Source: Candidatus Multivoradales bacterium (lineage in GTDB: Bacteria; Acidobacteriota; Thermoanaerobaculia; Multivoradales; J023). Taken from it: a stretch of DNA of 64,000 bases. The notes under the pieces are model-generated. The model searched no databases. It was not told where the DNA came from and worked only from the letters and a program-made list of their open reading frames with translations. The position numbers were made by a program, and so were the translations under genes. The stretch is from positions 672,001 through 736,000 of the forward strand of contig CBDFLE010000005.1 in NCBI GenBank assembly GCA_965248925.1. The letters are read 5' to 3'. Below, piece by piece: positions 1-64,000 of this stretch; position 1 is the stretch's first letter; each line of letters begins with the position of its first letter.

Positions 1-1083
1 GGTGCCCTCGCGGTTCACCGAGGGTCGATGGACTTGTAGATCCAGTTGGGGGAATGGAATCTTGATGCCCGCGGCGCGGAAGCGACGGTGCACTTCGCTG
101 TTGAGACTGTCCAGGGTGCGCCCGCGCAACACCGGTTCCGCAATCCAAGTCAAGAGCTCAAAAGCCAGGCAGGAATCGTCGAAACGGCGGAAGCGAACTC
201 GCGGTTCGGGATCCTCGCAAACTAGCGGCTCGTCCCGAGCGATGGCCATCAGCGCCTCGCGCACCTGGTCGATGTCGGAGTCGTAAGCCACCCCGACTCT
301 GACCCGCACCCGGTGTTTCGACCATCTCCCGCCGCGTTCGTTGACAATCTTGGTGTTAGCGAGAATGGAGTTGGGAATCACCACCTCGATATCGTCCCGA
401 GTCAGGACTCGACTCGAACGGATACCGATTTCCGTGACCTCACCGCGCAAACCGTCCTCCAGGACGATGAAATCGCCGACCGCAAATGGGCGATCCGTGA
501 GGATCGAAATACCTGCGAAGAGGTTGGCCAGGGTGTCTTTGGCGGCCAGCCCCAAGGCCAATCCGAGAACTCCCGCAGAAGCTAACCAGCCGCTGATATC
601 GGCCTTCCACGCCAGGAGCAGAAAGTAGACCGCGGCGCCGAACAACAGCACCCGCGCCAGATTGTCGAACACCGGCAGAGTTTGCGCCTGGATCAGCGGG
701 AAACGGTGGCGATGACGGCTCAGCAGCTCGAGCACCAAATGGGTCAGGCGAAAACCGAAGGCCATCCAGAGCACGATGGCCAGGCTCTTCATCAACGCCA
801 GGGTGTAGCGGTCCAAGCGCGGATGGTCGGTGATCCCAAGGCGCAGGCTGGCCAGGTGCACACCGATCAGCAGCAGGCTCCAGAACAGCGGCCAACGCAG
901 GGCCTGTAACAACTGATCATCGACCTCGGTGTCCGTGCGCCGGGTCAGCAGCGGCAGCAAGCGCTGCACCAGTAGCCGGCTGATCGCCGCCCCGGCGAGG
1001 GCCGCAACGATGATGAGCAGGGCCTGTAAATAGCGATTGGGCGCCAGCTGAGTGATGGTCTCTAGAAGAGCTTCGTAATTCAC
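1..1083 (-). CDS. mscS: MscS-family small-conductance mechanosensitive channel (3' end runs off window)
   Basis: Not in ORF track; manual minus-strand translation from GTG at 1083 gives TM helices then 'GLALGLAAKDTLANLFAGISILTDRPFAVGDFI...GEVTEIGIRSS...IPNS...VGVAYDSDI...IPFPQ', the MscS signature. Confidence 0.9.
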   Translation of the reverse strand, partial: MNYEALLETITQLAPNRYLQALLIIVAALAGAAISRLLVQRLLPLLTRRTDTEVDDQLLQALRWPLFWSLLLIGVHLASLRLGITDHPRLDRYTLALMKSLAIVLWMAFGFRLTHLVLELLSRHRHRFPLIQAQTLPVFDNLARVLLFGAAVYFLLLAWKADISGWLASAGVLGLALGLAAKDTLANLFAGISILTDRPFAVGDFIVLEDGLRGEVTEIGIRSSRVLTRDDIEVVIPNSILANTKIVNERGGRWSKHRVRVRVGVAYDSDIDQVREALMAIARDEPLVCEDPEPRVRFRRFDDSCLAFELLTWIAEPVLRGRTLDSLNSEVHRRFRAAGIKIPFPQLDLQVHRPSVNREGT

Positions 1084-1268
1084 TGAATCTCCATCCGGTT
1101 TCTACTGATCATTCTAGACCTAGCTGGCAGTGGCGGCATGCCGACGGTGGACTTTCTATCGCCCGTCGTATGGGGACTTGGCGATCTGGCTATCGAGTTT
1201 ACGCGCCGATCGCGCTTTTCAACATGAAGCCAGAGTCAAGCCAAGCCTCGCAACCAGGAGTTCCAAAC

Positions 1269-4200
1269 ATGCGCAAGAAAGTCGAACCCATGTGGCGCCA
1301 AGAGCTGCGCAAGACCGCCATCGGTGGATTGATCTTCAGCCTATTGATAATGCCTTTCCCGACTGCTGTCTTTGCCCAGGGCGCGGTGGCGGTGGATCGC
1401 TTGGCTGGTGGATCCACCCAGTCGCCGCCCGCGGCTGAGAGCGGCAGTGTGAAGTTCATCGACCCGCCGCTGTTCCTGGATCCAGCATTGGATGCTGATG
1501 CCGACACGCCGGGAGTTCAGCTCGAACTCGAGCTCGACATTGCTTTCAGCGGCACCGCAACCGCTGACCTAGAACTCTACGTCAACAACATTCCGGCGGC
1601 CCTCGATCCACTGTTCTATAACGTCGGAGTCTATGGTGAGCCGGAGATTCACTCCCTGGTGAGTTCAGGATCCTTAACCGTCATGGTGACCCTAAATGAC
1701 GGGCTCAACACTTTCGGCGCGGCCTTGCGCGGCGCCAGCGGCAGCGGCTTGGCGGCGGACGCCACCGGTACCTACGTCGACCCGGACTTGGATGACACCA
1801 CATTCTGGGCCGGGGAAATCGCCGCTGTGTTGTACAGCATTGAGCAGCGAATTTTCGGCTCTACCGCCTCGGCCGGGGACCGGCAAGCCCTGACTGACAT
1901 CACCTCGTCACTGATCGACACCGTGCTATTGGCCCGCGACGATCCCCACGCCTGGATGCAGTTGCTACAGGCCAACACCGACGCCGCTTTGGCACTCTTA
2001 CAGCGGGTCTCCTATTTCGAAGTCACCGGCACCCTCGATGGCAGCGTACTGCCGAGGGCGGCTATCGATGCTACCGAGCAGGTGGTCACCATCGAAGTGC
2101 CCCTGAGCGGAGGCATGAGTGGCATACCCCAGAGCTTCGAACTGACCCTGCCCGACCGCACCCTCTCCGCCGCGGTGGTGACTTCGGAGGCCGGCAGCTA
2201 CAGCGTGCAATTCTCGTTTGATTTCAACGGCGTCAGCGCGACTATCGAGGTGCTCGGCGCGGTTCAGGGTGGGCAGTTGAACCTCGAGGTCACCACCCAT
2301 GACGTGCCGGTCGCCTTCACCCTCAGCTCGAGCGATCTCGACTTGCCGATCGAGTTGGCGACGACCCTCAGTGCTCGCGCGCGATTCAACCAGGGTGACG
2401 ATCTCCAGAGCATCGCCAGTGACTTGCATGCGGAGATCTATGAGATCAATGACTGCATCCTGATCATTATCATCATGTGCCTGGCGGGCGAGGACGGCGT
2501 AGACGGAAGCGATGGCAGCGATGGTGCCGATGGCTCCCCCGGCGCCAAGGGCGCCAAGGGTGAGAAGGGCGAGGCTGGCGATGTCGGCCCCGGTGGCGAC
2601 GGCGGTGCAGGCGGCGCCGGTGGAGCTCTAGGCGGCCCCGGCATCGGCGGACCCGGGGGAATGAAGGGCCTCAAAGGGGTGCGCGGAGGGGCTGGCTCGC
2701 CAGGTGACGGCGGTAACGGCGGCCCAGGAGGCTTCGCCGGCACCGGCGGTCTGGGTGGCACCGTGGGAATCAGCGCTGCCGACCTCAACCCATGGACCGC
2801 GCACTTGCTGTATTCCACCAGCGAAAAGGTGTTGGGGGATGCCTGGGGTGAGTTCAACACCAGCATCGCCGGCTACGAGTTGGCAGTGGGCACCGATGCC
2901 GGTCGGGTCTATGTGTTGACGCCGATCGCCAGCACCGCCCGCCTCGCTCTGCTCGGTGCCGATGGCGGCAGCGGCCTGATCGGCAAGACCGGTCAGGTCG
3001 GGCGCCGCGGCAACGCCGGGGGCACCGGTCTTACCGCCGGCAACGGCATCGCCGGTGGCAACGGCTATCCCGGCATCTGGGGCGGTTTCGCTGGCAATGG
3101 CGGCACGGGCGGGGTCGGTGGGGTGGGCCCCGACAACGGCAATGACGGCAAAGACGGCAATGACGGCCCCGACGGTGCCGATGGCAAAGATGCAACCAGC
3201 TCCGGTCAAGAAGGCGCCGATGGCGGCGACGGTGGCGATGGCGCCCCCTGTGGTGACGGTGGTAACGGCGGTGACGGGGGCAAAGGCGGCAAGGGTGGCG
3301 AGGGCGGCGCCGGTGGCAAAGGTGGCGATGGCGGTAAGGGTGGCACCGGCGGTAAGGGCGGCGCCGGCGGTGTGGGCGGTGTTGGCGGTAAGGGTGGCGA
3401 GGGCGGCAATGCCGGTCCTGGCGGCAACGGCGGCAAGGGCGGCGACGGCGGTAAGGGTGGCAAGGGCGGCACCGGCGGCCTTGGCGGAAGGGGAGGCCAA
3501 GGTGGTGTGGGTGGTCAAGGCGGCAAAGGCGCTCGCGGAGGCCTACTGCACGTCAGTGGCGGCCAAGCGGTACTGATGACTGACGGCATCAATGCCAGCT
3601 ACAGCGCTAGTCAGCTCAACTTCGATGGCACGGCGATCAATGACCTTGAAGCCGATCTTGTGTTCCCCGGCGATAGCCAGCATCGCATCGTGGTGGTCAC
3701 CGAGGGGGGCCGGGTCTACCTGGTCAACGGTTCCAGCGTGCAGTTGATCTTCACTCACAACGCGCCAATCAACGCGGTCGCGGTGTCCGACGTGGTCACC
3801 GTCAACAACGCGATGGAGATTGCGGTTGCGGCCGACAACGGCGTTCTCCTGCTCAGCTGGGACGGCAATCAGTGGAACGGCCTGCCGCTGCACGCCTCGG
3901 TGGGGGCGACGGTCAACGATGTGGATCTGGGGCAGCTGTGGGTCAACAACACACTGATTCCGGTGGTTGCCGCGGTCGATTCGGCAGGCAAGACCTGGTT
4001 GTCGCCGTTCTTGATTAGTTGGAGCTCGGCGTTCCAAATTTTCGCCAATACAGACGGTACACCGCTCAACGCGATCGCCATGCGGTTCTCGGACGACCCC
4101 ACTGCCGGGGCGCAAGGGCAAGGTGGGTTCAGCGGTTCAATGGGCTTGCAGGGAGCTCCCGGACAGTCGGGAACTCCAGGTATCGACGGCCAAGATGGCC

Positions 4201-5405
4201 AGCCCGGTATGCAAGGACAGATCGGTGCTTTCGGCGCCCCTGGCGCCAAGGGCGGGAAGGGTGCGATGGGTGCTGATGGGGGTGCTGGCAATGCTGGCGC
4301 CGATGGCGCGGAGGGGGTCGAAGGGAGTGGTCCCACCGGTTCGCCCCGGTCTCCGGGGACGGACGGCATGGACGGCATGGACGGTGTCGCCTGTGGTGAA
4401 GCTGGCGAAGATGGTGAAGCTGGCGAAGGCGGGGAAGATGGCGAAGACGGGGAACTTGGCATGCCGGGTGCCGATCAGCCCCAGGCCGCCATGGGCGCCG
4501 CGGTGGCTGCCGGCATGGTTGGCACCGTGGGTACAGCCGGAGGGGATGGCCAGGATCGCGAGAACATTCTGGTTCAGAACGGCACTGATGGACCCAACGG
4601 TGGCAACGCTGGACAAGGCTCGACAGGTCCGGGAATTGGCGGCCGGCCGCAGGCCGATCCTGGCGATCCCGGCCTTGACGGTGCCACCAGCGATCTCACC
4701 AAGCCCCTCTCTCCGACCTTGTTCTTTATCTACCTGGCGGGTGAGAACGGCGATCTGACCGAGCTGACTCTGAGCGGTGTGAGCTTCACCTCACGCCTCT
4801 ATTTCTCATCGAGCGAAGGTTTCACTGACGTCAAGCTGGGCTCTCTGGTCAGCAACTCCGCCGGCCCGGAAGTAGCTGTCGGCGGGCGCGCCAACCGGGT
4901 TTGGGTGCTTAGCGGTCCCTCGCTCGCGGGCACCGGTGTGGTGCTGCGAAGCACCACGACCAGCGACGATGTGGAGGAGCTGGTGATCATCCCCGCAGGG
5001 GATGGCGGTGTCGGGGGACCCGGTGGCCAGGGTGGCGGCGGTGGCATCGGAGGTCAGGGTGGCGTGGGTGGTCTCGGCGGCAATGGTGCACGGGGTGGCA
5101 ACGGCGGCGTGGGTGGCTTCGGTGGCCCAGGCGGCGGGGGTGGCAAGGGCGGCAAGGGTGGCAAAGGTGGCAAGGGCGCCAACGGTGGCGATGGCGGTGA
5201 CGGTGGCGATGGCAAAGATGGTGGTGACTCCACAGTGGGTGCGATCGCCGGTGTCGCCGGCGTCCTCGGTGTGGGTGGTCCCCCGAAGACCTGGATCATC
5301 ATCGTCTACATCAAGACCCCTGAGGTGGTGGTGCAAGAAGTCACCGGCCGACTGATAGGCGGCGGTACCCAGGTCGACGCGGTAGGGGTCGAGAAGGGCT
5401 TCTAG
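1269..5405 (+). CDS. Large secreted Gly-rich (collagen/PGRS-like) protein with interleaved beta-propeller-like blades
   Basis: 1411-aa ORF; likely start ATG 1269 after AGGAG; signal-peptide-like 'GGLIFSLLIMPFPTAVFA'; several long G-x-x / GGxGGx blocks separated by repeated beta-strand motifs. Confidence 0.8.
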   Translation: MRKKVEPMWRQELRKTAIGGLIFSLLIMPFPTAVFAQGAVAVDRLAGGSTQSPPAAESGSVKFIDPPLFLDPALDADADTPGVQLELELDIAFSGTATADLELYVNNIPAALDPLFYNVGVYGEPEIHSLVSSGSLTVMVTLNDGLNTFGAALRGASGSGLAADATGTYVDPDLDDTTFWAGEIAAVLYSIEQRIFGSTASAGDRQALTDITSSLIDTVLLARDDPHAWMQLLQANTDAALALLQRVSYFEVTGTLDGSVLPRAAIDATEQVVTIEVPLSGGMSGIPQSFELTLPDRTLSAAVVTSEAGSYSVQFSFDFNGVSATIEVLGAVQGGQLNLEVTTHDVPVAFTLSSSDLDLPIELATTLSARARFNQGDDLQSIASDLHAEIYEINDCILIIIIMCLAGEDGVDGSDGSDGADGSPGAKGAKGEKGEAGDVGPGGDGGAGGAGGALGGPGIGGPGGMKGLKGVRGGAGSPGDGGNGGPGGFAGTGGLGGTVGISAADLNPWTAHLLYSTSEKVLGDAWGEFNTSIAGYELAVGTDAGRVYVLTPIASTARLALLGADGGSGLIGKTGQVGRRGNAGGTGLTAGNGIAGGNGYPGIWGGFAGNGGTGGVGGVGPDNGNDGKDGNDGPDGADGKDATSSGQEGADGGDGGDGAPCGDGGNGGDGGKGGKGGEGGAGGKGGDGGKGGTGGKGGAGGVGGVGGKGGEGGNAGPGGNGGKGGDGGKGGKGGTGGLGGRGGQGGVGGQGGKGARGGLLHVSGGQAVLMTDGINASYSASQLNFDGTAINDLEADLVFPGDSQHRIVVVTEGGRVYLVNGSSVQLIFTHNAPINAVAVSDVVTVNNAMEIAVAADNGVLLLSWDGNQWNGLPLHASVGATVNDVDLGQLWVNNTLIPVVAAVDSAGKTWLSPFLISWSSAFQIFANTDGTPLNAIAMRFSDDPTAGAQGQGGFSGSMGLQGAPGQSGTPGIDGQDGQPGMQGQIGAFGAPGAKGGKGAMGADGGAGNAGADGAEGVEGSGPTGSPRSPGTDGMDGMDGVACGEAGEDGEAGEGGEDGEDGELGMPGADQPQAAMGAAVAAGMVGTVGTAGGDGQDRENILVQNGTDGPNGGNAGQGSTGPGIGGRPQADPGDPGLDGATSDLTKPLSPTLFFIYLAGENGDLTELTLSGVSFTSRLYFSSSEGFTDVKLGSLVSNSAGPEVAVGGRANRVWVLSGPSLAGTGVVLRSTTTSDDVEELVIIPAGDGGVGGPGGQGGGGGIGGQGGVGGLGGNGARGGNGGVGGFGGPGGGGGKGGKGGKGGKGANGGDGGDGGDGKDGGDSTVGAIAGVAGVLGVGGPPKTWIIIVYIKTPEVVVQEVTGRLIGGGTQVDAVGVEKGF

Positions 5406-5452
5406 AGCGGGTGCGACCACCGTTTGCTAGCGGCCGAGTCTGAGGTTGCTCG

Positions 5453-5476
5453 GGCCCCGGGGCTTGCCTCGGGGCC
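5453..5476 (+). terminator. GC-rich hairpin, probable terminator
   Basis: GGCCCCGGGG-CTTG-CCTCGGGGCC followed by TTGCTTGT, 48 bp after the stop of the Gly-rich gene. Confidence 0.5.
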
Positions 5477-5619
5477 TTGCTTGTCTGGGCTGGCCCATGG
5501 AACGCTCGCGAATTAGTGTGATCTGCTATTCTCCCGCCGCCCCAAACGCTACCGGGTCGGCTGAAATCGCTGATTCGCGGTGGCTTTCCACGATCTTGGT
5601 CTTCCCGGACTTAATCTCC

Positions 5620-7194
5620 ATGAGCCAGCTTGCCGCCGAAGTCTCTCGCCGCCGCACCTTCGCGATCATTTCGCACCCGGATGCCGGCAAGACCACCCTG
5701 ACTGAGAAATTGCTGCTCTATGGCGGCGCGATTCAACTCGCTGGCGAGGTCAAGGCTCGTGGCGAGCGACGGCGGACGCGCTCGGACTGGATGAAGGTCG
5801 AGCGGGAGCGGGGAATTTCGGTCACCGTTTCGGTGATGACCTTCGACCACGGTAAATGCACCTTCAATCTGCTGGATACGCCGGGTCACGAGGACTTCAG
5901 CGAAGACACCTACCGTACTCTAACCGCGGTCGATTCGGCGGTCATGGTGCTCGATGCGGCGAAGGGCATCGAGGCCCAGACCCTGAAACTGTTCGAGGTC
6001 TGTCGGCTGCGCGACGTACCGATCATCACCTTCGTCAACAAGCTTGACCGCGACGGCCTGGAACCCCTCGAACTGATGGACGAGATCGAGGACAAGCTAC
6101 AGTTGGAAGTGACCCCGGCCAACTGGCCGATCGGCATGGGACAGTTGTTTCGTGGCAACTACGAATTGGCCAGCAATCGCTTGCTGCTCACTAGCGGCGA
6201 ACCGCGAGGAGAAGTTCTCGGCGGACTCGACGACCCCCGTCTCGAACAACACCTCGGTGGATCGGTCGCCGAAGAGCTGCGCGAAAATGCCGAGATGGCC
6301 CGCGAGCTGTGCCCGGCGTTCGATCGCGAGACCTATCGGGCGGGCAACCAGACGCCGGTGTTCTTCGGCAGCGCGCTGCGTAACTTCGGGGTCTTGCAAT
6401 TGCTCGATGCGATCGAGAGCCTGGCACCTCCTCCCTGTCCCCAAGCGACGGCGGAGCGGTTGGTGGAGCCGCTGGAGGAGTCGGTCAGTGGTTTTGTGTT
6501 CAAGATCCAAGCCAATATGGATCCACGACACCGCGACCGCATGGCGTTTGTCCGCCTCTGTTCCGGGCGCTTTCGCCGCGGCATGAAGCTGCATCATGTG
6601 CGCATTGGCAAGCAGCTCAACTTGCGCAATCCGGTGCTGTTCTTGGCCCGCGAAAGAGAGCTGGCTGAAGAAGCCTATGCTGGCGATATTTTTGGCATTC
6701 CCAACCATGGCAACCTGCGCATTGGCGACGCTTTGACCGAGGGAGAGCAGCTCCACTTCACGGGTATTCCGAGCTTTGCCCCCGAGCTGCTGCAGCGGGC
6801 ACGGCCCGAAGATCCGATGCGAGCTAAGCACCTCGGCAAGGCTCTATTTCAGCTCGCGGAAGAGGGCGCGGCCCAGGTATTCAAGCGCAAGATCGGCTCC
6901 GAGTGGATCGTCGGCGTCGCCGGAGCGCTGCAATTTGAGGTCCTGGCCGCCCGCTTGAGCACCGAGTACAAACTCGATGTGCGTTTCGAAGCCACCCAGC
7001 TCTTCACCGCTCGCTGGCTTGAAGCTGACGACCCGCGCTATCTGAAGAAGGTGGTCGACGCCAATGAAATAGCCATTGCCGAGGACCACAATGGCTCTCC
7101 GGTGTTGCTGGCCCGCAATGCCTGGCATCTCAACCGGACTGCCGAAGACTGGCCCGAAGTCCGGCTGCTGAAAACCAAGGAGCAGTTGCGGTAG
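5620..7194 (+). CDS. prfC: Peptide chain release factor 3
   Basis: 'RRRTFAIISHPDAGKTTLTEKLLLYGGAI', 'DTPGHEDFSEDTYRTL', 'NKLD'; start placed at MSQLAAEV. Confidence 0.97.
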   Translation: MSQLAAEVSRRRTFAIISHPDAGKTTLTEKLLLYGGAIQLAGEVKARGERRRTRSDWMKVERERGISVTVSVMTFDHGKCTFNLLDTPGHEDFSEDTYRTLTAVDSAVMVLDAAKGIEAQTLKLFEVCRLRDVPIITFVNKLDRDGLEPLELMDEIEDKLQLEVTPANWPIGMGQLFRGNYELASNRLLLTSGEPRGEVLGGLDDPRLEQHLGGSVAEELRENAEMARELCPAFDRETYRAGNQTPVFFGSALRNFGVLQLLDAIESLAPPPCPQATAERLVEPLEESVSGFVFKIQANMDPRHRDRMAFVRLCSGRFRRGMKLHHVRIGKQLNLRNPVLFLARERELAEEAYAGDIFGIPNHGNLRIGDALTEGEQLHFTGIPSFAPELLQRARPEDPMRAKHLGKALFQLAEEGAAQVFKRKIGSEWIVGVAGALQFEVLAARLSTEYKLDVRFEATQLFTARWLEADDPRYLKKVVDANEIAIAEDHNGSPVLLARNAWHLNRTAEDWPEVRLLKTKEQLR

Positions 7195-7284
7195 GCCCGG
7201 TTCTGGCATAATCCTCTACCCAACAAGATCTGTCTGGAGGTGTTTGGAGATGCTTGATCCTGAGAACGGCTGCGCGAGGAGCGT

Positions 7285-8274
7285 ATGAACGGCACGGCGA
7301 TTGGCCCGCTGGGCTTCGGTGGCTATTTGCCCGAAAGGGTGATGAGCAATGCCGATTGGGCCGAATTTGTCGACACCAGCGACTCGTGGATTATCGCCCG
7401 TACCGGCATCGAGCGACGGCGGATTGCCGCGGCAGAGCAGAGTACCGTCGATCTGGCCCTGGAGGCATCGCGCTCGGCACTTGCAGACTGCGATCTACGA
7501 GCCTCGGACGTTGACGAGATCATTGTCGCTACCGACACGCCGGAAGTGATGGTGCCGGACACAGCTTCCTTCCTGCAACATCGTCTGGGAGCGCGGGAGA
7601 TTCCGGCCTTCGACCTCGCCGGCAGCGGCTGCGCCGGTTTCGTGCAGGCTCTCGACGTGGCCCGCGCGCGAGTCATGCTGGGGGCCGAGCGAGTGTTGGT
7701 GGTGGGGGTTGAGGTGATCAGCCGGTGGCTGACTTGGAAACGGCGCGAAACCGATGTGCTGTTTGGCGACGCAGCGGCGGCGGCGGTGGTCGGTCGCCGC
7801 GACTTGGTAGCTGAGATTCTATCGGCCTGCGCCGGCACCGATGGCAGTCAGACCGAGATGCTGGGCTATCCAGCGATCGGTACCCGCCATCAACTGACCG
7901 TCGAAGATGTGGCCAGCGATCGACACAAGACGATCATCATGGATGGGCGGGCAGTGTTTCGCCACGCCGTGAGGCGAATGACCCAGGCTTCGCTAGAGGT
8001 CCTTGAGAAAGCTGGTAAGCAGCTGCAAGAGGTGGATCTGGTGATCCCGCACCAAGCCAACTTGCGCATTTTACGGGCTACCGCCGAACGCCTTGGCCTG
8101 CCGCGCGAGAAGCTCTACATCAATGTGCAGGAATACGGCAACACTGGCTCGGCCTCGGTGCCATTGGCGCTGTGGGAAGCGCGGCGCAACGGTCGCATCC
8201 AAACCGGCGATCTGGTGTTGGCGACCGCTTTCGGTGCCGGTTTCCATTGGGCTGCCGTGCTGCTGCAATTTTGA
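7285..8274 (+). CDS. fabH: Beta-ketoacyl-ACP synthase III
   Basis: 'DTSDSWIIARTGIERRR', catalytic C (GCAGF), 'PHQAN', 'GNTGSAS', 'FGAGFHW'. Confidence 0.93.
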   Translation: MNGTAIGPLGFGGYLPERVMSNADWAEFVDTSDSWIIARTGIERRRIAAAEQSTVDLALEASRSALADCDLRASDVDEIIVATDTPEVMVPDTASFLQHRLGAREIPAFDLAGSGCAGFVQALDVARARVMLGAERVLVVGVEVISRWLTWKRRETDVLFGDAAAAAVVGRRDLVAEILSACAGTDGSQTEMLGYPAIGTRHQLTVEDVASDRHKTIIMDGRAVFRHAVRRMTQASLEVLEKAGKQLQEVDLVIPHQANLRILRATAERLGLPREKLYINVQEYGNTGSASVPLALWEARRNGRIQTGDLVLATAFGAGFHWAAVLLQF

Positions 8275-8298
8275 ACAGCCAGCAGCTGGCTGGTTGGT

Positions 8299-9876
8299 TC
8301 AGGCGCTGCGGCTGATTGCTGGCTTGCAGCTCTGCAATAGCTGCTCTACTTGTTTGGCGGTCAGTGGCTCGGAGAGCAAGAAGCCCTGCGCCATCTCGCA
8401 GCCGAGCTGCTCGACCATCGCCAACTCACCTTCGGTCTCGACCCCCTCGGCGATGACCTCCAAACCGAGATTGTGCCCCAGCTCGGTGATGGTGCGCAAA
8501 ATTACGGCGTTGGCCGGCTGGCGATCTGCTCGGCGAACAAAGGATCTGTCGATTTTCAGACAAGTCACCGGGAAGCGCTGCAAGTAGCTCAGCGATGAAT
8601 GGCCGGTACCGAAATCATCCAGATAAAGCTCTACGCCGTGGCAGCGCAACCGGCTGAGCACCTCGATCACCCGCCGCGGCTGCTCCATGATCGTGTTTTC
8701 GGTAATCTCCAGGCAGAGCTGACTCGGTTCCAGCGACGAACTCGCGAGTGCATCCGCCACCAAGTCGAGCAAGTCGCCGCGTAGGAATTGGCGACCTGCC
8801 AGGTTGACGCTGATGCTCAGCCGTCCGGCGGCGGGAAAAGCGTCGAGCCAGGCGCGCAACTGCTTACAGGCGGCGGGCAGCGACCAGGACTCGATACGTT
8901 GAATGAAGCCTGTGTGATCGGCGATGTCGAGAAATTCTCCCGGCAACAACAGCCCTTGTTCTGGATGCTGCCAGCGCAGCAGAGCTTCGAATCCTGTAAG
9001 CGGACCGCCCGGCAAGCGGTAGATCGGCTGGTAGTAGAGTTCGAGTTCCTGCTCTTCGATCGCTCGCCGAAGTTCGGTTTCGAGGCGCAGGATCTTCATC
9101 GACCGCGAATGCATGGCTGGCTCGAAAAGACGCTGGCTCCCCGGACCGCCAGCCGTCGATCGGTGCATCGCGGTGCTGGCGTCGCGCAACAAATGCTCGG
9201 GATTCTGGTAAGAGCCGTGACTGATCGAGATACCCATCCCAGCGCTGGTGTAGACCTCGATAGCGGTGAGCTCGAAGGGCTCCGAGATGCGGGCTTGAAT
9301 GCGTTTGGCGGCCACGCGAGCGGCAGCAGTCACCTTGAGACCTTCGATCAGCACCGCGAATTCGTCCGCCGCCAAATGGGCGACGGTATCGCGGCCACGC
9401 ACCGACGCCCGCAGCCGTGCCGCGGCTTCTACCAGTAGCTCGTCGCCGGTGCTATGACCCATACTGCTGTTGAGATTCTGAAAGCGATCCAGCTTCAGGC
9501 ACAGCACCGCGCAAGCGCGCTTACGACTGGCATGAGTGAGAGCTCGGTCGAGCCGGATTAAGAAGAAGGTGCGGTTGGGCAGGCCAGTCAGCGGGTCGTA
9601 GTAGGCTGCCCGCCGCTTGATCGCCAAGTAGCGAGCGCTACCGGCAAGGCTCAGCAACAGCAGGGTCGGCAAACCCCAAAGCCAGAGCCATGCCGCTGGC
9701 TGCTGCTCGGCGGTCAACTCAGGCGGTGCGACTCGGCCAGCCACACTACTGGCTTCTGGCGAGTTGGCGTGGCTCGACGCGGCAATCCACAGGCCGAGCC
9801 CAATCGCTGTGCCGACGAGCCGCCAATGCAGAGCCCCTCGGCTGGGTGTCCGCCCCTTTCGCGTTTTCTTTGCCAT
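8299..9876 (-). CDS. Membrane-anchored GGDEF(degenerate)-EAL c-di-GMP signalling protein
   Basis: 'YDPLTGLPNR', degenerate 'LAADEF', 'FEALLRW', 'LDDFGTGHSSL', 'IAEGVET'; two N-terminal hydrophobic segments. Confidence 0.92.
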   Translation of the reverse strand: MAKKTRKGRTPSRGALHWRLVGTAIGLGLWIAASSHANSPEASSVAGRVAPPELTAEQQPAAWLWLWGLPTLLLLSLAGSARYLAIKRRAAYYDPLTGLPNRTFFLIRLDRALTHASRKRACAVLCLKLDRFQNLNSSMGHSTGDELLVEAAARLRASVRGRDTVAHLAADEFAVLIEGLKVTAAARVAAKRIQARISEPFELTAIEVYTSAGMGISISHGSYQNPEHLLRDASTAMHRSTAGGPGSQRLFEPAMHSRSMKILRLETELRRAIEEQELELYYQPIYRLPGGPLTGFEALLRWQHPEQGLLLPGEFLDIADHTGFIQRIESWSLPAACKQLRAWLDAFPAAGRLSISVNLAGRQFLRGDLLDLVADALASSSLEPSQLCLEITENTIMEQPRRVIEVLSRLRCHGVELYLDDFGTGHSSLSYLQRFPVTCLKIDRSFVRRADRQPANAVILRTITELGHNLGLEVIAEGVETEGELAMVEQLGCEMAQGFLLSEPLTAKQVEQLLQSCKPAISRSA

Positions 9877-10086
9877 TAGAGCCCCAGCTCTCCCCTACTA
9901 CATCTTGCCGGTCTCGGTCCCCAGAGGTTTCATCCCCAGAGGCTGGAAACGGCACGCTTTGTGTTGCGAGTATTCCGCCGGACTAACAGACTATCAGTAG
10001 TTTTGCCCGCCAGGCGGTAGTTTGCCGAACTTGCTTAGGGATCTCGAATAAGTGCAGAATGGATCCGTATCCAAAGGAAGAACATC

Positions 10087-11505
10087 ATGCGAAGACTCAC
10101 TTTCATTCTTGCCTTCTGCTGCGCCCTGGCCCAGGCCGGAGTGCTTCCCAGCCTGTCGCAGGTGGCCAAGTCGGAAGATTCCTCCGTGCTGCCAGAGGCC
10201 GACGCCGAGGTAGCGGCCGGTGCGGTGTTGATCGGCCGCATCGATGGCGATATCACCCTGTCCGAGAGTGCTTACGTCAAACGCCTGATCGATGCCGCCA
10301 AGGAGCGCGATTCGCGCGCCCTGGTGTTGGAGATCAACACCTTCGGCGGTCGGCTGGATGCGGCGGTGGCGATTCGTGACGCGCTACTCGAAGTCGACAT
10401 TCCAACGGTGGCTTTTATCAACAAGCGAGCCATCAGCGCTGGCGCCTTGATTTCATTGGCCTGCGAGATGATCGCCATCAGCCCGGGGGGCACAATCGGC
10501 GCGGCGATGCCGATCACCACCTCTCCCGGACAGCAGCTAGCGGCACCGGTGGAGGAGAAGTACATCTCGTACTTTCGCGAGGAGATGCGGGTCACCGCCG
10601 AAACCCGCGGACGTAATGGCGACATTGCCGAGGCGATGGTCGATGCCGACTACGAAATTCCGGAAATCAGCAAACAGGGCAAATTGCTTACCCTGACCAC
10701 CCGCACGGCGCTCGAACACGGCATCGCCGATATCGAAGCCAAGACCGTCGACGAGGTGCTTGCCGGGCTGGGAATCGACGGGCCGCAAGAAGAGCTGGTG
10801 CGCACCTGGTCGGAAGAGCTAGTGGCCTTCTTGACCAGCTCAGCAATCGTCGCCCTGCTGTCGGCGGGGATGTTCATGCTGGCCTACCTGGAATACCAAA
10901 CGCCGGGTTTCGGTGCCTTCGGCATTGGCGCCATCGGCTGTTTTGTCTTGCTCTACTTTGGTCACTACCTGGTCAATTTGGCAGGTTGGGAGGAGCTCCT
11001 GCTTTTCGCTATTGGAGTCCTCCTACTTGTGGTGGAGATGTTTGTCTTTCCTGGCTTCGGGCTTGCTGGTATCGCTGGCTTGTTGGCCTTGATCGGCAGC
11101 GTCACACTGCTATTGCTGGCCGGTGATTGGAGCGACGTCAGACTCAGCAACCCCTTCAGTCTCGATGCCTTGGTGCTCGTGCTGTGGGCAGCGGTGGCGG
11201 CCATCCTCGGCATGTTTGTCTTGATGCGCATGCTGCCGGACTCCGCGGACAGTGTGTTGGGCGGTAAACTGGTACTCGCTGGTGGTCTGAGGAGTGACGC
11301 TGGCTACCTTTCACACTCTTTGCCTGAGGCGGACAAACCGCTGGCCACCACGGGTATTGCCCTCACCCCGTTGCGCCCAAGCGGTAGAGGTCGCTTCGGT
11401 GACCGCCGGCTTCAGGTCGAGACCGAGGGAGAGTTCATCGACAGTGGTGATGCCATTCGCGTGCTGCGGCACGAACCCGGGAGAATCGTCGTCCGCCGCG
11501 CCTGA
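10087..11505 (+). CDS. nfeD: Long NfeD (ClpP-like protease + TM + OB-fold), YqeZ-like
   Basis: 'INTFGGRLDAA', 'AISAGALISLAC', TM region 'TPGFG', C-terminal 'TPLRPSGRG...VETEGEFI'. Confidence 0.9.
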   Translation: MRRLTFILAFCCALAQAGVLPSLSQVAKSEDSSVLPEADAEVAAGAVLIGRIDGDITLSESAYVKRLIDAAKERDSRALVLEINTFGGRLDAAVAIRDALLEVDIPTVAFINKRAISAGALISLACEMIAISPGGTIGAAMPITTSPGQQLAAPVEEKYISYFREEMRVTAETRGRNGDIAEAMVDADYEIPEISKQGKLLTLTTRTALEHGIADIEAKTVDEVLAGLGIDGPQEELVRTWSEELVAFLTSSAIVALLSAGMFMLAYLEYQTPGFGAFGIGAIGCFVLLYFGHYLVNLAGWEELLLFAIGVLLLVVEMFVFPGFGLAGIAGLLALIGSVTLLLLAGDWSDVRLSNPFSLDALVLVLWAAVAAILGMFVLMRMLPDSADSVLGGKLVLAGGLRSDAGYLSHSLPEADKPLATTGIALTPLRPSGRGRFGDRRLQVETEGEFIDSGDAIRVLRHEPGRIVVRRA

Positions 11506-11531
11506 GATGGACCGATCAGCGAAGGAGACCC

Positions 11532-12116
11532 ATGCCTGAAGGATTGCTGGCTGTTGTTCTGATGTTGTCGCTCGGCTACCTGCTGCTGGTTTTCGAACTC
11601 TTCGTTCCCGGCGGCGTGGTCGGATTTCTGGGGCTCGGCCTGGTGGCATTGTCCTGCTGGCGTGCCTTCGACCTGGGGGCGGGTTGGGGAGCGGCGGCGG
11701 TGGGCCTGAGTGTAGTGGCCACGGCTGGTGGCATTGTCCTGTTCAATCGTTCAAAAACTGGTCGTGAGCTAGTCCTCGACAATCGCGGCAGCCGGCAGTG
11801 GAGATCGTCGGCCGACGAACTTGACGGGTTGCTCGGTCAACAGGGCATCACCCTTTCCAGTTTGCGTCCGGCAGGTCTGGCCGACTTCGAGGGTCGCCGC
11901 CTCGATGTGGTCTCGGACAGTGAGTTCATCGACCATCAAACGCTGGTGCGAGTGGTCGAGGTAGAAGGCCGGCGGGTCATGGTCGAGCGGGTAGAATCGC
12001 CGAGTGATAGCGCCTCAGGCGATGCTGTTTCTACGGCAGGGCCGATCCGCGGGGATTCAGGCCAGTCGATAAGCGCTGAGCCGGCCGCCGATCTCTCTGC
12101 CGGAACCCCAGTTTGA
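11532..12116 (+). CDS. Short NfeD-like membrane protein
   Basis: 'ELFVPGG..G..G' TM helices and C-terminal 'LRPAG.A.FEGRRLDVVS..EFI' OB-fold motif. Confidence 0.85.
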   Translation: MPEGLLAVVLMLSLGYLLLVFELFVPGGVVGFLGLGLVALSCWRAFDLGAGWGAAAVGLSVVATAGGIVLFNRSKTGRELVLDNRGSRQWRSSADELDGLLGQQGITLSSLRPAGLADFEGRRLDVVSDSEFIDHQTLVRVVEVEGRRVMVERVESPSDSASGDAVSTAGPIRGDSGQSISAEPAADLSAGTPV

Positions 12117-12209
12117 GCGTGATAGCTTTCTCTTAGCAGCGGCTGCTCCTGGCGGATTCATTCGTCGGCGGGGGTCCTCGACTAATCAAATATTTGGAGT
12201 CCTACATCT

Positions 12210-13199
12210 ATGTCTTCTCTGCAAGCTCCCATTCTCGTCGCCCTACTGATCGGCTTCTTCTTTGTCTTTGTCTATCTGATTCCGGTCCGTCTGTGGCTGG
12301 CGGCAAGATTCAGCGGCGCCTCGGTGGGGCTGATGCGGCTGATCGGCATGCGCTTTCGGCGGATTCCACCGCGTGCGGTGGTGGAGCCGCGGATCAGCGC
12401 GGTCAGTGCCGGCATCGACCTGGCGATAGCCCCCCTTGAGTCGCACTACCTGGCCGAGGGCAACGTGTCGCGGGTGGTCAACGCCTTGATTTCGGCCGAC
12501 AAGGCTGGCATCCAGCTGACCTTTCAACGGGCGGCGGCGATCGATCTGGCGGGTCGCGACGTGCTCGAAGCGGTGAAAATGTCGGTCAATCCCAAGGTCA
12601 TCACCACGCCGATAGTGGCGGCGGTGGCGAAGGATGGTATTCAGGTCAAGGCGGTCAGCCGGGTGACCGTGCGAGCCAATATCGACCGCTTAGTCGGTGG
12701 TGCTGGCGAAGAGACTATTCTGGCGCGGGTAGGTGAGGGCATCGTCACCACCATCGGTTCGGCCAGGGATCACAAGCAGGTGCTAGAGAATCCCGACATG
12801 ATCTCCAGGACCGTGCTCGACAAGGGCCTCGACTCCGGCACCGCCTTTGAGATCCTGTCGATCGACATCGCCGACGTTGATGTGGGCGACAATATCGGCG
12901 CCAAGCTACAAACCGACCAAGCCGAGGCCGACAAGCGAGTGGCCCAAGCCCGCGCTGAGTCGCGCCGAGCGATGGCGGTTGCCGAAGAACAGGAAATGAT
13001 CGCTCGTTCCCAAGCAATGCGCGCCAAGCTGATCGAAGCCGAGTCCGAAGTGCCGATGGCGATGGCCGAGGCCTTCCGCGCCGGCCACTTGGGCATCATG
13101 GACTACTACCGGATGCGCAATGTGATGGCCGATACCGAGATGCGGGAGTCGATCTCCCGTGACAAGCCACCGACCGACGACGGTCTGGACGATCAGTAG
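12210..13199 (+). CDS. floA: Flotillin-like protein FloA (YqfA/UPF0365)
   Basis: '[46 protein letters not shown]', '[22 protein letters not shown]'. Confidence 0.95.
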
Positions 13200-13208
13200 G
13201 GGAATGGG

Positions 13209-13868
13209 GTGGACGGAGAAGCCATTGGCACGTTGCTGATTATCGCGTTCTGGGTTATTTCTGCCCTGACAAAGGCCATGAATAGAGGCAAGAAAAAGCA
13301 AGCTCAGCAAGCCCCAACCTCCACCCCGGCTCCGCCTCATCCCGCCAGGGCGCCCGCTCCAACGACGCGGCGCAGCGCCCCCAAGCAAACCTTGGGGCCC
13401 GATACCGTGGGTGATTTGCTGCGCGAGATGATCTCCGAGATCAAGGGCAAGCCGCAGTCAGAAGAGGCTGCAACGCCCCCCTGGCAAGAGCCGCAGGTAC
13501 TCTCCGAACACCAGCAGTCCGCTGGCGAGCATCGCCATACCGACAGCGAGACCAGCTGGAGCGCGTCAGAACATAGTTGGAGCTTTGAAGAGCACCGGCG
13601 CAGTGCTGGCGAGCATTCAAGTACCCTCTCCGAACTACGGGGCACCGCGAGTGAACATCGAGGCAGCGCAAGCGAGCATCGGCGTGGCGACGTTGTGGCC
13701 GCTAGGCGCGGGAGTGCCGAAGAAGCGACGAGAAGGCGCCCAGCCCATCGAGCTGGCTCAGTCCGGGCCGCCTTGGCGAGCCGAGGCTCCTTGGCCCGAG
13801 CCATGGTGCTGAAAGAGATCCTCGGCCCGCCGGTCAGCCTGCGCCGCAATCCCGCTGAGATGGAGTGA
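13209..13868 (+). CDS. YqfB-like membrane-anchored protein with internal heptad (S/G)EH repeats
   Basis: Follows floA; N-terminal TM; C-terminal 'LARAMVLKEILGPPVSLR' typical of the gene downstream of floA. Confidence 0.7.
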   Translation: MDGEAIGTLLIIAFWVISALTKAMNRGKKKQAQQAPTSTPAPPHPARAPAPTTRRSAPKQTLGPDTVGDLLREMISEIKGKPQSEEAATPPWQEPQVLSEHQQSAGEHRHTDSETSWSASEHSWSFEEHRRSAGEHSSTLSELRGTASEHRGSASEHRRGDVVAARRGSAEEATRRRPAHRAGSVRAALASRGSLARAMVLKEILGPPVSLRRNPAEME

Positions 13869-15058
13869 CCGGGGGCATGCAAATGCTCAAGATAGTGCCT
13901 CCCGGAGCAGGGGTCCGAAGGCGACGAACCGCCATCGGGTCACTATTGATTTTGCTCCTAGGAATGCTGTCTAGCTCTTGTCGAACCACCCGCCTGCCGC
14001 CAATCTCGGCCCTCGGTGCTGCATTTGAACCGCTAGCCGATGAACTCGACCTGTGGCAAGAAGCGCGGGCGGAAGAAGATCAGCTGCTGAGCAACTTGAC
14101 GCTTTACGACAATCGGCGCCTCAATGACTATCTGGCGGCAGTCGTCGAGCGACTCAATCCAGCGTCGATGGCGCACAGCGGCCAGCTGCAATATCGGGTC
14201 ACGGTAGTCGAAGATCCCACTCTGAACGCCTTCGCCTATCCCCATGGCAGCATTTATCTGCACACCGGTCTGCTGTCCCGGATCGAAAACGAAGACCAGC
14301 TGGCCACTGTCCTCGGCCACGAGATGACCCACGTCGAGAATCGCCACATGGTGCGGTATCAGCGGGGGGCACAGAACCGCGAGATCGGTTGGTCGCTGGC
14401 CGGTATCGCGGCGGCCATCTTGATCGCCGGAGAGACCGACGACAAATACCGCGCGGGCAACTGGGGCCGTGCCGCCGTGGTGGGGGTTCTGGCCGACGTA
14501 ATGCTCAGCCTCGGCTTGCACCTGGCGGTCAGAGCGTCGGTGCAGGGCTACGGTCGAGAACTGGAGCTAGAGGCCGACCAAGGCGGTTTTGCCAAGCTCG
14601 CCCAGGCGGGCTACGATCCAGGCGAAGCCGCAGTCGCGTATCGCTTACTGGCCAATGATCATGGAGATTCGCGAGCGGCCGAAGGTTTCTTCTTTGGCAG
14701 CCATCCCAAGCTTGCCCGCAGAATCGCCAATGCTGAAGCCTGGGCCGCCACCACCCAGCCGCCCCAGCCGGCCATCGCTACCAGCAGCGACGAGTTTGAA
14801 CAGCTGCTCTTGCCCCTGGTGCGCGACGATGCCGCACTCAACCTGGTCGCCGGCCGCTGGCAGCTAGCACGGGCTCAACTTCAGCGAGTGTTGCGCGGTC
14901 GGCCAGACGATCCTGGAGCCACCCAAATGCTCGGCTGCCTGGATCGAGCAACAGCCGATGCGACGACCAGCGAGCAGAGCCTCGATGAGTGCCTAGCGCA
15001 CGCCGACGCGTTGTCGCAGCCTTCCAGCGATGCGGCTGCCCAGCCCGATGGCCGCTGA
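13865..15058 (+). CDS. M48-family zinc metalloprotease (BepA/YfgC-like), probable lipoprotein
   Basis: 'NAFAYP.G.IY...GLL', 'LGHEMTH', 'ELEAD', 'SHP'; lipobox-like LSSSC. Confidence 0.88.
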   Translation: MTGGMQMLKIVPPGAGVRRRRTAIGSLLILLLGMLSSSCRTTRLPPISALGAAFEPLADELDLWQEARAEEDQLLSNLTLYDNRRLNDYLAAVVERLNPASMAHSGQLQYRVTVVEDPTLNAFAYPHGSIYLHTGLLSRIENEDQLATVLGHEMTHVENRHMVRYQRGAQNREIGWSLAGIAAAILIAGETDDKYRAGNWGRAAVVGVLADVMLSLGLHLAVRASVQGYGRELELEADQGGFAKLAQAGYDPGEAAVAYRLLANDHGDSRAAEGFFFGSHPKLARRIANAEAWAATTQPPQPAIATSSDEFEQLLLPLVRDDAALNLVAGRWQLARAQLQRVLRGRPDDPGATQMLGCLDRATADATTSEQSLDECLAHADALSQPSSDAAAQPDGR

Positions 15059-15635
15059 ACCCTTCACCCAGTTGCTCGCCTGGTACAGCGCGGCCCAGGC
15101 CGACGAGAGCATTCGCTATCCGCATGCAGCTTGCCTGGCCACCGTCGACAGCCAAGGCCATTCCGATGCCCGCATTTTGCTGGTGCATCAACTAAGCGCC
15201 GACGGGTTCTTGTTTTCCACCGACAGCCGTTCACCCAAGGCCGAGCAGCTCGCGGGTCAGCCCCGAGCCGCGCTCACCTTCTACTGGGAATCGCAAGAGC
15301 GGCAGGTGCGAATTCGCGGTTTGGTGCATCCCGGAAGCGAGCGAGAAGCGGAGGAGTGCTTCGCAGAACGCCCTCGGGGCAGCCGAGTGACCGCCTGGGC
15401 CTCAACGCAGAGCGCCGGTCTCGACAACCGCGAGGATCTCGTACGAGGCTATAAAGAAAGCGCTGCTCGCTTTGGCTCCACCGACCCCATCCCATCTCCC
15501 CCAACCTGGTCCGCCTATCGCTTGCAAGCCAGCAGCATCGAGTTCTGGCAAGCTTCCCGCCACCGATTGCATCGGCGTGAGCTGTACCAGTTGAATCGTG
15601 CCGGAAGCTGGAAATGCAGCCTTTTGCAACCGTGA
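15048..15635 (+). CDS. pdxH: Pyridoxine/pyridoxamine 5'-phosphate oxidase
   Basis: 'LATVD..G..DAR', 'S.KA.QL...P.AAL.FYW....RQVRIRG', 'IEFWQ...RLH.R'. Confidence 0.88.
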   Translation: MAAEPFTQLLAWYSAAQADESIRYPHAACLATVDSQGHSDARILLVHQLSADGFLFSTDSRSPKAEQLAGQPRAALTFYWESQERQVRIRGLVHPGSEREAEECFAERPRGSRVTAWASTQSAGLDNREDLVRGYKESAARFGSTDPIPSPPTWSAYRLQASSIEFWQASRHRLHRRELYQLNRAGSWKCSLLQP

Positions 15636-15669
15636 TTTGCCTGTTGGAATAGAGTTATCGAGTGATCAG

Positions 15670-15884
15670 CCGGCCAGCAATCGACAAACCCACGCCCCTT
15701 CCTTCACGTTTATCGGAAGAAAGACCGGCGCGCTATGCGCTTGGCCTTGGGCGAATTTCTCGCCGCATACCGTACGGCCGCGGAGAAACTTCGAAGTCGT
15801 GGAGCACCCCGAGGATTTCCCGAGAACTCCATCCCGCCAAGACCAGAATTCGTTGACACCACCACCCCTTCTGACTCTTCATAA
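15670..15884 (+). pseudogene. 3' remnant (~215 bp) of the RAYT/Y1 transposase
   Basis: Slightly diverged match to about 37857-38071, ending in the same ...CCCCTTCTGACTCTTCATAA; no upstream transposase sequence. Confidence 0.9.
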
Positions 15885-15885
15885 T

Positions 15886-15944
15886 GTGCCTGGCACCTAT
15901 TTCTGCAGCACCTATTTCTGCAGCGAATTGGCTGGCACCTATTC
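15886..15944 (+). repeat. RAYT-end hairpin GTGCC-T-GGCAC plus GCACCTATT repeats (copy 1)
   Basis: Hairpin 15886-15896; GCACCTATTTCTGCA x2 (15893, 15908); GAATTGGCTGGCACCTATTC at 15925-15944. Confidence 0.9.
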
Positions 15945-15951
15945 CGGCACA

Positions 15952-16374
15952 TCAAGTCTCTAGTTCACATGTGACTGTTTCCGCGAAACACTTGATTGAG
16001 AGCCCGTTTTCAAAGCGAAAGATCATGTGATACGTCGAATCTGATTCTCTCTGGGTAAGGCATCCGTCCATTACATCTAGGTCATCTGGATGAAGAAAAC
16101 CCAGGAAAGCCACTGTTTCCGCGTCAGCAGAAATTTCCGCATCTGTCAGTAAATCTGTCTTTAACAGTTTGACGCTTGTGAAGCGTATCGATATTTTCTG
16201 TGCAAGCGACACTTCAGGCGGATGTTGCTTAGATAGTACCCACAACAAGACTGTACTGTTCGTAGTTGCATCATACCAGTAGGTCTCGAAATCGTAGTCG
16301 TTGTGCAGGTCTAGCCAGATTGATCCCATGCTAATCGCGTAGTTGTCTCCGATCTCGAAGTTTGACATTTTCAT
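15952..16374 (-). CDS. Putative immunity protein for the orphan toxin tip
   Basis: 140-aa acidic ORF, visibly AT-richer than the flanks; its ATG overlaps the toxin-tip stop (TAATG). Confidence 0.75.
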   Translation of the reverse strand: MKMSNFEIGDNYAISMGSIWLDLHNDYDFETYWYDATTNSTVLLWVLSKQHPPEVSLAQKISIRFTSVKLLKTDLLTDAEISADAETVAFLGFLHPDDLDVMDGCLTQRESDSTYHMIFRFENGLSIKCFAETVTCELET

Positions 16375-16690
16375 TATTGCTCCCTTGATTTCAAGAGTCT
16401 GTCAACATTCCGCAAATCTGCACTCGTAGCTGGTCGTACCGGACCTACTTGGCTCCGGCTTCCAACTTGTCCCGCACGTGGTCCAGATGGGATAACGTTG
16501 TTTTGAAGAGTTGTTACATGGGGCGTATCAACTCCTCCGTGAGACCGGCCTCGGAGATCTATATTCACACGACCATTCGGGGTCTGAATTGAGACGCGGT
16601 TTCTTCCACCATTTCGAGTTACCAGATCTGAAGCCCGTTGCTCTATCGCTTGAGCTGTTCCTCCCTGGGAAAGGCTCTTCTTTGCCCGCT
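16374..16690 (-). pseudogene. Orphan polymorphic toxin C-terminal tip, Ntox24-like
   Basis: Frame extends upstream of the GTG: 'AIEQRASDLVTRNGGRNRVSIQTPNGRVNIDLRGRSHGGVDTPHV...VRPATSADLRNVDRLLKSREQ'. Resembles Ntox24 (DLxGxxHGG.xTPH) by recall; no Rhs core or DPxG upstream. Confidence 0.7.
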
Positions 16691-16706
16691 TGGCACCTAT
16701 TTCTGC
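16691..16706 (+). repeat. Isolated TGGCACCTATTTCTGC motif at the 5' truncation point of the orphan toxin
   Basis: Exact 16-nt copy of 15891-15906. Confidence 0.85.
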
Positions 16707-16742
16707 AACTATTCAGCGCCTATACTGGGTCGGGGCGGCAAC

Positions 16743-17096
16743 TCACGCTTTACGCTGATGAGGAAGTACGGTGGCCTTCCATGCCAGCCGAACCAAAGCG
16801 ACAATCACCGCCCAGCCTACAATGTTTGCTGAAAAGTAGAACACCATATGCAGCCAAAACCAGGTTCCCTCTGAATGAGCTACCCAATAGTAGGGCGTAA
16901 TACCGAAGATTTGCGGAAGATACTTCCCCGGAAGTCCCAAGAGCTGAAACTTGTGGAGCAGCGTCAAATAAGCGCCTTCAATGAGTGCGTCGTGGGTATA
17001 CGCCATCTCTATCAACGAGATTAGAAAGTGCTCTGCACAGCCAAGTATGATTCCCAGAGGCAGCACTCGCCGGAATTCGCAGATGAAGGAATTCAA
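16743..17096 (-). CDS. Putative membrane immunity protein for Rhs1
   Basis: Hydrophobic ~117-aa ORF whose TTG overlaps the Rhs1 stop; AT-richer; in the canonical immunity position. Confidence 0.55.
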   Translation of the reverse strand: MNSFICEFRRVLPLGIILGCAEHFLISLIEMAYTHDALIEGAYLTLLHKFQLLGLPGKYLPQIFGITPYYWVAHSEGTWFWLHMVFYFSANIVGWAVIVALVRLAWKATVLPHQRKA

Positions 17097-20000
17097 TGCT
17101 TTGTTCTCCTCGTGCAACAGGGTCTAGCCAAGAGGTCACGATGCAGATTCTCGTAGCGCAGAGCGTCGGAGTTGGTGTTTGTCCCCCGTCTTGGCATATT
17201 GAAAAGGAAGTAGGCACTGGCATGACCAAACTCATGCACGAGTGCGGTGCCTGGGCTAACGGGAAAGGAGCCAGGCACGCCTTTGAAACGCCCTCTCGTG
17301 AATTCTCCTTCTACAAACGTCTTAGCGACCTGCTTGGGGTTGATGCGAATCAGAATATCGCCACTCCGCGGAGTACCAACCGGTGTTGAGAACGTAACGG
17401 CGCCGCCAAACTCAGAAAGATTATCGGAAGTGATGTCGACAATGACACCAGTCTCCGTGCCTATTGCCGCCCCAATCAGCGCTGCTGTCGGGTTCGAGGA
17501 TTCCGTGAAGAGATCGAGATCTCCTCCAGCGTTGATCTGGTACTCACCGTCGACCCCTGTGGCGACCAGGCTGCTAGCCAAGTTGGCTACTCCCGCCTCT
17601 CGGAGAGCCGTACGGAGAGCCTCCAACTCGGCTTGTACTTCGTTGATGCTGTCACCAACTGCAAAGATGATATTCCCGGTGGGATCAACGAACTTCAGTG
17701 GATTTCCGGCAGCGTACGTGTACCGATTCCATCGCCTGGGGTCGTGGCGAGCTTTATCTATAAGTGGAAGAGCATCCGCGCTCAAGAACCGCCCCACGAC
17801 CGGACTACAATGCCGAGCATGCATGTAGTCGAGGTCTCCGTTGGCCCCCACCCCATTCTCATCCCGTTCATGGCCGGTAAATTTCAGCTGAAACTCATCC
17901 GAGCTAGCGCTGGTCGCCTCCTGCCCAAACGGGTAGTAGCTGTGCAGCGCCACCTGGCTACCGCTCTTGGTCACCTGCCGCGGAGATCCAAGATGATCGA
18001 GATGGAAGCTGTAGGTCTCCTCCACACCGTTCGCGTCGGGGTCAACTGAAGCTAGCATCTGCCCACCCCGATAGACGTAGTCCCGCTCCCACTCGAAGCT
18101 TTCGCCCCGCGGATGGGTGAAGACCCGCAGCACCTCATTGCCGAGCCCGCGCAGGGTCCAGGTCTCGCTGGCGGGGCTGCTGACGCAGCTGCTGCCGGCG
18201 GCGCTGAAGCAGCTGAAGGTGACGATGCGCTCGTCATCAGCGTTGTAGATGTACACGCTCGCCTGGTCGGTGTTGCTTTGCAGGTGCTTCATCATGTTGG
18301 CGGCGTCGTAGGTGTACTGGTAGATCTCCGAGCTACTGTAACGCACGCGGGTCAGGTTGCCGCCAGCGTCGTACACCGTGCCGCTGAGGCCGAGGCGGTT
18401 GGTGCTGCTGCTCGGGCTCATGGTCTGGCTGGCGCCGTGGGTGACCATCTGGGTAAGGTTGCCGAAGTTGTCATAGCTCGCGGTCTGTAGGCGGTCGTTG
18501 CTGCCGACTTTTACCTCGCCGCTGACCAGGCGCTGGAATCGGTCATAGCGATATTGCAAGGAGCCGATGCGGTGGATATTTCCGGCTCCGTCGTAGTCGA
18601 AGGTGCCGGTGTCCCAGCCGGCGTTGGTAGAGATGCGCTCGGGCCGGGCGAGGCCGGAGGGATCGACCTGGTAGGTTTCGGTGATGCCGCTCTGGTGGCT
18701 GATCTGGGTCAGCATGCCGCCGCTCTGATAGCTGAGGCTGGAGGCGAAGCCGGGGACCGCGGTGAGGAAGCCCTTGTCGTAGGCGAAGCTCACCTGCCGC
18801 GGCGGGCTGACCTGGTCGCAGCTGTCGTTGCTGTGCAGGCAGTCGGGATAGTCGAGGGTCGCGAGGTTGCCTTGCAGGTCATAGGAGAACCCACTCTGGA
18901 AGGCGTAGTGGCCGACGCCGAGCTGATAGCGGGTCTGGCGCTCGGACATCCGGCCGCCACGACCCGCGTAGACGAAGCTCTCGGAGATTCGGACATCGAG
19001 GAAGCCAGGATTGGCGTTCAGCGGATTCACCAGATCCACCCAATTGTGGCGGGTGGTCTGCACCAGCTTGCCGGCCCGCTTGTCGGCACCGACGTTCTTG
19101 CGGCCGTAGCGGAACTCCTTGAGCTTGCGCGGCGAGCCACCGTTGCTCTCGTCAACTCGGATCAGGCGTCCGGCTGGATCGTAGAAGTAGTCGAGGTCGA
19201 ACTCGGTGGAGCCGCCGATGCGTTTGCTCAAAACGCTGCCACGAGCATCATAGGAATAGGTCGTGGCGCCGTTGCCCACTGGGCCGACTTCGGGATGGGT
19301 CTCGGAGGTCAGGAAGCTGCGACCGTCATAGTTGAAGAAGCGTTGCTGGCCACAGGTCGATCCAGTCCGATTCTGGCAAACGTGGGTGAGCCGCGAGCCG
19401 GCGTCGTAGGCGTAGCGAGTCAGCAAGCCGCCCGCGTTGCAGCTGCCATTCCAGGCCGCCGATCTGCCTTCACAAACCTCGAACAATCGGCCCTGGCCAT
19501 CGGAGATCTCGGTGTTGTAGGTGTCTTCTTGCACTCCGGAGGCGAGCATCACTTTGAACCGCCGCGTCTTGGTGCGTTCGCCCTCGTAGCTGAGGAATGT
19601 GGCCGGCTGGCTTGGTGGGGTGATCCTGCCGGGGCGGCCGAAGTTGTCGTACTGCTCGTACTTGGTGACGCGGCTGTCGGAAGTGGCGTTGAGGGTCCAC
19701 ACCGATTCCGCGGTCTTCCAGGCCCGTGGGTTGAAGCTCATGTGGCGGTACCAGCGCACTCCGCCGGGCAACTGCACCTGCTCTTTGACCCTACGGCCGA
19801 GGCCGTCGAAAGTGTGCTGGCGGTAGGCCAGCAGGCCGGAGCCCGAGCAGGCGGCGGTGGTGACGCACTGCTCTTCGGTCAGCAGCGGCATCAGGTTGAA
19901 GTTGCTCTGGGTGGCCAGCCGGTAGGTGTAGCGGCGCACCGCCTCGCTCTCGGGAAACTCGTGGGTCAAGCGGCCCTGCCGGTCATAGAGGAAGTCGATC

Positions 20001-22192
20001 TTGACCCCGGCGCTGTCTCGGCTGCGTTTGACCAGGCCGGTGTTCTTGTCGAGATCGTAGTCGGCCAGTTTGAGTAGCACTTCGCTGGTGGCGCAAGGGT
20101 TGACCACCGTCGAGTTTCTCAGCACGCCGTACTGGTAGCCGTAGTTGGTGCGGTAAAGGGCGCCGGATTGGGCCGGGTTGATGCTGCCCAGGCTTGCGGT
20201 GCTGATCGCCTGGCTGTCGCCGCCGTATTGCAGCTCAGAGGCGACGAAGCCGGTGCTGCCAGCCTGCACGAAGATGCTCAGCAGGTCGTTCGACTGCCGC
20301 GAGCCACCTGCCAACACCCTGCGTTTGCGCAGGAAGCCGTTGACTAGCGCAAAGTCATACTCGGTGGATTCGGTGACGCCGTTCTCGGTCACCGATTGCG
20401 AGTTGAAGGTCTCCAGCACCCAGGGCTGGGTCTGGCCGAACATGGCGAAATCGGTGGCCGGATCGATGGCGCCGGTGTCGCTGTTGGCGATCAGGTAGGA
20501 GCCGCGATTCTGGTTGTAGAAGGTCTCGCTCGCGCGCACGTTGCCGCTGGCGAAGTTGCCGCCGGTGGTGGTGGTGCGGAAATGGCCGAGGCCATCGAAG
20601 TCCGAGTGGGTGACCTCGCGGAACTTGTCGCCGTCGTCGTGGTAGATGACTTTGCGGTACTTCATCCGGTGGTTGCGGTCGGCGTAGGTCCCGGATGGAC
20701 CGTCGTTCTCATACTCCAGGAAGATCGAGCGGCGCTTGCTGCCGCTGGCCACCGAGCCCTGGTAGATCTCCTGCGACAAGTAGGGTGGGTTGTTGTTGAA
20801 GTAGTCGTTGGTGCCCGGCGTGCAGCGGGTGAAGGGCAGGCCGAAACCCTGGCGATGGATGCCCGCGGAGTTAAACCAGTGCTTTGTGTCGTTGCCTAGC
20901 GGGTCGGTCAAGGTGAGCGTGTGGTAGCAAGAGATCTGGCCGGGGCCGAGCACTCCCTGGGGGTCGTAATCGTAAGTCCAGGTGCCGTGGGGCGAGTTTG
21001 GATAGTCGCTGTCTTTGAGATAGGTCGACTTGGTGGCCACGCCGGTGCCGGTGTTGGCCCACTCGCGGCCCTCGGGCACATCTGGGCTTTGGGCGTGGAA
21101 ATCGATCTCTTGGTACTTCCAGCCAAAGGCACCATCGGTGGGCAGGCGGAGGAACTTGATGCCGCCCGAGAGTTTCTCTCCTACATTGTCGGTGTGGTAG
21201 TAGTCCATTTGGTAGAACGAGTCGTCGGGCAAGACCAGGCGTTCGAGCAGGCGGACGCCGGAAAGGGTGTCCCCTTCGGGCACACACGAAGGCTGCGCGC
21301 CTTGGCGCTCCAGGTCGACCGGGCCGGAGTAGACTAGATCGTAGACGGCGCTTTGGTTGTTGAAAGCGGCGAGGGTGACCTTCTCCAGTCGGCCGGCGGT
21401 GAAATCGAGGGAATGACTCCTGTTGGCGGAATCGGTGACGCTCCAATCGCCGCCCGAGGCGTAGGCTATCTTGACCCAATGGCCGAAGCGGTCGAGCATC
21501 TTGGTCACCCGCCAATCGAAGCTGGTGTGGCTGATGTTATGGAATTCATGCATCTCACCACTTGGGAATTCCACCGTCCGGCAATCCTGGTCGAGCAGAT
21601 TCGACGGCGTCTCGCAGGGGCTCGAGGCGAATGGGTAGTAGCGCATTCTCAGGTAGGTACTGTCGCGGGTGAACCAGGTGTTGGGCTGGGTGCCGGCGGG
21701 CGGGTAGGTGCCGCTCTGGGCCGGGTGGAGGAAATCGTGGAAGGCGTGTTGCCCGCCGTCAGGGCTCAAATAGGAAAACCCGCTGAAGGGTGGCGCGGGA
21801 TTGCCGCCTTCGGAGCGCACCAACTGGCCAAGATTGACCCGCCACCCCCAGCCAGAATTCGCATCGAGATCTTGAATCGGCAAGTTGTAGGAAACCAGCA
21901 TCTGGTTGGGCGGCGTGCCCTCGGTGCAGCTCTGTTGGTCGTCAAAGTCCCAGCCGCTGGAGTTGTAGGTCAGGGTGAAGCCGTAGCTCAGAGTGGGACC
22001 CACCGGGTAGCTCTGGCCGAGGGGCAGGCGGAGCGACAGATTCCCCGAGAAGAGGTTGATCGAATCGATGGCGCCGACTTGGAAGGCGGTGTCGGCGGTG
22101 ACGCCCCGCTGGTGGCTCTGGGGCTGTTGCGCGGCGGTCGGCCCGGCGAGGGCAACGTAGAGAAGTGAGGCGATGAGAATTTTCTGTTGCAT
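17093..22192 (-). CDS. Rhs/YD-repeat polymorphic toxin 1, Sec signal, HExxH metallopeptidase-like tip
   Basis: YD repeats, core 'HLDHLGSPR...YYPFG...KFTGHERD...YMHARH..P..GRFLS.D...Y...NP..FVDPTG'; tip 'LVHEFGHA...ALRYEN.HR'. Confidence 0.95.
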   Translation of the reverse strand: MQQKILIASLLYVALAGPTAAQQPQSHQRGVTADTAFQVGAIDSINLFSGNLSLRLPLGQSYPVGPTLSYGFTLTYNSSGWDFDDQQSCTEGTPPNQMLVSYNLPIQDLDANSGWGWRVNLGQLVRSEGGNPAPPFSGFSYLSPDGGQHAFHDFLHPAQSGTYPPAGTQPNTWFTRDSTYLRMRYYPFASSPCETPSNLLDQDCRTVEFPSGEMHEFHNISHTSFDWRVTKMLDRFGHWVKIAYASGGDWSVTDSANRSHSLDFTAGRLEKVTLAAFNNQSAVYDLVYSGPVDLERQGAQPSCVPEGDTLSGVRLLERLVLPDDSFYQMDYYHTDNVGEKLSGGIKFLRLPTDGAFGWKYQEIDFHAQSPDVPEGREWANTGTGVATKSTYLKDSDYPNSPHGTWTYDYDPQGVLGPGQISCYHTLTLTDPLGNDTKHWFNSAGIHRQGFGLPFTRCTPGTNDYFNNNPPYLSQEIYQGSVASGSKRRSIFLEYENDGPSGTYADRNHRMKYRKVIYHDDGDKFREVTHSDFDGLGHFRTTTTGGNFASGNVRASETFYNQNRGSYLIANSDTGAIDPATDFAMFGQTQPWVLETFNSQSVTENGVTESTEYDFALVNGFLRKRRVLAGGSRQSNDLLSIFVQAGSTGFVASELQYGGDSQAISTASLGSINPAQSGALYRTNYGYQYGVLRNSTVVNPCATSEVLLKLADYDLDKNTGLVKRSRDSAGVKIDFLYDRQGRLTHEFPESEAVRRYTYRLATQSNFNLMPLLTEEQCVTTAACSGSGLLAYRQHTFDGLGRRVKEQVQLPGGVRWYRHMSFNPRAWKTAESVWTLNATSDSRVTKYEQYDNFGRPGRITPPSQPATFLSYEGERTKTRRFKVMLASGVQEDTYNTEISDGQGRLFEVCEGRSAAWNGSCNAGGLLTRYAYDAGSRLTHVCQNRTGSTCGQQRFFNYDGRSFLTSETHPEVGPVGNGATTYSYDARGSVLSKRIGGSTEFDLDYFYDPAGRLIRVDESNGGSPRKLKEFRYGRKNVGADKRAGKLVQTTRHNWVDLVNPLNANPGFLDVRISESFVYAGRGGRMSERQTRYQLGVGHYAFQSGFSYDLQGNLATLDYPDCLHSNDSCDQVSPPRQVSFAYDKGFLTAVPGFASSLSYQSGGMLTQISHQSGITETYQVDPSGLARPERISTNAGWDTGTFDYDGAGNIHRIGSLQYRYDRFQRLVSGEVKVGSNDRLQTASYDNFGNLTQMVTHGASQTMSPSSSTNRLGLSGTVYDAGGNLTRVRYSSSEIYQYTYDAANMMKHLQSNTDQASVYIYNADDERIVTFSCFSAAGSSCVSSPASETWTLRGLGNEVLRVFTHPRGESFEWERDYVYRGGQMLASVDPDANGVEETYSFHLDHLGSPRQVTKSGSQVALHSYYPFGQEATSASSDEFQLKFTGHERDENGVGANGDLDYMHARHCSPVVGRFLSADALPLIDKARHDPRRWNRYTYAAGNPLKFVDPTGNIIFAVGDSINEVQAELEALRTALREAGVANLASSLVATGVDGEYQINAGGDLDLFTESSNPTAALIGAAIGTETGVIVDITSDNLSEFGGAVTFSTPVGTPRSGDILIRINPKQVAKTFVEGEFTRGRFKGVPGSFPVSPGTALVHEFGHASAYFLFNMPRRGTNTNSDALRYENLHRDLLARPCCTRRTKH

Positions 22193-22206
22193 AGTCTTGG
22201 ACTCCT

Positions 22207-22641
22207 TCAGCAGCCGCTGCCGGGGCAGGTGCTATCCCATTGATTGGCATTGCCAGACTCAAAGTTGTCGCCAAAGAGCACGGCGATGGACTTGACGGCG
22301 ACGGTGGCCGAGGTGCTGTGGTGGGTCTCGTCTTCGATGCGGTAGGTCAGGGTGCAGTTGGCATCGATCGAGGGGTTGGGGGTCAAGCGGATCAGATCGA
22401 GCACGATCTCGGTGCTCGCCGGGCAGGTGCTGGCGAGGACGGTGACAGTCAGGGCTTCGCCGTCGGGCTCGGTGTCGTTGGCCAGGACATCAATCAGGAT
22501 CGGGGCGGAGGCGGCTTCGGCGTTGTCGCCCGAGGCGATGGGGGTGCTGTTGCATTGAGCGTGGGCGGTGGCGGCGGCGACTGCGACTGCCAGTAGGCAG
22601 GCGGCGTTTAGGATCGAACATCTGGGGATTCTGTCTCTCAA
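22207..22641 (-). CDS. Small secreted Ig/cadherin-like protein with C-terminal 'LFGDNFESG' motif (copy 1)
   Basis: Signal peptide ending AHA; 'P.A..D....IDVLANDTEPDGEAL' Big_9-like motif; stop lies 15 bp upstream of the Rhs start. Confidence 0.8.
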   Translation of the reverse strand: MRDRIPRCSILNAACLLAVAVAAATAHAQCNSTPIASGDNAEAASAPILIDVLANDTEPDGEALTVTVLASTCPASTEIVLDLIRLTPNPSIDANCTLTYRIEDETHHSTSATVAVKSIAVLFGDNFESGNANQWDSTCPGSGC

Positions 22642-22978
22642 GGCTACCTCACTTTCTGGAAGATTCTAGATTCGTTCTCTTGCTTGGACTGGCCCTAGGC
22701 CCACCAGGTTCCCGCTCGACTTTGTTTCGTCAAACAAGCTATGGGAAAAGATGTTAGAGACCAAACGGTTCATTTTGGCAGGCTGGAAATGAACCGTTTC
22801 CCCTCGATCCACTGAATGACAGAGATTGCACGCGAGGGAACTCCTTGTTTTCGATATTCTGATATTGTCTACATATATCAATGGTCAAAATCGCGGCGTG
22901 CATTCGATAGCCGCACATCCAATCCCGAGGTCATTCGGCGGGCACTGCTCGCGCAACTCGCAAAAGACCAATAAGCGC

Positions 22979-23539
22979 TCACTCCACCACGGCACTCCGC
23001 CCCCGCAACAGCACCACCACCCGAGCAGCACACCTCGCGAGATCGTCTCCGACCTCCAGCGACTCAATCCAGCCGCTCAGCCGTCGGCGTGCTTTTCCTG
23101 TCGGCCGGTGCGCCTGCTGCTCCCATCCCGAAATCGTCTCTGGTGCCACGTCGATGACCGTGGCGAGAGAGCGCTGCGAAAATCCGAGCCTGCGCCGCAA
23201 AGCCATCAGCAGCTCAGCCACATTCTCGGGCTCAGGGTTTGGATCGTAGCCAAGCCAGTCCGTGAGTGCCGGCCAAAACCGGACTTCCGGGTAGCCCCTG
23301 TCATGTTCCCAATTTACTATCGAACCCAGACAGACGCCGAGCGTTCGGGCAACGTCTTTCTGCAACTGACCACGATCAAGCCGACATCTCTTGATGTGGT
23401 TACCAATCGTAACAAGTTCTCGCGGATACCCCGCAATCTTGGGGATACGTCCTCTCAACTGGACATGGCAAAAGGGGGCCGCAATCATGCAAGTGCGGGC
23501 ATTTGGGGGACGATCGGCATCACTGCAAATGCTCGCCAC
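22979..23539 (-). CDS. Tandem XRE-HTH protein (copy 1; start uncertain)
   Basis: 'TIGNHIKRCRLDRGQLQKDVARTLGV...IVNWE' and 'LRRRLGFSQRSLATVIDVAPETISGWE'. Confidence 0.75.
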   Translation of the reverse strand: MASICSDADRPPNARTCMIAAPFCHVQLRGRIPKIAGYPRELVTIGNHIKRCRLDRGQLQKDVARTLGVCLGSIVNWEHDRGYPEVRFWPALTDWLGYDPNPEPENVAELLMALRRRLGFSQRSLATVIDVAPETISGWEQQAHRPTGKARRRLSGWIESLEVGDDLARCAARVVVLLRGRSAVVE

Positions 23540-23970
23540 AGATGATCGAGCGCTATCGCAGTCGGGTCTCAGGGCCGCTGCTCGACCGCATCGACATGCA
23601 TGTCGAGGTACCCGCGGTGAGCCTTGCCGAGTTGCGCAGCGAAGCCACCGAAGGGACTCGGGAAGTAGCGTGGAGAGTGCGCCAGGCGAGAGAGATCCAG
23701 CGCAGTAGATTCGGCTCCCAGACGGACCTGCCGGTCAATGCCTCCCTGGGGAGCGACGGCATCGAGCAGCATTGCGTGCTAGCGCCCGATGCCCAGCGCT
23801 TGGTCGACACCGCCTTCGACAAGCTCAAGCTGTCGGCACGGGCACTCAGCCGCATCCTCAAGCTATCCCGCACCATCGCCGACCTCGACAGTTCGGCGGA
23901 GATTCGGGCAGCGCATGCCGCCGAGGCCATTCAATACCGCAGCCTGGACCAGCGATCGGAGCGAGGCTGA
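23488..23970 (+). pseudogene. comM: 3' half of ComM/YifB Mg-chelatase-like ATPase (copy 1)
   Basis: 'CKCGHLGD...CKCS...IERYRSRVSGPLLDRIDMHVEVP...LSARAL.RILKLSRTIADL...H.AEAIQYR'; the N-terminal AAA+ part is absent. Confidence 0.9.
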
Positions 23971-25299
23971 TGCCACGTTTACCACGCTACTTGCCGCGTC
24001 CCGGCTGCTTGGTCGAGATCACCCAGCGGACTCTGCAAGGGCTCTACCTCCTACGACCGAGCCGGCGTCTCAATCAGCTTCTAATCGGAATTCTTGCCAA
24101 AGCCCAGCAAGAAACCGAGCTCGCCGTCCATGCGATCGCCGTCCTCTCAAATCACTTCCACCTACTCGCTTCACCGGCTGCCTATTCCGACGAAACTGAC
24201 CAGCCATTCCGATCGAAACCGACCACTTGTCGGAGCGAAGCGACGCTGGCGCTCTCCTCAGTTGTAAGTGTCCACTTTCGCTGTAGCTGGAGCCCTCCTT
24301 CCGGCTCTTCTTCTTGATTGATTGTATTCAAATAACCCGTCGTCGGGGCTGTGCGTAGCTGTGGGAAACGCAGGTTGGGGGGCAGGGGGGCGTTTTCCAA
24401 GCGGTTGTGGGAATCGCAGAGCGATTTCCACAACCGCGGCAGCTTCCACAGTCCATCTTGGGTCGGGTCCGGATCGGGCCGCAGGCCCGCTGATGGGTCA
24501 GGATCGGCGATCGCTTCAGCATGCTCTTGGATCTCACCTTGCCTCTCGCTGGGCGGCCTTGCGAATACCGCCGGCTCTCTTCGCCCGCATGGAGTCACCG
24601 TCCACCGCGAGCTTGTAGGCGCCGTGGACAATGCGATCGAGGATGGCGTCGGCCAAGGTCGGATCGCCGATGACCTCGTACCAGCTCTCAACCGGTAGCT
24701 GGGAGGTCACCAGCGTGGAGCGGTTGCCGTAGCGGTCCTCAAGAATCTCGAGCAGGTCGCGCCGCTCGCTGGCCCCGATCGGCGCCAGCCCCCAGTCGTC
24801 GAGGATGAGCAGGTCTGTGCGAGCATAGCTCTTGAGCAGCTTCTCGTAGCTACCATCACCCCGCGCGATGGCGAGCTGGCGAAACAGCCTCGGCACCCGC
24901 AGGTACAAAGCGGTGTAACCCTCCCGACATGCCTTGTGCGCGAAGGCGCAGGCGAGAAAGGTCTTGCCCACCCCGGCCTTGCCGGTGATCAGCACGTTGA
25001 GATGCTCGGCGATCCACTGGCACGAGGCCAGGCGCAGGATCTGGCCTTTGTCCAGGCCCCTCTTGGCTCGCCAGTCGATGTCTTCGATGGCCGCCTGCTC
25101 GCGCAGCTTGGCTTTTCGCAACCGCGCTATCAAGCGGCGGCTGGATCGCTCGGTCGCTTCGCGCTCGACCAGCAGCCCGAGGCGCTCTTCGAAGGAGAGC
25201 TCTGAGACATCGACCATCGACAGCTGCTCCTCAAAGGCTTTGGCCATACCGTGGAGCTTCGGAATGTGTCAATGAAAGTGAGACACTTTCTTCTGGGAA

Positions 25300-26421
25300 T
25301 TAGTACGGAATCGGTAGTGGCTCCGGCACCATCGCTTTCAGCGAGGGCGCGCAGCCAGGGGTCTCGCCTGGTGCGTCGTTGTGTACGCGGTGTGTCACTA
25401 CGTTCTCGGTATCGACTGGGTCAGTGCTGGCGGCGGTGGTCGGCGGGTTGATCCAGACCTTGTCACTGGGCTCCGGCAAAGCCGGCGCTCGCCGCTTGAA
25501 GCGGCTTGGATGAGCGGCTGAGGCGGCGGCGAGGACTTCTCGACGTTGCTCCAGTACTGAGGCCGTGAGGCCGTAGTGGACGGTCTCTGGCGTCAACAAG
25601 CCGAGTCCTGTGTGGTAGTGCTGCGTGTTGTACCAGCCGATGAACGAGCGGCAGAATGCTCGTGCATCTTCCAGTGATCCGAAGCGGTCGGGAAAGCTCG
25701 GATGGTACTTGAGCGTCTTGAACTGGGCCTCAGAGAACGGATTGTCGTTGCTCGTGTAGGGCCGGTTCAGCGACCGTGTCATCCCGAGATCGGCCAGCAG
25801 TAGAGCCACTGGCTTGGATGTCATGCTCGAACCGCGGTCCGAGTGCAAGGTAAGTCGATCTCGCTCAACACCTTGCTTCTCAACACTGTCGGCGATCAAC
25901 CGCTTCGCGAGCCCTCCGGACTCGCGGCAGGCGAGCATCCAGCCGACGATGTAGCGGCTGAAGACGTCCAGAATTACGTAAAGGTAGTAGTGGGTCCACT
26001 TCACCGGGCCCTTGAGCTTGGTGATGTCCCACGACCACACCTCGTTCGGCCCTGTGGCCAGCAGTTCGGGCTTGGTGTAGTTGGGATGACGCCGCTGACG
26101 GCGTCGCTCGCGCAGCTCGCCCTCAGACTCCAGGACCCGGTACATGGTGCGCACCGAGCAGATATGGCGCTGATCCTCGTCCAGCAGCGCCGCCCAGACT
26201 TGACGCGGCGAGCGGTCGACGAAGCGCTCCGAGTGCAACACATCGAGGACCTCCTGGCGTTCAGCGGGCGTCAATGCCAGCGGCGGTCGAGGCCGCGTTG
26301 ATAGCTGCGGCCCTGCGCTCTGCTGCCGACGGCGGCGATAGAAAGTGGCTCTGGGGACCGCCAAGGCGACGCAGGCTGCTTGCACCCCCACCGTCTCGGC
26401 CAGCGGCGCCACAGCGCTCAT
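25300..26421 (-). CDS. IS3-family transposase OrfB (DDE/rve)
   Basis: 'PNEVWSWDIT', 'LDVFSRYIVGW', 'LHSDRGS', 'DNPFSEAQFKTLKY'. Confidence 0.92.
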   Translation of the reverse strand: MSAVAPLAETVGVQAACVALAVPRATFYRRRRQQSAGPQLSTRPRPPLALTPAERQEVLDVLHSERFVDRSPRQVWAALLDEDQRHICSVRTMYRVLESEGELRERRRQRRHPNYTKPELLATGPNEVWSWDITKLKGPVKWTHYYLYVILDVFSRYIVGWMLACRESGGLAKRLIADSVEKQGVERDRLTLHSDRGSSMTSKPVALLLADLGMTRSLNRPYTSNDNPFSEAQFKTLKYHPSFPDRFGSLEDARAFCRSFIGWYNTQHYHTGLGLLTPETVHYGLTASVLEQRREVLAAASAAHPSRFKRRAPALPEPSDKVWINPPTTAASTDPVDTENVVTHRVHNDAPGETPGCAPSLKAMVPEPLPIPY

Positions 26422-26882
26422 GGCTGGCTCTCGCTCGGCTCGATCCCTAGCAGCCGGGAAAGTTTTTTTTGGACATCGATGATCGTCTCGGCTTTGTACA
26501 GCTGATGCTTGAGCCGGGCATTCTCACGCTCAAGCTCCGCGACGCGGCGGGCCTCGGCAGAGACCGGTCGACGCTTGCGACCGCGCTTCTTCGACAGACC
26601 GGCCAGAGCTCCCGTGTCGCGCTGACGGCGCCACGTCGACAGTAGCGAGGAATACAGACCCTCCTGGCGAAGCAGGGCGCCAATCTCGCCGGGCTTGCTA
26701 CAGGCGTCGGCGGCCTGGACGATGCGCAGCTTGTACGACGCGCTGTACCGCCGCCGCTTCGCCTTCTCAGCTACCTCGGGATCTGGTCGGTCAGCACCCA
26801 TATCTCGCAGCTCGTGGCTTGGACTCGCCATGGTGATTGCTCTCCACACCCTCACTAATTTCTCGGTACTTGAGTGTCTCAC
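26418..26882 (-). CDS. IS3-family transposase OrfA (HTH; start may be near 26831)
   Basis: 'RRRYSASYKLRIV...LLRQEGLYSSLLSTWRRQ...LERENARLK...IIDVQKK'. Confidence 0.88.
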   Translation of the reverse strand: MRHSSTEKLVRVWRAITMASPSHELRDMGADRPDPEVAEKAKRRRYSASYKLRIVQAADACSKPGEIGALLRQEGLYSSLLSTWRRQRDTGALAGLSKKRGRKRRPVSAEARRVAELERENARLKHQLYKAETIIDVQKKLSRLLGIEPSESQP

Positions 26883-26935
26883 TTACATTGGCACAGAGGG
26901 CTTGAGCGCGGCGAGTTGATCGAGCGTCGCGTGCC

Positions 26936-28510
26936 TCAGCATGGCGGCGTCTCCTCGCGGCGCGCGGCACTGTAGTAGCTGGCGCCGCGGACGTTGCGGT
27001 GCTCGATCGGCGCCGTCACTTCGGTGGGCTCGGGCGCTGCTTGCTGGTCCAGGCCGCTCTTCAGGATCGACTTCACGCTCTTGTAGGACAGGCCGTGAAT
27101 GGCGAGCGCGCGGCGGCACGCAGCCTCCAAACGATTGGCACCATAGGTCTTGCCCAGGCGCATCAGCCCCAGACACGAGCGAAAGCCGTGCTGAGGATGG
27201 GAGCGGTTAAGCATGATGGTCTCCACCAGTTCGGCCGTCGCCTGGCCTGTTTTCGCCGCCCAGCTGATCAGCCGTGTCGGTGTCCACTCCAGGTACGCCT
27301 GGTGCGCTTTGGGCATGTGCTCGCTCTGGGTCGTGTGCCGACCCCGACACCGATTGCGACGATGAGCAGCCACACGCTTGCCGCGATCGAGCACCTCCAC
27401 CAGTTGCGCCGTCGCCCGCAGATCGAGCTGCTTCTTGATCAGCTGGTACGGCACACTGTAATAGTGGCCCTCGAACTCGACGTGGTAGTCCGGGGCAACG
27501 CGTACCTTCTTCCATTCGGCAAGCTCGTAGGGCTGGAGCGGCAAAGCACCCAGAGCAGGACGATCGACCTGCTCGAACAGCGCTCGGCGCGAGACGCCCA
27601 ACACCTTCAGCGGACGGTCGTTAAGCTCGACCAGAAGCTTCGCGATGCTCTCGTTGAGCTCTCGCAGGCTGAAGAACTGCTGGTTACGCAGCCGGGCCAG
27701 AATCCAGCGCTCCACTTGCAATACACCGTTTTCGACCTTCGCCTTGTCTTGGGGCTTCCTCACCCGCGCCGGCACCACCGCCACGCCGTAGTGCTCGGCC
27801 AACTCCGCGTAGGTGCGATTGATCTCCGGCTCGTAGCGGCACGGGCTGGTCACGCCGCTCTTCAGATTGTCCGGCACCACCAGCTCGCTCACCCCGCCCA
27901 GAGCCGCGAAGGTCCGCACATGAGAGCCGAGCCAGTCCTCCAGGCCCTGGCTCCACGTTGCCTCGGCATAGGTGTAGTTGCTCGCCCCCAGCACCGCCAC
28001 GAAGATCTGCGCTTCGCGCTCTTTGCCAGTCGCCGGGTCGATCACCCTCACGGTCTGTCCGGCGTAGTCGACGAACAGCTTCTCGCCCGCCCGGTAGGCT
28101 TGGCGCAGGCACACATCCAGGCGACCTTCCCAGATCCGGTACAGCTGACAGAAGCGGCTGAAACCGTAGCCGTCGGGATGGTCCTCCCGGTACTCTTGCC
28201 ACAGCAGCGACAGGGTTACGCCCTTCTTCTTCAGCTCGCCATGCACCTTGGTCCAGTCGGGCAAGGCTCGCTGACCACCCCTCCGAAGCGGCTGCGGCCG
28301 AGGGTACAGGCGTTGCTCCAGCTCAGCGTCGCTCAAAGCTGCTACTTGCTCCCAGCTCAGGCCTTCAACCTTGGCTCGCAGCAGGTAGTTGCACACCGTC
28401 ACGTGGCCCAGCCGAACCGACCGTCCGATCTGGCGGTGCGACAGGCCATGCTGCCATTTCAGTCTCAGTACCTCGCGTATCTTGCGCATCGATGTCCTCA
28501 CTCTCGGCAT
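26936..28510 (-). CDS. istA: IS21 transposase IstA
   Basis: 'MRKIREVLRL', 'FVDYAG', 'VPDNLKSGV', 'KPQDKAKVE', 'YYSVP', 'HRNVRGASYY'. Confidence 0.95.
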   Translation of the reverse strand: MPRVRTSMRKIREVLRLKWQHGLSHRQIGRSVRLGHVTVCNYLLRAKVEGLSWEQVAALSDAELEQRLYPRPQPLRRGGQRALPDWTKVHGELKKKGVTLSLLWQEYREDHPDGYGFSRFCQLYRIWEGRLDVCLRQAYRAGEKLFVDYAGQTVRVIDPATGKEREAQIFVAVLGASNYTYAEATWSQGLEDWLGSHVRTFAALGGVSELVVPDNLKSGVTSPCRYEPEINRTYAELAEHYGVAVVPARVRKPQDKAKVENGVLQVERWILARLRNQQFFSLRELNESIAKLLVELNDRPLKVLGVSRRALFEQVDRPALGALPLQPYELAEWKKVRVAPDYHVEFEGHYYSVPYQLIKKQLDLRATAQLVEVLDRGKRVAAHRRNRCRGRHTTQSEHMPKAHQAYLEWTPTRLISWAAKTGQATAELVETIMLNRSHPQHGFRSCLGLMRLGKTYGANRLEAACRRALAIHGLSYKSVKSILKSGLDQQAAPEPTEVTAPIEHRNVRGASYYSAARREETPPC

Positions 28511-29451
28511 CCAATCCTCCTTTCAAGGAGGCTGGAATACCCCAATTGTGAGGAGCGCGCTACCGTCGAACTCCGCCGTGGCCAGGATTCCGATCCAATC
28601 TGACCACCCATTCCGATCGACCCGGAAAAGTGGTCACTTTCGATCGGAATCGATGGTCAGATTCCGTTGGAATCACTGGTCACTTTCAATCGGAATCGGT
28701 GGTCGGTTTCCGTCGGTGCAGGCACCGGCCACCGTCGAACAGATTGCGCGATTTATGGGACACCTCAAGACCAACATAGCCAAAGAAATAGGTCGTCTCC
28801 ACGACTGGCCCGGCTCGATGTTCGACCGGCGCTACACCATGATTCCGGTCAGCGACGAAGAGGAAGCTCAGATCAAGCGCCTCGAGTACCTCCTCTCTCA
28901 AGGCTGCAAAGAAGGGCTCGTGACGTCACCCCTCGAGTGGCCGGGAGCCCACTGCGCAGGAGCGCTCCTGACGGGCTATCCGCTGAGGGGAATCTGGATC
29001 GACCGCACTCGGCAATGGGCGGCGAGCCAGCGCGAGGCCGACACCGGGGAATCCGACTTCGTAACCGACGTCGAGCTAAAGCTCGACAACCTGCCATGTT
29101 GGAAGCATCTTGCGCTAGAAGCCCAGCAGCAACACATCTTGGAGCTCATCGAGAAGATCGAGAGAGATACTGCAAGACTCCATCAAGACCGAGGAACCGA
29201 GCCCCTCGGCGCATTCCTCGTCGGCCAGCAGCAGACACATCGACGCCCCGGCCAGCAACCGACAAACCCACCCCCCTTCTTTCACGTCTATCGGAAGAAA
29301 GTCCGGCACGCGATGCGCTTGGCCTTGGGCGAATTCCTCACTGCATACCGTACGGCCGCAGAGAAACTTCGAAGCCGTGGAGCACCTAGCGGATTTCCTG
29401 AAAACTCCTTCCCGCCAAGACCAAAATTCGTTGACACCAACACCCCTTCTG

Positions 29452-29513
29452 ACTCTTCATAATGTGCCTGGCACCTATTTCTACTCTTCATAATGTGCCT
29501 GGCACCTATTTCT
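29452..29513 (+). repeat. 31-bp tandem duplication of the RAYT end and hairpin (copy 2)
   Basis: ACTCTTCATAATGTGCCTGGCACCTATTTCT at 29452-29482 and again at 29483-29513. Confidence 0.92.
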
Positions 29514-29516
29514 GGC

Positions 29517-29570
29517 CGGCGGCTTCTCGACAGGTTTCGGGCACTGGAGGGCTTCGAGGCAGAGGATCTG
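29517..29570 (+). pseudogene. Short fragment of an RstR-like XRE repressor C-terminus
   Basis: 'RRLLDRFRALEGFEAED'; 27 bp (29533-29559) identical to 38117-38143. Confidence 0.55.
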
Positions 29571-29653
29571 CCTGCGCTATCTACTTCCCAAGCACACGTA
29601 AGCCGGACCGAAGCTGGGCTGCTACGAAACGCCTGGCACCCGGTAGGCGGACC

Positions 29654-29773
29654 AACGATGTCGACTCAGTTGTGCCGCGTGGTCTGCACCAGCTTGCCGG
29701 CACCGACGTTCTGGCGACCGTAGCGAAACTCCCTCTGCCGCTGTTGAGTGCCCCCGTTGTGCTCGGCGACCCG
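29654..29773 (-). pseudogene. Degenerate Rhs core fragment
   Basis: 'RVAEHNGGTQQRQREFRYGRQNVG----AGKLVQTTRHN*VDIV' aligns to Rhs 'RVDE.NGGSPRKLKEFRYGR.N.G.DKRAGKLVQTTRHNWVDLV'. Confidence 0.8.
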
Positions 29774-29825
29774 CCACCAGAGAACATAAGGTGCTCTGGC
29801 AGTCTTGCGGTCGGAAGAAACCGTG

Positions 29826-30320
29826 TTATGACTCTGTCTTGAGCCAGCTCTTCTCTTCGTCAGCAAGTTGTCCGACATTCAGGGCCGACCGGTGTACTCG
29901 CCGTAGTGACGCGGCAGCTTCATCAACAGACTCTTCTTCAGCCACACATCGAGCAAGACCTTGCGAAGACGACGTTAGACGCTCTCGATTGAGAGAAACC
30001 GCCTTTTTAAAATAGAACATACCCTTTTTGGAATCGTCTTCGACAGAATGGTAAAACCATCCTAACTCCTCCAATACCAGAGAGTTACTCGGTTCGAATT
30101 CAAGAGCCTTGTGGAGCAGGGCCTTTGCGCACTCAAGAGAGAAGCGACTATTCTCAGACCCAAGCTGTATCGCTCTACTAAAGGATAAAAGGTCGATAGC
30201 CTGCAAGCAATGCGCCTTGTCGGCGACTGACAATATCTCTGCCGCGTCATCAAAGCAGCCTTCCAACATGAGCTTCGAAACTTCCTGCCTTTGGCATTCC
30301 CCAAATGTGCGTACACTCAT
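29826..30320 (-). CDS. Putative TPR-like immunity protein for Rhs2
   Basis: Starts 5 bp after the Rhs2 stop; 'AKALLHKALEFEPSNSLVLEELGWFYH...KGMFYFKKAVSLN' is TPR-like; AT-richer. Confidence 0.72.
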   Translation of the reverse strand: MSVRTFGECQRQEVSKLMLEGCFDDAAEILSVADKAHCLQAIDLLSFSRAIQLGSENSRFSLECAKALLHKALEFEPSNSLVLEELGWFYHSVEDDSKKGMFYFKKAVSLNRERLTSSSQGLARCVAEEESVDEAAASLRRVHRSALNVGQLADEEKSWLKTES

Positions 30321-30324
30321 TGGT

Positions 30325-33300
30325 TCACCCTTGCCCACCAGTTCCTTGGTTTCTGAGTTTGTCAATCAGTCGTCTTGAGTTGTCGGCCAGTTTCTTCATT
30401 TGCTTTGCAGCGTGCGCCGCGGGGCCCTTTCCGCGAGACATCTTGGAGATCGTATTGTAGGTCTCATTCGCCAAGTTTGAGTGGTACGATTTGGATCGCT
30501 TGAGCTTTCCGCTGATCAGATCTCCGATTTTTCGATTGCCAAACCCACCGGGGCCTACGGGCATCATGCCTATTTTGCAAACTCCGGCATCGACACAATC
30601 CATGAAGTTTCCGCCCTGTGGTAATCTAAAGGATTCCAGGATCAACGCCGTAAAACTTTTCTTTGTTCCCTCTGAGGAGGTCCCTGCCGTGACTTGTAAA
30701 TCGCGATCTGAAGGAATGGATGTGGAATCCGTCGAACTCTCTTGTGAAAACTCACTGATCACATCGATAGATGATGAAAAACAGAGCCCTAGCAAACAAG
30801 GGTCAATAATAAATGCAAATCCGTCAAGCGGTGTTGCCCCAGAAGGATCATTGAAGAGAAGGGGACGATTGTTAACATAAGAAACACGATTCCACGAGCG
30901 GGATTGCGGGATGGGAGTACCGTCGGTAGCCGGATCTACACTCAAGAACCGCCCCACCACCGGACTGCAATGCCGAGCATGCATGTAGTCAAGCTCACTC
31001 TTCGCCCCCACGCCGTTCTTGTCTCGCTCATGCCCGGTAAACTTCAGCTGAAACTCATCCGAGCTAGCACTGGTTGCCTCCTGCCCAAACGGATAGTAAC
31101 TGTGCTGCGCCACTTGGGTGCCATTCTTCGTCACCTGCCGTGGTGTACCGAGATGATCTAGATGAAAGCTGTAAGTCTCTTCGACACCACTGGCGTCCGG
31201 GTCTACCGAGGCTAGGAGCTGTCCACCCCGGTAGACGTAGTCCCGCTCCCACTCGAAGCTTTCGCCCCGCGGATGGGTGAAGACCCGCAGCACCTCGTTG
31301 CCGAGCCCGCGCAAGGTCCAGGTCTCGCTGGCGGGGCTGCTGACGCAGCTGCTGCCGGCGGCGCTGAAGCAGCTGAAGGTGACGATGCGCTCGTCATCAG
31401 CGTTGTAGATGTACACGCTCGCCTGATCTGTGTTGCTTTGCAGGTGTTTCATCATGTTGGCGGCGTCGTAGGTGTACTGGTAGATCTCCGAGCTACTGTA
31501 ACGCACGCGGGTCAGGTTGCCCCCAGCATCGTACACCGTGCCGCTCAAGCCGAGGCGATTGGTGCTGCTGCTCGGGCTCATGCTCTGGCTGGCGCCGTTG
31601 GTGATCATCTGGGTGAGATTGCCGAAGTTGTCATATGACGCGGTTTGCAGGCGGTCGCTACTTCCCACCTTGGCCTCGCCGCTGACCAGCCGCTGCAAAC
31701 GATCATAGCGGTAGGTCAGCGAGCCGATGCGGTGAATATTGCCCGATCCGTCGTAGTCGAAGGTGCCAGTGTCCCAGCCGGCGTTGGTGGAGATGCGCTC
31801 GGGCCGGGCGAGGCCGGAGGGATCGACCTGGCGAGTTTCGGTGATGCCGCTCTGGTGGCTGATCTGGGTCAGCATGCCGCCGCTCTGGTAGCTGAGGCTG
31901 GAGGCGAAGCCGGGCACCGCGGTGAGGAAGCCTTTGTCGTAAGCGAAGCTCACCTGCCGCGGTGGGCTGACCTGGTCGCAGCTGTCGTTGGTGTGCAGAC
32001 AGTCGGGATAGTCGAGGGTCGCGAGGTTGCCTTGCAGGTCATAGGAGAACCCACTCTGGAAGGCGTAGTGACCGACGCCGAGCTGATAGCGGGTCTGGCG
32101 CTCGGACATCCGGCCGCCACGACCCGCGTAGACGAAGCTCTCGGAGATTCGGACATCGAGGAAGCCAGGATTGGCGTTCAGCGGATTCACCAGATCCACC
32201 CAGTTGTGGCGGGTGGTCTGCACCAGCTTGCCGGCCCGCTTGTCACTGCCGATGTTCTGGCGGCCGTAGCGGAACTCCTTGAGCTTGCGCGGCGAGCCGC
32301 CGTTGTTCTCGTCGACGCGGATCAATCGGCCGGCCGGATCGTAGAGGTAGTCGAGGTCAAATACGGTGGAGCCACCGATGCGTTTGCTCAAAACGCTGCC
32401 ACGAGCATCATAGGAATAGGTCGTGGCGCCGTTGCCCACTGGGCCGACTTCGGGATGGGTCTCGGAGGTCAGGAAGCTGCGACCGTCATAGTTGAAGAAG
32501 CGTTGCTGGCCACAGGTCGATCCAGTCCGATTCTGGCAAACGTGGGTGAGCCGCGAGCCGGCGTCGTAGGCGTAGCGAGTCAGCAAGCCGCCCGCGTTGC
32601 AGCTGCCATTCCAGGCCGCCGATCTGCCTTCACAAACCTCGAACAATCGGCCCTGGCCATCGGAGATCTCGGTGTTGTAGGTGTCTTCTTGCACTCCGGA
32701 GGCGAGCATCACTTTGAACCGCCGCGTCTTGGTGCGTTCGCCCTCGTAGCTGAGGAATGTGGCCGGCTGGCTTGGTGGGGTGATCCTGCCGGGGCGGCCG
32801 AAGTTGTCGTACTGCTCGTACTTGGTGACGCGGCTGTCGGAAGTGGCGTTGAGGGTCCACACCGATTCCGCGGTCTTCCAGGCCCGTGGGTTGAAGCTCA
32901 TGTGGCGGTACCAGCGCACTCCGCCGGGCAACTGCACCTGCTCTTTGACCCTACGGCCGAGGCCGTCGAAAGTGTGCTGGCGGTAGGCCAGCAGGCCGGA
33001 GCCCGAGCAGGCGGCGGTGGTGACGCACTGCTCTTCGGTCAGCAGCGGCATCAGGTTGAAGTTGCTCTGGGTGGCCAGCCGGTAGGTGTAGCGGCGCACC
33101 GCCTCGCTCTCGGGAAACTCGTGGGTCAAGCGGCCCTGCCGGTCATAGAGGAAGTCGATCTTGACCCCGGCGCTGTCTCGGCTGCGTTTGACCAGGCCGG
33201 TGTTCTTGTCGAGATCGTAGTCGGCCAGTTTGAGTAGCACTTCGCTGGTGGCGCAAGGGTTGACCACCGTCGAGTTTCTCAGCACGCCGTACTGGTAGCC

Positions 33301-35352
33301 GTAGTTGGTGCGGTAAAGGGCGCCGGATTGGGCCGGGTTGATGCTGCCCAGGCTTGCGGTGCTGATCGCCTGGCTGTCGCCGCCGTATTGCAGCTCAGAG
33401 GCGACGAAGCCGGTGCTGCCAGCCTGCACGAAGATGCTCAGCAGGTCGTTCGACTGCCGCGAGCCACCTGCCAACACCCTGCGTTTGCGCAGGAAGCCGT
33501 TGACTAGCGCAAAGTCATACTCGGTGGATTCGGTGACGCCGTTCTCGGTCACCGATTGCGAGTTGAAGGTCTCCAGCACCCAGGGCTGGGTCTGGCCGAA
33601 CATGGCGAAATCGGTGGCCGGATCGATGGCGCCGGTGTCGCTGTTGGCGATCAGGTAGGAGCCGCGATTCTGGTTGTAGAAGGTCTCGCTCGCGCGCACG
33701 TTGCCGCTGGCGAAGTTGCCGCCGGTGGTGGTGGTGCGGAAATGGCCGAGGCCATCGAAGTCCGAGTGGGTGACCTCGCGGAACTTGTCGCCGTCGTCGT
33801 GGTAGATGACTTTGCGGTACTTCATCCGGTGGTTGCGGTCGGCGTAGGTCCCGGATGGACCGTCGTTCTCATACTCCAGGAAGATCGAGCGGCGCTTGCT
33901 GCCGCTGGCCACCGAGCCCTGGTAGATCTCCTGCGACAAGTAGGGTGGGTTGTTGTTGAAGTAGTCGTTGGTGCCCGGCGTGCAGCGGGTGAAGGGCAGG
34001 CCGAAACCCTGGCGATGGATGCCCGCGGAGTTAAACCAGTGCTTTGTGTCGTTGCCTAGCGGGTCGGTCAAGGTGAGCGTGTGGTAGCAAGAGATCTGGC
34101 CGGGGCCGAGCACTCCCTGGGGGTCGTAATCGTAAGTCCAGGTGCCGTGGGGCGAGTTTGGATAGTCGCTGTCTTTGAGATAGGTCGACTTGGTGGCCAC
34201 GCCGGTGCCGGTGTTGGCCCACTCGCGGCCCTCGGGCACATCTGGGCTTTGGGCGTGGAAATCGATCTCTTGGTACTTCCAGCCAAAGGCACCATCGGTG
34301 GGCAGGCGGAGGAACTTGATGCCGCCCGAGAGTTTCTCTCCTACATTGTCGGTGTGGTAGTAGTCCATTTGGTAGAACGAGTCGTCGGGCAAGACCAGGC
34401 GTTCGAGTAGGCGGACGCCGGAAAGGGTGTCCCCTTCGGGCACACACGAAGGCTGCGCGCCTTGGCGCTCCAGGTCGACCGGGCCGGAGTAGACTAGATC
34501 GTAGACGGCGCTTTGGTTGTTGAAGGCGGCGAGGGTGACCTTCTCCAGTCGGCCGGCGGTGAAATCGAGGGAATGACTCCTGTTGGCGGAATCGGTGACG
34601 CTCCAATCGCCGCCCGAGGCGTAGGCTATCTTGACCCAATGGCCGAAGCGGTCGAGCATCTTGGTCACCCGCCAATCGAAGCTGGTGTGGCTGATGTTAT
34701 GGAATTCATGCATCTCACCACTTGGGAATTCCACCGTCCGGCAATCCTGGTCGAGCAGATTCGACGGCGTCTCGCAGGGGCTCGATGCGAATGGGTAGTA
34801 GCGCATTCTCAGGTAGGTACTGTCGCGGGTGAACCAGGTGTTGGGCTGGGTGCCGGCGGGCGGGTAGGTGCCGCTCTGGGCCGGGTGGAGGAAATCGTGG
34901 AAGGCGTGTTGCCCGCCGTCAGGGCTCAAATAGGAAAACCCGCTGAAGGGTGGCGCGGGATTGCCGCCTTCGGAGCGCACCAACTGGCCAAGATTGACCC
35001 GCCACCCCCAGCCAGAATTCGCATCGAGATCTTGAATCGGCAAGTTGTAGGAAACCAGCATCTGGTTGGGCGGCGTGCCCTCGGTGCAGCTCTGTTGGTC
35101 GTCAAAGTCCCAGCCGCTGGAGTTGTAGGTCAGGGTGAAGCCGTAGCTCAGAGTGGGACCCACCGGGTAGCTCTGGCCGAGGGGCAGGCGGAGCGACAGA
35201 TTCCCCGAGAAGAGGTTGATCGAGTCGATGTCGCCGACTTGGAAGGCGGTGTCGGCGGTGACGCCCCGCTGGTGGCTCTGGGGCTGTTGCGCGGCGGTCG
35301 GCCCGGCGAGGGCAACGTAGAGAAGTGAGGCGATGAGAATTTTCTGTTGCAT
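30325..35352 (-). CDS. Rhs polymorphic toxin 2, basic C-terminal tip of unassigned family
   Basis: Same N-terminal core as Rhs1 and Rhs3; 'NDPSG' boundary at 30849-30838; Lys/Arg-rich tip. Confidence 0.95.
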   Translation of the reverse strand: MQQKILIASLLYVALAGPTAAQQPQSHQRGVTADTAFQVGDIDSINLFSGNLSLRLPLGQSYPVGPTLSYGFTLTYNSSGWDFDDQQSCTEGTPPNQMLVSYNLPIQDLDANSGWGWRVNLGQLVRSEGGNPAPPFSGFSYLSPDGGQHAFHDFLHPAQSGTYPPAGTQPNTWFTRDSTYLRMRYYPFASSPCETPSNLLDQDCRTVEFPSGEMHEFHNISHTSFDWRVTKMLDRFGHWVKIAYASGGDWSVTDSANRSHSLDFTAGRLEKVTLAAFNNQSAVYDLVYSGPVDLERQGAQPSCVPEGDTLSGVRLLERLVLPDDSFYQMDYYHTDNVGEKLSGGIKFLRLPTDGAFGWKYQEIDFHAQSPDVPEGREWANTGTGVATKSTYLKDSDYPNSPHGTWTYDYDPQGVLGPGQISCYHTLTLTDPLGNDTKHWFNSAGIHRQGFGLPFTRCTPGTNDYFNNNPPYLSQEIYQGSVASGSKRRSIFLEYENDGPSGTYADRNHRMKYRKVIYHDDGDKFREVTHSDFDGLGHFRTTTTGGNFASGNVRASETFYNQNRGSYLIANSDTGAIDPATDFAMFGQTQPWVLETFNSQSVTENGVTESTEYDFALVNGFLRKRRVLAGGSRQSNDLLSIFVQAGSTGFVASELQYGGDSQAISTASLGSINPAQSGALYRTNYGYQYGVLRNSTVVNPCATSEVLLKLADYDLDKNTGLVKRSRDSAGVKIDFLYDRQGRLTHEFPESEAVRRYTYRLATQSNFNLMPLLTEEQCVTTAACSGSGLLAYRQHTFDGLGRRVKEQVQLPGGVRWYRHMSFNPRAWKTAESVWTLNATSDSRVTKYEQYDNFGRPGRITPPSQPATFLSYEGERTKTRRFKVMLASGVQEDTYNTEISDGQGRLFEVCEGRSAAWNGSCNAGGLLTRYAYDAGSRLTHVCQNRTGSTCGQQRFFNYDGRSFLTSETHPEVGPVGNGATTYSYDARGSVLSKRIGGSTVFDLDYLYDPAGRLIRVDENNGGSPRKLKEFRYGRQNIGSDKRAGKLVQTTRHNWVDLVNPLNANPGFLDVRISESFVYAGRGGRMSERQTRYQLGVGHYAFQSGFSYDLQGNLATLDYPDCLHTNDSCDQVSPPRQVSFAYDKGFLTAVPGFASSLSYQSGGMLTQISHQSGITETRQVDPSGLARPERISTNAGWDTGTFDYDGSGNIHRIGSLTYRYDRLQRLVSGEAKVGSSDRLQTASYDNFGNLTQMITNGASQSMSPSSSTNRLGLSGTVYDAGGNLTRVRYSSSEIYQYTYDAANMMKHLQSNTDQASVYIYNADDERIVTFSCFSAAGSSCVSSPASETWTLRGLGNEVLRVFTHPRGESFEWERDYVYRGGQLLASVDPDASGVEETYSFHLDHLGTPRQVTKNGTQVAQHSYYPFGQEATSASSDEFQLKFTGHERDKNGVGAKSELDYMHARHCSPVVGRFLSVDPATDGTPIPQSRSWNRVSYVNNRPLLFNDPSGATPLDGFAFIIDPCLLGLCFSSSIDVISEFSQESSTDSTSIPSDRDLQVTAGTSSEGTKKSFTALILESFRLPQGGNFMDCVDAGVCKIGMMPVGPGGFGNRKIGDLISGKLKRSKSYHSNLANETYNTISKMSRGKGPAAHAAKQMKKLADNSRRLIDKLRNQGTGGQG

Positions 35353-35366
35353 AGTCTTTGACTCCT

Positions 35367-35801
35367 TCAGCAGCCGCTGCCGGGGCAGGTGCTATCCCAT
35401 TGATTGGCATTGCCAGACTCAAAGTTGTCGCCAAAGAGCACGGCGATGGACTTGACGGCGACGGTGGCCGAGGTGCTGTGGTGGGTCTCGTCTTCGATGC
35501 GGTAGGTCAGGGTGCAGTTGGCATCGATCGACGGGTTGGGGGTCAAGCGGATCAGATCGAGCACGATCTCGGTGCTCGCCGGGCAGGTGCTGGCGAGGAC
35601 GGTGACAGTCAGGGCTTCGCCGTCGGGCTCGGTGTCGTTGGCCAGGACATCAATCAGGATCGGGGCGGAGGCGGCTTCGGCGTTGTCGCCCGAGGCGATG
35701 GGGGTGCTGTTGCATTGAGCGTGGGCAGCGGTGGCGGCGACTGCGACTGCCAGTAGGCAGGCGGCGTTTAGGATCGAACATCTGGGGATTCTGTCTCTCA
35801 A
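35367..35801 (-). CDS. Small secreted Ig/cadherin-like protein (copy 2)
   Basis: Near-identical to 22207-22641. Confidence 0.8.
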   Translation of the reverse strand: MRDRIPRCSILNAACLLAVAVAATAAHAQCNSTPIASGDNAEAASAPILIDVLANDTEPDGEALTVTVLASTCPASTEIVLDLIRLTPNPSIDANCTLTYRIEDETHHSTSATVAVKSIAVLFGDNFESGNANQWDSTCPGSGC

Positions 35802-36138
35802 GGCTACCTCACTTTCTGGAAGATTCTAGATTCGTTCTCTTGCTTGGACTGGCCCTAGGCCCACCAGGTTCCCGCTCGACTTTGTTTCGTCAAACAAGCT
35901 ATGGGAAAAGATGTTAGAGACCAAACGGTTCATTTTGGCAGGCTGGAAATGAACCGTTTCCCCTCGATCCACTGAATGACAGAGATTGCACGCGAGGGAA
36001 CTCCTTGTTTTCGATATTCTGATATTGTCTACATATATCAATGGTCAAAATCGCGGCGTGCATTCGATAGCCGCACATCCAATCCCGAGGTCATTCGGCG
36101 GGCACTGCTCGCGCAACTCGCAAAAGACCAATAAGCGC

Positions 36139-36699
36139 TCACTCCACCACGGCACTCCGCCCCCGCAACAGCACCACCACCCGAGCAGCACACCTCGCGA
36201 GATCGTCTCCGACCTCCAGCGACTCAATCCAGCCGCTCAGCCGTCGGCGTGCTTTTCCTGTCGGCCGGTGCGCCTGCTGCTCCCATCCCGAAATCGTCTC
36301 TGGTGCCACGTCGATGACCGTGGCGAGAGAGCGCTGCGAAAATCCGAGCCTGCGCCGCAAAGCCATCAGCAGCTCAGCCACATTCTCGGGCTCAGGGTTT
36401 GGATCGTAGCCAAGCCAGTCCGTGAGTGCCGGCCAAAACCGGACTTCCGGGTAGCCCCTGTCATGTTCCCAATTTACTATCGAACCCAGACAGACGCCGA
36501 GCGTTCGGGCAACGTCTTTCTGCAACTGACCACGATCAAGCCGACATCTCTTGATGTGGTTACCAATCGTAACAAGTTCTCGCGGATACCCCGCAATCTT
36601 GGGGATACGTCCTCTCAACTGGACATGGCAAAAGGGGGCCGCAATCATGCAAGTGCGGGCATTTGGGGGACGATCGGCATCACTGCAAATGCTCGCCAC
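36139..36699 (-). CDS. Tandem XRE-HTH protein (copy 2)
   Basis: Identical translation to 22979-23539. Confidence 0.75.
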   Translation of the reverse strand: MASICSDADRPPNARTCMIAAPFCHVQLRGRIPKIAGYPRELVTIGNHIKRCRLDRGQLQKDVARTLGVCLGSIVNWEHDRGYPEVRFWPALTDWLGYDPNPEPENVAELLMALRRRLGFSQRSLATVIDVAPETISGWEQQAHRPTGKARRRLSGWIESLEVGDDLARCAARVVVLLRGRSAVVE

Positions 36700-37130
36700 A
36701 GATGATCGAACGCTATCGCAGTCGGGTCTCAGGGCCGCTTCTCGACCGCATCGACATGCATGTCGAGGTGCCGGCGGTGAGCCTTGCCGAGTTGCGCAGC
36801 GAAGCCACCGAAGGGACTCGGGAAGTAGCGTGGAGAGTGCGCCAGGCGAGAGAGATCCAGCGCAGTAGATTCGGCTCCCAGACGGACGTGCCGGTCAATG
36901 CCTCCCTGGGGAGCGACGGCATCGAGCAGCATTGCGTGCTAGCGCCCGATGCCCAGCGCTTGGTCGACACCGCCTTCGACAAGCTCAAGCTGTCGGCACG
37001 GGCACTCAGCCGCATCCTCAAGCTATCCCGCACCATCGCCGACCTCGACAGTTCGGCGGAGATTCGGGCAGCGCATGCCGCCGAGGCCATTCAATACCGC
37101 AGCCTGGACCAGCGATCGGAGCGAGGCTGA
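36648..37130 (+). pseudogene. comM: 3' half of comM/yifB (copy 2)
   Basis: Near-identical to 23488-23970 (one L/V change). Confidence 0.9.
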
Positions 37131-38071
37131 TGCCACGTTTACCACGCTACTTGCCGCGTCCCGGCTGCTTGGTCGAGATCACCCAGCGGACTCTGCAAGG
37201 GCGCTACCTCCTACGACCGAGCCGGCGTCTCAATCAGCTTCTAATCGGAATTCTTGCCAAAGCCCAGCAAGAAACCGAGCTCGCCGTCCATGCGATCGCC
37301 GTCCTCTCAAATCACTTCCACCTACTCGCTTCACCGGCCACCGTCGAACAGATTGCGCGATTTATGGGACACCTCAAGACCAACATAGCCAAAGAAATAG
37401 GTCGTCTCCACGACTGGCCCGGCTCGATGTTCGACCGGCGCTACACCATGATTCCGGTCAGCGACGAAGAGGAAGCTCAGATCAAGCGCCTCGAGTACCT
37501 CCTCTCTCAAGGCTGCAAAGAAGGGCTCGTGACGTCACCCCTCGAGTGGCCGGGAGCCCACTGCGCAGGAGCGCTCCTGACGGGCTATCCGCTGAGGGGA
37601 ATCTGGATCGACCGCACTCGGCAATGGGCGGCGAGCCAGCGCGAGGCCGACACCGGGGAATCCGACTTCGTAACCGACGTCGAGCTAAAGCTCGACAACC
37701 TGCCATGTTGGAAGCATCTTGCGCTAGAAGCCCAGCAGCAACACATCTTGGAGCTCATCGAGAAGATCGAGAGAGATACTGCAAGACTCCATCAAGACCG
37801 AGGAACCGAGCCCCTCGGCGCATTCCTCGTCGGCCAGCAGCAGACACATCGACGCCCCGGCCAGCAACCGACAAACCCACCCCCCTTCTTTCACGTCTAT
37901 CGGAAGAAAGTCCGGCACGCGATGCGCTTGGCCTTGGGCGAATTCCTCACTGCATACCGTACGGCCGCGGAGAAACTTCGAAGCCGTGGAGCACCTAGCG
38001 GATTTCCTGAAAACTCCTTCCCGCCAAGACCAAAATTCGTTGACACCAACACCCCTTCTGACTCTTCATAA
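37130..38071 (+). CDS. Intact REP-associated-type tyrosine (Y1 HUH) transposase, 313 aa
   Basis: 'MPRLPR...VEITQRT', HUH 'LSNHFHLL', 'FDRRY', catalytic-Tyr region 'RLEYLLSQGCKEGLV..P.EWPG'; ATG overlaps the comM stop (TGATG); no tnpB nearby. Confidence 0.88.
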   Translation: MPRLPRYLPRPGCLVEITQRTLQGRYLLRPSRRLNQLLIGILAKAQQETELAVHAIAVLSNHFHLLASPATVEQIARFMGHLKTNIAKEIGRLHDWPGSMFDRRYTMIPVSDEEEAQIKRLEYLLSQGCKEGLVTSPLEWPGAHCAGALLTGYPLRGIWIDRTRQWAASQREADTGESDFVTDVELKLDNLPCWKHLALEAQQQHILELIEKIERDTARLHQDRGTEPLGAFLVGQQQTHRRPGQQPTNPPPFFHVYRKKVRHAMRLALGEFLTAYRTAAEKLRSRGAPSGFPENSFPPRPKFVDTNTPSDSS

Positions 38072-38072
38072 T

Positions 38073-38114
38073 GTGCCTGGCACCTATTTCTCCTATTTCT
38101 GCACCTATTTCTGC
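38073..38114 (+). repeat. RAYT-end hairpin plus stuttered CCTATTTCT repeats (copy 3)
   Basis: GTGCCTGGCACCTATTTCT-CCTATTTCT-GCACCTATTTCTGC. Confidence 0.9.
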
Positions 38115-38116
38115 TG

Positions 38117-38238
38117 GGTTTCGGGCACTGGAGGGCTTCGAGGTCGAGGACCAGGAAGCCGTCATCAGGCTCATCGACGCGATGATTCTCAAGCACCGGG
38201 TCCAGGGTGCAGTAGGAGCCGGTAGCGCTGCCTCTTAG
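38117..38238 (+). pseudogene. 5'-truncated RstR-like XRE repressor C-terminus
   Basis: 'FRALEGFEVEDQEAVIRLIDAMILKHRVQGAVGAGSAAS*' starts right after the motif; family assignment by recall. Confidence 0.6.
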
Positions 38239-38270
38239 AAGAAGCGATGCCCGAGCCCCAGGTGTACTGA

Positions 38271-38292
38271 AAGCCCGGCTCGCACCGGGCTT
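38271..38292. terminator. Hairpin AAGCCCGG-N6-CCGGGCTT
   Basis: 8-bp inverted repeat between the convergent XRE fragment and the immunity gene. Confidence 0.45.
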
Positions 38293-38327
38293 CACTCAAT
38301 GCAAGTGGCTGATCCTAGGTGGCTTGT

Positions 38328-38388
38328 GAATTGGCTGGCACCTATTCAGGGACCACCCGCTAATGTGTGGCACCCTCTCGGGTGCCGC
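38328..38388 (+). repeat. GAATTGGCTGGCACCTATTC motif and GGCACCC-TCTC-GGGTGCC hairpin
   Basis: 38328-38347 is identical to 15925-15944; 38361 TAATGTG-TGGCACC is a variant of the RAYT end. Confidence 0.8.
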
Positions 38389-38407
38389 ATGCAGCGCCCA
38401 CTGTGGG

Positions 38408-38809
38408 CTACTTCGACGAAGCGATCGTTATCGGATTTCCGTCGCGAAAGACAATATCCCGAGCAAGGTCGCCGACGATATTCTCCTGCTCCATCTCGAA
38501 ATAATGATCGAGATCATCAAAGTCTAGCCTTCGGTCGCTGCCAGGTGAAATCAGCACAAACGAGAACTCTGGTTCTCTTCGAGTCCTGAAGAAATATCGA
38601 GTCCCCCACCGGTCCTTCCCGTCTCCTATCGAATCGATGATTCGCCGAGCCTGCTCGTCAGAAATAGAGCCTTCCAACTTCACATGAGACTGAATGTCTC
38701 GCGAGATATTCAGTAGATCCGCAAACGTTGGAAGTTGTTTCGTTGCCGACATCACACCCCAGCAGTCGATCTGGCACAGCAAAAGCAAGGACCCTAAGAG
38801 TTTCTTCAT
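38408..38809 (-). CDS. Putative exported immunity protein for Rhs3
   Basis: ATGA overlap with the Rhs3 stop; signal-like 'MKKLLGSLLLLC'; 'DRWG..Y....F.LISPGSD...D' resembles the GspG C-terminal motif. Confidence 0.7.
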   Translation of the reverse strand: MKKLLGSLLLLCQIDCWGVMSATKQLPTFADLLNISRDIQSHVKLEGSISDEQARRIIDSIGDGKDRWGTRYFFRTRREPEFSFVLISPGSDRRLDFDDLDHYFEMEQENIVGDLARDIVFRDGNPITIASSK

Positions 38810-41800
38810 CGTTCACCTTCCGACAGCAATGGCTCCTGGTCAAGAATTAGAAGATGCTCCTCGACTTGGTTCGGGAAAACTTCCTGAACCAACAGAGGGT
38901 CGAATACAACTATTGCAGAAACCTGATCTGACAAGACCCCGTCTTCCAGTGCTGCCGCCAGCCGTTGGGGAGAGTCGTATAGGATCCCCCTCTCCGGCCG
39001 TTGACCTTCGGAAAGAACCCCTGCATCGCGAAGAACGTCACCACAGGCCGAACTGCAGTTCTGGCGACGTACCTCGTATGCCTTCTTCGGCTTTTTCGCC
39101 GAGTCGACAATACGAGAGTCTCGGGCCGCATCGGATTTCATTACGAATGCGGTCACACGGCGTTGCTGGGCCAAGTACTTATTGATGAATGCTGCAACGG
39201 ACGGCTCAAGTTGAACAGGAGTCCCTTCACTTACCGACGCTCTCCCCTCTGCCGCGGTGGCTATTATCGCTGCGTGACCGAAGCTAGTGCTAGCTTCGTT
39301 GAAGCTACCAGAAACGACAAAAACAACCGTCTCCTTCCCGTTTCGATCTAGGAATTTCGCAGGATTATTAAGCGCATAGGTGTACCGATTCCACCGCTGC
39401 TGAAGACGGGTCGGATTTCTCAACAACTTTGGATCTGTTCCCAGAAACCGCCCCACGACCGGACTACAATGCCGAGCATGCATGTAGTCGAGGTCTCCGT
39501 TGGCCCCCACCCCATTCTCATCCCGCTCATGGCCGGTAAATTTCAGCTGAAACTCATCCGAGGTGGTGCTAGTCGCCTCTCGCCCAAACGGGTAGTAGCT
39601 GTGCAGTGCTACCTGGCTACCACCCTTGGTCACCTGCCGCGGCGAGCCAAGATGATCAAGATGGAAGCTGTAGGTCTCCTCGACACCGTTGGCGTCGGGA
39701 TCGACTGAAGCTAGCATCTGCCCACCCCGATAGACGTAGTCCCGCTCCCACTCGAAGCTTTCGCCACGTGGATGGCTAAAGACCCGCAGCACCTCGTTGC
39801 CGAGACCGCGCAGGGTCCAGGTCTCGCTGGCCGGGCTGCTGACGCAGCTGCTGCCGGCGGCGCTAAAGCAGCTGAAGGTGACGATGCGCTCGTCATCAGC
39901 GTTGTAGATGTACACGCTCGCCTGGTCGGTATTGGATTGCAGGTGCTTCATCATGTTGGCGGCGTCGTAGGTGTACTGGTAGATCTCCGAGCTACTGTAA
40001 CGCACGCGGGTCAGGTTTCCCCCAGCGTCATAGGTGGTGCCGCTGAGGCCGAGGCGGTTGGTGCTGCTGCTCGGGCTCATGGTCTGGCTGGCGCCGTGGG
40101 TGACCATCTGGGTAAGGTTGCCGAAGTTGTCATAGCTCGCGGTCTGTAGGCGGTCGTTGCTGCCGACTTTTACCTCGCCGCTGACCAGGCGCTGGAATCG
40201 GTCATAGCGATATTGCAAGGAGCCGATGCGGTGGATATTTCCGGCTCCGTCGTAGTCGAAGGTGCCGGTGTCCCAGCCGGCGTTGGTAGAGATGCGCTCG
40301 GGCCGGGCGAGGCCGGAGGGATCGACCTGGTAGGTTTCGGTGATGCCGCTCTGGTGGCTGATCTGGGTCAGCATGCCGCCGCTCTGGTAGCTGAGGCTGG
40401 AGGCGAAGCCGGGCACCGCGGTGAGGAGGCCTTTGTCGTAAGCGAAGCTCACCTGCCGCGGTGGGCTGACCTGGTCGCAGCTGTCGTTGCTGTGCAGACA
40501 GTCGGGATAGTCGAGGGTCGCGAGGTTGCCTTGCAGGTCATAGGAGAACCCACTCTGGAAGGCGTAGTGGCCGACGCCGAGCTGGTAGCGGGTCTGGCGC
40601 TCGGACATCCGCCCACCGCGGCCAGCGTAGACGAAGCTCTCGGAGATCCGGACATCGAGGAAGCCAGGATTGGCGTTCAGCGGATTCACCAGATCCACCC
40701 AATTGTGGCGGGTGGTCTGCACCAGCTTGCCGGCCCGCTTGTCGGCACCGACGTTCTTGCGGCCGTAGCGGAACTCCTTGAGCTTGCGCGGCGAGCCACC
40801 GTTGCTCTCGTCAACTCGGATCAGGCGTCCGGCTGGATCGTAGAAGTAGTCGAGGTCGAACTCGGTGGAGCCGCCGATGCGTTTGCTCAAAACGCTGCCA
40901 CGAGCATCATAGGAATAGGTCGTGGCGCCGTTGCCCACTGGGCCGACTTCGGGATGGGTCTCGGAGGTCAGGAAGCTGCGACCGTCATAGTTGAAGAAGC
41001 GTTGCTGGCCACAGGTCGATCCAGTCCGATTCTGGCAAACGTGGGTGAGCCGCGAGCCGGCGTCGTAGGCGTAGCGAGTCAGCAAGCCGCCCGCGTTGCA
41101 GCTGCCATTCCAGGCCGCCGATCTGCCTTCACAAACCTCGAACAATCGGCCCTGGCCATCGGAGATCTCGGTGTTGTAGGTGTCTTCTTGCACTCCGGAG
41201 GCGAGCATCACTTTGAACCGCCGCGTCTTGGTGCGTTCGCCCTCGTAGCTGAGGAATGTGGCCGGCTGGCTTGGTGGGGTGATCCTGCCGGGGCGGCCGA
41301 AGTTGTCGTACTGCTCGTACTTGGTGACGCGGCTGTCGGAAGTGGCGTTGAGGGTCCACACCGATTCCGCGGTCTTCCAGGCCCGTGGGTTGAAGCTCAT
41401 GTGGCGGTACCAGCGCACTCCGCCGGGCAACTGCACCTGCTCTTTGACCCTACGGCCGAGGCCGTCGAAAGTGTGCTGGCGGTAGGCCAGCAGGCCGGAG
41501 CCCGAGCAGGCGGCGGTGGTGACGCACTGCTCTTCGGTCAGCAGCGGCATCAGGTTGAAGTTGCTCTGGGTGGCCAGCCGGTAGGTGTAGCGGCGCACCG
41601 CCTCGCTCTCGGGAAACTCGTGGGTCAAGCGGCCCTGCCGGTCATAGAGGAAGTCGATCTTGACCCCGGCGCTGTCTCGGCTGCGTTTGACCAAGCCGGT
41701 GTTCTTGTCGAGATCGTAGTCGGCCAGTTTGAGTAGCACTTCGCTGGTGGCGCAAGGGTTGACCACCGTCGAGTTTCTCAGCACGCCGTACTGGTAGCCG

Positions 41801-43851
41801 TAGTTGGTGCGGTAAAGGGCGCCGGATTGGGCCGGGTTGATGCTGCCCAGGCTTGCGGTGCTGATCGCCTGGCTGTCGCCGCCGTATTGCAGCTCAGAGG
41901 CGACGAAGCCGGTGCTGCCAGCCTGCACGAAGATGCTCAGCAGGTCGTTCGACTGCCGCGAGCCACCTGCCAACACCCTGCGTTTGCGCAGGAAGCCGTT
42001 GACTAGCGCAAAGTCATACTCGGTGGATTCGGTGACGCCGTTCTCGGTCACCGATTGCGAGTTGAAGGTCTCCAGCACCCAGGGCTGGGTCTGGCCGAAC
42101 ATGGCGAAATCGGTGGCCGGATCGATGGCGCCGGTGTCGCTGTTGGCGATCAGGTAGGAGCCGCGATTCTGGTTGTAGAAGGTCTCGCTCGCGCGCACGT
42201 TGCCGCTGGCGAAGTTGCCGCCGGTGGTGGTGGTGCGGAAATGGCCGAGGCCATCGAAGTCCGAGTGGGTGACCTCGCGGAACTTGTCGCCGTCGTCGTG
42301 GTAGATGACTTTGCGGTACTTCATCCGGTGGTTGCGGTCGGCGTAGGTCCCGGATGGACCGTCGTTCTCATACTCCAGGAAGATCGAGCGGCGCTTGCTG
42401 CCGCTGGCCACCGAGCCCTGGTAGATCTCCTGCGACAAGTAGGGTGGGTTGTTGTTGAAGTAGTCGTTGGTGCCCGGCGTGCAGCGGGTGAAGGGCAGGC
42501 CGAAACCCTGGCGATGGATGCCCGCGGAGTTAAACCAGTGCTTTGTGTCGTTGCCTAGCGGGTCGGTCAAGGTGAGCGTGTGGTAGCAAGAGATCTGGCC
42601 GGGGCCGAGCACTCCCTGGGGGTCGTAATCGTAAGTCCAGGTGCCGTGGGGCGAGTTTGGATAGTCGCTGTCTTTGAGATAGGTCGACTTGGTGGCCACG
42701 CCGGTGCCGGTGTTGGCCCACTCGCGGCCCTCGGGCACATCTGGGCTTTGGGCGTGGAAATCGATCTCTTGGTACTTCCAGCCAAAGGCACCATCGGTGG
42801 GCAGGCGGAGGAACTTGATGCCGCCCGAGAGTTTCTCTCCTACATTGTCGGTGTGGTAGTAGTCCATTTGGTAGAACGAGTCGTCGGGCAAGACCAGGCG
42901 TTCGAGTAGGCGGACGCCGGAAAGGGTGTCCCCTTCGGGCACACACGAAGGCTGCGCGCCTTGGCGCTCCAGGTCGACCGGGCCGGAGTAGACTAGATCG
43001 TAGACGGCGCTTTGGTTGTTGAAGGCGGCGAGGGTGACCTTCTCCAGTCGGCCGGCGGTGAAATCGAGGGAATGACTCCTGTTGGCGGAATCGGTGACGC
43101 TCCAATCGCCGCCCGAGGCGTAGGCTATCTTGACCCAATGGCCGAAGCGGTCGAGCATCTTGGTCACTCGCCAATCGAAGCTGGTGTGGCTGATGTTATG
43201 GAATTCATGCATCTCACCACTTGGGAATTCCACCGTCCGGCAATCCTGGTCGAGCAGATTCGACGGCGTCTCGCAGGGGCTCGATGCGAATGGGTAGTAG
43301 CGCATTCTCAGGTAGGTACTGTCGCGGGTGAACCAGGTGTTGGGCTGGGTGCCGGCGGGCGGGTAGGTGCCGCTCTGGGCCGGGTGGAGGAAATCGTGGA
43401 AGGCGTGTTGCCCGCCGTCAGGGCTCAAATAGGAAAACCCGCTGAAGGGTGGCGCGGGATTGCCGCCTTCGGAGCGCACCAACTGGCCAAGATTGACCCG
43501 CCACCCCCAGCCAGAATTCGCATCGAGATCTTGAATCGGCAAGTTGTAGGAAACCAGCATCTGGTTGGGCGGCGTGCCCTCGGTGCAGCTCTGTTGGTCG
43601 TCAAAGTCCCAGCCGCTGGAGTTGTAGGTCAGGGTGAAGCCGTAGCTCAGAGTGGGACCCACCGGGTAGCTCTGGCCGAGGGGCAGGCGGAGCGACAGAT
43701 TCCCCGAGAAGAGGTTGATCGAGTCGATGTCGCCGACTTGGAAGGCGGTGTCGGCGGTGACGCCCCGCTGGTGGCTCTGGGGCTGTTGCGCGGCGGTCGG
43801 CCCGGCGAGGGCAACGTAGAGAAGTGAGGCGATGAGAATTTTCTGTTGCAT
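38806..43851 (-). CDS. Rhs polymorphic toxin 3, papain-like (His...NC) tip
   Basis: Same core; 'LDRNG' boundary at 39348-39337; tip 'FGHAAI...YEVRRQNCSS'. Confidence 0.95.
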   Translation of the reverse strand: MQQKILIASLLYVALAGPTAAQQPQSHQRGVTADTAFQVGDIDSINLFSGNLSLRLPLGQSYPVGPTLSYGFTLTYNSSGWDFDDQQSCTEGTPPNQMLVSYNLPIQDLDANSGWGWRVNLGQLVRSEGGNPAPPFSGFSYLSPDGGQHAFHDFLHPAQSGTYPPAGTQPNTWFTRDSTYLRMRYYPFASSPCETPSNLLDQDCRTVEFPSGEMHEFHNISHTSFDWRVTKMLDRFGHWVKIAYASGGDWSVTDSANRSHSLDFTAGRLEKVTLAAFNNQSAVYDLVYSGPVDLERQGAQPSCVPEGDTLSGVRLLERLVLPDDSFYQMDYYHTDNVGEKLSGGIKFLRLPTDGAFGWKYQEIDFHAQSPDVPEGREWANTGTGVATKSTYLKDSDYPNSPHGTWTYDYDPQGVLGPGQISCYHTLTLTDPLGNDTKHWFNSAGIHRQGFGLPFTRCTPGTNDYFNNNPPYLSQEIYQGSVASGSKRRSIFLEYENDGPSGTYADRNHRMKYRKVIYHDDGDKFREVTHSDFDGLGHFRTTTTGGNFASGNVRASETFYNQNRGSYLIANSDTGAIDPATDFAMFGQTQPWVLETFNSQSVTENGVTESTEYDFALVNGFLRKRRVLAGGSRQSNDLLSIFVQAGSTGFVASELQYGGDSQAISTASLGSINPAQSGALYRTNYGYQYGVLRNSTVVNPCATSEVLLKLADYDLDKNTGLVKRSRDSAGVKIDFLYDRQGRLTHEFPESEAVRRYTYRLATQSNFNLMPLLTEEQCVTTAACSGSGLLAYRQHTFDGLGRRVKEQVQLPGGVRWYRHMSFNPRAWKTAESVWTLNATSDSRVTKYEQYDNFGRPGRITPPSQPATFLSYEGERTKTRRFKVMLASGVQEDTYNTEISDGQGRLFEVCEGRSAAWNGSCNAGGLLTRYAYDAGSRLTHVCQNRTGSTCGQQRFFNYDGRSFLTSETHPEVGPVGNGATTYSYDARGSVLSKRIGGSTEFDLDYFYDPAGRLIRVDESNGGSPRKLKEFRYGRKNVGADKRAGKLVQTTRHNWVDLVNPLNANPGFLDVRISESFVYAGRGGRMSERQTRYQLGVGHYAFQSGFSYDLQGNLATLDYPDCLHSNDSCDQVSPPRQVSFAYDKGLLTAVPGFASSLSYQSGGMLTQISHQSGITETYQVDPSGLARPERISTNAGWDTGTFDYDGAGNIHRIGSLQYRYDRFQRLVSGEVKVGSNDRLQTASYDNFGNLTQMVTHGASQTMSPSSSTNRLGLSGTTYDAGGNLTRVRYSSSEIYQYTYDAANMMKHLQSNTDQASVYIYNADDERIVTFSCFSAAGSSCVSSPASETWTLRGLGNEVLRVFSHPRGESFEWERDYVYRGGQMLASVDPDANGVEETYSFHLDHLGSPRQVTKGGSQVALHSYYPFGREATSTTSDEFQLKFTGHERDENGVGANGDLDYMHARHCSPVVGRFLGTDPKLLRNPTRLQQRWNRYTYALNNPAKFLDRNGKETVVFVVSGSFNEASTSFGHAAIIATAAEGRASVSEGTPVQLEPSVAAFINKYLAQQRRVTAFVMKSDAARDSRIVDSAKKPKKAYEVRRQNCSSACGDVLRDAGVLSEGQRPERGILYDSPQRLAAALEDGVLSDQVSAIVVFDPLLVQEVFPNQVEEHLLILDQEPLLSEGER

Positions 43852-43865
43852 AGTCTTTGACTCCT

Positions 43866-44300
43866 TCAGCAGCCGCTGCCGGGGCAGGTGCTATCCCATT
43901 GATTGGCATTGCCAGACTCAAAGTTGTCGCCAAAGAGCACGGCGATGGACTTGACGGCGACGGTGGCCGAGGTGCTGTGGTGGGTCTCGTCTTCGATGCG
44001 GTAGGTCAAAGTGCAGTTGGCATCGATCGACGGGTTCGGGGTCAATCGGATCAGATCGAGCACGATCTCGGTGCTCGCCGGGCAGGTGCTGGCGAGGACG
44101 GTGACAGTCAGGGCTTCGCCGTCGGGCTCGGTGTCGTTGGCCAGGACATCAATCAGGATCGGGGCGGAGGCGGCTTCTGCGTTGTCGCCCGAGGCGATGG
44201 GGGTGCTGTTGCATTGAGCGTGGGCGGTGGCGGCGGCGAGCAGGCCGAGAGCGAGCGCCGCTGCCGGCCACGCCATGCATCCAGAGATTTTTCGCTTCAT
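43866..44300 (-). CDS. Small secreted Ig/cadherin-like protein (copy 3, different signal peptide)
   Basis: Mature part matches copies 1 and 2; ATG 44300 after GGAGGT; leader 'MKRKISGCMAWPAAALALGLL'. Confidence 0.8.
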   Translation of the reverse strand: MKRKISGCMAWPAAALALGLLAAATAHAQCNSTPIASGDNAEAASAPILIDVLANDTEPDGEALTVTVLASTCPASTEIVLDLIRLTPNPSIDANCTLTYRIEDETHHSTSATVAVKSIAVLFGDNFESGNANQWDSTCPGSGC

Positions 44301-44484
44301 TCGTACCTCCAGTCCAGATCGTTCTGTCTTCCTTCTTCCTACTTGGACACAACGACGTTCCGTCAGGTTCCCGCTCGAAGAAGGATTGCTCCTCATCCAG
44401 CGCCGAGGTCATTCGGCGAGCACTGCTCGCGCGGCTCTAGAAAAACCAGTCACTGCGGGCATTCGGGAGACACACGCAACCTAT

Positions 44485-44820
44485 GCGTTGCTCGACGCAG
44501 GTGGTCGAGCGCTATCACGGCCTCAGAGCAGGGGATTGGGCGGTGGCACCGCCCTGCACGCCGCCGCTTGGAGCGGCCATCGCGAGACGGTTGAAGTGCT
44601 GCTGCGGCTTCAGGCACCGCTCAATCTTCGCTGTACGACTTTCGGTGCAACTCCCCTGGGCTAGGTGGACAATGGTTTTGGACCTGAGAGCTGCTGGCTC
44701 AAGGGCGACCACCTGGGTGTTGCCGCTTTGTTGCTCCGCGCGGGCGCGGATTCCGAGATTGCAAACGCCTCCGGCCAGCGGCCGATTGACCTGGTGCAAG
44801 AACCCCCGGCAACCGGATAG
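44485..44820 (+). pseudogene. Truncated ankyrin-repeat gene with in-frame TAG
   Basis: 'ALLDAG...GGTALHAAAWSGHRETVEVLL...GATPLG*V...VAALLLRAGADSEIANASGQRPIDL'; TAG at 44662-44664. Confidence 0.75.
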
Positions 44821-44957
44821 TGGAGCTGCTAACAGAGCATGGCAGCCGCTAGCTCGGTCCGCGCCAGAGGGGTCATATTCGGTTAGAATCGCTGCCGCCG
44901 AGGCTCCCTCGGCCGCAATCTCAAAACCAGCTAGATCCATCCGATAGGAGTTCGACC

Positions 44958-45440
44958 ATGACTATTCAGATCGGCGACAAGATTCCCGCCGCGACTTTCA
45001 AGACCCCGACGGCCTCCGGACCGCAGGAGATCACTACCGGCGAGTTCTTCGACGGTAAGAAGATCGTGCTCTTCGCCGTTCCCGGCGCCTTTACCCCGAC
45101 TTGTAGCGACACCCACCTGCCGGGCTTTGTCGTCCGTTCGGACGAGATCTTCGCCAAGGGGGTCGATGCGATCGCCTGTACCGCGGTCAATGATGTCTTT
45201 GTGCTCGGTGCCTGGGCGAAGGCGAATAAGCTCGGTGATGGCTTCCAGATGCTGGCCGATGGCAACGGCGAGTTCGCTAACGCCGCCGGGCTGGAACTCG
45301 ATTTGGGCCATTTCGGCATGGGCAAACGTTCCAAACGTTACGCCATGGTGGTCGACAACGGGGTGGTTACCTACCTCGGTGTGGAACCGGCCGGCGAGGT
45401 TGGGGTCAGCAGCGCCGACGCGGTTCTAGCCGCACTTTAG
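44958..45440 (+). CDS. Peroxiredoxin (Prx5-like)
   Basis: 'FAVPGAFTPTCS..HLPGF', 'VNDVFV..AW', 'ADGNGEF', 'RSKRYAM'. Confidence 0.95.
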   Translation: MTIQIGDKIPAATFKTPTASGPQEITTGEFFDGKKIVLFAVPGAFTPTCSDTHLPGFVVRSDEIFAKGVDAIACTAVNDVFVLGAWAKANKLGDGFQMLADGNGEFANAAGLELDLGHFGMGKRSKRYAMVVDNGVVTYLGVEPAGEVGVSSADAVLAAL

Positions 45441-45507
45441 GTCGAATAGTGAGAGCCAGAGCCACCCACCAGGGTGGTTTCTGGCGCGACAGCTCTGCGA
45501 GGCGGCT

Positions 45508-46194
45508 ATGGATCGACCGGCGCGTTATACCCATTATCCCCGCAGCATCTTATGGCTGATCGAAGGTGGCGAGATCACCCTCGGTGGCCACGAGGCAGAT
45601 GCTCAGCCCCGCTTTGGCGCCGAAGTCGAATCGTTCTATATCAGCAAGTTCCCGATCACCAACTTACAATTCGCGGCCTTTGATCCGGGGCATCAGTGCC
45701 GCACCTGCTCGCCGTCGGCCGGCGATCCGGCCACTGGCATCTGCTGGCAACAAGCTCGAGACTATGCCGCCTGGTATGCAGAGGTGTCGCGCAAGGCGAT
45801 GCGGCTACCCACTGAAATTGAGTGGGAATACGCCTGCCGCGGCGGCTGTGCTGGCCGCTGGCCTTGGGGGGACGACGCCCAAGAGATCGATAGGCATCTC
45901 TGGCATGCTGGCAACAGCGACGGCCGGGTAGGGCGCCTCGATAGTAAAGCCTCGAATGGCTTTGGTTTGTGGGCGATGGTCGGCGGCGTCTGGGAGTGGA
46001 CCGCCTCGGACTATCGGCCCTATCCTCTGGCCGCGTCTGGGGAGTCATCCGCCGATGAGTCCCTGCAGCGTGTTCTGCGTGGCGGCTCCTTTCGCTTGCC
46101 TGGCAAAGAACTATCTTGCTCGCTGCGCCGGGCTGCCGAGCCGAGTCTGCATGCCGATGACGTTGGTTTTCGCATCGCCAAGAGCCTGCGCTGA
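45508..46194 (+). CDS. Formylglycine-generating enzyme/SUMF1-domain protein
   Basis: 'RLPTEIEWEYACRGG', 'NGFGLWAM.G.VWEW', 'RVLRGGSF', 'VGFR'. Confidence 0.88.
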   Translation: MDRPARYTHYPRSILWLIEGGEITLGGHEADAQPRFGAEVESFYISKFPITNLQFAAFDPGHQCRTCSPSAGDPATGICWQQARDYAAWYAEVSRKAMRLPTEIEWEYACRGGCAGRWPWGDDAQEIDRHLWHAGNSDGRVGRLDSKASNGFGLWAMVGGVWEWTASDYRPYPLAASGESSADESLQRVLRGGSFRLPGKELSCSLRRAAEPSLHADDVGFRIAKSLR

Positions 46195-46265
46195 TGAAGA
46201 GCCCCCACCACGGTAGGAGGGGCAGGGGCAGCTTCAAGAGTTGGGGCGCTACTATGTGGGTGGCT

Positions 46266-46481
46266 CTAGTTGCCCTCTTCTTCCTTCGACGTCCGACCAC
46301 CGCCGAGCCACCGCGCAGGATGGTCACTGGAGAATCTGCAATCACTGTTGAACGGTCGAAGAATTTGACTTGGTAGGTAGCACACCAGCAGGCTGACGTG
46401 GGTGTCGACTGTCTTGGCCAGCAAAGGGCAAGGAAGCAGCACGAGGAGCAGGGTCATCACCAGCAAATATCGAGAGTTCAT
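46266..46481 (-). CDS. Small hypothetical protein with signal peptide (possibly a fragment)
   Basis: AGGAG RBS and a hydrophobic leader 'LLVMTLLLVLLPCPLLA'. Confidence 0.4.
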   Translation of the reverse strand: MNSRYLLVMTLLLVLLPCPLLAKTVDTHVSLLVCYLPSQILRPFNSDCRFSSDHPARWLGGGRTSKEEEGN

Positions 46482-46536
46482 AGCAGATCTCCTGAGTTCG
46501 ACTCCGGCTGCGATCGCTCACGGTCGCCAGCCAGGG

Positions 46537-46836
46537 TCAGGTAGAGGGGTGCTTCTTCGAGCGGGCGCCAACGCCATCTCCGCGGGCTCTCTTGAGGCAG
46601 CCCCGGAGGACGATCCGGGTCAGCCAGGAGGCGTAGCTGTCGAGATCCCGCAAGGACCGAAGCTTGCTCCAGGCGGTCACCAGGCCGTCTTGCACTGCAT
46701 CTTCAGCCTCTCCATCGCCGAGTACCGAGCGAGCCAACCGCACCAGGGATTGCCAGCGATCCTCGACGATCAATGCGAAAGCCTCGCGGTCGTCGTCCTG
46801 GGCGCGTCGGATTTGCTCTGTCTCGACTCCGTTCAT
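46537..46836 (-). pseudogene. Truncated ECF sigma factor (region 2 only)
   Basis: 'AQDDDREAFALIV...LVRLARSVLGD.EAEDAVQD....AW..L..L....SY.SWL.RI'; stops before any region 4. Confidence 0.7.
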
Positions 46837-46996
46837 ACCTGTAGGAGGGCTGGCGATCGGTTTTTCGTGTACAGCCGGCGAAAAAAGGTTTCGCGGTGTG
46901 AGATCGTCGGCCTCAGCCTATCGCTGTCGAGCAAGTTGGCGGCGACAATCCCCGACGGCGGTGGGTTAGATCATGACCATCACGAGGAGAGTAGCA

Positions 46997-47782
46997 ATGA
47001 CGAAGAATTCCAAACCACTGGCTGACCGAGTGGCTCTGGTTACTGGCGGCGGCTCGGGAATCGGCCGCGCCATCGCCTCCGCGCTGGCTGGCGCTGGCGC
47101 CGCCGTGGCGGTTGCCGGCCGGCGCTCCGAGCCCCTCGAAGAGTGGGTCGAGGAAATCCGCCAAGTAGGAGGCCGCGGTTTGGCGGTGGTTGGTGATGTT
47201 TCTCGTCCCCAAGAGGCGCAACGGCTGGTCGAGGAGGTGGTGAGCGAGTACGGAGGCTTACAGATCCTGGTGAACAATGCCGGCATAGCTCGGGGCGGCC
47301 CGATCGAGGAGATGAGCAGCGAGGATATTGAGGCGGTGATCGACATCGACCTCAAAGGGCCAATCTGGATGTTACGCGCGGCATTGCCGGAGTTGTCGCG
47401 CAAGCAGGCTTCGGGTGTCAGCTCAGTGATCAATATTTCGTCGTCAGTGACCTTGAATCCAGTGCCAAATTTCTCGGTCTATTCAGCCGCCAAAGCTGGT
47501 CTCGACATGCTAACTCGCTGTTTGGCCCGCGACTGGGCGTCAAGGGGCATCCGGGTTAATGCGATCAATCCCGGAGTCGTCAACACGCCGATTTTCTCGA
47601 CCATGATGCCGTCTGAGCAGATTGCTGGAATGCTGCGAGAGATCGGTCAGCAGACCCCTCTCAGTCGCATCGGTGAGCCGGCCGACGTGGCCCGTCTGGC
47701 GCTTTTCCTCGCCGGGCCGCAGAGCGAATGGATGACAGGCGCAGTGGTTCCACTCGACGGCGGCTTGAGCCTGGCCAGTTAG
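46997..47782 (+). CDS. Short-chain dehydrogenase/reductase
   Basis: 'VTGGGSGIG', 'NNAG', 'YSAAK', 'VNAINPG'. Confidence 0.95.
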   Translation: MTKNSKPLADRVALVTGGGSGIGRAIASALAGAGAAVAVAGRRSEPLEEWVEEIRQVGGRGLAVVGDVSRPQEAQRLVEEVVSEYGGLQILVNNAGIARGGPIEEMSSEDIEAVIDIDLKGPIWMLRAALPELSRKQASGVSSVINISSSVTLNPVPNFSVYSAAKAGLDMLTRCLARDWASRGIRVNAINPGVVNTPIFSTMMPSEQIAGMLREIGQQTPLSRIGEPADVARLALFLAGPQSEWMTGAVVPLDGGLSLAS

Positions 47783-47914
47783 AGCTAGACCCTTGACGCG
47801 GACTTGCGCGGCTTGGGAAGATTTTTTACCTGCCGTTTACCGCCTTTTTCGGATATCAGCCAGTCCCCTCCGTAGTCGAGAAGGAACAACCCGAAACTAG
47901 CGCAGGAGAACAAA

Positions 47915-49411
47915 GTGACCTCGACCCGACTCGCAAGTCCCGTTCGGTATCCGCCCTCCCTTTCGCTGACCCTCCTGGCGCTACTCGCTGCAGGGACGCT
48001 TGGTGCTGCACCGCCCGATCAAGCACCGGCGGTCGATTGGCCGCAGTTTCGCGGTCCTACGGTCGATGGGGTGGCCCGCCCAGGCAATCTTGAGAAAGGC
48101 AAAGTTGGGCTGGAGCTGAGTTGGAAACGTTCCTTAGGCTCCGGCTACTCCAGCATTTCGATCTCTGGCGATCACCTGGTGACCATGTTCACAGACGGCG
48201 AGACCGACTTTCTGGCCTCCTTCGATCCTGCTGACGGCAGCGAACGTTGGCGCTACGAAATCGCCGCCAAATACGTCGGCCACGATGGCTCCGACGATGG
48301 CCCCCTTTCCACTCCGGCCGTCCACCGGGGCAAGGTTTACGCTCTGGGTGCCATGGGGGAGCTGTTTGCGCTGCGGTTGGCTGACGGCGCCGAGATCTGG
48401 CGCCGTCAGCTGGGGGAGACCGAGGCAGCGGCGCCTTTCTATGGCTTTACCACCGCGCCGCTGGTGGCTGGAGAGCTGCTGATTGTCGAGACCGGGGGCG
48501 GCGCTGGCAAAGCGATCACCGCTCTGCACTTGGCCGACGGTAGAACCGCCTGGACTAGCGTCGAGGATTCGGTCAACTATCAGTCTCCCACTCTGCTGAG
48601 TTTGGCCGGCGTGCAGCAGTTGGTGGTGGCTACCGACCACCGGTTAATCGGCCTCGATGCCCCTTCCGGCAAAGAACTTTGGTCGTTAGAGCACAGCGAA
48701 AGTGAGGAAGCAGCCGGCTCAGGCTATCCGGTGGCCCTGGGTGGGGACCGGGTGCTGCTGGTGATCGACGGCGAGGCGATAGCGGTTCAAGTCAATCGGC
48801 ACGGCGGTCACTTCGAGGCCGAGGAGATTTGGCGCTCGAGCAACATCAAGCGCAATTTTGCGGTGCCGCTACTGATCGACGGCTACCTCTATGCTTTCAA
48901 CGGCCGTTTCTTGACCTGTGTCGACCCGGCCACCGGCAGTACAGTGTGGAAGTCTCGGCCACCAGGAGGGCGCGGCCTGATGGCCGTTGATGGCCACCTG
49001 GTGATCCTCGGCAACGAGGGCGACTTGGTTTTGGTTGAGGCCTCGCCGGAGGGCTACCGTGAAGCTGCTCGCCTGCCCCTCTTTGATGACCCAGGCTGGA
49101 CCGCGCCGAGCTTCGCCGCTGGCCAGATCTACGTTCGTAACCTGAGCGAGATGGCTGGCATTCGGATTACCGACTCACCGCCAGCGGCGCTGGATCCGTT
49201 GGCGGACCTCGATCTTCGCGGTTCCCTGGGCACGATGTTGGCGAGAGCGCTGCAGCTTCCAGCCAGCGAGCGTCAGTCTCTGGTCGACAGCTTCTTGATC
49301 CATCATGACGATGGATCGCTCATCGAAAGTGGCGGCTTGGCGCATTTTCTCTATCGTGGCGCCGCCAGCTCTTTGATCTTTGGCAGGGACTCACCCGAGG
49401 CACTCGCCTAG
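47915..49411 (+). CDS. Secreted PQQ-like/BamB-like beta-propeller protein
   Basis: Signal peptide, 'DWPQFRGP', repeated 'A.D..dG...W' blades. Confidence 0.85.
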   Translation: MTSTRLASPVRYPPSLSLTLLALLAAGTLGAAPPDQAPAVDWPQFRGPTVDGVARPGNLEKGKVGLELSWKRSLGSGYSSISISGDHLVTMFTDGETDFLASFDPADGSERWRYEIAAKYVGHDGSDDGPLSTPAVHRGKVYALGAMGELFALRLADGAEIWRRQLGETEAAAPFYGFTTAPLVAGELLIVETGGGAGKAITALHLADGRTAWTSVEDSVNYQSPTLLSLAGVQQLVVATDHRLIGLDAPSGKELWSLEHSESEEAAGSGYPVALGGDRVLLVIDGEAIAVQVNRHGGHFEAEEIWRSSNIKRNFAVPLLIDGYLYAFNGRFLTCVDPATGSTVWKSRPPGGRGLMAVDGHLVILGNEGDLVLVEASPEGYREAARLPLFDDPGWTAPSFAAGQIYVRNLSEMAGIRITDSPPAALDPLADLDLRGSLGTMLARALQLPASERQSLVDSFLIHHDDGSLIESGGLAHFLYRGAASSLIFGRDSPEALA

Positions 49412-49546
49412 AAAAGAGCCGCTCGCGGTCGCGGCTGAGCCAGCGACCGCGGCGGAACCTGGGATACAGAAATGGAATTCGATGGCTGAGCTGGATCTCT
49501 GACACGAAAAATAAATTTGCTGGCAGAGCAAATTTCAGGGAGGCGA

Positions 49547-50926
49547 CTAGCTGTCATCTGGCTCTAGCGCCTCAATGTGGCCGCTGAAGCGTATTCGAAT
49601 ACGGATTAGCAGCAAGACCGCCACCGACGCCAGAGCCAGGGTTAGTCCACGCCACAGCCCTTGCGGACCCTGGGCGAAGCGGAAGGCCAGTAGCACCGCT
49701 ATCGGCAAGCCCAGGGCCCAGTAGCCCAGCAGAGCGATGATCGCCGGTATCCGGGTGTCCGCTGCACCGCGCAAAACGCCAGCGCCGACCACCTGTAGGC
49801 CATCGAAGATTTGGAATAAGGCAGCGATCGGTAGCAGCAGGGCCGCCATCTCGATCACCTGCCGGTCCGGGGTGAACAACCGTGCTAGCGACGTTGGCGC
49901 GACCGTGAAGAGGACCGCCGAAATGGTCATCACGGCGCCACCCAATACCAAGCAGACCAGCGCGGCACGCCGGGCATCGGGCATCGAACCACGACCCACC
50001 GCATTACCCACCCGGGTGGCCGCCGCGCCGGCGATGCCCAAGGGGACCATGAAGGACAGCGAAGACAGGCTCATGGCTATCTGGTGTCCAGCAAGTTGCC
50101 GCGCTCCGATCTGGCCCATGATGATCGCCACGGCGACGAACAACCACATCTCCAACGAAATTTGAAAGGCCACCGGAACACCCAGGCGGAGCAAGCGAAA
50201 GTACGAGCGCGGGCGAAAACTGAAAGGCTCGGGCAAGCGCCAGAAGGGTCGTAGATGCCGACTGGCGAAGACCACGGTGGCCAACAAGAGTCCCCAGCGG
50301 GCTAACGAAGTCGCAAGCCCAGAGCCCAGCACGCCAAGAGCGGGGAAGCCGAAATGGCCGAAGACCAGGGCATAGTTAGCGATTACGTTGAAGAGGTTGG
50401 CCAAGACAATGGCCACGAATACCGGCCGCACCATGCTCATCGCCTGCAAAGTCTGACGGATAGTGACAAAGAGCAAGAAGGCCAGGGTGCCGGGGATCGA
50501 GGCGCGAACATACGCCGTTGCCTCGGTGATCAGCTCGGGTTGCTGCCGCAGAGCCTGCAAGATCGGCCGGATGTTCCACATTATGAAGGCCAATGGCAGA
50601 CTCAGCACCACCGCCATTACCAAGCCACGCTTGAGCACCCTGGTGACCCGGCGGCTCTCTCCCGCGCCATAGGCTTGGGCGACAATTGGGTCGAGGGCCA
50701 TCAGCAAGCCCATACCGAAACTCACCAGGCCAAAGCTGATGCCGTTGCCCAAGGCACCCGCGGCTAGGGCAGTTTCTGAAACCCGGCCGAGCATCATGGT
50801 GTCGACCGTACCCATCAGCATCATCGCTACCTGGATACCGGCCACCGGTGCCGCCAAGCGCAGCACCGCCACGATCTCCCGCCGCCATCCGGCCCGACTC
50901 TCGCTGTTAATCCTAGCCCCCCTCAT
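49547..50926 (-). CDS. MATE-family efflux transporter (NorM-like)
   Basis: 'VDTMMLGR', 'AQAYGA', 'FGHFGFPALG..G', 'LAGHQIA', 'FQIFDG.Q....GVLRG..DT'. Confidence 0.93.
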   Translation of the reverse strand: MRGARINSESRAGWRREIVAVLRLAAPVAGIQVAMMLMGTVDTMMLGRVSETALAAGALGNGISFGLVSFGMGLLMALDPIVAQAYGAGESRRVTRVLKRGLVMAVVLSLPLAFIMWNIRPILQALRQQPELITEATAYVRASIPGTLAFLLFVTIRQTLQAMSMVRPVFVAIVLANLFNVIANYALVFGHFGFPALGVLGSGLATSLARWGLLLATVVFASRHLRPFWRLPEPFSFRPRSYFRLLRLGVPVAFQISLEMWLFVAVAIIMGQIGARQLAGHQIAMSLSSLSFMVPLGIAGAAATRVGNAVGRGSMPDARRAALVCLVLGGAVMTISAVLFTVAPTSLARLFTPDRQVIEMAALLLPIAALFQIFDGLQVVGAGVLRGAADTRIPAIIALLGYWALGLPIAVLLAFRFAQGPQGLWRGLTLALASVAVLLLIRIRIRFSGHIEALEPDDS

Positions 50927-52887
50927 CGAGGCACGGTCAACTGACTAGTAGGCTTGCCATTCACCCAGGCGACAGCGGCGAGCACTACGACGCCAGCGCC
51001 ATGTCCCAGCCACCCTGAGCCGCCAGCCAAGGGCATGGCGATAAGTAGCGCCGAGAGCAAGAGCAACAGCCGCTGCCAGCCCCCTAGAGCCTGGACCAGA
51101 AAACCACTCACCGCCGCTGCAAGCGGCAACATGGCCAAGGCGGCGAAAGCAAATGCCGCGGCAATCTCCACCACCGGCGCGGTGTTGCCTTGATCGTTGA
51201 GCATCAGCAGTTGCGGCCGATAGACAAAGAGGAACGGCAGGGCAAAGCCGGCCAGGGAAAAACGAAATGCCGCCAAAGCAGTGCGCATGATGCTCGCCGA
51301 AGCGAGCGAGGCGGCGGTGTAGGCAGCCAATGCCACCGGCGGCGTCACCATTGACATGAGGCCAAAATAGAAAACAAATAAATGCGCTGCCAGCGGCACC
51401 ACCCCAAGCTGCCCCAAGGCCGGTCCAACCAACGTCGCCAGCAGCAAGTAGCACACCGCCGAGGGCAAACCCATGCCGAGCACAATCGAAGAGGCCATCA
51501 ACAACAGCAACGCCAGCAGCAGGTTTTCCTGCGCCAAGGGCAGCAGGGTAGTCGGTAATTTGGCGCCGACACCGGTCAGCGTTACGATGCCCAAGACCAC
51601 CCCCACGGAACCGGCGGCGGCCACCAACGCCACGCCGTTGCGCGCCGCTTTGACCATTGCGTCAATCGCCCGCCGCGGGGTGATCCGGGTCCGAGCCGAC
51701 AACTGACTGAGCACGATCACCGCCACTAGTGCCATGCTGACCGAGCGAAACACCGAGAATCGTTGCAACAGGAAGACCATCAGCGTGGCCAGACCGCCAC
51801 AGAAGATCAAACCCTCCAACCAACCGGGCGCGGGTTCCTTGTTCAGTTCCTCGACCGCCGCGGGGGCAGGAGTCGCCAGTGGCTCGCCATCCTTGTCGCC
51901 CTGGCGCTGCAACCGGCCGTGAAAGTGGACGATCAACAGCAACGACAAGTAGTAGAGAATCGCTGGCAGCAGCGCCGCCCGTAGAATCTGGGGATAAGTG
52001 ACCGCCGGCTCGACGATCTCCAACATCATGTAGGCACCGGCCCCCATCACCGGCGGTACCAGCGCGCCGCCAGAGCTGGCTGCGGCCTCCACCCCGGCGG
52101 CCACATGGGGCTTGAAACCCGACTGCCGCATCATTGGAATGGTGAAGGTGCCGGTGGTGGCGGTGTTGGCCACTGCGCTGCCGGACAGCGATCCCATCAG
52201 GCCGCTCGACAGCACCGAGACTTTGGCCGCGCCGGCAGTTGTACCGCCAAGCAGGCGAGCCGCGCCGTGAATGATGAAGCGAGTGGCGCCAGTGGCTTCC
52301 AGCACGGCGCCAAAGACGACAAAGAGAAAGACATAGGTGAACATCACCTTGAGAGCGGTGCCGAAAACCCCCGAACTCTGCAAAAACGTCTGCGCCACAA
52401 TCCGTTCCAGGCCATAACCACGGTGGGGGAACAACCAGCTGGGCAGATGGGGCCCGAGGGCGCCGTAGAGCAAGAAAATCATCGCCAGCAGAGGCAGGGC
52501 CCAGCCCACCGCGCGCCGCGCCGCCTCCAGCACCAGCAGTAAACCGAGCACGCCGATAACAATGTCGAGGGGCTGCTCGATGCCCGCCCGCTCACCCAGG
52601 CTCTGGCGCAGCAGCCAGCTGGCGGAAAACAGCGGCTCGGTCTGCACTACCACCCAGCCGCAGACCAGCGCGGTGGCGAGCACCAAGGCACCGTCGATCC
52701 AGCGCCCGAGGCGGGCTCCCGCCCATCCTGGTTCGAGGGGGAAACGCAGGAAGCAGATCGCCAGGCCGAAGAGGGTGAAGAGAGCCAGCTGCGACTGCGG
52801 CCGCAGATGGGGGTAGTTAACCTCGGCGAGGACGAAGAGCGTCAGGGCGATCGCCAGGCCGCGTTCTAGCCGCCCGGCAGCGGTCAT
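50923..52887 (-). CDS. TRAP transporter fused permease (4TM/12TM, TAXI-type)
   Basis: 'SGSAVAN..TTGTFTIPMM', 'EAAASSGG', 'LGMGLP', 'TPPVALAA'. Confidence 0.93.
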   Translation of the reverse strand: MTAAGRLERGLAIALTLFVLAEVNYPHLRPQSQLALFTLFGLAICFLRFPLEPGWAGARLGRWIDGALVLATALVCGWVVVQTEPLFSASWLLRQSLGERAGIEQPLDIVIGVLGLLLVLEAARRAVGWALPLLAMIFLLYGALGPHLPSWLFPHRGYGLERIVAQTFLQSSGVFGTALKVMFTYVFLFVVFGAVLEATGATRFIIHGAARLLGGTTAGAAKVSVLSSGLMGSLSGSAVANTATTGTFTIPMMRQSGFKPHVAAGVEAAASSGGALVPPVMGAGAYMMLEIVEPAVTYPQILRAALLPAILYYLSLLLIVHFHGRLQRQGDKDGEPLATPAPAAVEELNKEPAPGWLEGLIFCGGLATLMVFLLQRFSVFRSVSMALVAVIVLSQLSARTRITPRRAIDAMVKAARNGVALVAAAGSVGVVLGIVTLTGVGAKLPTTLLPLAQENLLLALLLLMASSIVLGMGLPSAVCYLLLATLVGPALGQLGVVPLAAHLFVFYFGLMSMVTPPVALAAYTAASLASASIMRTALAAFRFSLAGFALPFLFVYRPQLLMLNDQGNTAPVVEIAAAFAFAALAMLPLAAAVSGFLVQALGGWQRLLLLLSALLIAMPLAGGSGWLGHGAGVVVLAAVAWVNGKPTSQLTVPR

Positions 52888-53948
52888 GGGGTTGTGGCCG
52901 CCTCGTCGTCCGCCGGTTCGCTGCTCGCGTCGGCGGTGGTGTCCGGGTTTGGCCAGATGTCTATCTCACGATAGAAACGTTCTGCGCCGGGGTGGAATGG
53001 GGTGCCGGTATCTCGCACCACCACTTGAGCCTGGATGGCGCGGCCGGCCGGATGGCGTGCCACCACCTGGGCGCGGTTCTCATAAATCGCCTTGGTGAAA
53101 GCGTAGACCAGATCGTCACTGGCATCGGCGTGGGTAATCAGCTGCATCGAGCCGACGTTGAGGCCGAGGTAGTCTTCCTCCTGGCCTTTGTAAGTGCCGG
53201 CCGGAACCGTCGCCGGGGCAAAGAAGGGATAGTCCTCGACCAACTGCTGCCGGGCCGCCGGCTCGAAGGGCACAAAGCTGAGTTCCATCGAGGTCGCCGC
53301 CTGGGTGATCGAGGCGGTGGGGATGGCACCGCCGAGGAAGGCGGCATCGGCGCTGCGGTCGGCGAGCAAATCCACCGCCCCGGCCTGTGGCGCATTGAGC
53401 AAAGTGAAGTCATCCAGGCTGACGCCATGGGCTTGCAGCAGCGGGCCGACAAACAACTCGAACCCAGCGCCCGCCGGTCCCACCACCACCCGCCGTCCGG
53501 CCAGGTCGGCGTGGGAGGCGACGCCCGAGTCCGCGCGGGTGACGAAGAAGGCGACGTTGGGGGCCAGGGTCATCACCGAGCGGATTGCATACTGCTGATC
53601 CCAGCCCGCTTCGCCGCGCACCGCAAAATAAGAAATCGCGGCATTCGACAGGGCAAAGTCGAGCTCGCCATGGGCCAAACGTCGGATGTTCTCGCGCGAA
53701 CCCTTGGTCGATTCGGCGGTGATTTCCCAGGCTCCGTCGCTAGCAGCGGCGGCAACATCGGCTAGAGCACTGCCGACAACAAAGAATGCACCTCCGGGAG
53801 GGGCCGTGCCGAGACTCAAGAATCGAGGTGATGACGACTCTGCGGTAGCTTCAGAATCCACCCCGTCGCCAGTCCCACAGGCGGCTAGCAGAACGAGCAA
53901 GCAGAGGCTGGGGAAGAGTCGCGAACTGAGCTTCGTAGGATGGCGCAT
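52884..53948 (-). CDS. TAXI-family TRAP solute receptor (lipoprotein)
   Basis: Lipobox LAAC; 'GTAPPGG', 'STKGS.EN', 'PFHPGA.RFY'. Confidence 0.92.
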   Translation of the reverse strand: MRHPTKLSSRLFPSLCLLVLLAACGTGDGVDSEATAESSSPRFLSLGTAPPGGAFFVVGSALADVAAAASDGAWEITAESTKGSRENIRRLAHGELDFALSNAAISYFAVRGEAGWDQQYAIRSVMTLAPNVAFFVTRADSGVASHADLAGRRVVVGPAGAGFELFVGPLLQAHGVSLDDFTLLNAPQAGAVDLLADRSADAAFLGGAIPTASITQAATSMELSFVPFEPAARQQLVEDYPFFAPATVPAGTYKGQEEDYLGLNVGSMQLITHADASDDLVYAFTKAIYENRAQVVARHPAGRAIQAQVVVRDTGTPFHPGAERFYREIDIWPNPDTTADASSEPADDEAATTP

Positions 53949-54166
53949 TGGGGTCCCCTAGATGGCCCGGCAAGGCCACGGGCGGGCTGCGCGCAGCACC
54001 CGTTGCTGGGCAAGATTTGGCGGTGGCGTCGGCGGCCGATGCTAGCACGCCCCTGTACGCATCTCGGCAACCAAGGTTGCTCCCATCGGCAGGCTCTGCT
54101 CTCCTTCCCGCGGCAAGGTCGTCGCCTAGCGAAGGGGTTTTTTCCTCACCCTGCCCTGCTGCCGCC

Positions 54167-55642
54167 CTATTGCACTTGGTCGAGGGCGACGATGGTCCGC
54201 ACTTCGACCCCACGCCGTCCCTTGACCAGCACCTCGACCTGCCGCCGACCCAATCCAGCTGGGGGATCGTCGGTGTAGTAAGTGAGCACGTATTGATGGC
54301 GCAATTCGGCGCTAATCTGGGCAAAAGCGCGCTCTAGGCCCTCGCCGCTGCCCACCCTCAGCAGGCGTCCACCGGTGGGCTGAGTCAGCAGCTTCAGTTC
54401 CTGCAAGGCGGCCGAAAATGAAACTCCCCTCATACCGCCGCCGCCGGGCAACGCCACGACATAGACCGGAACCCCGAGCTTGCGGCCAAACTCCACCGCT
54501 CGCTTCGGGTCGGCGCGGCTGGAACTCTCGAAACCATCGGTCAGCACCACCAAGGCACGGCGGCCAGGCTGCTCGGCGAATTGCAGCATGGAATAGAGAA
54601 TCGAATCATAGAGGGCGGTCATCCCCTCACGGTTGGGGTGGATCGAAGCCAGCGCTTGGTGCAACTGCTCAAGATCACCGGTAAGACTCTGCACCAACCG
54701 CAATTCGGAGTCGAAGGAGACTACGAACGAGCGATCTCGCGGTCCCAGAGCACCGTCGAGAAAGACCTTGGCAGCGGCCTGGGTCTGTTGCCAGATGGGC
54801 ACCATGCTGCCCGAGGTATCGACCAGCAAGCCGAGCACCAAGGCGATGTCTTCGGCGGCGAATAGCCGGTCTATCTGCTGCGCTTTGCCGCGTTGTCGGA
54901 TTTCGAAATCGGCGAGCTGCAAATCAGTGACCGGCGGACCGTGCTTGGCGGTCACTAATGCTTGCAGTTGCACCAGGTTGACATCGATGCGCTCTCCGGG
55001 AGCGCCGCTAGCCAGCAGGTGAACGTCTTCCACCGTGCGACCGTCGACCAGTTCGAGTTCGAGACGAAGGAAGTCCTCGGGCTGCGGTTCGGTCAAGTCG
55101 AGGTGCAGCTCAAAGGGTTCTGCACGCACCGTACCGACCTGATCTTGGTTCACCCAGAAGCGTAATTCAGCCAAGTTGGCGTCGCGCGGGATCGACACCT
55201 TGGCGCTCACTCGCAGGCCATCAGTTAGCGTCTCCAAAGCAGCGACGCGCACCCGTAGAGGGGGGTCAAAACGGTTGACCACCAGGGTGTCCTGACCCAG
55301 GTCACGCCCCTCGGTGTTGAAAGCCTCGACCCGCACGGTTTGCTCGCGAGCTGGCACCGCGAAGGGAAGGCGGGCGGTCCAAGGGGGCCGCTTGCGCTGC
55401 GCCACCTCCTGCTCATCCAAATAGAAAACCAGCCGCGCGATCTCCGCGGTCAAGGTCAAGCTTTCAATCTCTGTCGGGCCTTCAGCGATTCCCTGCAACG
55501 GCGGCAGTAGGCGAATGCCAGCCGGCTCGGCAGTAGCTTCGGGATCGTCTTGGGCCGCCAGCGGCGCCGCCACGAAGAGCAAGCAGGTCAAGAAGCGGAA
55601 TAAGTAGGAAGCGCGGGGCAAAGGGAGGCGGTGTTGCAGCAT
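54167..55642 (-). CDS. Secreted VWA-domain protein (Acidobacterial type)
   Basis: 'DVNLVQL...VT...G.PV.DL...DF', MIDAS 'DTSGS', 'TALYD', 'LTDG', 'ELRHQYVL.Y'. Confidence 0.88.
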   Translation of the reverse strand: MLQHRLPLPRASYLFRFLTCLLFVAAPLAAQDDPEATAEPAGIRLLPPLQGIAEGPTEIESLTLTAEIARLVFYLDEQEVAQRKRPPWTARLPFAVPAREQTVRVEAFNTEGRDLGQDTLVVNRFDPPLRVRVAALETLTDGLRVSAKVSIPRDANLAELRFWVNQDQVGTVRAEPFELHLDLTEPQPEDFLRLELELVDGRTVEDVHLLASGAPGERIDVNLVQLQALVTAKHGPPVTDLQLADFEIRQRGKAQQIDRLFAAEDIALVLGLLVDTSGSMVPIWQQTQAAAKVFLDGALGPRDRSFVVSFDSELRLVQSLTGDLEQLHQALASIHPNREGMTALYDSILYSMLQFAEQPGRRALVVLTDGFESSSRADPKRAVEFGRKLGVPVYVVALPGGGGMRGVSFSAALQELKLLTQPTGGRLLRVGSGEGLERAFAQISAELRHQYVLTYYTDDPPAGLGRRQVEVLVKGRRGVEVRTIVALDQVQ

Positions 55643-55924
55643 GAGTTTGAGGTCCTTGTGGCGCTAATCGCCAGCGGGTGGGTGATAAGCCCTTGATCTC
55701 AGCAAGATACGGGCCAAGAAAGGAATCTGGCCTGGGGTCTGGTTCCCGGCGTTCGCCGCTCGGCTGCTGTCCCTGAGCTAGGACAAGGCGCCATCCAGCG
55801 CGGTCGCGGCTATACTGCCTGCATCAGGTAGCCAATGTGCTGTCGAGCTGAATGCCGGCAGCCACTCGTCACTGCTTGCCAGCAGCCGGCGTACCTCGGC
55901 GCGCCTGGCAAGGGAGCATAGGAC

Positions 55925-56962
55925 TTGGCCACGATCCGCCACCGACCGGAAGACTTTGTCGTCGAAGAACTGACCCTGGAGGAGCCCAGCGGCGACGGCC
56001 CGCACACTTGGCTGTGGATTGAGAAGCGGGGCCTCGACACCGCGGCCTGCATCCGCCTGTTAGCACGCTGGCGTGGGCTACCGCGGCGCGAGATAGGTTA
56101 CGCCGGGCGCAAGGACCGGCATGCCGTCACCCGACAGTGGTTGTCGCTGCCAGCGCTCGATCCGCAGCAAGCGCTGAGCTACGCCGGCGATGAGCGATTG
56201 CGGGTTCTGCGGGCGGTTCGCCACGCTTCAAAACTGCGCCTCGGTCAGTTGCTCGGCAACCGTTTTGTCTTGGTAGTGCGCGATGTCGATGCGGCCAGCT
56301 GTGATGTAGCAGGGAAGCAGCTGAGGCGGTTGGCCGCCGAGGGCATGGCCAATCGCTATGGTGAGCAACGCTTTGGGCGCGATGGGGCCAATGTCCGCCG
56401 TGGTGCCGAGATCTTACGCCAGATCAAGCTGCGAGGTGAACGGCGACACGCTTGGCTGATGGTCTCGGCTCTGCAATCAGCGGTTTTCAACGAAGTTCTG
56501 CGGCGGCGTCAGCAAGACGGCACTTGGAATCAGCTGCAAGCGGGGGATGTAGCCTATGTGCACGCCAGCGGTGAAGTTCTCGCTGTTGCGGACCCTGCTT
56601 CACTCGCCGCTCGCTGGTCGAACTTCGAGTTGAGCCCGAGCGGGCCGATCTTCGGCACCAAGATGAAGCGTCCCAGCGGCGCGGTGGCGGAACTCGAACA
56701 GCAGGTCATGACTGAATTCGATTTGCCCGAACCCCGCCGGCTGGTCGCTCCGCGCGGGCTGCGCCTCTTTGGCACCCGGCGACCGCTGCGGGTGCGGCCG
56801 ACAGCGGTGGATTGGCAGGCTGGCGACAGGCAGCTAGAACTACGTTTTGAGCTGCCTGCCGGCACCTATGCCACGGTCGTGCTGGACGAATTGTTCCCCG
56901 ACGGCGTCGAAGATGCCAGCCGCGGCTCGCTCTCGCCAGCGGCGCGAAATGCCGAGCGATAG
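55925..56962 (+). CDS. truD: tRNA pseudouridine(13) synthase
   Basis: 'PEDFVVEE', 'GYAGRKDRHAVTRQW', 'GNRF', 'NRYGEQRFG', 'F.LPAGTYAT'. Confidence 0.95.
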   Translation: MATIRHRPEDFVVEELTLEEPSGDGPHTWLWIEKRGLDTAACIRLLARWRGLPRREIGYAGRKDRHAVTRQWLSLPALDPQQALSYAGDERLRVLRAVRHASKLRLGQLLGNRFVLVVRDVDAASCDVAGKQLRRLAAEGMANRYGEQRFGRDGANVRRGAEILRQIKLRGERRHAWLMVSALQSAVFNEVLRRRQQDGTWNQLQAGDVAYVHASGEVLAVADPASLAARWSNFELSPSGPIFGTKMKRPSGAVAELEQQVMTEFDLPEPRRLVAPRGLRLFGTRRPLRVRPTAVDWQAGDRQLELRFELPAGTYATVVLDELFPDGVEDASRGSLSPAARNAER

Positions 56963-57906
56963 GCTCGTGGGGTGGTGTTGAGGTGACGCGCCAAGTGCTT
57001 GCGCAAGTTCGCTGCTGAACCCAGTCCGCAGCGGCTGGCTACCTGCTCGACACTGTAATCAGTGGTTTCGAGCAGCTCCCGTGCTTTCGCCACCCGCTGC
57101 TGGCTCACCCAGCGGTGCGGCGACAGGCCGGTCAACTCGCGGAATCGACGTTGGAAAGTGCGCAGGGCAAAACCCGATTGCTGCGCTAGCTGGTCGACCG
57201 ACAGAGGTTGGTCGATCGAATCGAGCAAGTTCTCCAAGACCGTGCCGAAACCATCGTCCTCCCTGAGGGGGCAGACCAGCTCAGCGTACTGGCTTTGGCC
57301 GCCGTCGCGATGCACTGGCGCCACCATCCGCCGCGCAACCTTGTTGGCCACCGCGATGCCAAAATCTTGGCGCACAATGGCCAGGCAGAGATCCAGCCCG
57401 GCGGCAGAACCGGCAGAGGTCGAGACGCGCCCGTCGTGGATGTAGAGGGCATCAGTTTCCACCCGCAGCTGCGGAAACTGCTGGCGCAGGGTCTCGGCAT
57501 GCAACCAATGGGTAGTCGTCCGGCGATCCTCCAGCAAGCCGGCGTGGGCCAGGACAAACGCTCCAGTGCAGATGCTGACCAGGCGAGCCCCGCGCTCATC
57601 CGCCCGCTGCAAGGCCTCAAGGAAGGGTTCCGGTGGACGCTCCAGCGAACGCCGCCAGCCAGGAATCAATACAATGTCGGCAGCTTCCAAGGTAGCCAGG
57701 TTGCCGCTGGGCTCGATATGTAGCCCATGGCTGGTGCGCAGGCCGCCGGGTTCGACCCGTGAGGGTCGGAAGTCATACCAGGGAACACCGAGCTCAGGAC
57801 GGGTCAGGCCGAAGATTTCGGCCGCAATGCTGTACTCAAAACCGAGCAAGCCATCGTAAATCGCCACCGCCATGGTCGGCCCTCGTTGCATCTTCATCTT
57901 CACCAC
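56866..57906 (-). CDS. GlxA/FtrA-like AraC regulator with DJ-1/PfpI domain
   Basis: 'SICTGAFVLA.AGLL..R..TTHW', 'TSAG..AG.DLCL', 'HRDGGQSQY', C-terminal AraC HTH; start uncertain. Confidence 0.92.
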   Translation of the reverse strand: MVKMKMQRGPTMAVAIYDGLLGFEYSIAAEIFGLTRPELGVPWYDFRPSRVEPGGLRTSHGLHIEPSGNLATLEAADIVLIPGWRRSLERPPEPFLEALQRADERGARLVSICTGAFVLAHAGLLEDRRTTTHWLHAETLRQQFPQLRVETDALYIHDGRVSTSAGSAAGLDLCLAIVRQDFGIAVANKVARRMVAPVHRDGGQSQYAELVCPLREDDGFGTVLENLLDSIDQPLSVDQLAQQSGFALRTFQRRFRELTGLSPHRWVSQQRVAKARELLETTDYSVEQVASRCGLGSAANLRKHLARHLNTTPRAYRSAFRAAGESEPRLASSTPSGNNSSSTTVA

Positions 57907-57979
57907 CTTGGCGGGATTCTATCGAACTTTGACGATTGTGCCACTTTTCTTCTGCTCTGCTTCTTGTCATCCTCTGTTC

Positions 57980-60070
57980 ATGCCGAGAACAAACCCCATC
58001 GCGGAGCGGTCCTCAAGCGTTCAGGCGGTCGAGCGTCGATCGGTGATCGGGGCTTGCCCGCTGGATTGCCCGGACGGCTGTTCCTGGATCGTCGAGGTTG
58101 AAGATGGGCGGGCGGTTGACTTGCGCGCCAACTCCTCGCATCCATTCACCGGCAAGTCCTTATGTGTCAAGACCAACCCCTATTTGCACTACAGCGCCCA
58201 TCCCGACCGCCTGCTGTATCCCCAGCGCCGGGTCGGCGCCAAAGGCGGCGGCCATTTTGAGCGCATCTCCTGGGACCAAGCGTTGGGCGAGATTTCAGAG
58301 CGGCTGCAAGCGGCAAGCCTCGAGCATGGCGCCGAGTCCATCTGGCCTTATTTCGGTACCGGTTCGGTAGGTTGGGTCCAAGGCATTGTCGGCGCCGGTA
58401 GGCGCCTGTTTCACGCTCTGGGAGCCTCTCGGCACGACCCCAACATCTGCTCAGCCGCGGGCCACGCAGGTATTCGCTACACCACCGGCTCGGCGGCAGG
58501 GATGGACCCAGAAGACCTGGTTCATTCGGGGCTCATCCTGCTCTGGGGCACCAATACCATCGTCACCAATCGCCATCTCTGGCCGTTCATTAAGCAGGCG
58601 CAGAAAAACGGCGCCAAAGTAGTGACCATCGACCCGTTGCGCACCCTGACCGCCAAGCATGCCGATTTGCATATCCCCTTGCGTCCGGGTTCCGACGCTG
58701 TTCTGGCTCTGGGATTGATGCGCTACCTGGCCGAGGAGGGAGCGGTAGACGACGAATACTTGGCCCACCGGACCTTGGGTTGGGAGGAATTTCGCCAGCA
58801 AGAGCTGGCCGAGTTTACTCCCCAGCGAGTGGCCGAGCTATGTGACATCGAGGAGGATAGTTTTCTCGCTCTGGGGCGCTGGGCCGCCAGCCGTCGCCCC
58901 TTGGCCATCCGCAGTCTGATGGGCATGCAGCGGCACCGGGGAGGCGGCCAGGCGGCACGGGTGCTTTCTTGTGTGCCGGCAATAACCGGCGACTACCAGC
59001 GCCTCGGCGGCGGCTTCTGCTATACCACCGGCCCTTGCTACCAGCTCAATGTCGACGCTCTGTGTCGGCCCGATCTGCAACCTGATTCGACTCGCACCCT
59101 CACCATGACTCGCCTTGGACAGGGACTGCTGGAGCTGGACGATCCGCCGGTCGCGGCGCTGATCGTGGTGGCCGCTAACCCGATGGCTTCCAATCCCGAG
59201 CAAGCACGCATCCGCCGTGGGTTGGCGCGGGAGGATCTCTTTACCGTGGTGATCGAGAACTTCCAGACCGACACCGCCGACTATGCCGATATCTTGCTGC
59301 CCGGCACCATGCAGACCGAGCATGCCGATCTGCACGACTCCTTCTCCCACCTATATTTGCAATGGAACGAGCCAGCGGTGGCAGCGCCGGGGGAGTGCCT
59401 ATCGCACACCGAGATCTTCCGCCGCCTGGCCCGTCGCCTGGGGCTTGATGAACCTGCTTTGCAGGCCAGCGACGAGCAGCTAGCGCGAGCTGCTCTGGCC
59501 TCGAAGCACCCGGCTCTGGAGGGCGTTACGCTCGAAAAATTGAAGGCTCAGGGCTGGCAGCGCCTCGCCTGGCCGCAGCCGTATCAGCCCTTTCTCGAAC
59601 ATTTTTTTACTCCCTCTAAGAGGTTCGAGTTTCGCTCGCAACGCGCCGCGGCCGAGGGACACGGGCTCTATCCGCACTACACCCGGCCACGGGAAACCGC
59701 GGCGGATGCCGACGATGGCTCGTTGATCTTGCTGTCGCCGGCCAATCAGCATCTGCTTAATTCGATGTTTGCCAACAGCTCGCACCACGCCAGAGCGGGC
59801 GGCCCTACTCTGGTGCTGCATCCGGCCGATGTCGAGCGTCTGCAGCTGCGGGATGGGCAGCGGGTGCGGGCGTGGAATCAGCGCGGGGAGTTCTTCGCTC
59901 AGCTCAAGAGTAGTGACGCGACCCGCCGTGGAGTGGCTTTGAGCAGTAAGGGGCAGTGGCCGAAGCTCAATGGTGGCTCTTCGGTCAACGCAACGGTGGC
60001 CGAGCGTGATGCGGATATGGCCCGTGGCGGGGTCTATTCAGACAACCGGGTTTTCGTCGCCGCTGGGTGA
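57980..60070 (+). CDS. Molybdopterin-dependent oxidoreductase (DMSO reductase superfamily)
   Basis: 'CPLDCPDGC', 'LCVK', 'RLLYP..R', 'ISWD.AL', 'TDTADYADILLP'; C-terminal Mo-dinucleotide-binding domain. Confidence 0.92.
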   Translation: MPRTNPIAERSSSVQAVERRSVIGACPLDCPDGCSWIVEVEDGRAVDLRANSSHPFTGKSLCVKTNPYLHYSAHPDRLLYPQRRVGAKGGGHFERISWDQALGEISERLQAASLEHGAESIWPYFGTGSVGWVQGIVGAGRRLFHALGASRHDPNICSAAGHAGIRYTTGSAAGMDPEDLVHSGLILLWGTNTIVTNRHLWPFIKQAQKNGAKVVTIDPLRTLTAKHADLHIPLRPGSDAVLALGLMRYLAEEGAVDDEYLAHRTLGWEEFRQQELAEFTPQRVAELCDIEEDSFLALGRWAASRRPLAIRSLMGMQRHRGGGQAARVLSCVPAITGDYQRLGGGFCYTTGPCYQLNVDALCRPDLQPDSTRTLTMTRLGQGLLELDDPPVAALIVVAANPMASNPEQARIRRGLAREDLFTVVIENFQTDTADYADILLPGTMQTEHADLHDSFSHLYLQWNEPAVAAPGECLSHTEIFRRLARRLGLDEPALQASDEQLARAALASKHPALEGVTLEKLKAQGWQRLAWPQPYQPFLEHFFTPSKRFEFRSQRAAAEGHGLYPHYTRPRETAADADDGSLILLSPANQHLLNSMFANSSHHARAGGPTLVLHPADVERLQLRDGQRVRAWNQRGEFFAQLKSSDATRRGVALSSKGQWPKLNGGSSVNATVAERDADMARGGVYSDNRVFVAAG

Positions 60071-60085
60071 GAAGGAGCAGGAAAA

Positions 60086-60556
60086 ATGAACGGCAAACTG
60101 GAGATGGAACCCTACCGGCGGCGCAAAACCTGGTCGCTGGGCAGCCGCCAGGTCGGCGATTGGCGGCTCAAGACCTACGGCATCGTCGTCGCAGGCACCA
60201 GGATCGACGATGCCATGATCGCAGCCGCTTTCGGAGCAGTGGCCAGACAAATCGCGGTAACGCTGGCGCAGGGCTCGGGACACGGTTTCGTGATTCTGCA
60301 TCGCGGCGATCAGGGGGTCTGGTTGCTGATCGATCGCTGGGCAGGCGATATTCTGCACCACGTTTTGTTGCGCGCTCCGCTGGACGAGCCGGCAGCTTAC
60401 GCCCCCGGCCCTGAGGATGGCACCATGGCTTGCGTCTGGGAAATGGCGGTGATGCAGCACGAGCGCGATGCCTGGGTGCGGCATGTGCTGAGCCAGCCGG
60501 CGGCGCCAGATTTTGCGGCTTATTTGGCCGACCAGTTGGAGATCGATCTGACCTAA
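60086..60556 (+). CDS. Conserved hypothetical protein
   Basis: GGAG RBS; 'GFVILHRG', 'ACVWE.AV..HER.AW'. Confidence 0.7.
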   Translation: MNGKLEMEPYRRRKTWSLGSRQVGDWRLKTYGIVVAGTRIDDAMIAAAFGAVARQIAVTLAQGSGHGFVILHRGDQGVWLLIDRWAGDILHHVLLRAPLDEPAAYAPGPEDGTMACVWEMAVMQHERDAWVRHVLSQPAAPDFAAYLADQLEIDLT

Positions 60557-60582
60557 GTGAAGGGTCCACGCCGCCAGTCTTC

Positions 60583-60609
60583 GTAGGGGCGCACGCCGTG
60601 CGCCCCTAC
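60583..60609. repeat. GTAG-family REP palindrome
   Basis: GTAGGGGCGCAC-GCC-GTGCGCCCCTAC, a perfect 12-bp inverted repeat between convergent genes. Confidence 0.8.
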
Positions 60610-60698
60610 ACCGGGAGAGTCCCGGCAGTTGAGAGCTACAGGCCAGTTGGGCGCGCGCCCGCCGCTGGAAGCGGACGACACGGCCAACTATCGGGCCA

Positions 60699-62192
<1,494 letters not shown>

Positions 62193-62229
62193 GGATAAGC
62201 TCCTACAAGTTGGAGAGTAGTGAGGTCAC

Positions 62230-63252
62230 TTAATGAGTGCTGGGTTGGGTGCTACCGCCCGTGCTGGAGACTGCAACCCGTTGCGGCTCGACCCGAGTGA
62301 TGCGGGCGGGGCCGTCACGGCGAGCGGTGGCGGCAAAAAGGGCCGGACCCTTGGCTGTCGTATCGATCGGCAAAGGGTGATAGTGGGGGCTGCCGAAGCC
62401 GCCCTGGTCGAAGAGGTCGAGCACGCTCTTGGCGGAGAAGCCCAGCCAGACGTGACCCATCTCGCGGCGAAAATCTTCTCGCTCGTGAGGCGCCATATCG
62501 ACCACCAGCAAGCGGCCGCCAGGTTTGAGCACGCGGTGGGCTTCAGCCAGCACCAGAGCCGGTTCGGGGACGTGGTGCAGAGCGAGAAAGAGGGTAGCGG
62601 CGTCGAGTTCGCGATCGTCAAAAGGCAGTTTCTCAAGGTCCCCCTGGCGCACCTCGACGTTGTCGTTGTCGGCAAGCCGCTGGCGCGCCGCTGCGAGCAT
62701 GGCGGCGGAGCCGTCGACGGCGATGACCCGGTCGACGAAGGGGGCCAAACACTCCGCCACCCGACCAGTGCCACAGGCCAAGTCGGCGACGTGCAAGTCG
62801 CTGTCGAGCAAACCCAGTAGGGCCTTGAGGTCGAAGCGGCTGCCAAACAGATCGTCCCGCAAGCGGTCCCAACGACCCGCGGTGGAGTTAAAGAACTGCC
62901 TCGAGCGGGTCTGCCGCAGAGCAAGAACCTCATCCAGCCGAGCACGATCCTCAGCGAATACCGAGGTCGCCGCCAATTGATCGCGGAACAGCCGCCATAG
63001 CGGCCTGGCGGCGGCACTCAGTTCGTTGACCGTCAAGCGGTAGAAGCGACAGGTACCCTCGCGGCGTGAGCCCAGCCAGCCGCCATCGGCCAGCACTCGC
63101 AGGTGCCGGCTGACCGTCGACTGCGGCAGCTGCACCGCGGCACACAGCTCGCTTACGGTGAGTTCCCGACCCTCTACCAGTTGCAGGAGACGGCAGCGAG
63201 TGAGGTCGGTCAGGCTGGACGCGAGGTCGAGAATTTGTGGTTTGTTAGTCAT
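62230..63252 (-). CDS. ArsR-HTH/SAM-methyltransferase fusion regulator (SahR-like)
   Basis: 'ELTVSEL...QLPQSTVSRHL..L', 'VADLACGTG', 'VLKPGG.L'; directly upstream of ahcY. Confidence 0.9.
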   Translation of the reverse strand: MTNKPQILDLASSLTDLTRCRLLQLVEGRELTVSELCAAVQLPQSTVSRHLRVLADGGWLGSRREGTCRFYRLTVNELSAAARPLWRLFRDQLAATSVFAEDRARLDEVLALRQTRSRQFFNSTAGRWDRLRDDLFGSRFDLKALLGLLDSDLHVADLACGTGRVAECLAPFVDRVIAVDGSAAMLAAARQRLADNDNVEVRQGDLEKLPFDDRELDAATLFLALHHVPEPALVLAEAHRVLKPGGRLLVVDMAPHEREDFRREMGHVWLGFSAKSVLDLFDQGGFGSPHYHPLPIDTTAKGPALFAATARRDGPARITRVEPQRVAVSSTGGSTQPSTH

Positions 63253-63307
63253 CGCGATGATACCGGGTGGATGGCTTGCGCAGCGCTGAGCGCCCAAACC
63301 GCTCGTA

Positions 63308-63356
63308 CATCCGTTCATCCGGATGGACAGTGTACAGCGCTTTGGCGTCTTGTCAA
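63308..63356 (-). promoter_or_regulatory. Sigma70 promoter with overlapping palindromic operator for the regulator-ahcY operon
   Basis: TTGACA (63356-63351)-N16-TACACT (63334-63329), followed by CATCCG-N6-CGGATG (63308-63325). Confidence 0.7.
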
Positions 63357-63468
63357 GCCGCTGACCTGGCATTCGCCTAGAGACTCTGGCAGTGTTAGTC
63401 TAGTGTGGGCATTGGGCTAGCGGCACCGGACCTGCCCGCTGCCCAATCGCCAGCCGGATTCTTCGACC

Positions 63469-63894
63469 ATGCGTGGCAAGAAACACACCAGCGGTCCACA
63501 GGCGGGATTCTCCCTGATCGAAACGCTGCTCGGCCTGATGCTGATCGGCATCGGCCTGCTTTTCTCTTTCGCCTTTCTGCTGCAGCACGGCCAAGCGGTG
63601 AACCGAATGCGAGCCCACGAAGCCGCTTTGCAGGCTCTCGATTCGTATCTTGAAGACCTGCGCGGGGGTGCTCAAGCCGACCTGCTGCTGGGCCTGCCAG
63701 TTACTATCGATGGTGGCGAGTCCAGTGATGGTAGCGAGAGTTCCAGCAATCTGCCCACCATTCAGCTGGTGAGCGAGATCGTTCCGGCTTCGACCAACGG
63801 TTTGCTGCGGGTGCGCTTGACCGCGAACTACGCTGTGGCCGGTCGCCTCTACAAACGCCAAGTAGAGTCCCTGCTGTGGCGGCCCGTGCCATGA
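63469..63894 (+). CDS. Prepilin-type N-terminal cleavage protein (minor pilin/pseudopilin)
   Basis: 'AGFSLIETLLGL' type IV leader. Confidence 0.85.
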   Translation: MRGKKHTSGPQAGFSLIETLLGLMLIGIGLLFSFAFLLQHGQAVNRMRAHEAALQALDSYLEDLRGGAQADLLLGLPVTIDGGESSDGSESSSNLPTIQLVSEIVPASTNGLLRVRLTANYAVAGRLYKRQVESLLWRPVP

Positions 63895-64000
63895 CCGGCA
63901 GCGACAGCCAGGCAAGCTTGCCAACCGCTTTATCGCTGGCCGGCGAGCGGCAGGCGGGCTTCAGCTTGCTGGAACTCGTGGTTTCATCCTCCCTGCTGCT
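63891..64000 (+). CDS. Second prepilin-type protein (partial)
   Basis: ATGA overlap with the previous gene; 'RQAGFSLLELVVS'. Confidence 0.75.
   Translation, partial: MTGSDSQASLPTALSLAGERQAGFSLLELVVSSSLL

Follow-up and report, generated by a model that had tools for sequence, protein, structure and literature searches.

The window, the 64-kb stretch of DNA analysed here, carries three Rhs genes, each lying tail to tail with the 3' end of a Y1/HUH transposase gene. Together they make up a tandem array of Rhs polymorphic-toxin units. In our judgement the chances are about even that the right end (RE) of an IS200/RAYT-like Y1 element acts there as a hot spot at which DNA is broken and rejoined site-specifically, at the boundaries of Rhs cassettes. 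The anatomy of the array, the precision of its junctions, the genome-wide and cross-genus distribution of the element, and its statistical association with Rhs genes were all observed directly.

Layout of the array and origin of its transposase copies

All three large minus-strand open reading frames encode Rhs proteins (RHS_repeat, E 1e-18, with TIGR03696 core ends), and transposase C exceeds the cut-off of PF01797 (30 bits against 23), which bears out the three tail-to-tail pairings described in a sequence-only reading of this DNA (Table 1). Similarity of Rhs-A to Rhs-B and Rhs-C begins at 17781/17787 (self-BLAST). The DNA between hairpin and Rhs core differs among the three copies, as had been claimed, save for a 34-50-nt gene fragment common to units B and C. 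The small Ig/cadherin-like gene has paralogues at 35367-35801 and 43866-44396, the latter with a Big_9 match (E 3e-12). Pfam searches assigned no family to the orphan putative immunity gene or to putative immunity genes A and C, and returned a weak TPR/ARM-like match alone for gene B (E 0.009); the match of the orphan toxin fragment to PF15529 reached 23.9 bits, the cut-off being 24. The stretch between RE-B and immunity gene B holds 52 nt of the 3' fragment of an HTH-like gene, ~110 nt of an Rhs core (29657-29770) and further short pieces, and the HTH-like fragment recurs at four further sites in the genome (C6:3642317-3642552, 91.5%; C5:965277-965398, 87%; C4:253154-253228, 83%; and 29519-29566 of the window). 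The left border of the array is marked by pdxH, a housekeeping gene.

Table 1. Features of the array, in window coordinates
Feature	Position	Strand	Basis or detail
pdxH (pyridoxamine 5'-phosphate oxidase)	15030..15635	+	Pfam PNPOx_N E 1e-17, PNP_phzG_C E 3e-13
Transposase stub A, last ~71 codons of Y1 transposase	15670..15884	+	self-BLAST: 15670-15904 = 37857-38091, 91.9%
RE-A and partial repeats	15885..15943	+	RE-A 15885-15904; 15-nt partial repeat GCA + GCACCTATTTCT at 15905-15919
Orphan putative immunity gene, 140 aa	15952..16374	-	position only; directly downstream of toxin fragment
Orphan toxin fragment, Ntox24-like, 64 aa	16374..16568	-	Pfam PF15529 E 5e-5
Incomplete copy of RE, TTGGCACCTATTTCTGCA, separating the orphan module from immunity gene A	16690..16707	+	
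Putative immunity gene A, 124 aa	16743..17117	-	position; overlaps Rhs-A stop
Rhs-A, 1699 aa	17093..22192	-	RHS_repeat E 6e-19; variable C-terminal tip ~17093-17780
Small Ig/cadherin-like gene, upstream of Rhs-A	22207..22641	-	repeat structure
yifB' copy B, 3' fragment of Mg-chelatase-like yifB/comM	23503..23970	+	TIGR00368 E 1e-39, covering 354-499 of its 499 positions
Transposase B, 5' part	23970..24178	+	residues 1-136 at 99%
IS21 with nested IS3, inside transposase B	24179..28722	-	NCBIfam NF033546 288 bits, NF038214 259 bits, NF033516 189 bits
Transposase B, 3' part	28723..29462	+	99.87% identical to 37332-38091
RE-B and tandem copy	29463..29513	+	RE-B 29463-29482; 31-nt copy 29483-29513 again ending CTATTTCT
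Junk stretch from RE-B to immunity gene B	29514..29825	.	BLAST of cargo against genome
Putative immunity gene B, 179 aa	29826..30365	-	position
Rhs-B, 1675 aa	30325..35352	-	variable tip ~30325-30940
yifB' copy C	36663..37130	+	3' fragment of yifB, carried over from native locus
Transposase C, intact 313-aa Y1/HUH	37130..38071	+	PF01797 E 6e-7
RE-C and partial copies	38072..38112	+	RE-C 38072-38091, then CCTATTTCT and GCACCTATTTCT
HTH-like gene 3' fragment	38113..38346	+	second-type end remnant (38327-38346) at its end
Putative immunity gene C, 133 aa	38408..38809	-	position
Rhs-C, 1681 aa	38806..43851	-	variable tip ~38806-39445

Transposase C is a member of a 300-315-aa Y1/HUH family with the database label COG1943 'RayT'; against NF047646 it scored 44.6 bits, below the cut-off of 80. 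It was correctly recognised as a Y1 HUH protein, the HUH motif (NHFH) and the catalytic Tyr (in YLLSQ) both being in place and spanned by the alignment to ISDra2 TnpA (2XM3). Its ATG overlaps the yifB' stop, and paralogues align from that Met. Full-length yifB in a yifB-tnp arrangement was found solely at C5:1436792-1438270, every other copy having a common yifB' junction. Since the same scar is present in all of them, the window copies were spread by duplication together with the whole Rhs unit and the three pairings are not independent; their common source is a single native yifB-tnp locus. At its left junction (36647|36648) the transposase segment shows microhomology alone and no end motif. 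The window transposase lacks its own left end, because yifB runs up to the transposase start codon, and it cannot move as a classical insertion sequence. Of about six copies in this lineage just two, window C and C6:3632714, are intact. Stub A is a 235-bp piece that shares ~92% of its DNA sequence with copies B and C (in tblastn it matches residues 310-380, at 86%), and both the native copy and copy B are broken by other insertions, the former by one of 1.27 kb and the latter by an IS21 (istA 26936-28510, istB 24534-25247) with its IS3 (25300-26882), which splits the gene with a 7-bp duplication at the insertion site.

It is possible that this record is a passive one, in which the 3' flanks of Rhs genes tolerate insertions, insertion sequences of any kind persist, exact boundaries are old insertion ends, cargo differences arise solely from ordinary displacement of Rhs tips, and the enzyme plays no part. 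Where insertions are tolerated and deletions are restrained by the need for the immunity gene, such elements would pile up. The IS21 with nested IS3, the insertion in the native copy, the origin of the three window pairings from one duplicated unit, and a cargo rich in fragments typical of repeated illegitimate events are all in keeping with this. So are the Rhs elements of E. coli, where H-rpt/ISAs1 insertions are found downstream of the core.

The right end and its junctions

The 20-mer TGTGCCTGGCACCTATTTCT does directly follow each of the three transposase stops (15884, 29462 and 38071), at 15885, 29463 and 38072, and a fourth copy at 29494 had been missed. The core GCACCTATT lies at the nine positions previously listed (15893, 15908, 15935, 16693, 29471, 29502, 38080, 38101 and 38338), 9/9 on the plus strand, against 0.27 expected (100 shuffles, maximum 2). 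The claim that it occurs nowhere else held for the window but not for the genome, in which 65 copies were counted; likewise, the GTGCC-T-GGCAC hairpin is present but weak (4-bp stem, 3-nt loop, -2.4 kcal/mol, z -1.8). Partial copies of RE are found at internal cargo boundaries (16690-16707, 15924-15943 and 38327-38346). The one at 15924-15943 is a second-type end remnant, GAATTGGCTGGCACCTATTC, a unit also seen at 38327-38346, C4:253167, C6:4208412/4208447 and C6:2544414.

Similarity among all copies stops base-exact after CTATTTCT (38091/38092) and is followed by five different right flanks. The junction at the native locus equals that of unit B minus 927 bp, the deletion starting exactly at RE with at most 1 nt of microhomology. 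Breakpoints recurred in 11 arrays: the incomplete units break off behind GTGCC or 8-23 nt 3' of the hairpin, or else begin at GCAC. Relatives in another genus carry right ends homologous to RE, and stutter is found there too, which supports the view that the sequence after the stop is the conserved right end of the enzyme. Passive accumulation fits these observations poorly. Five different junctions at one exact base of an element lacking a left end cannot all be primary insertions, and both the RE-anchored deletion and the end-anchored stutter in another genus argue against it; we consider it unlikely.

It was also proposed that the Y1 enzyme uses the hairpin as an attI-like site to capture or shuffle toxin-tip and immunity DNA. 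In such a model this DNA, excised as single-stranded circles with RE-like sites at their bounds, would be inserted at or shuffled between the REs beside Rhs genes. In an ISCR-like variant, a one-ended event from RE would circularise a whole Rhs unit, which would then integrate by homology into another Rhs gene; this predicts tandem units with a precise junction between RE and variable DNA. In favour of capture are the base-exact junction to five different DNAs and the plus-strand array itself, a chain of segments from 9 nt to ~12.8 kb that each end in RE or an RE remnant (15905-15919, 15920-15943, 15944-16704, 16705-29482, 29483-29513, 29514-38091, 38092-38112 and 38113-38346). The orphan module at 15944-16704 is flanked on both sides by RE-type sites of the same orientation, and two REs that point the same way enclose an Rhs fragment at C5:1440544-1443540. 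Tandem units with unlike cargo and the same yifB' scar also fit a circle plus homologous integration, the mechanism of ISCR1 complex integrons. Nonetheless, a gain event was never observed and the only event of known direction is a deletion, so that capture in the attI sense can at most be inferred. The B, C and native junctions are derivable from one ancestral junction by nested deletions, and the supposed cassettes hold random gene pieces (the HTH gene tail, Rhs core fragments) and not functional units. Furthermore, the internal sites are partial and may fail as substrates, since the hairpin is missing its left arm there; the 5' starts of orphan Rhs fragments are not marked by RE-type sites (3/38); and the orphan of unit A is distal to the core, where ordinary displacement would place it. 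We thus hold attI-like capture, its ISCR-like variant included, to be improbable.

Distribution of the hairpin and association with Rhs tails

The palindrome GTGCCWGGCAC occurs 70 times in this genome, in 28 clusters. The sequence-only reading had stated that a genome-wide scatter of the motif unrelated to toxin cargo would speak against capture, and such a scatter was partly found, 21 of the 28 clusters lying in ordinary intergenic DNA without toxin cargo. In relatives the hairpin reaches up to 262 copies. Mostly it forms stutter arrays far from Rhs. It is a REP-like repeat that belongs to the bacterial family as a whole and is not specific to toxin cargo.

The search for homologues of the transposase gave 356, which bear the names 'transposase' or 'REP element-mobilizing transposase RayT', with 28 loci in this genome, a presence in 35 of the 41 genomes searched and at most 34 matches per genome. 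In these genomes the family resembles an IS200/IS605-type element: its copies are numerous and diverged, its ends are defined, and at the right end lies a short subterminal palindrome, (K)TGCC-N-GGCAC, with 8-13 nt after it. In the window lineage this right end has shifted up to the stop codon. Four copies of a paralogue with 37% identity are alike solely between a left boundary (T)TTCAGGGTGCCACCC and a right boundary GGGTGGCACGCTGTT, and in genome G011 a 1473-bp unit stands in tandem, followed by tail copies of 253 bp and 117 bp. The replication-strand bias known from IS608 and ISDra2 is absent from both the transposase loci and the hairpin clusters of this genome (15 vs 13 each, counted by hand).

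In 30 loci with Y1 homologues (110 kb, 5 genomes) 30 hairpins were counted against ~1.5 predicted from genome density, an enrichment of ~20-fold; they sit in 8 of the loci. It might be supposed that the palindrome serves regulation or structure, for instance as the operator of a dimeric DNA-binding protein or as a terminator, and is unrelated to the transposase: GTGCC-N-GGCAC is a duplex palindrome, it is often found in intergenic DNA, and in this genome ATAAT/ATAAG precedes it. However, a T-run is absent, the stem has just 4 bp, partial copies form arrays in one orientation, and the ATAAK prefix is missing from G001, the genome with the most hairpins. As the hairpin is also enriched beside the Y1 homologues, whose elements have it as their homologous end, a role of this kind is highly improbable. 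A sigma-54 promoter, the consensus of which has 10 nt between GG and GC, was rejected on spacing (8 nt).

A search for Rhs cargo next to transposase homologues had been suggested as a check, and such a link was found here and in three other genera. In this genome ten of the 28 loci converge on an Rhs core end at a distance of 5 kb or less, and co-directional loci number zero; with the duplicated unit left out, 5 of 20 diverged-paralogue loci converge on other Rhs families, against a permutation mean of 0.51 (P=1e-4). By hand from listed coordinates, 7 convergent and 1 co-directional loci were counted in G011 among the 23 matches listed out of its 34, 2 and 1 among 10 in G031, and 2 convergent among 4 in G013. 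Over the four genera, again without the duplicated unit, this amounts to 16 convergent and 2 co-directional pairs; the tail-to-tail arrangement has recurred independently, much more often than expected by chance. Convergent pairs were absent in six of the ten genomes examined (G016 0/27, G009 0/22, G001 0/9, G039 0/7, G020 0/7, G033 0/2), several of which are fragmented drafts, but G039 has just 3 contigs.

In the 3 kb that follow each of 85 Rhs core ends on the downstream side, the RE core TGGCACCT was found 46 times on the convergent strand and 5 times on the sense strand, with 8.1 expected; the raw count is inflated by paralogy, the matches coming from 34 of the 85 loci and ~28 distinct contexts. 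Some of the 46 may be coding sequence, as 28 of them lie in frames without a stop over 80 codons or more; coding-strand bias runs the opposite way (9.5 sense vs 5.0 antisense). At three loci of G011 the RE array ends, by eye, ~15-50 nt from the stop of a small ORF after the Rhs gene. The one-sided orientation, with no replication-strand bias to explain it, is a further argument against passive accumulation; both it and the enrichment of the RE core also speak for attI-like capture.

A proposed boundary for Rhs modules

In the breakage-rejoining explanation that we prefer, the Rhs units were duplicated, each with a piece of the neighbouring locus (yifB', transposase gene and right end). We infer that the Y1 enzyme made the junctions, and likewise the strand and site of its cleavage and any benefit to the host. 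The enzyme would nick single-stranded DNA at the 3' edge of RE, probably in the hairpin loop too, and the nicked ends would be rejoined to nearby sites, yielding RE-terminated partial duplications ('stutter'), deletions starting exactly at RE and, elsewhere, solitary REP-like arrays. Part of the stutter could stem from hairpin-induced replication slippage. Also telling against this explanation are the weakness of the hairpin, the missing left end, the small number of intact copies, the six genomes that lack convergent pairs, the RE core matches inside stop-free frames and the absent replication-strand bias. Elements of the family are found or retained preferentially just past the Rhs immunity gene, pointing toward the Rhs module, where RE would form a sharp, recombination-prone boundary. 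The multicopy element would thus provide a second homology block besides the Rhs core, by which whole units or cargo could be exchanged, duplicated or pruned, while new toxin tips probably still arise mainly via ordinary C-terminal displacement. A Y1 transposase family that is repeatedly positioned tail to tail with Rhs toxin-immunity modules, with its palindromic end at base-exact junctions, is unusual.

The Rhs array and its transposase copies

Three Rhs genes lie on the minus strand of the window between pdxH and about position 44400, each with a small overlapping ORF (a putative immunity gene) behind it and a small Ig/cadherin-like gene ahead of it. These loci have RHS repeats and a TIGR03696 core end, their C-terminal tips vary, and a small gene lies downstream. 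In a self-comparison of the window, 17781-24178 matched 30941-37338 with 97.8% identity and 17787-22580 matched 39446-44239 with 98.7% identity, and thus the array is a tandem triplication of one unit (units A, B and C). The unit comprises, in this order, the Rhs core, the DNA upstream of Rhs, a 3' fragment of yifB/comM (yifB', covering TIGR00368 positions 354-499 in a profile search) and a Y1 transposase gene. No Pfam family was assigned to the Rhs tips and putative immunity genes in a profile scan of the window ORFs; one cargo fragment was Ntox24-like, with a score just below the Pfam cut-off, and, that fragment excepted, the cargo ORFs have putative toxin and immunity roles, assigned by position. 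The sequence-only reading held that the DNA next to the Rhs tips differs in all three copies. The cargo between the Rhs core and the right end (RE), the segment after the transposase stop that holds a short palindrome, is indeed unrelated among the three units, except for a short gene fragment in common, which is cut back by different amounts at junctions B and C. The 3' fragment of an HTH-like gene (end ...LIDAMILKHRVQG...) was seen to adjoin RE remnants downstream of several Rhs modules.

Coordinates of the features described (positions without prefix are those of the window; C4, C5 and C6 are contigs of the genome under study, G000; the window is C5:672001-736000)
Feature	Position	Description
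pdxH	15030-15635	left neighbour of the Rhs array
Transposase copy A		235-bp stub, only 92% identical to the other copies
Transposase copy B		split by IS21 carrying IS3
IS21 (istA/istB) with nested IS3	24179-28722	inserted in transposase copy B
Transposase copy C	37130-38071	intact, 313 aa; PF01797, 30 bits
Full-length yifB, native locus	C5:1436792-1438270	the only full-length yifB in the genome; transposase directly behind
Insertion in native transposase	C5:1439211-1440483	1273 bp, 9-bp flanking repeat
Non-native transposase copies outside the window	C6:3632690-3634927; C6:3616145-3617958; C6:4221180	
HTH-like 3' fragment	38117-38351; 29519-29566; C6:3642317-3642552; C5:965277-965398; C4:253154-253228	
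Stutter arrays	C5:1397781-1397970; C6:765089-765244; C6:1089097-1090086; C6:1196595-1197046; C6:1206410-1206665; C6:2177223-2177488	ordinary intergenic DNA, distant from any Y1 gene or Rhs
Rhs loci of the genome (examples)	C5:921625-984619; C6:3495944-3519110; C6:2444248-2456979	

At the native locus the transposase RE, at C5:1440543, abuts a truncated Rhs gene; the transposase gene itself carries an insertion there, and the IS21 insertion in copy B is flanked by a 7-bp duplication (24172-24178 and 28723-28729). All the non-native copies, namely two copies and the stub in the window and those on C6, share the yifB' fragment and also the left junction, at window 36647/36648, where microhomology only and no RE-like site was found. 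Since fragment and junction are common to them, the transposase copies in the Rhs arrays were spread as part of the Rhs unit and not via transposition of an insertion sequence owning a left end. The three tail-to-tail pairings of transposase and Rhs described earlier are therefore present, but they represent one event and not three. An ISCR-like variant, in which the whole unit would be circularised from the RE and then integrate through Rhs-core homology, would account for the tandem units, the different cargo and the one common scar. In another genus, at locus L017 of genome G011 (C21:100720-106708), an Rhs core end likewise stands opposite the yifB-linked transposase, at a distance of 4.8 kb, so that the yifB-transposase-Rhs arrangement may be ancestral and not peculiar to G000.

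The right end and its hairpin

The nine GCACCTATT sites noticed before were confirmed in the window, all on one strand, where 0.27 would be expected, as was the 20-mer directly behind each of the three transposase stops; a fourth copy of the 20-mer lies at 29494. The hairpin of the RE (GTGCC-N-GGCAC) is marginal, having a 4-bp stem and -2.4 kcal/mol. Homology of all copies ends at window 38091/38092, directly after CTATTTCT, with five different sequences beyond. At the native junction the sequence resumes at window 30410, inside the toxin tip of Rhs-B, with 99.8% identity, and this junction is therefore unit B minus 927 bp, with microhomology of no more than 1 base. Directly behind the RE there are partial copies with the same end base, of 31 nt in unit B, 15 nt in unit A and 9 and 12 nt in unit C, and GGCACCTATTYC is a partial RE-type site. 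This pattern is larger in G011, where tandem copies of a 1473-bp unit precede tail copies of 253 bp and 117 bp; the element end, ...AATACTTGCCCGGCACGTGAAGAAGGCCG, is homologous to CATAATGTGCCTGGCACCTATTTCT and stutters likewise, giving an array of partial repeat copies. Over 11 arrays the breakpoints of the partial units recur: they end after GTGCC, start at GCAC, or end 8-23 nt 3' of the hairpin. The ends after GTGCC and the starts at GCAC would locate a break in the hairpin loop, and the breakpoints as a whole are marks of a site-specific break-and-rejoin process at the RE, for which the known activity of HUH Y1 enzymes suggests the Y1 protein as the performer.

It was also proposed from the sequence that the RE serves as an attI-like site at which cassettes are captured. 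This stronger claim is a possible one, as it would fit both the series of segments that each finish at an end and the partial sites lying in one orientation at the cargo boundaries, but the only polarised event is a deletion and no gain event was observed. A related-locus search of genome contigs returned no close relatives, and 22-nt and 21-nt RE patterns had no matches in genome contigs and matched two unrelated short metagenome contigs. Four sequencing runs of one sample contain the stretch among Logan contigs, which are unable to show circles; the five joints found in them over 29300-39500 showed nothing beyond paralogous junctions of the assembly, namely those of the native locus, unit A and C5:1443386. 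When C6:1745-1754 kb was set against its C4 paralogue as an empty-site comparison, homology ended at the toxin tip.

The motif GTGCCWGGCAC occurs 70 times in G000, in 28 clusters, against three occurrences of the reversed control. Of the 28 clusters, seven have an Rhs match no more than 5 kb away, five of them belonging to the duplicated unit. Neither Rhs nor a transposase is near the remaining 21, some of which form arrays between peptidase- and kinase-like genes; the motif is thus not confined to toxin cargo. It is enriched across the bacterial family (262 copies in G001, 105 in G016, 100 in G019 and 96 in G009, with controls of 3-8) and not outside that family. At 30 homologue loci in five genomes, 30 hairpins were found in eight of the loci, a density roughly 20 times that of the genome; most are in arrays that lie 100-500 nt upstream of the gene. 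The dispersal of the hairpin is REP-like behaviour.

Stutter arrays of the form X-ATAAK-GTGCCTGGCAC-C-Y, each with its own flanking words and many partial copies, were recorded at six places. ORFs ending just before other such arrays were considered as transposases and rejected, the conserved TAA being part of the repeat and no stop. A sigma-54 promoter reading of TGGCAC-N-TTGC was likewise rejected on spacing, that of the sigma-54 consensus being used. A possible fragment of a DDE transposase separates the two arrays at C6:1089-1090 kb.

Association of the transposase family with Rhs genes

There are 28 transposase-family loci and 85 Rhs core ends in G000. At ten of the loci an Rhs core end lies no more than 5 kb downstream in convergent orientation; co-directional ends were seen at none. 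With the duplicated unit left out, 5 of 20 are convergent, compared with a permutation mean of 0.51 (P=1e-4), and these five independent pairs consist of paralogues 31-45% identical to the window enzyme facing different Rhs families. In other genomes, where pairs were counted by hand from listed coordinates with kinship ignored, G011 had seven convergent pairs and one co-directional (23 of 34 matches examined; 28 Rhs core ends), one of the convergent pairs being its own yifB-linked copy. G031, from another family of the order, had two and one (10 examined; seven core ends), and G013 two and none (four examined; 15 core ends). Rough chance expectations are 0.2, 0.04 and 0.02, respectively. Convergent pairs were absent from G016 (0/27), G009 (0/22), G001 (0/9), G039 (0/7), G020 (0/7) and G033 (0/2), several of which are fragmented drafts with Rhs ends and transposases at contig ends, although G039 has only 3 contigs. 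At three loci of G011 only about 15-50 nt separate the end array from the stop codon of the small ORF that follows Rhs. The Rhs link of the transposase family is real.

In the 3 kb that follow each of the 85 core ends, TGGCACCT has 46 matches on the convergent strand and five on the sense strand, with 8.1 expected; 34 loci and about 28 different contexts are represented. Coding bias predicts the opposite strand for TGGCACCT, yet 28 of the matches lie in stop-free frames. The RE motif was present at the 5' starts of 3 of 38 orphan Rhs fragments and is no general feature of them. The Rhs repertoire of G000 is very large, with 38 of the TIGR03696 core ends in frames of less than 1000 aa, and includes a uniform class of orphans of 365-381 aa that keep exactly 107 aa of the core and occur in arrays.

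Replication-coupled orientation was considered and rejected: by hand count relative to the lagging-strand template, transposase loci split 15 to 13 and hairpin clusters 15 to 13, so that the convergent orientation is not accounted for by the direction of replication. The maximum of cumulative GC skew is near C5:750 kb, 15-80 kb to the right of the window, and its minimum near C6:2.65 Mb, the likely positions of the terminus (C5:0.75 Mb) and the origin, respectively. The Rhs array thus likely adjoins the replication terminus, and its genes are likely head-on to replication.

Relation to known systems and interpretation

Y1 enzymes have an HUH metal-binding motif and a single catalytic tyrosine about 60-70 residues later. 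The window protein exceeded the PF01797 cut-off of 23 bits (E 6e-7; 14 matches to this profile in G000), and its NHFH motif and the tyrosine of LEYLLSQ align with DHVH and YIESQ of ISDra2 TnpA (2XM3), its best solved relative, although with a weak E of 0.047. Like RAYT/TnpA(REP) proteins, which together with REP sequences make up the "REPtron", it belongs to the PF01797 superfamily and has a short palindromic repeat directly after its stop that is also dispersed, relatives included, with arrays by the homologues in G001, G018 and G019. Its homologues are named RayT in databases. Those in relatives carry the label Acidobacteriota, and a planctomycete origin of the genome, considered at first, was rejected. 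With the RAYT equivalog NF047646, however, it scored 44.6 bits against a cut-off of 80. In place of the single copy of a domesticated RAYT there are 28 loci in G000 and up to 34 matches in relatives, and the 19-34 diverged copies per genome differ from the 1.3-1.8 per replicon reported for RAYTs. The foot of the hairpin is ATAAT or ATAAG in G000 and variable in G001, and not GTAG/GTGG; the repeat stands on one side only of the window transposase, in one-orientation arrays of partial copies unlike the inverted REP doublets of RAYTs, and the protein has a 170-aa C-terminal extension. In our own comparison with Table 1 of Quentin et al. (2018, PMC6006769), its Y-motif region resembles RAYT subclass 2.1 (YIELNP...GLV in the subclass, YLLSQG...GLV in the window), and the cognate DNA sites of such long Y1 proteins are reported there as unknown. 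The parts consulted of PMC6006769 and of Bertels et al. (2017, PMC5581495) describe no association of RAYTs with Rhs tails. Being below the equivalog cut-off, multicopy and without the GTAG foot, though REP-like, the window family sits between the RAYTs and the IS200/IS605 elements as these are presented in those parts.

With IS200/IS605 elements (IS608, ISDra2) the family shares the catalytic fold motifs, and its paralogues form two-ended multicopy units having fixed ends with short palindromes, at which neither terminal inverted repeats nor target duplications were noticed in passing. Unlike these elements, the window protein is twice as long and its gene has no left end of its own, its start overlapping the yifB stop and the left junction of its copies being non-specific; the stems in the family are very short (4-5 bp) and replication-strand bias is absent in G000. 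To our knowledge, IS200/IS605 elements have not been described as having tandem partial copies anchored at their ends. ISCR1 and IS91-type elements, known from complex class 1 integrons, are one-ended rolling-circle elements having Y2 HUH transposases, with two catalytic tyrosines, and oriIS/terIS. In them too, the DNA behind the HUH transposase gene has an exactly conserved end that meets variable DNA, and a long conserved segment is duplicated on both sides, the 3'-CS in their case and the Rhs core in the window. The window protein matches Y1_Tnp only, a different family, and the likeness is one of layout and possible mechanism and not of membership.

Integrons consist of an IntI tyrosine recombinase, attI and attC sites and cassettes in a single orientation behind Pc, and recombinase-associated immunity arrays (rAID) belong with them in such a comparison. 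Like integrons and XerC/D immunity arrays, the window has toxin/immunity modules beside a site-specific DNA enzyme, with boundary sites in one orientation. The large ORFs scanned over 15670-44450 were Rhs, Y1, IS21, IS3, yifB' and Ig-like, with no integrase or other tyrosine recombinase among them in profile scans, and neither an attC-like folded site of 60-140 nt nor a common promoter was seen; the modules are as often fragments as genes. Rhs loci elsewhere undergo C-terminal displacement, carry orphan tips and, in E. coli, have H-rpt/ISAs1 in their 3' flanks. The loci described here share the conserved core, the variable tip with its immunity gene, the downstream orphan remnants and an insertion sequence in the 3' flank, but differ in that the flanking element is one Y1 family, convergent, in several genera and with a base-exact junction. 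In the parts consulted of Zhang et al. (2012, PMC3482391), XerC/D adjoining polyimmunity loci is the only such enzyme link mentioned. No paper linking Y1/HUH enzymes to Rhs cassettes was found, and the supplementary neighbourhood lists of PMC3482391 and PMC6006769 could contain such cases.

The best-supported interpretation is that the family is an IS200/RAYT-like Y1 group whose RE is an active, precise recombination boundary and whose members preferentially point at the immunity-gene end of Rhs loci. A single transposase gene, at first beside yifB and an Rhs gene, would have been duplicated along with the Rhs unit, the cargo flank would then have been reshaped by end-anchored deletions and duplications, and different toxins would have been supplied through ordinary Rhs tip displacement. 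It is unlikely, in our estimate, that the Y1 enzyme and a minimal RE form a dedicated recombination device for polymorphic toxins. Such a device would nick the RE, or else similar sites remaining behind every immunity gene, and thereby release single-stranded circles of toxin-immunity DNA or of entire Rhs units, which would rejoin at another RE, as at an attI, or integrate via Rhs-core homology. If it existed, it would build, prune and reshuffle Rhs arsenals and be an HUH-chemistry counterpart of integrons, conserved in several genera of the order.

The turnover of tips and immunity genes in polymorphic-toxin loci is usually ascribed to homologous recombination alone. The oriented, recurrent pairing of Y1 and Rhs genes and the base-exact junctions offer a concrete, testable candidate for an enzyme-driven component, for which the genomes yield candidates of both the cognate site, (K)TGCC-N-GGCAC plus tail, and the position of cleavage. 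This bears on the role of the large, multicopy, long "RayT-like" Y1 proteins resembling subclass 2.1. If the family were merely an insertion sequence favouring Rhs flanks, the finding would still help annotation and account for assembly breaks and cargo boundaries there.
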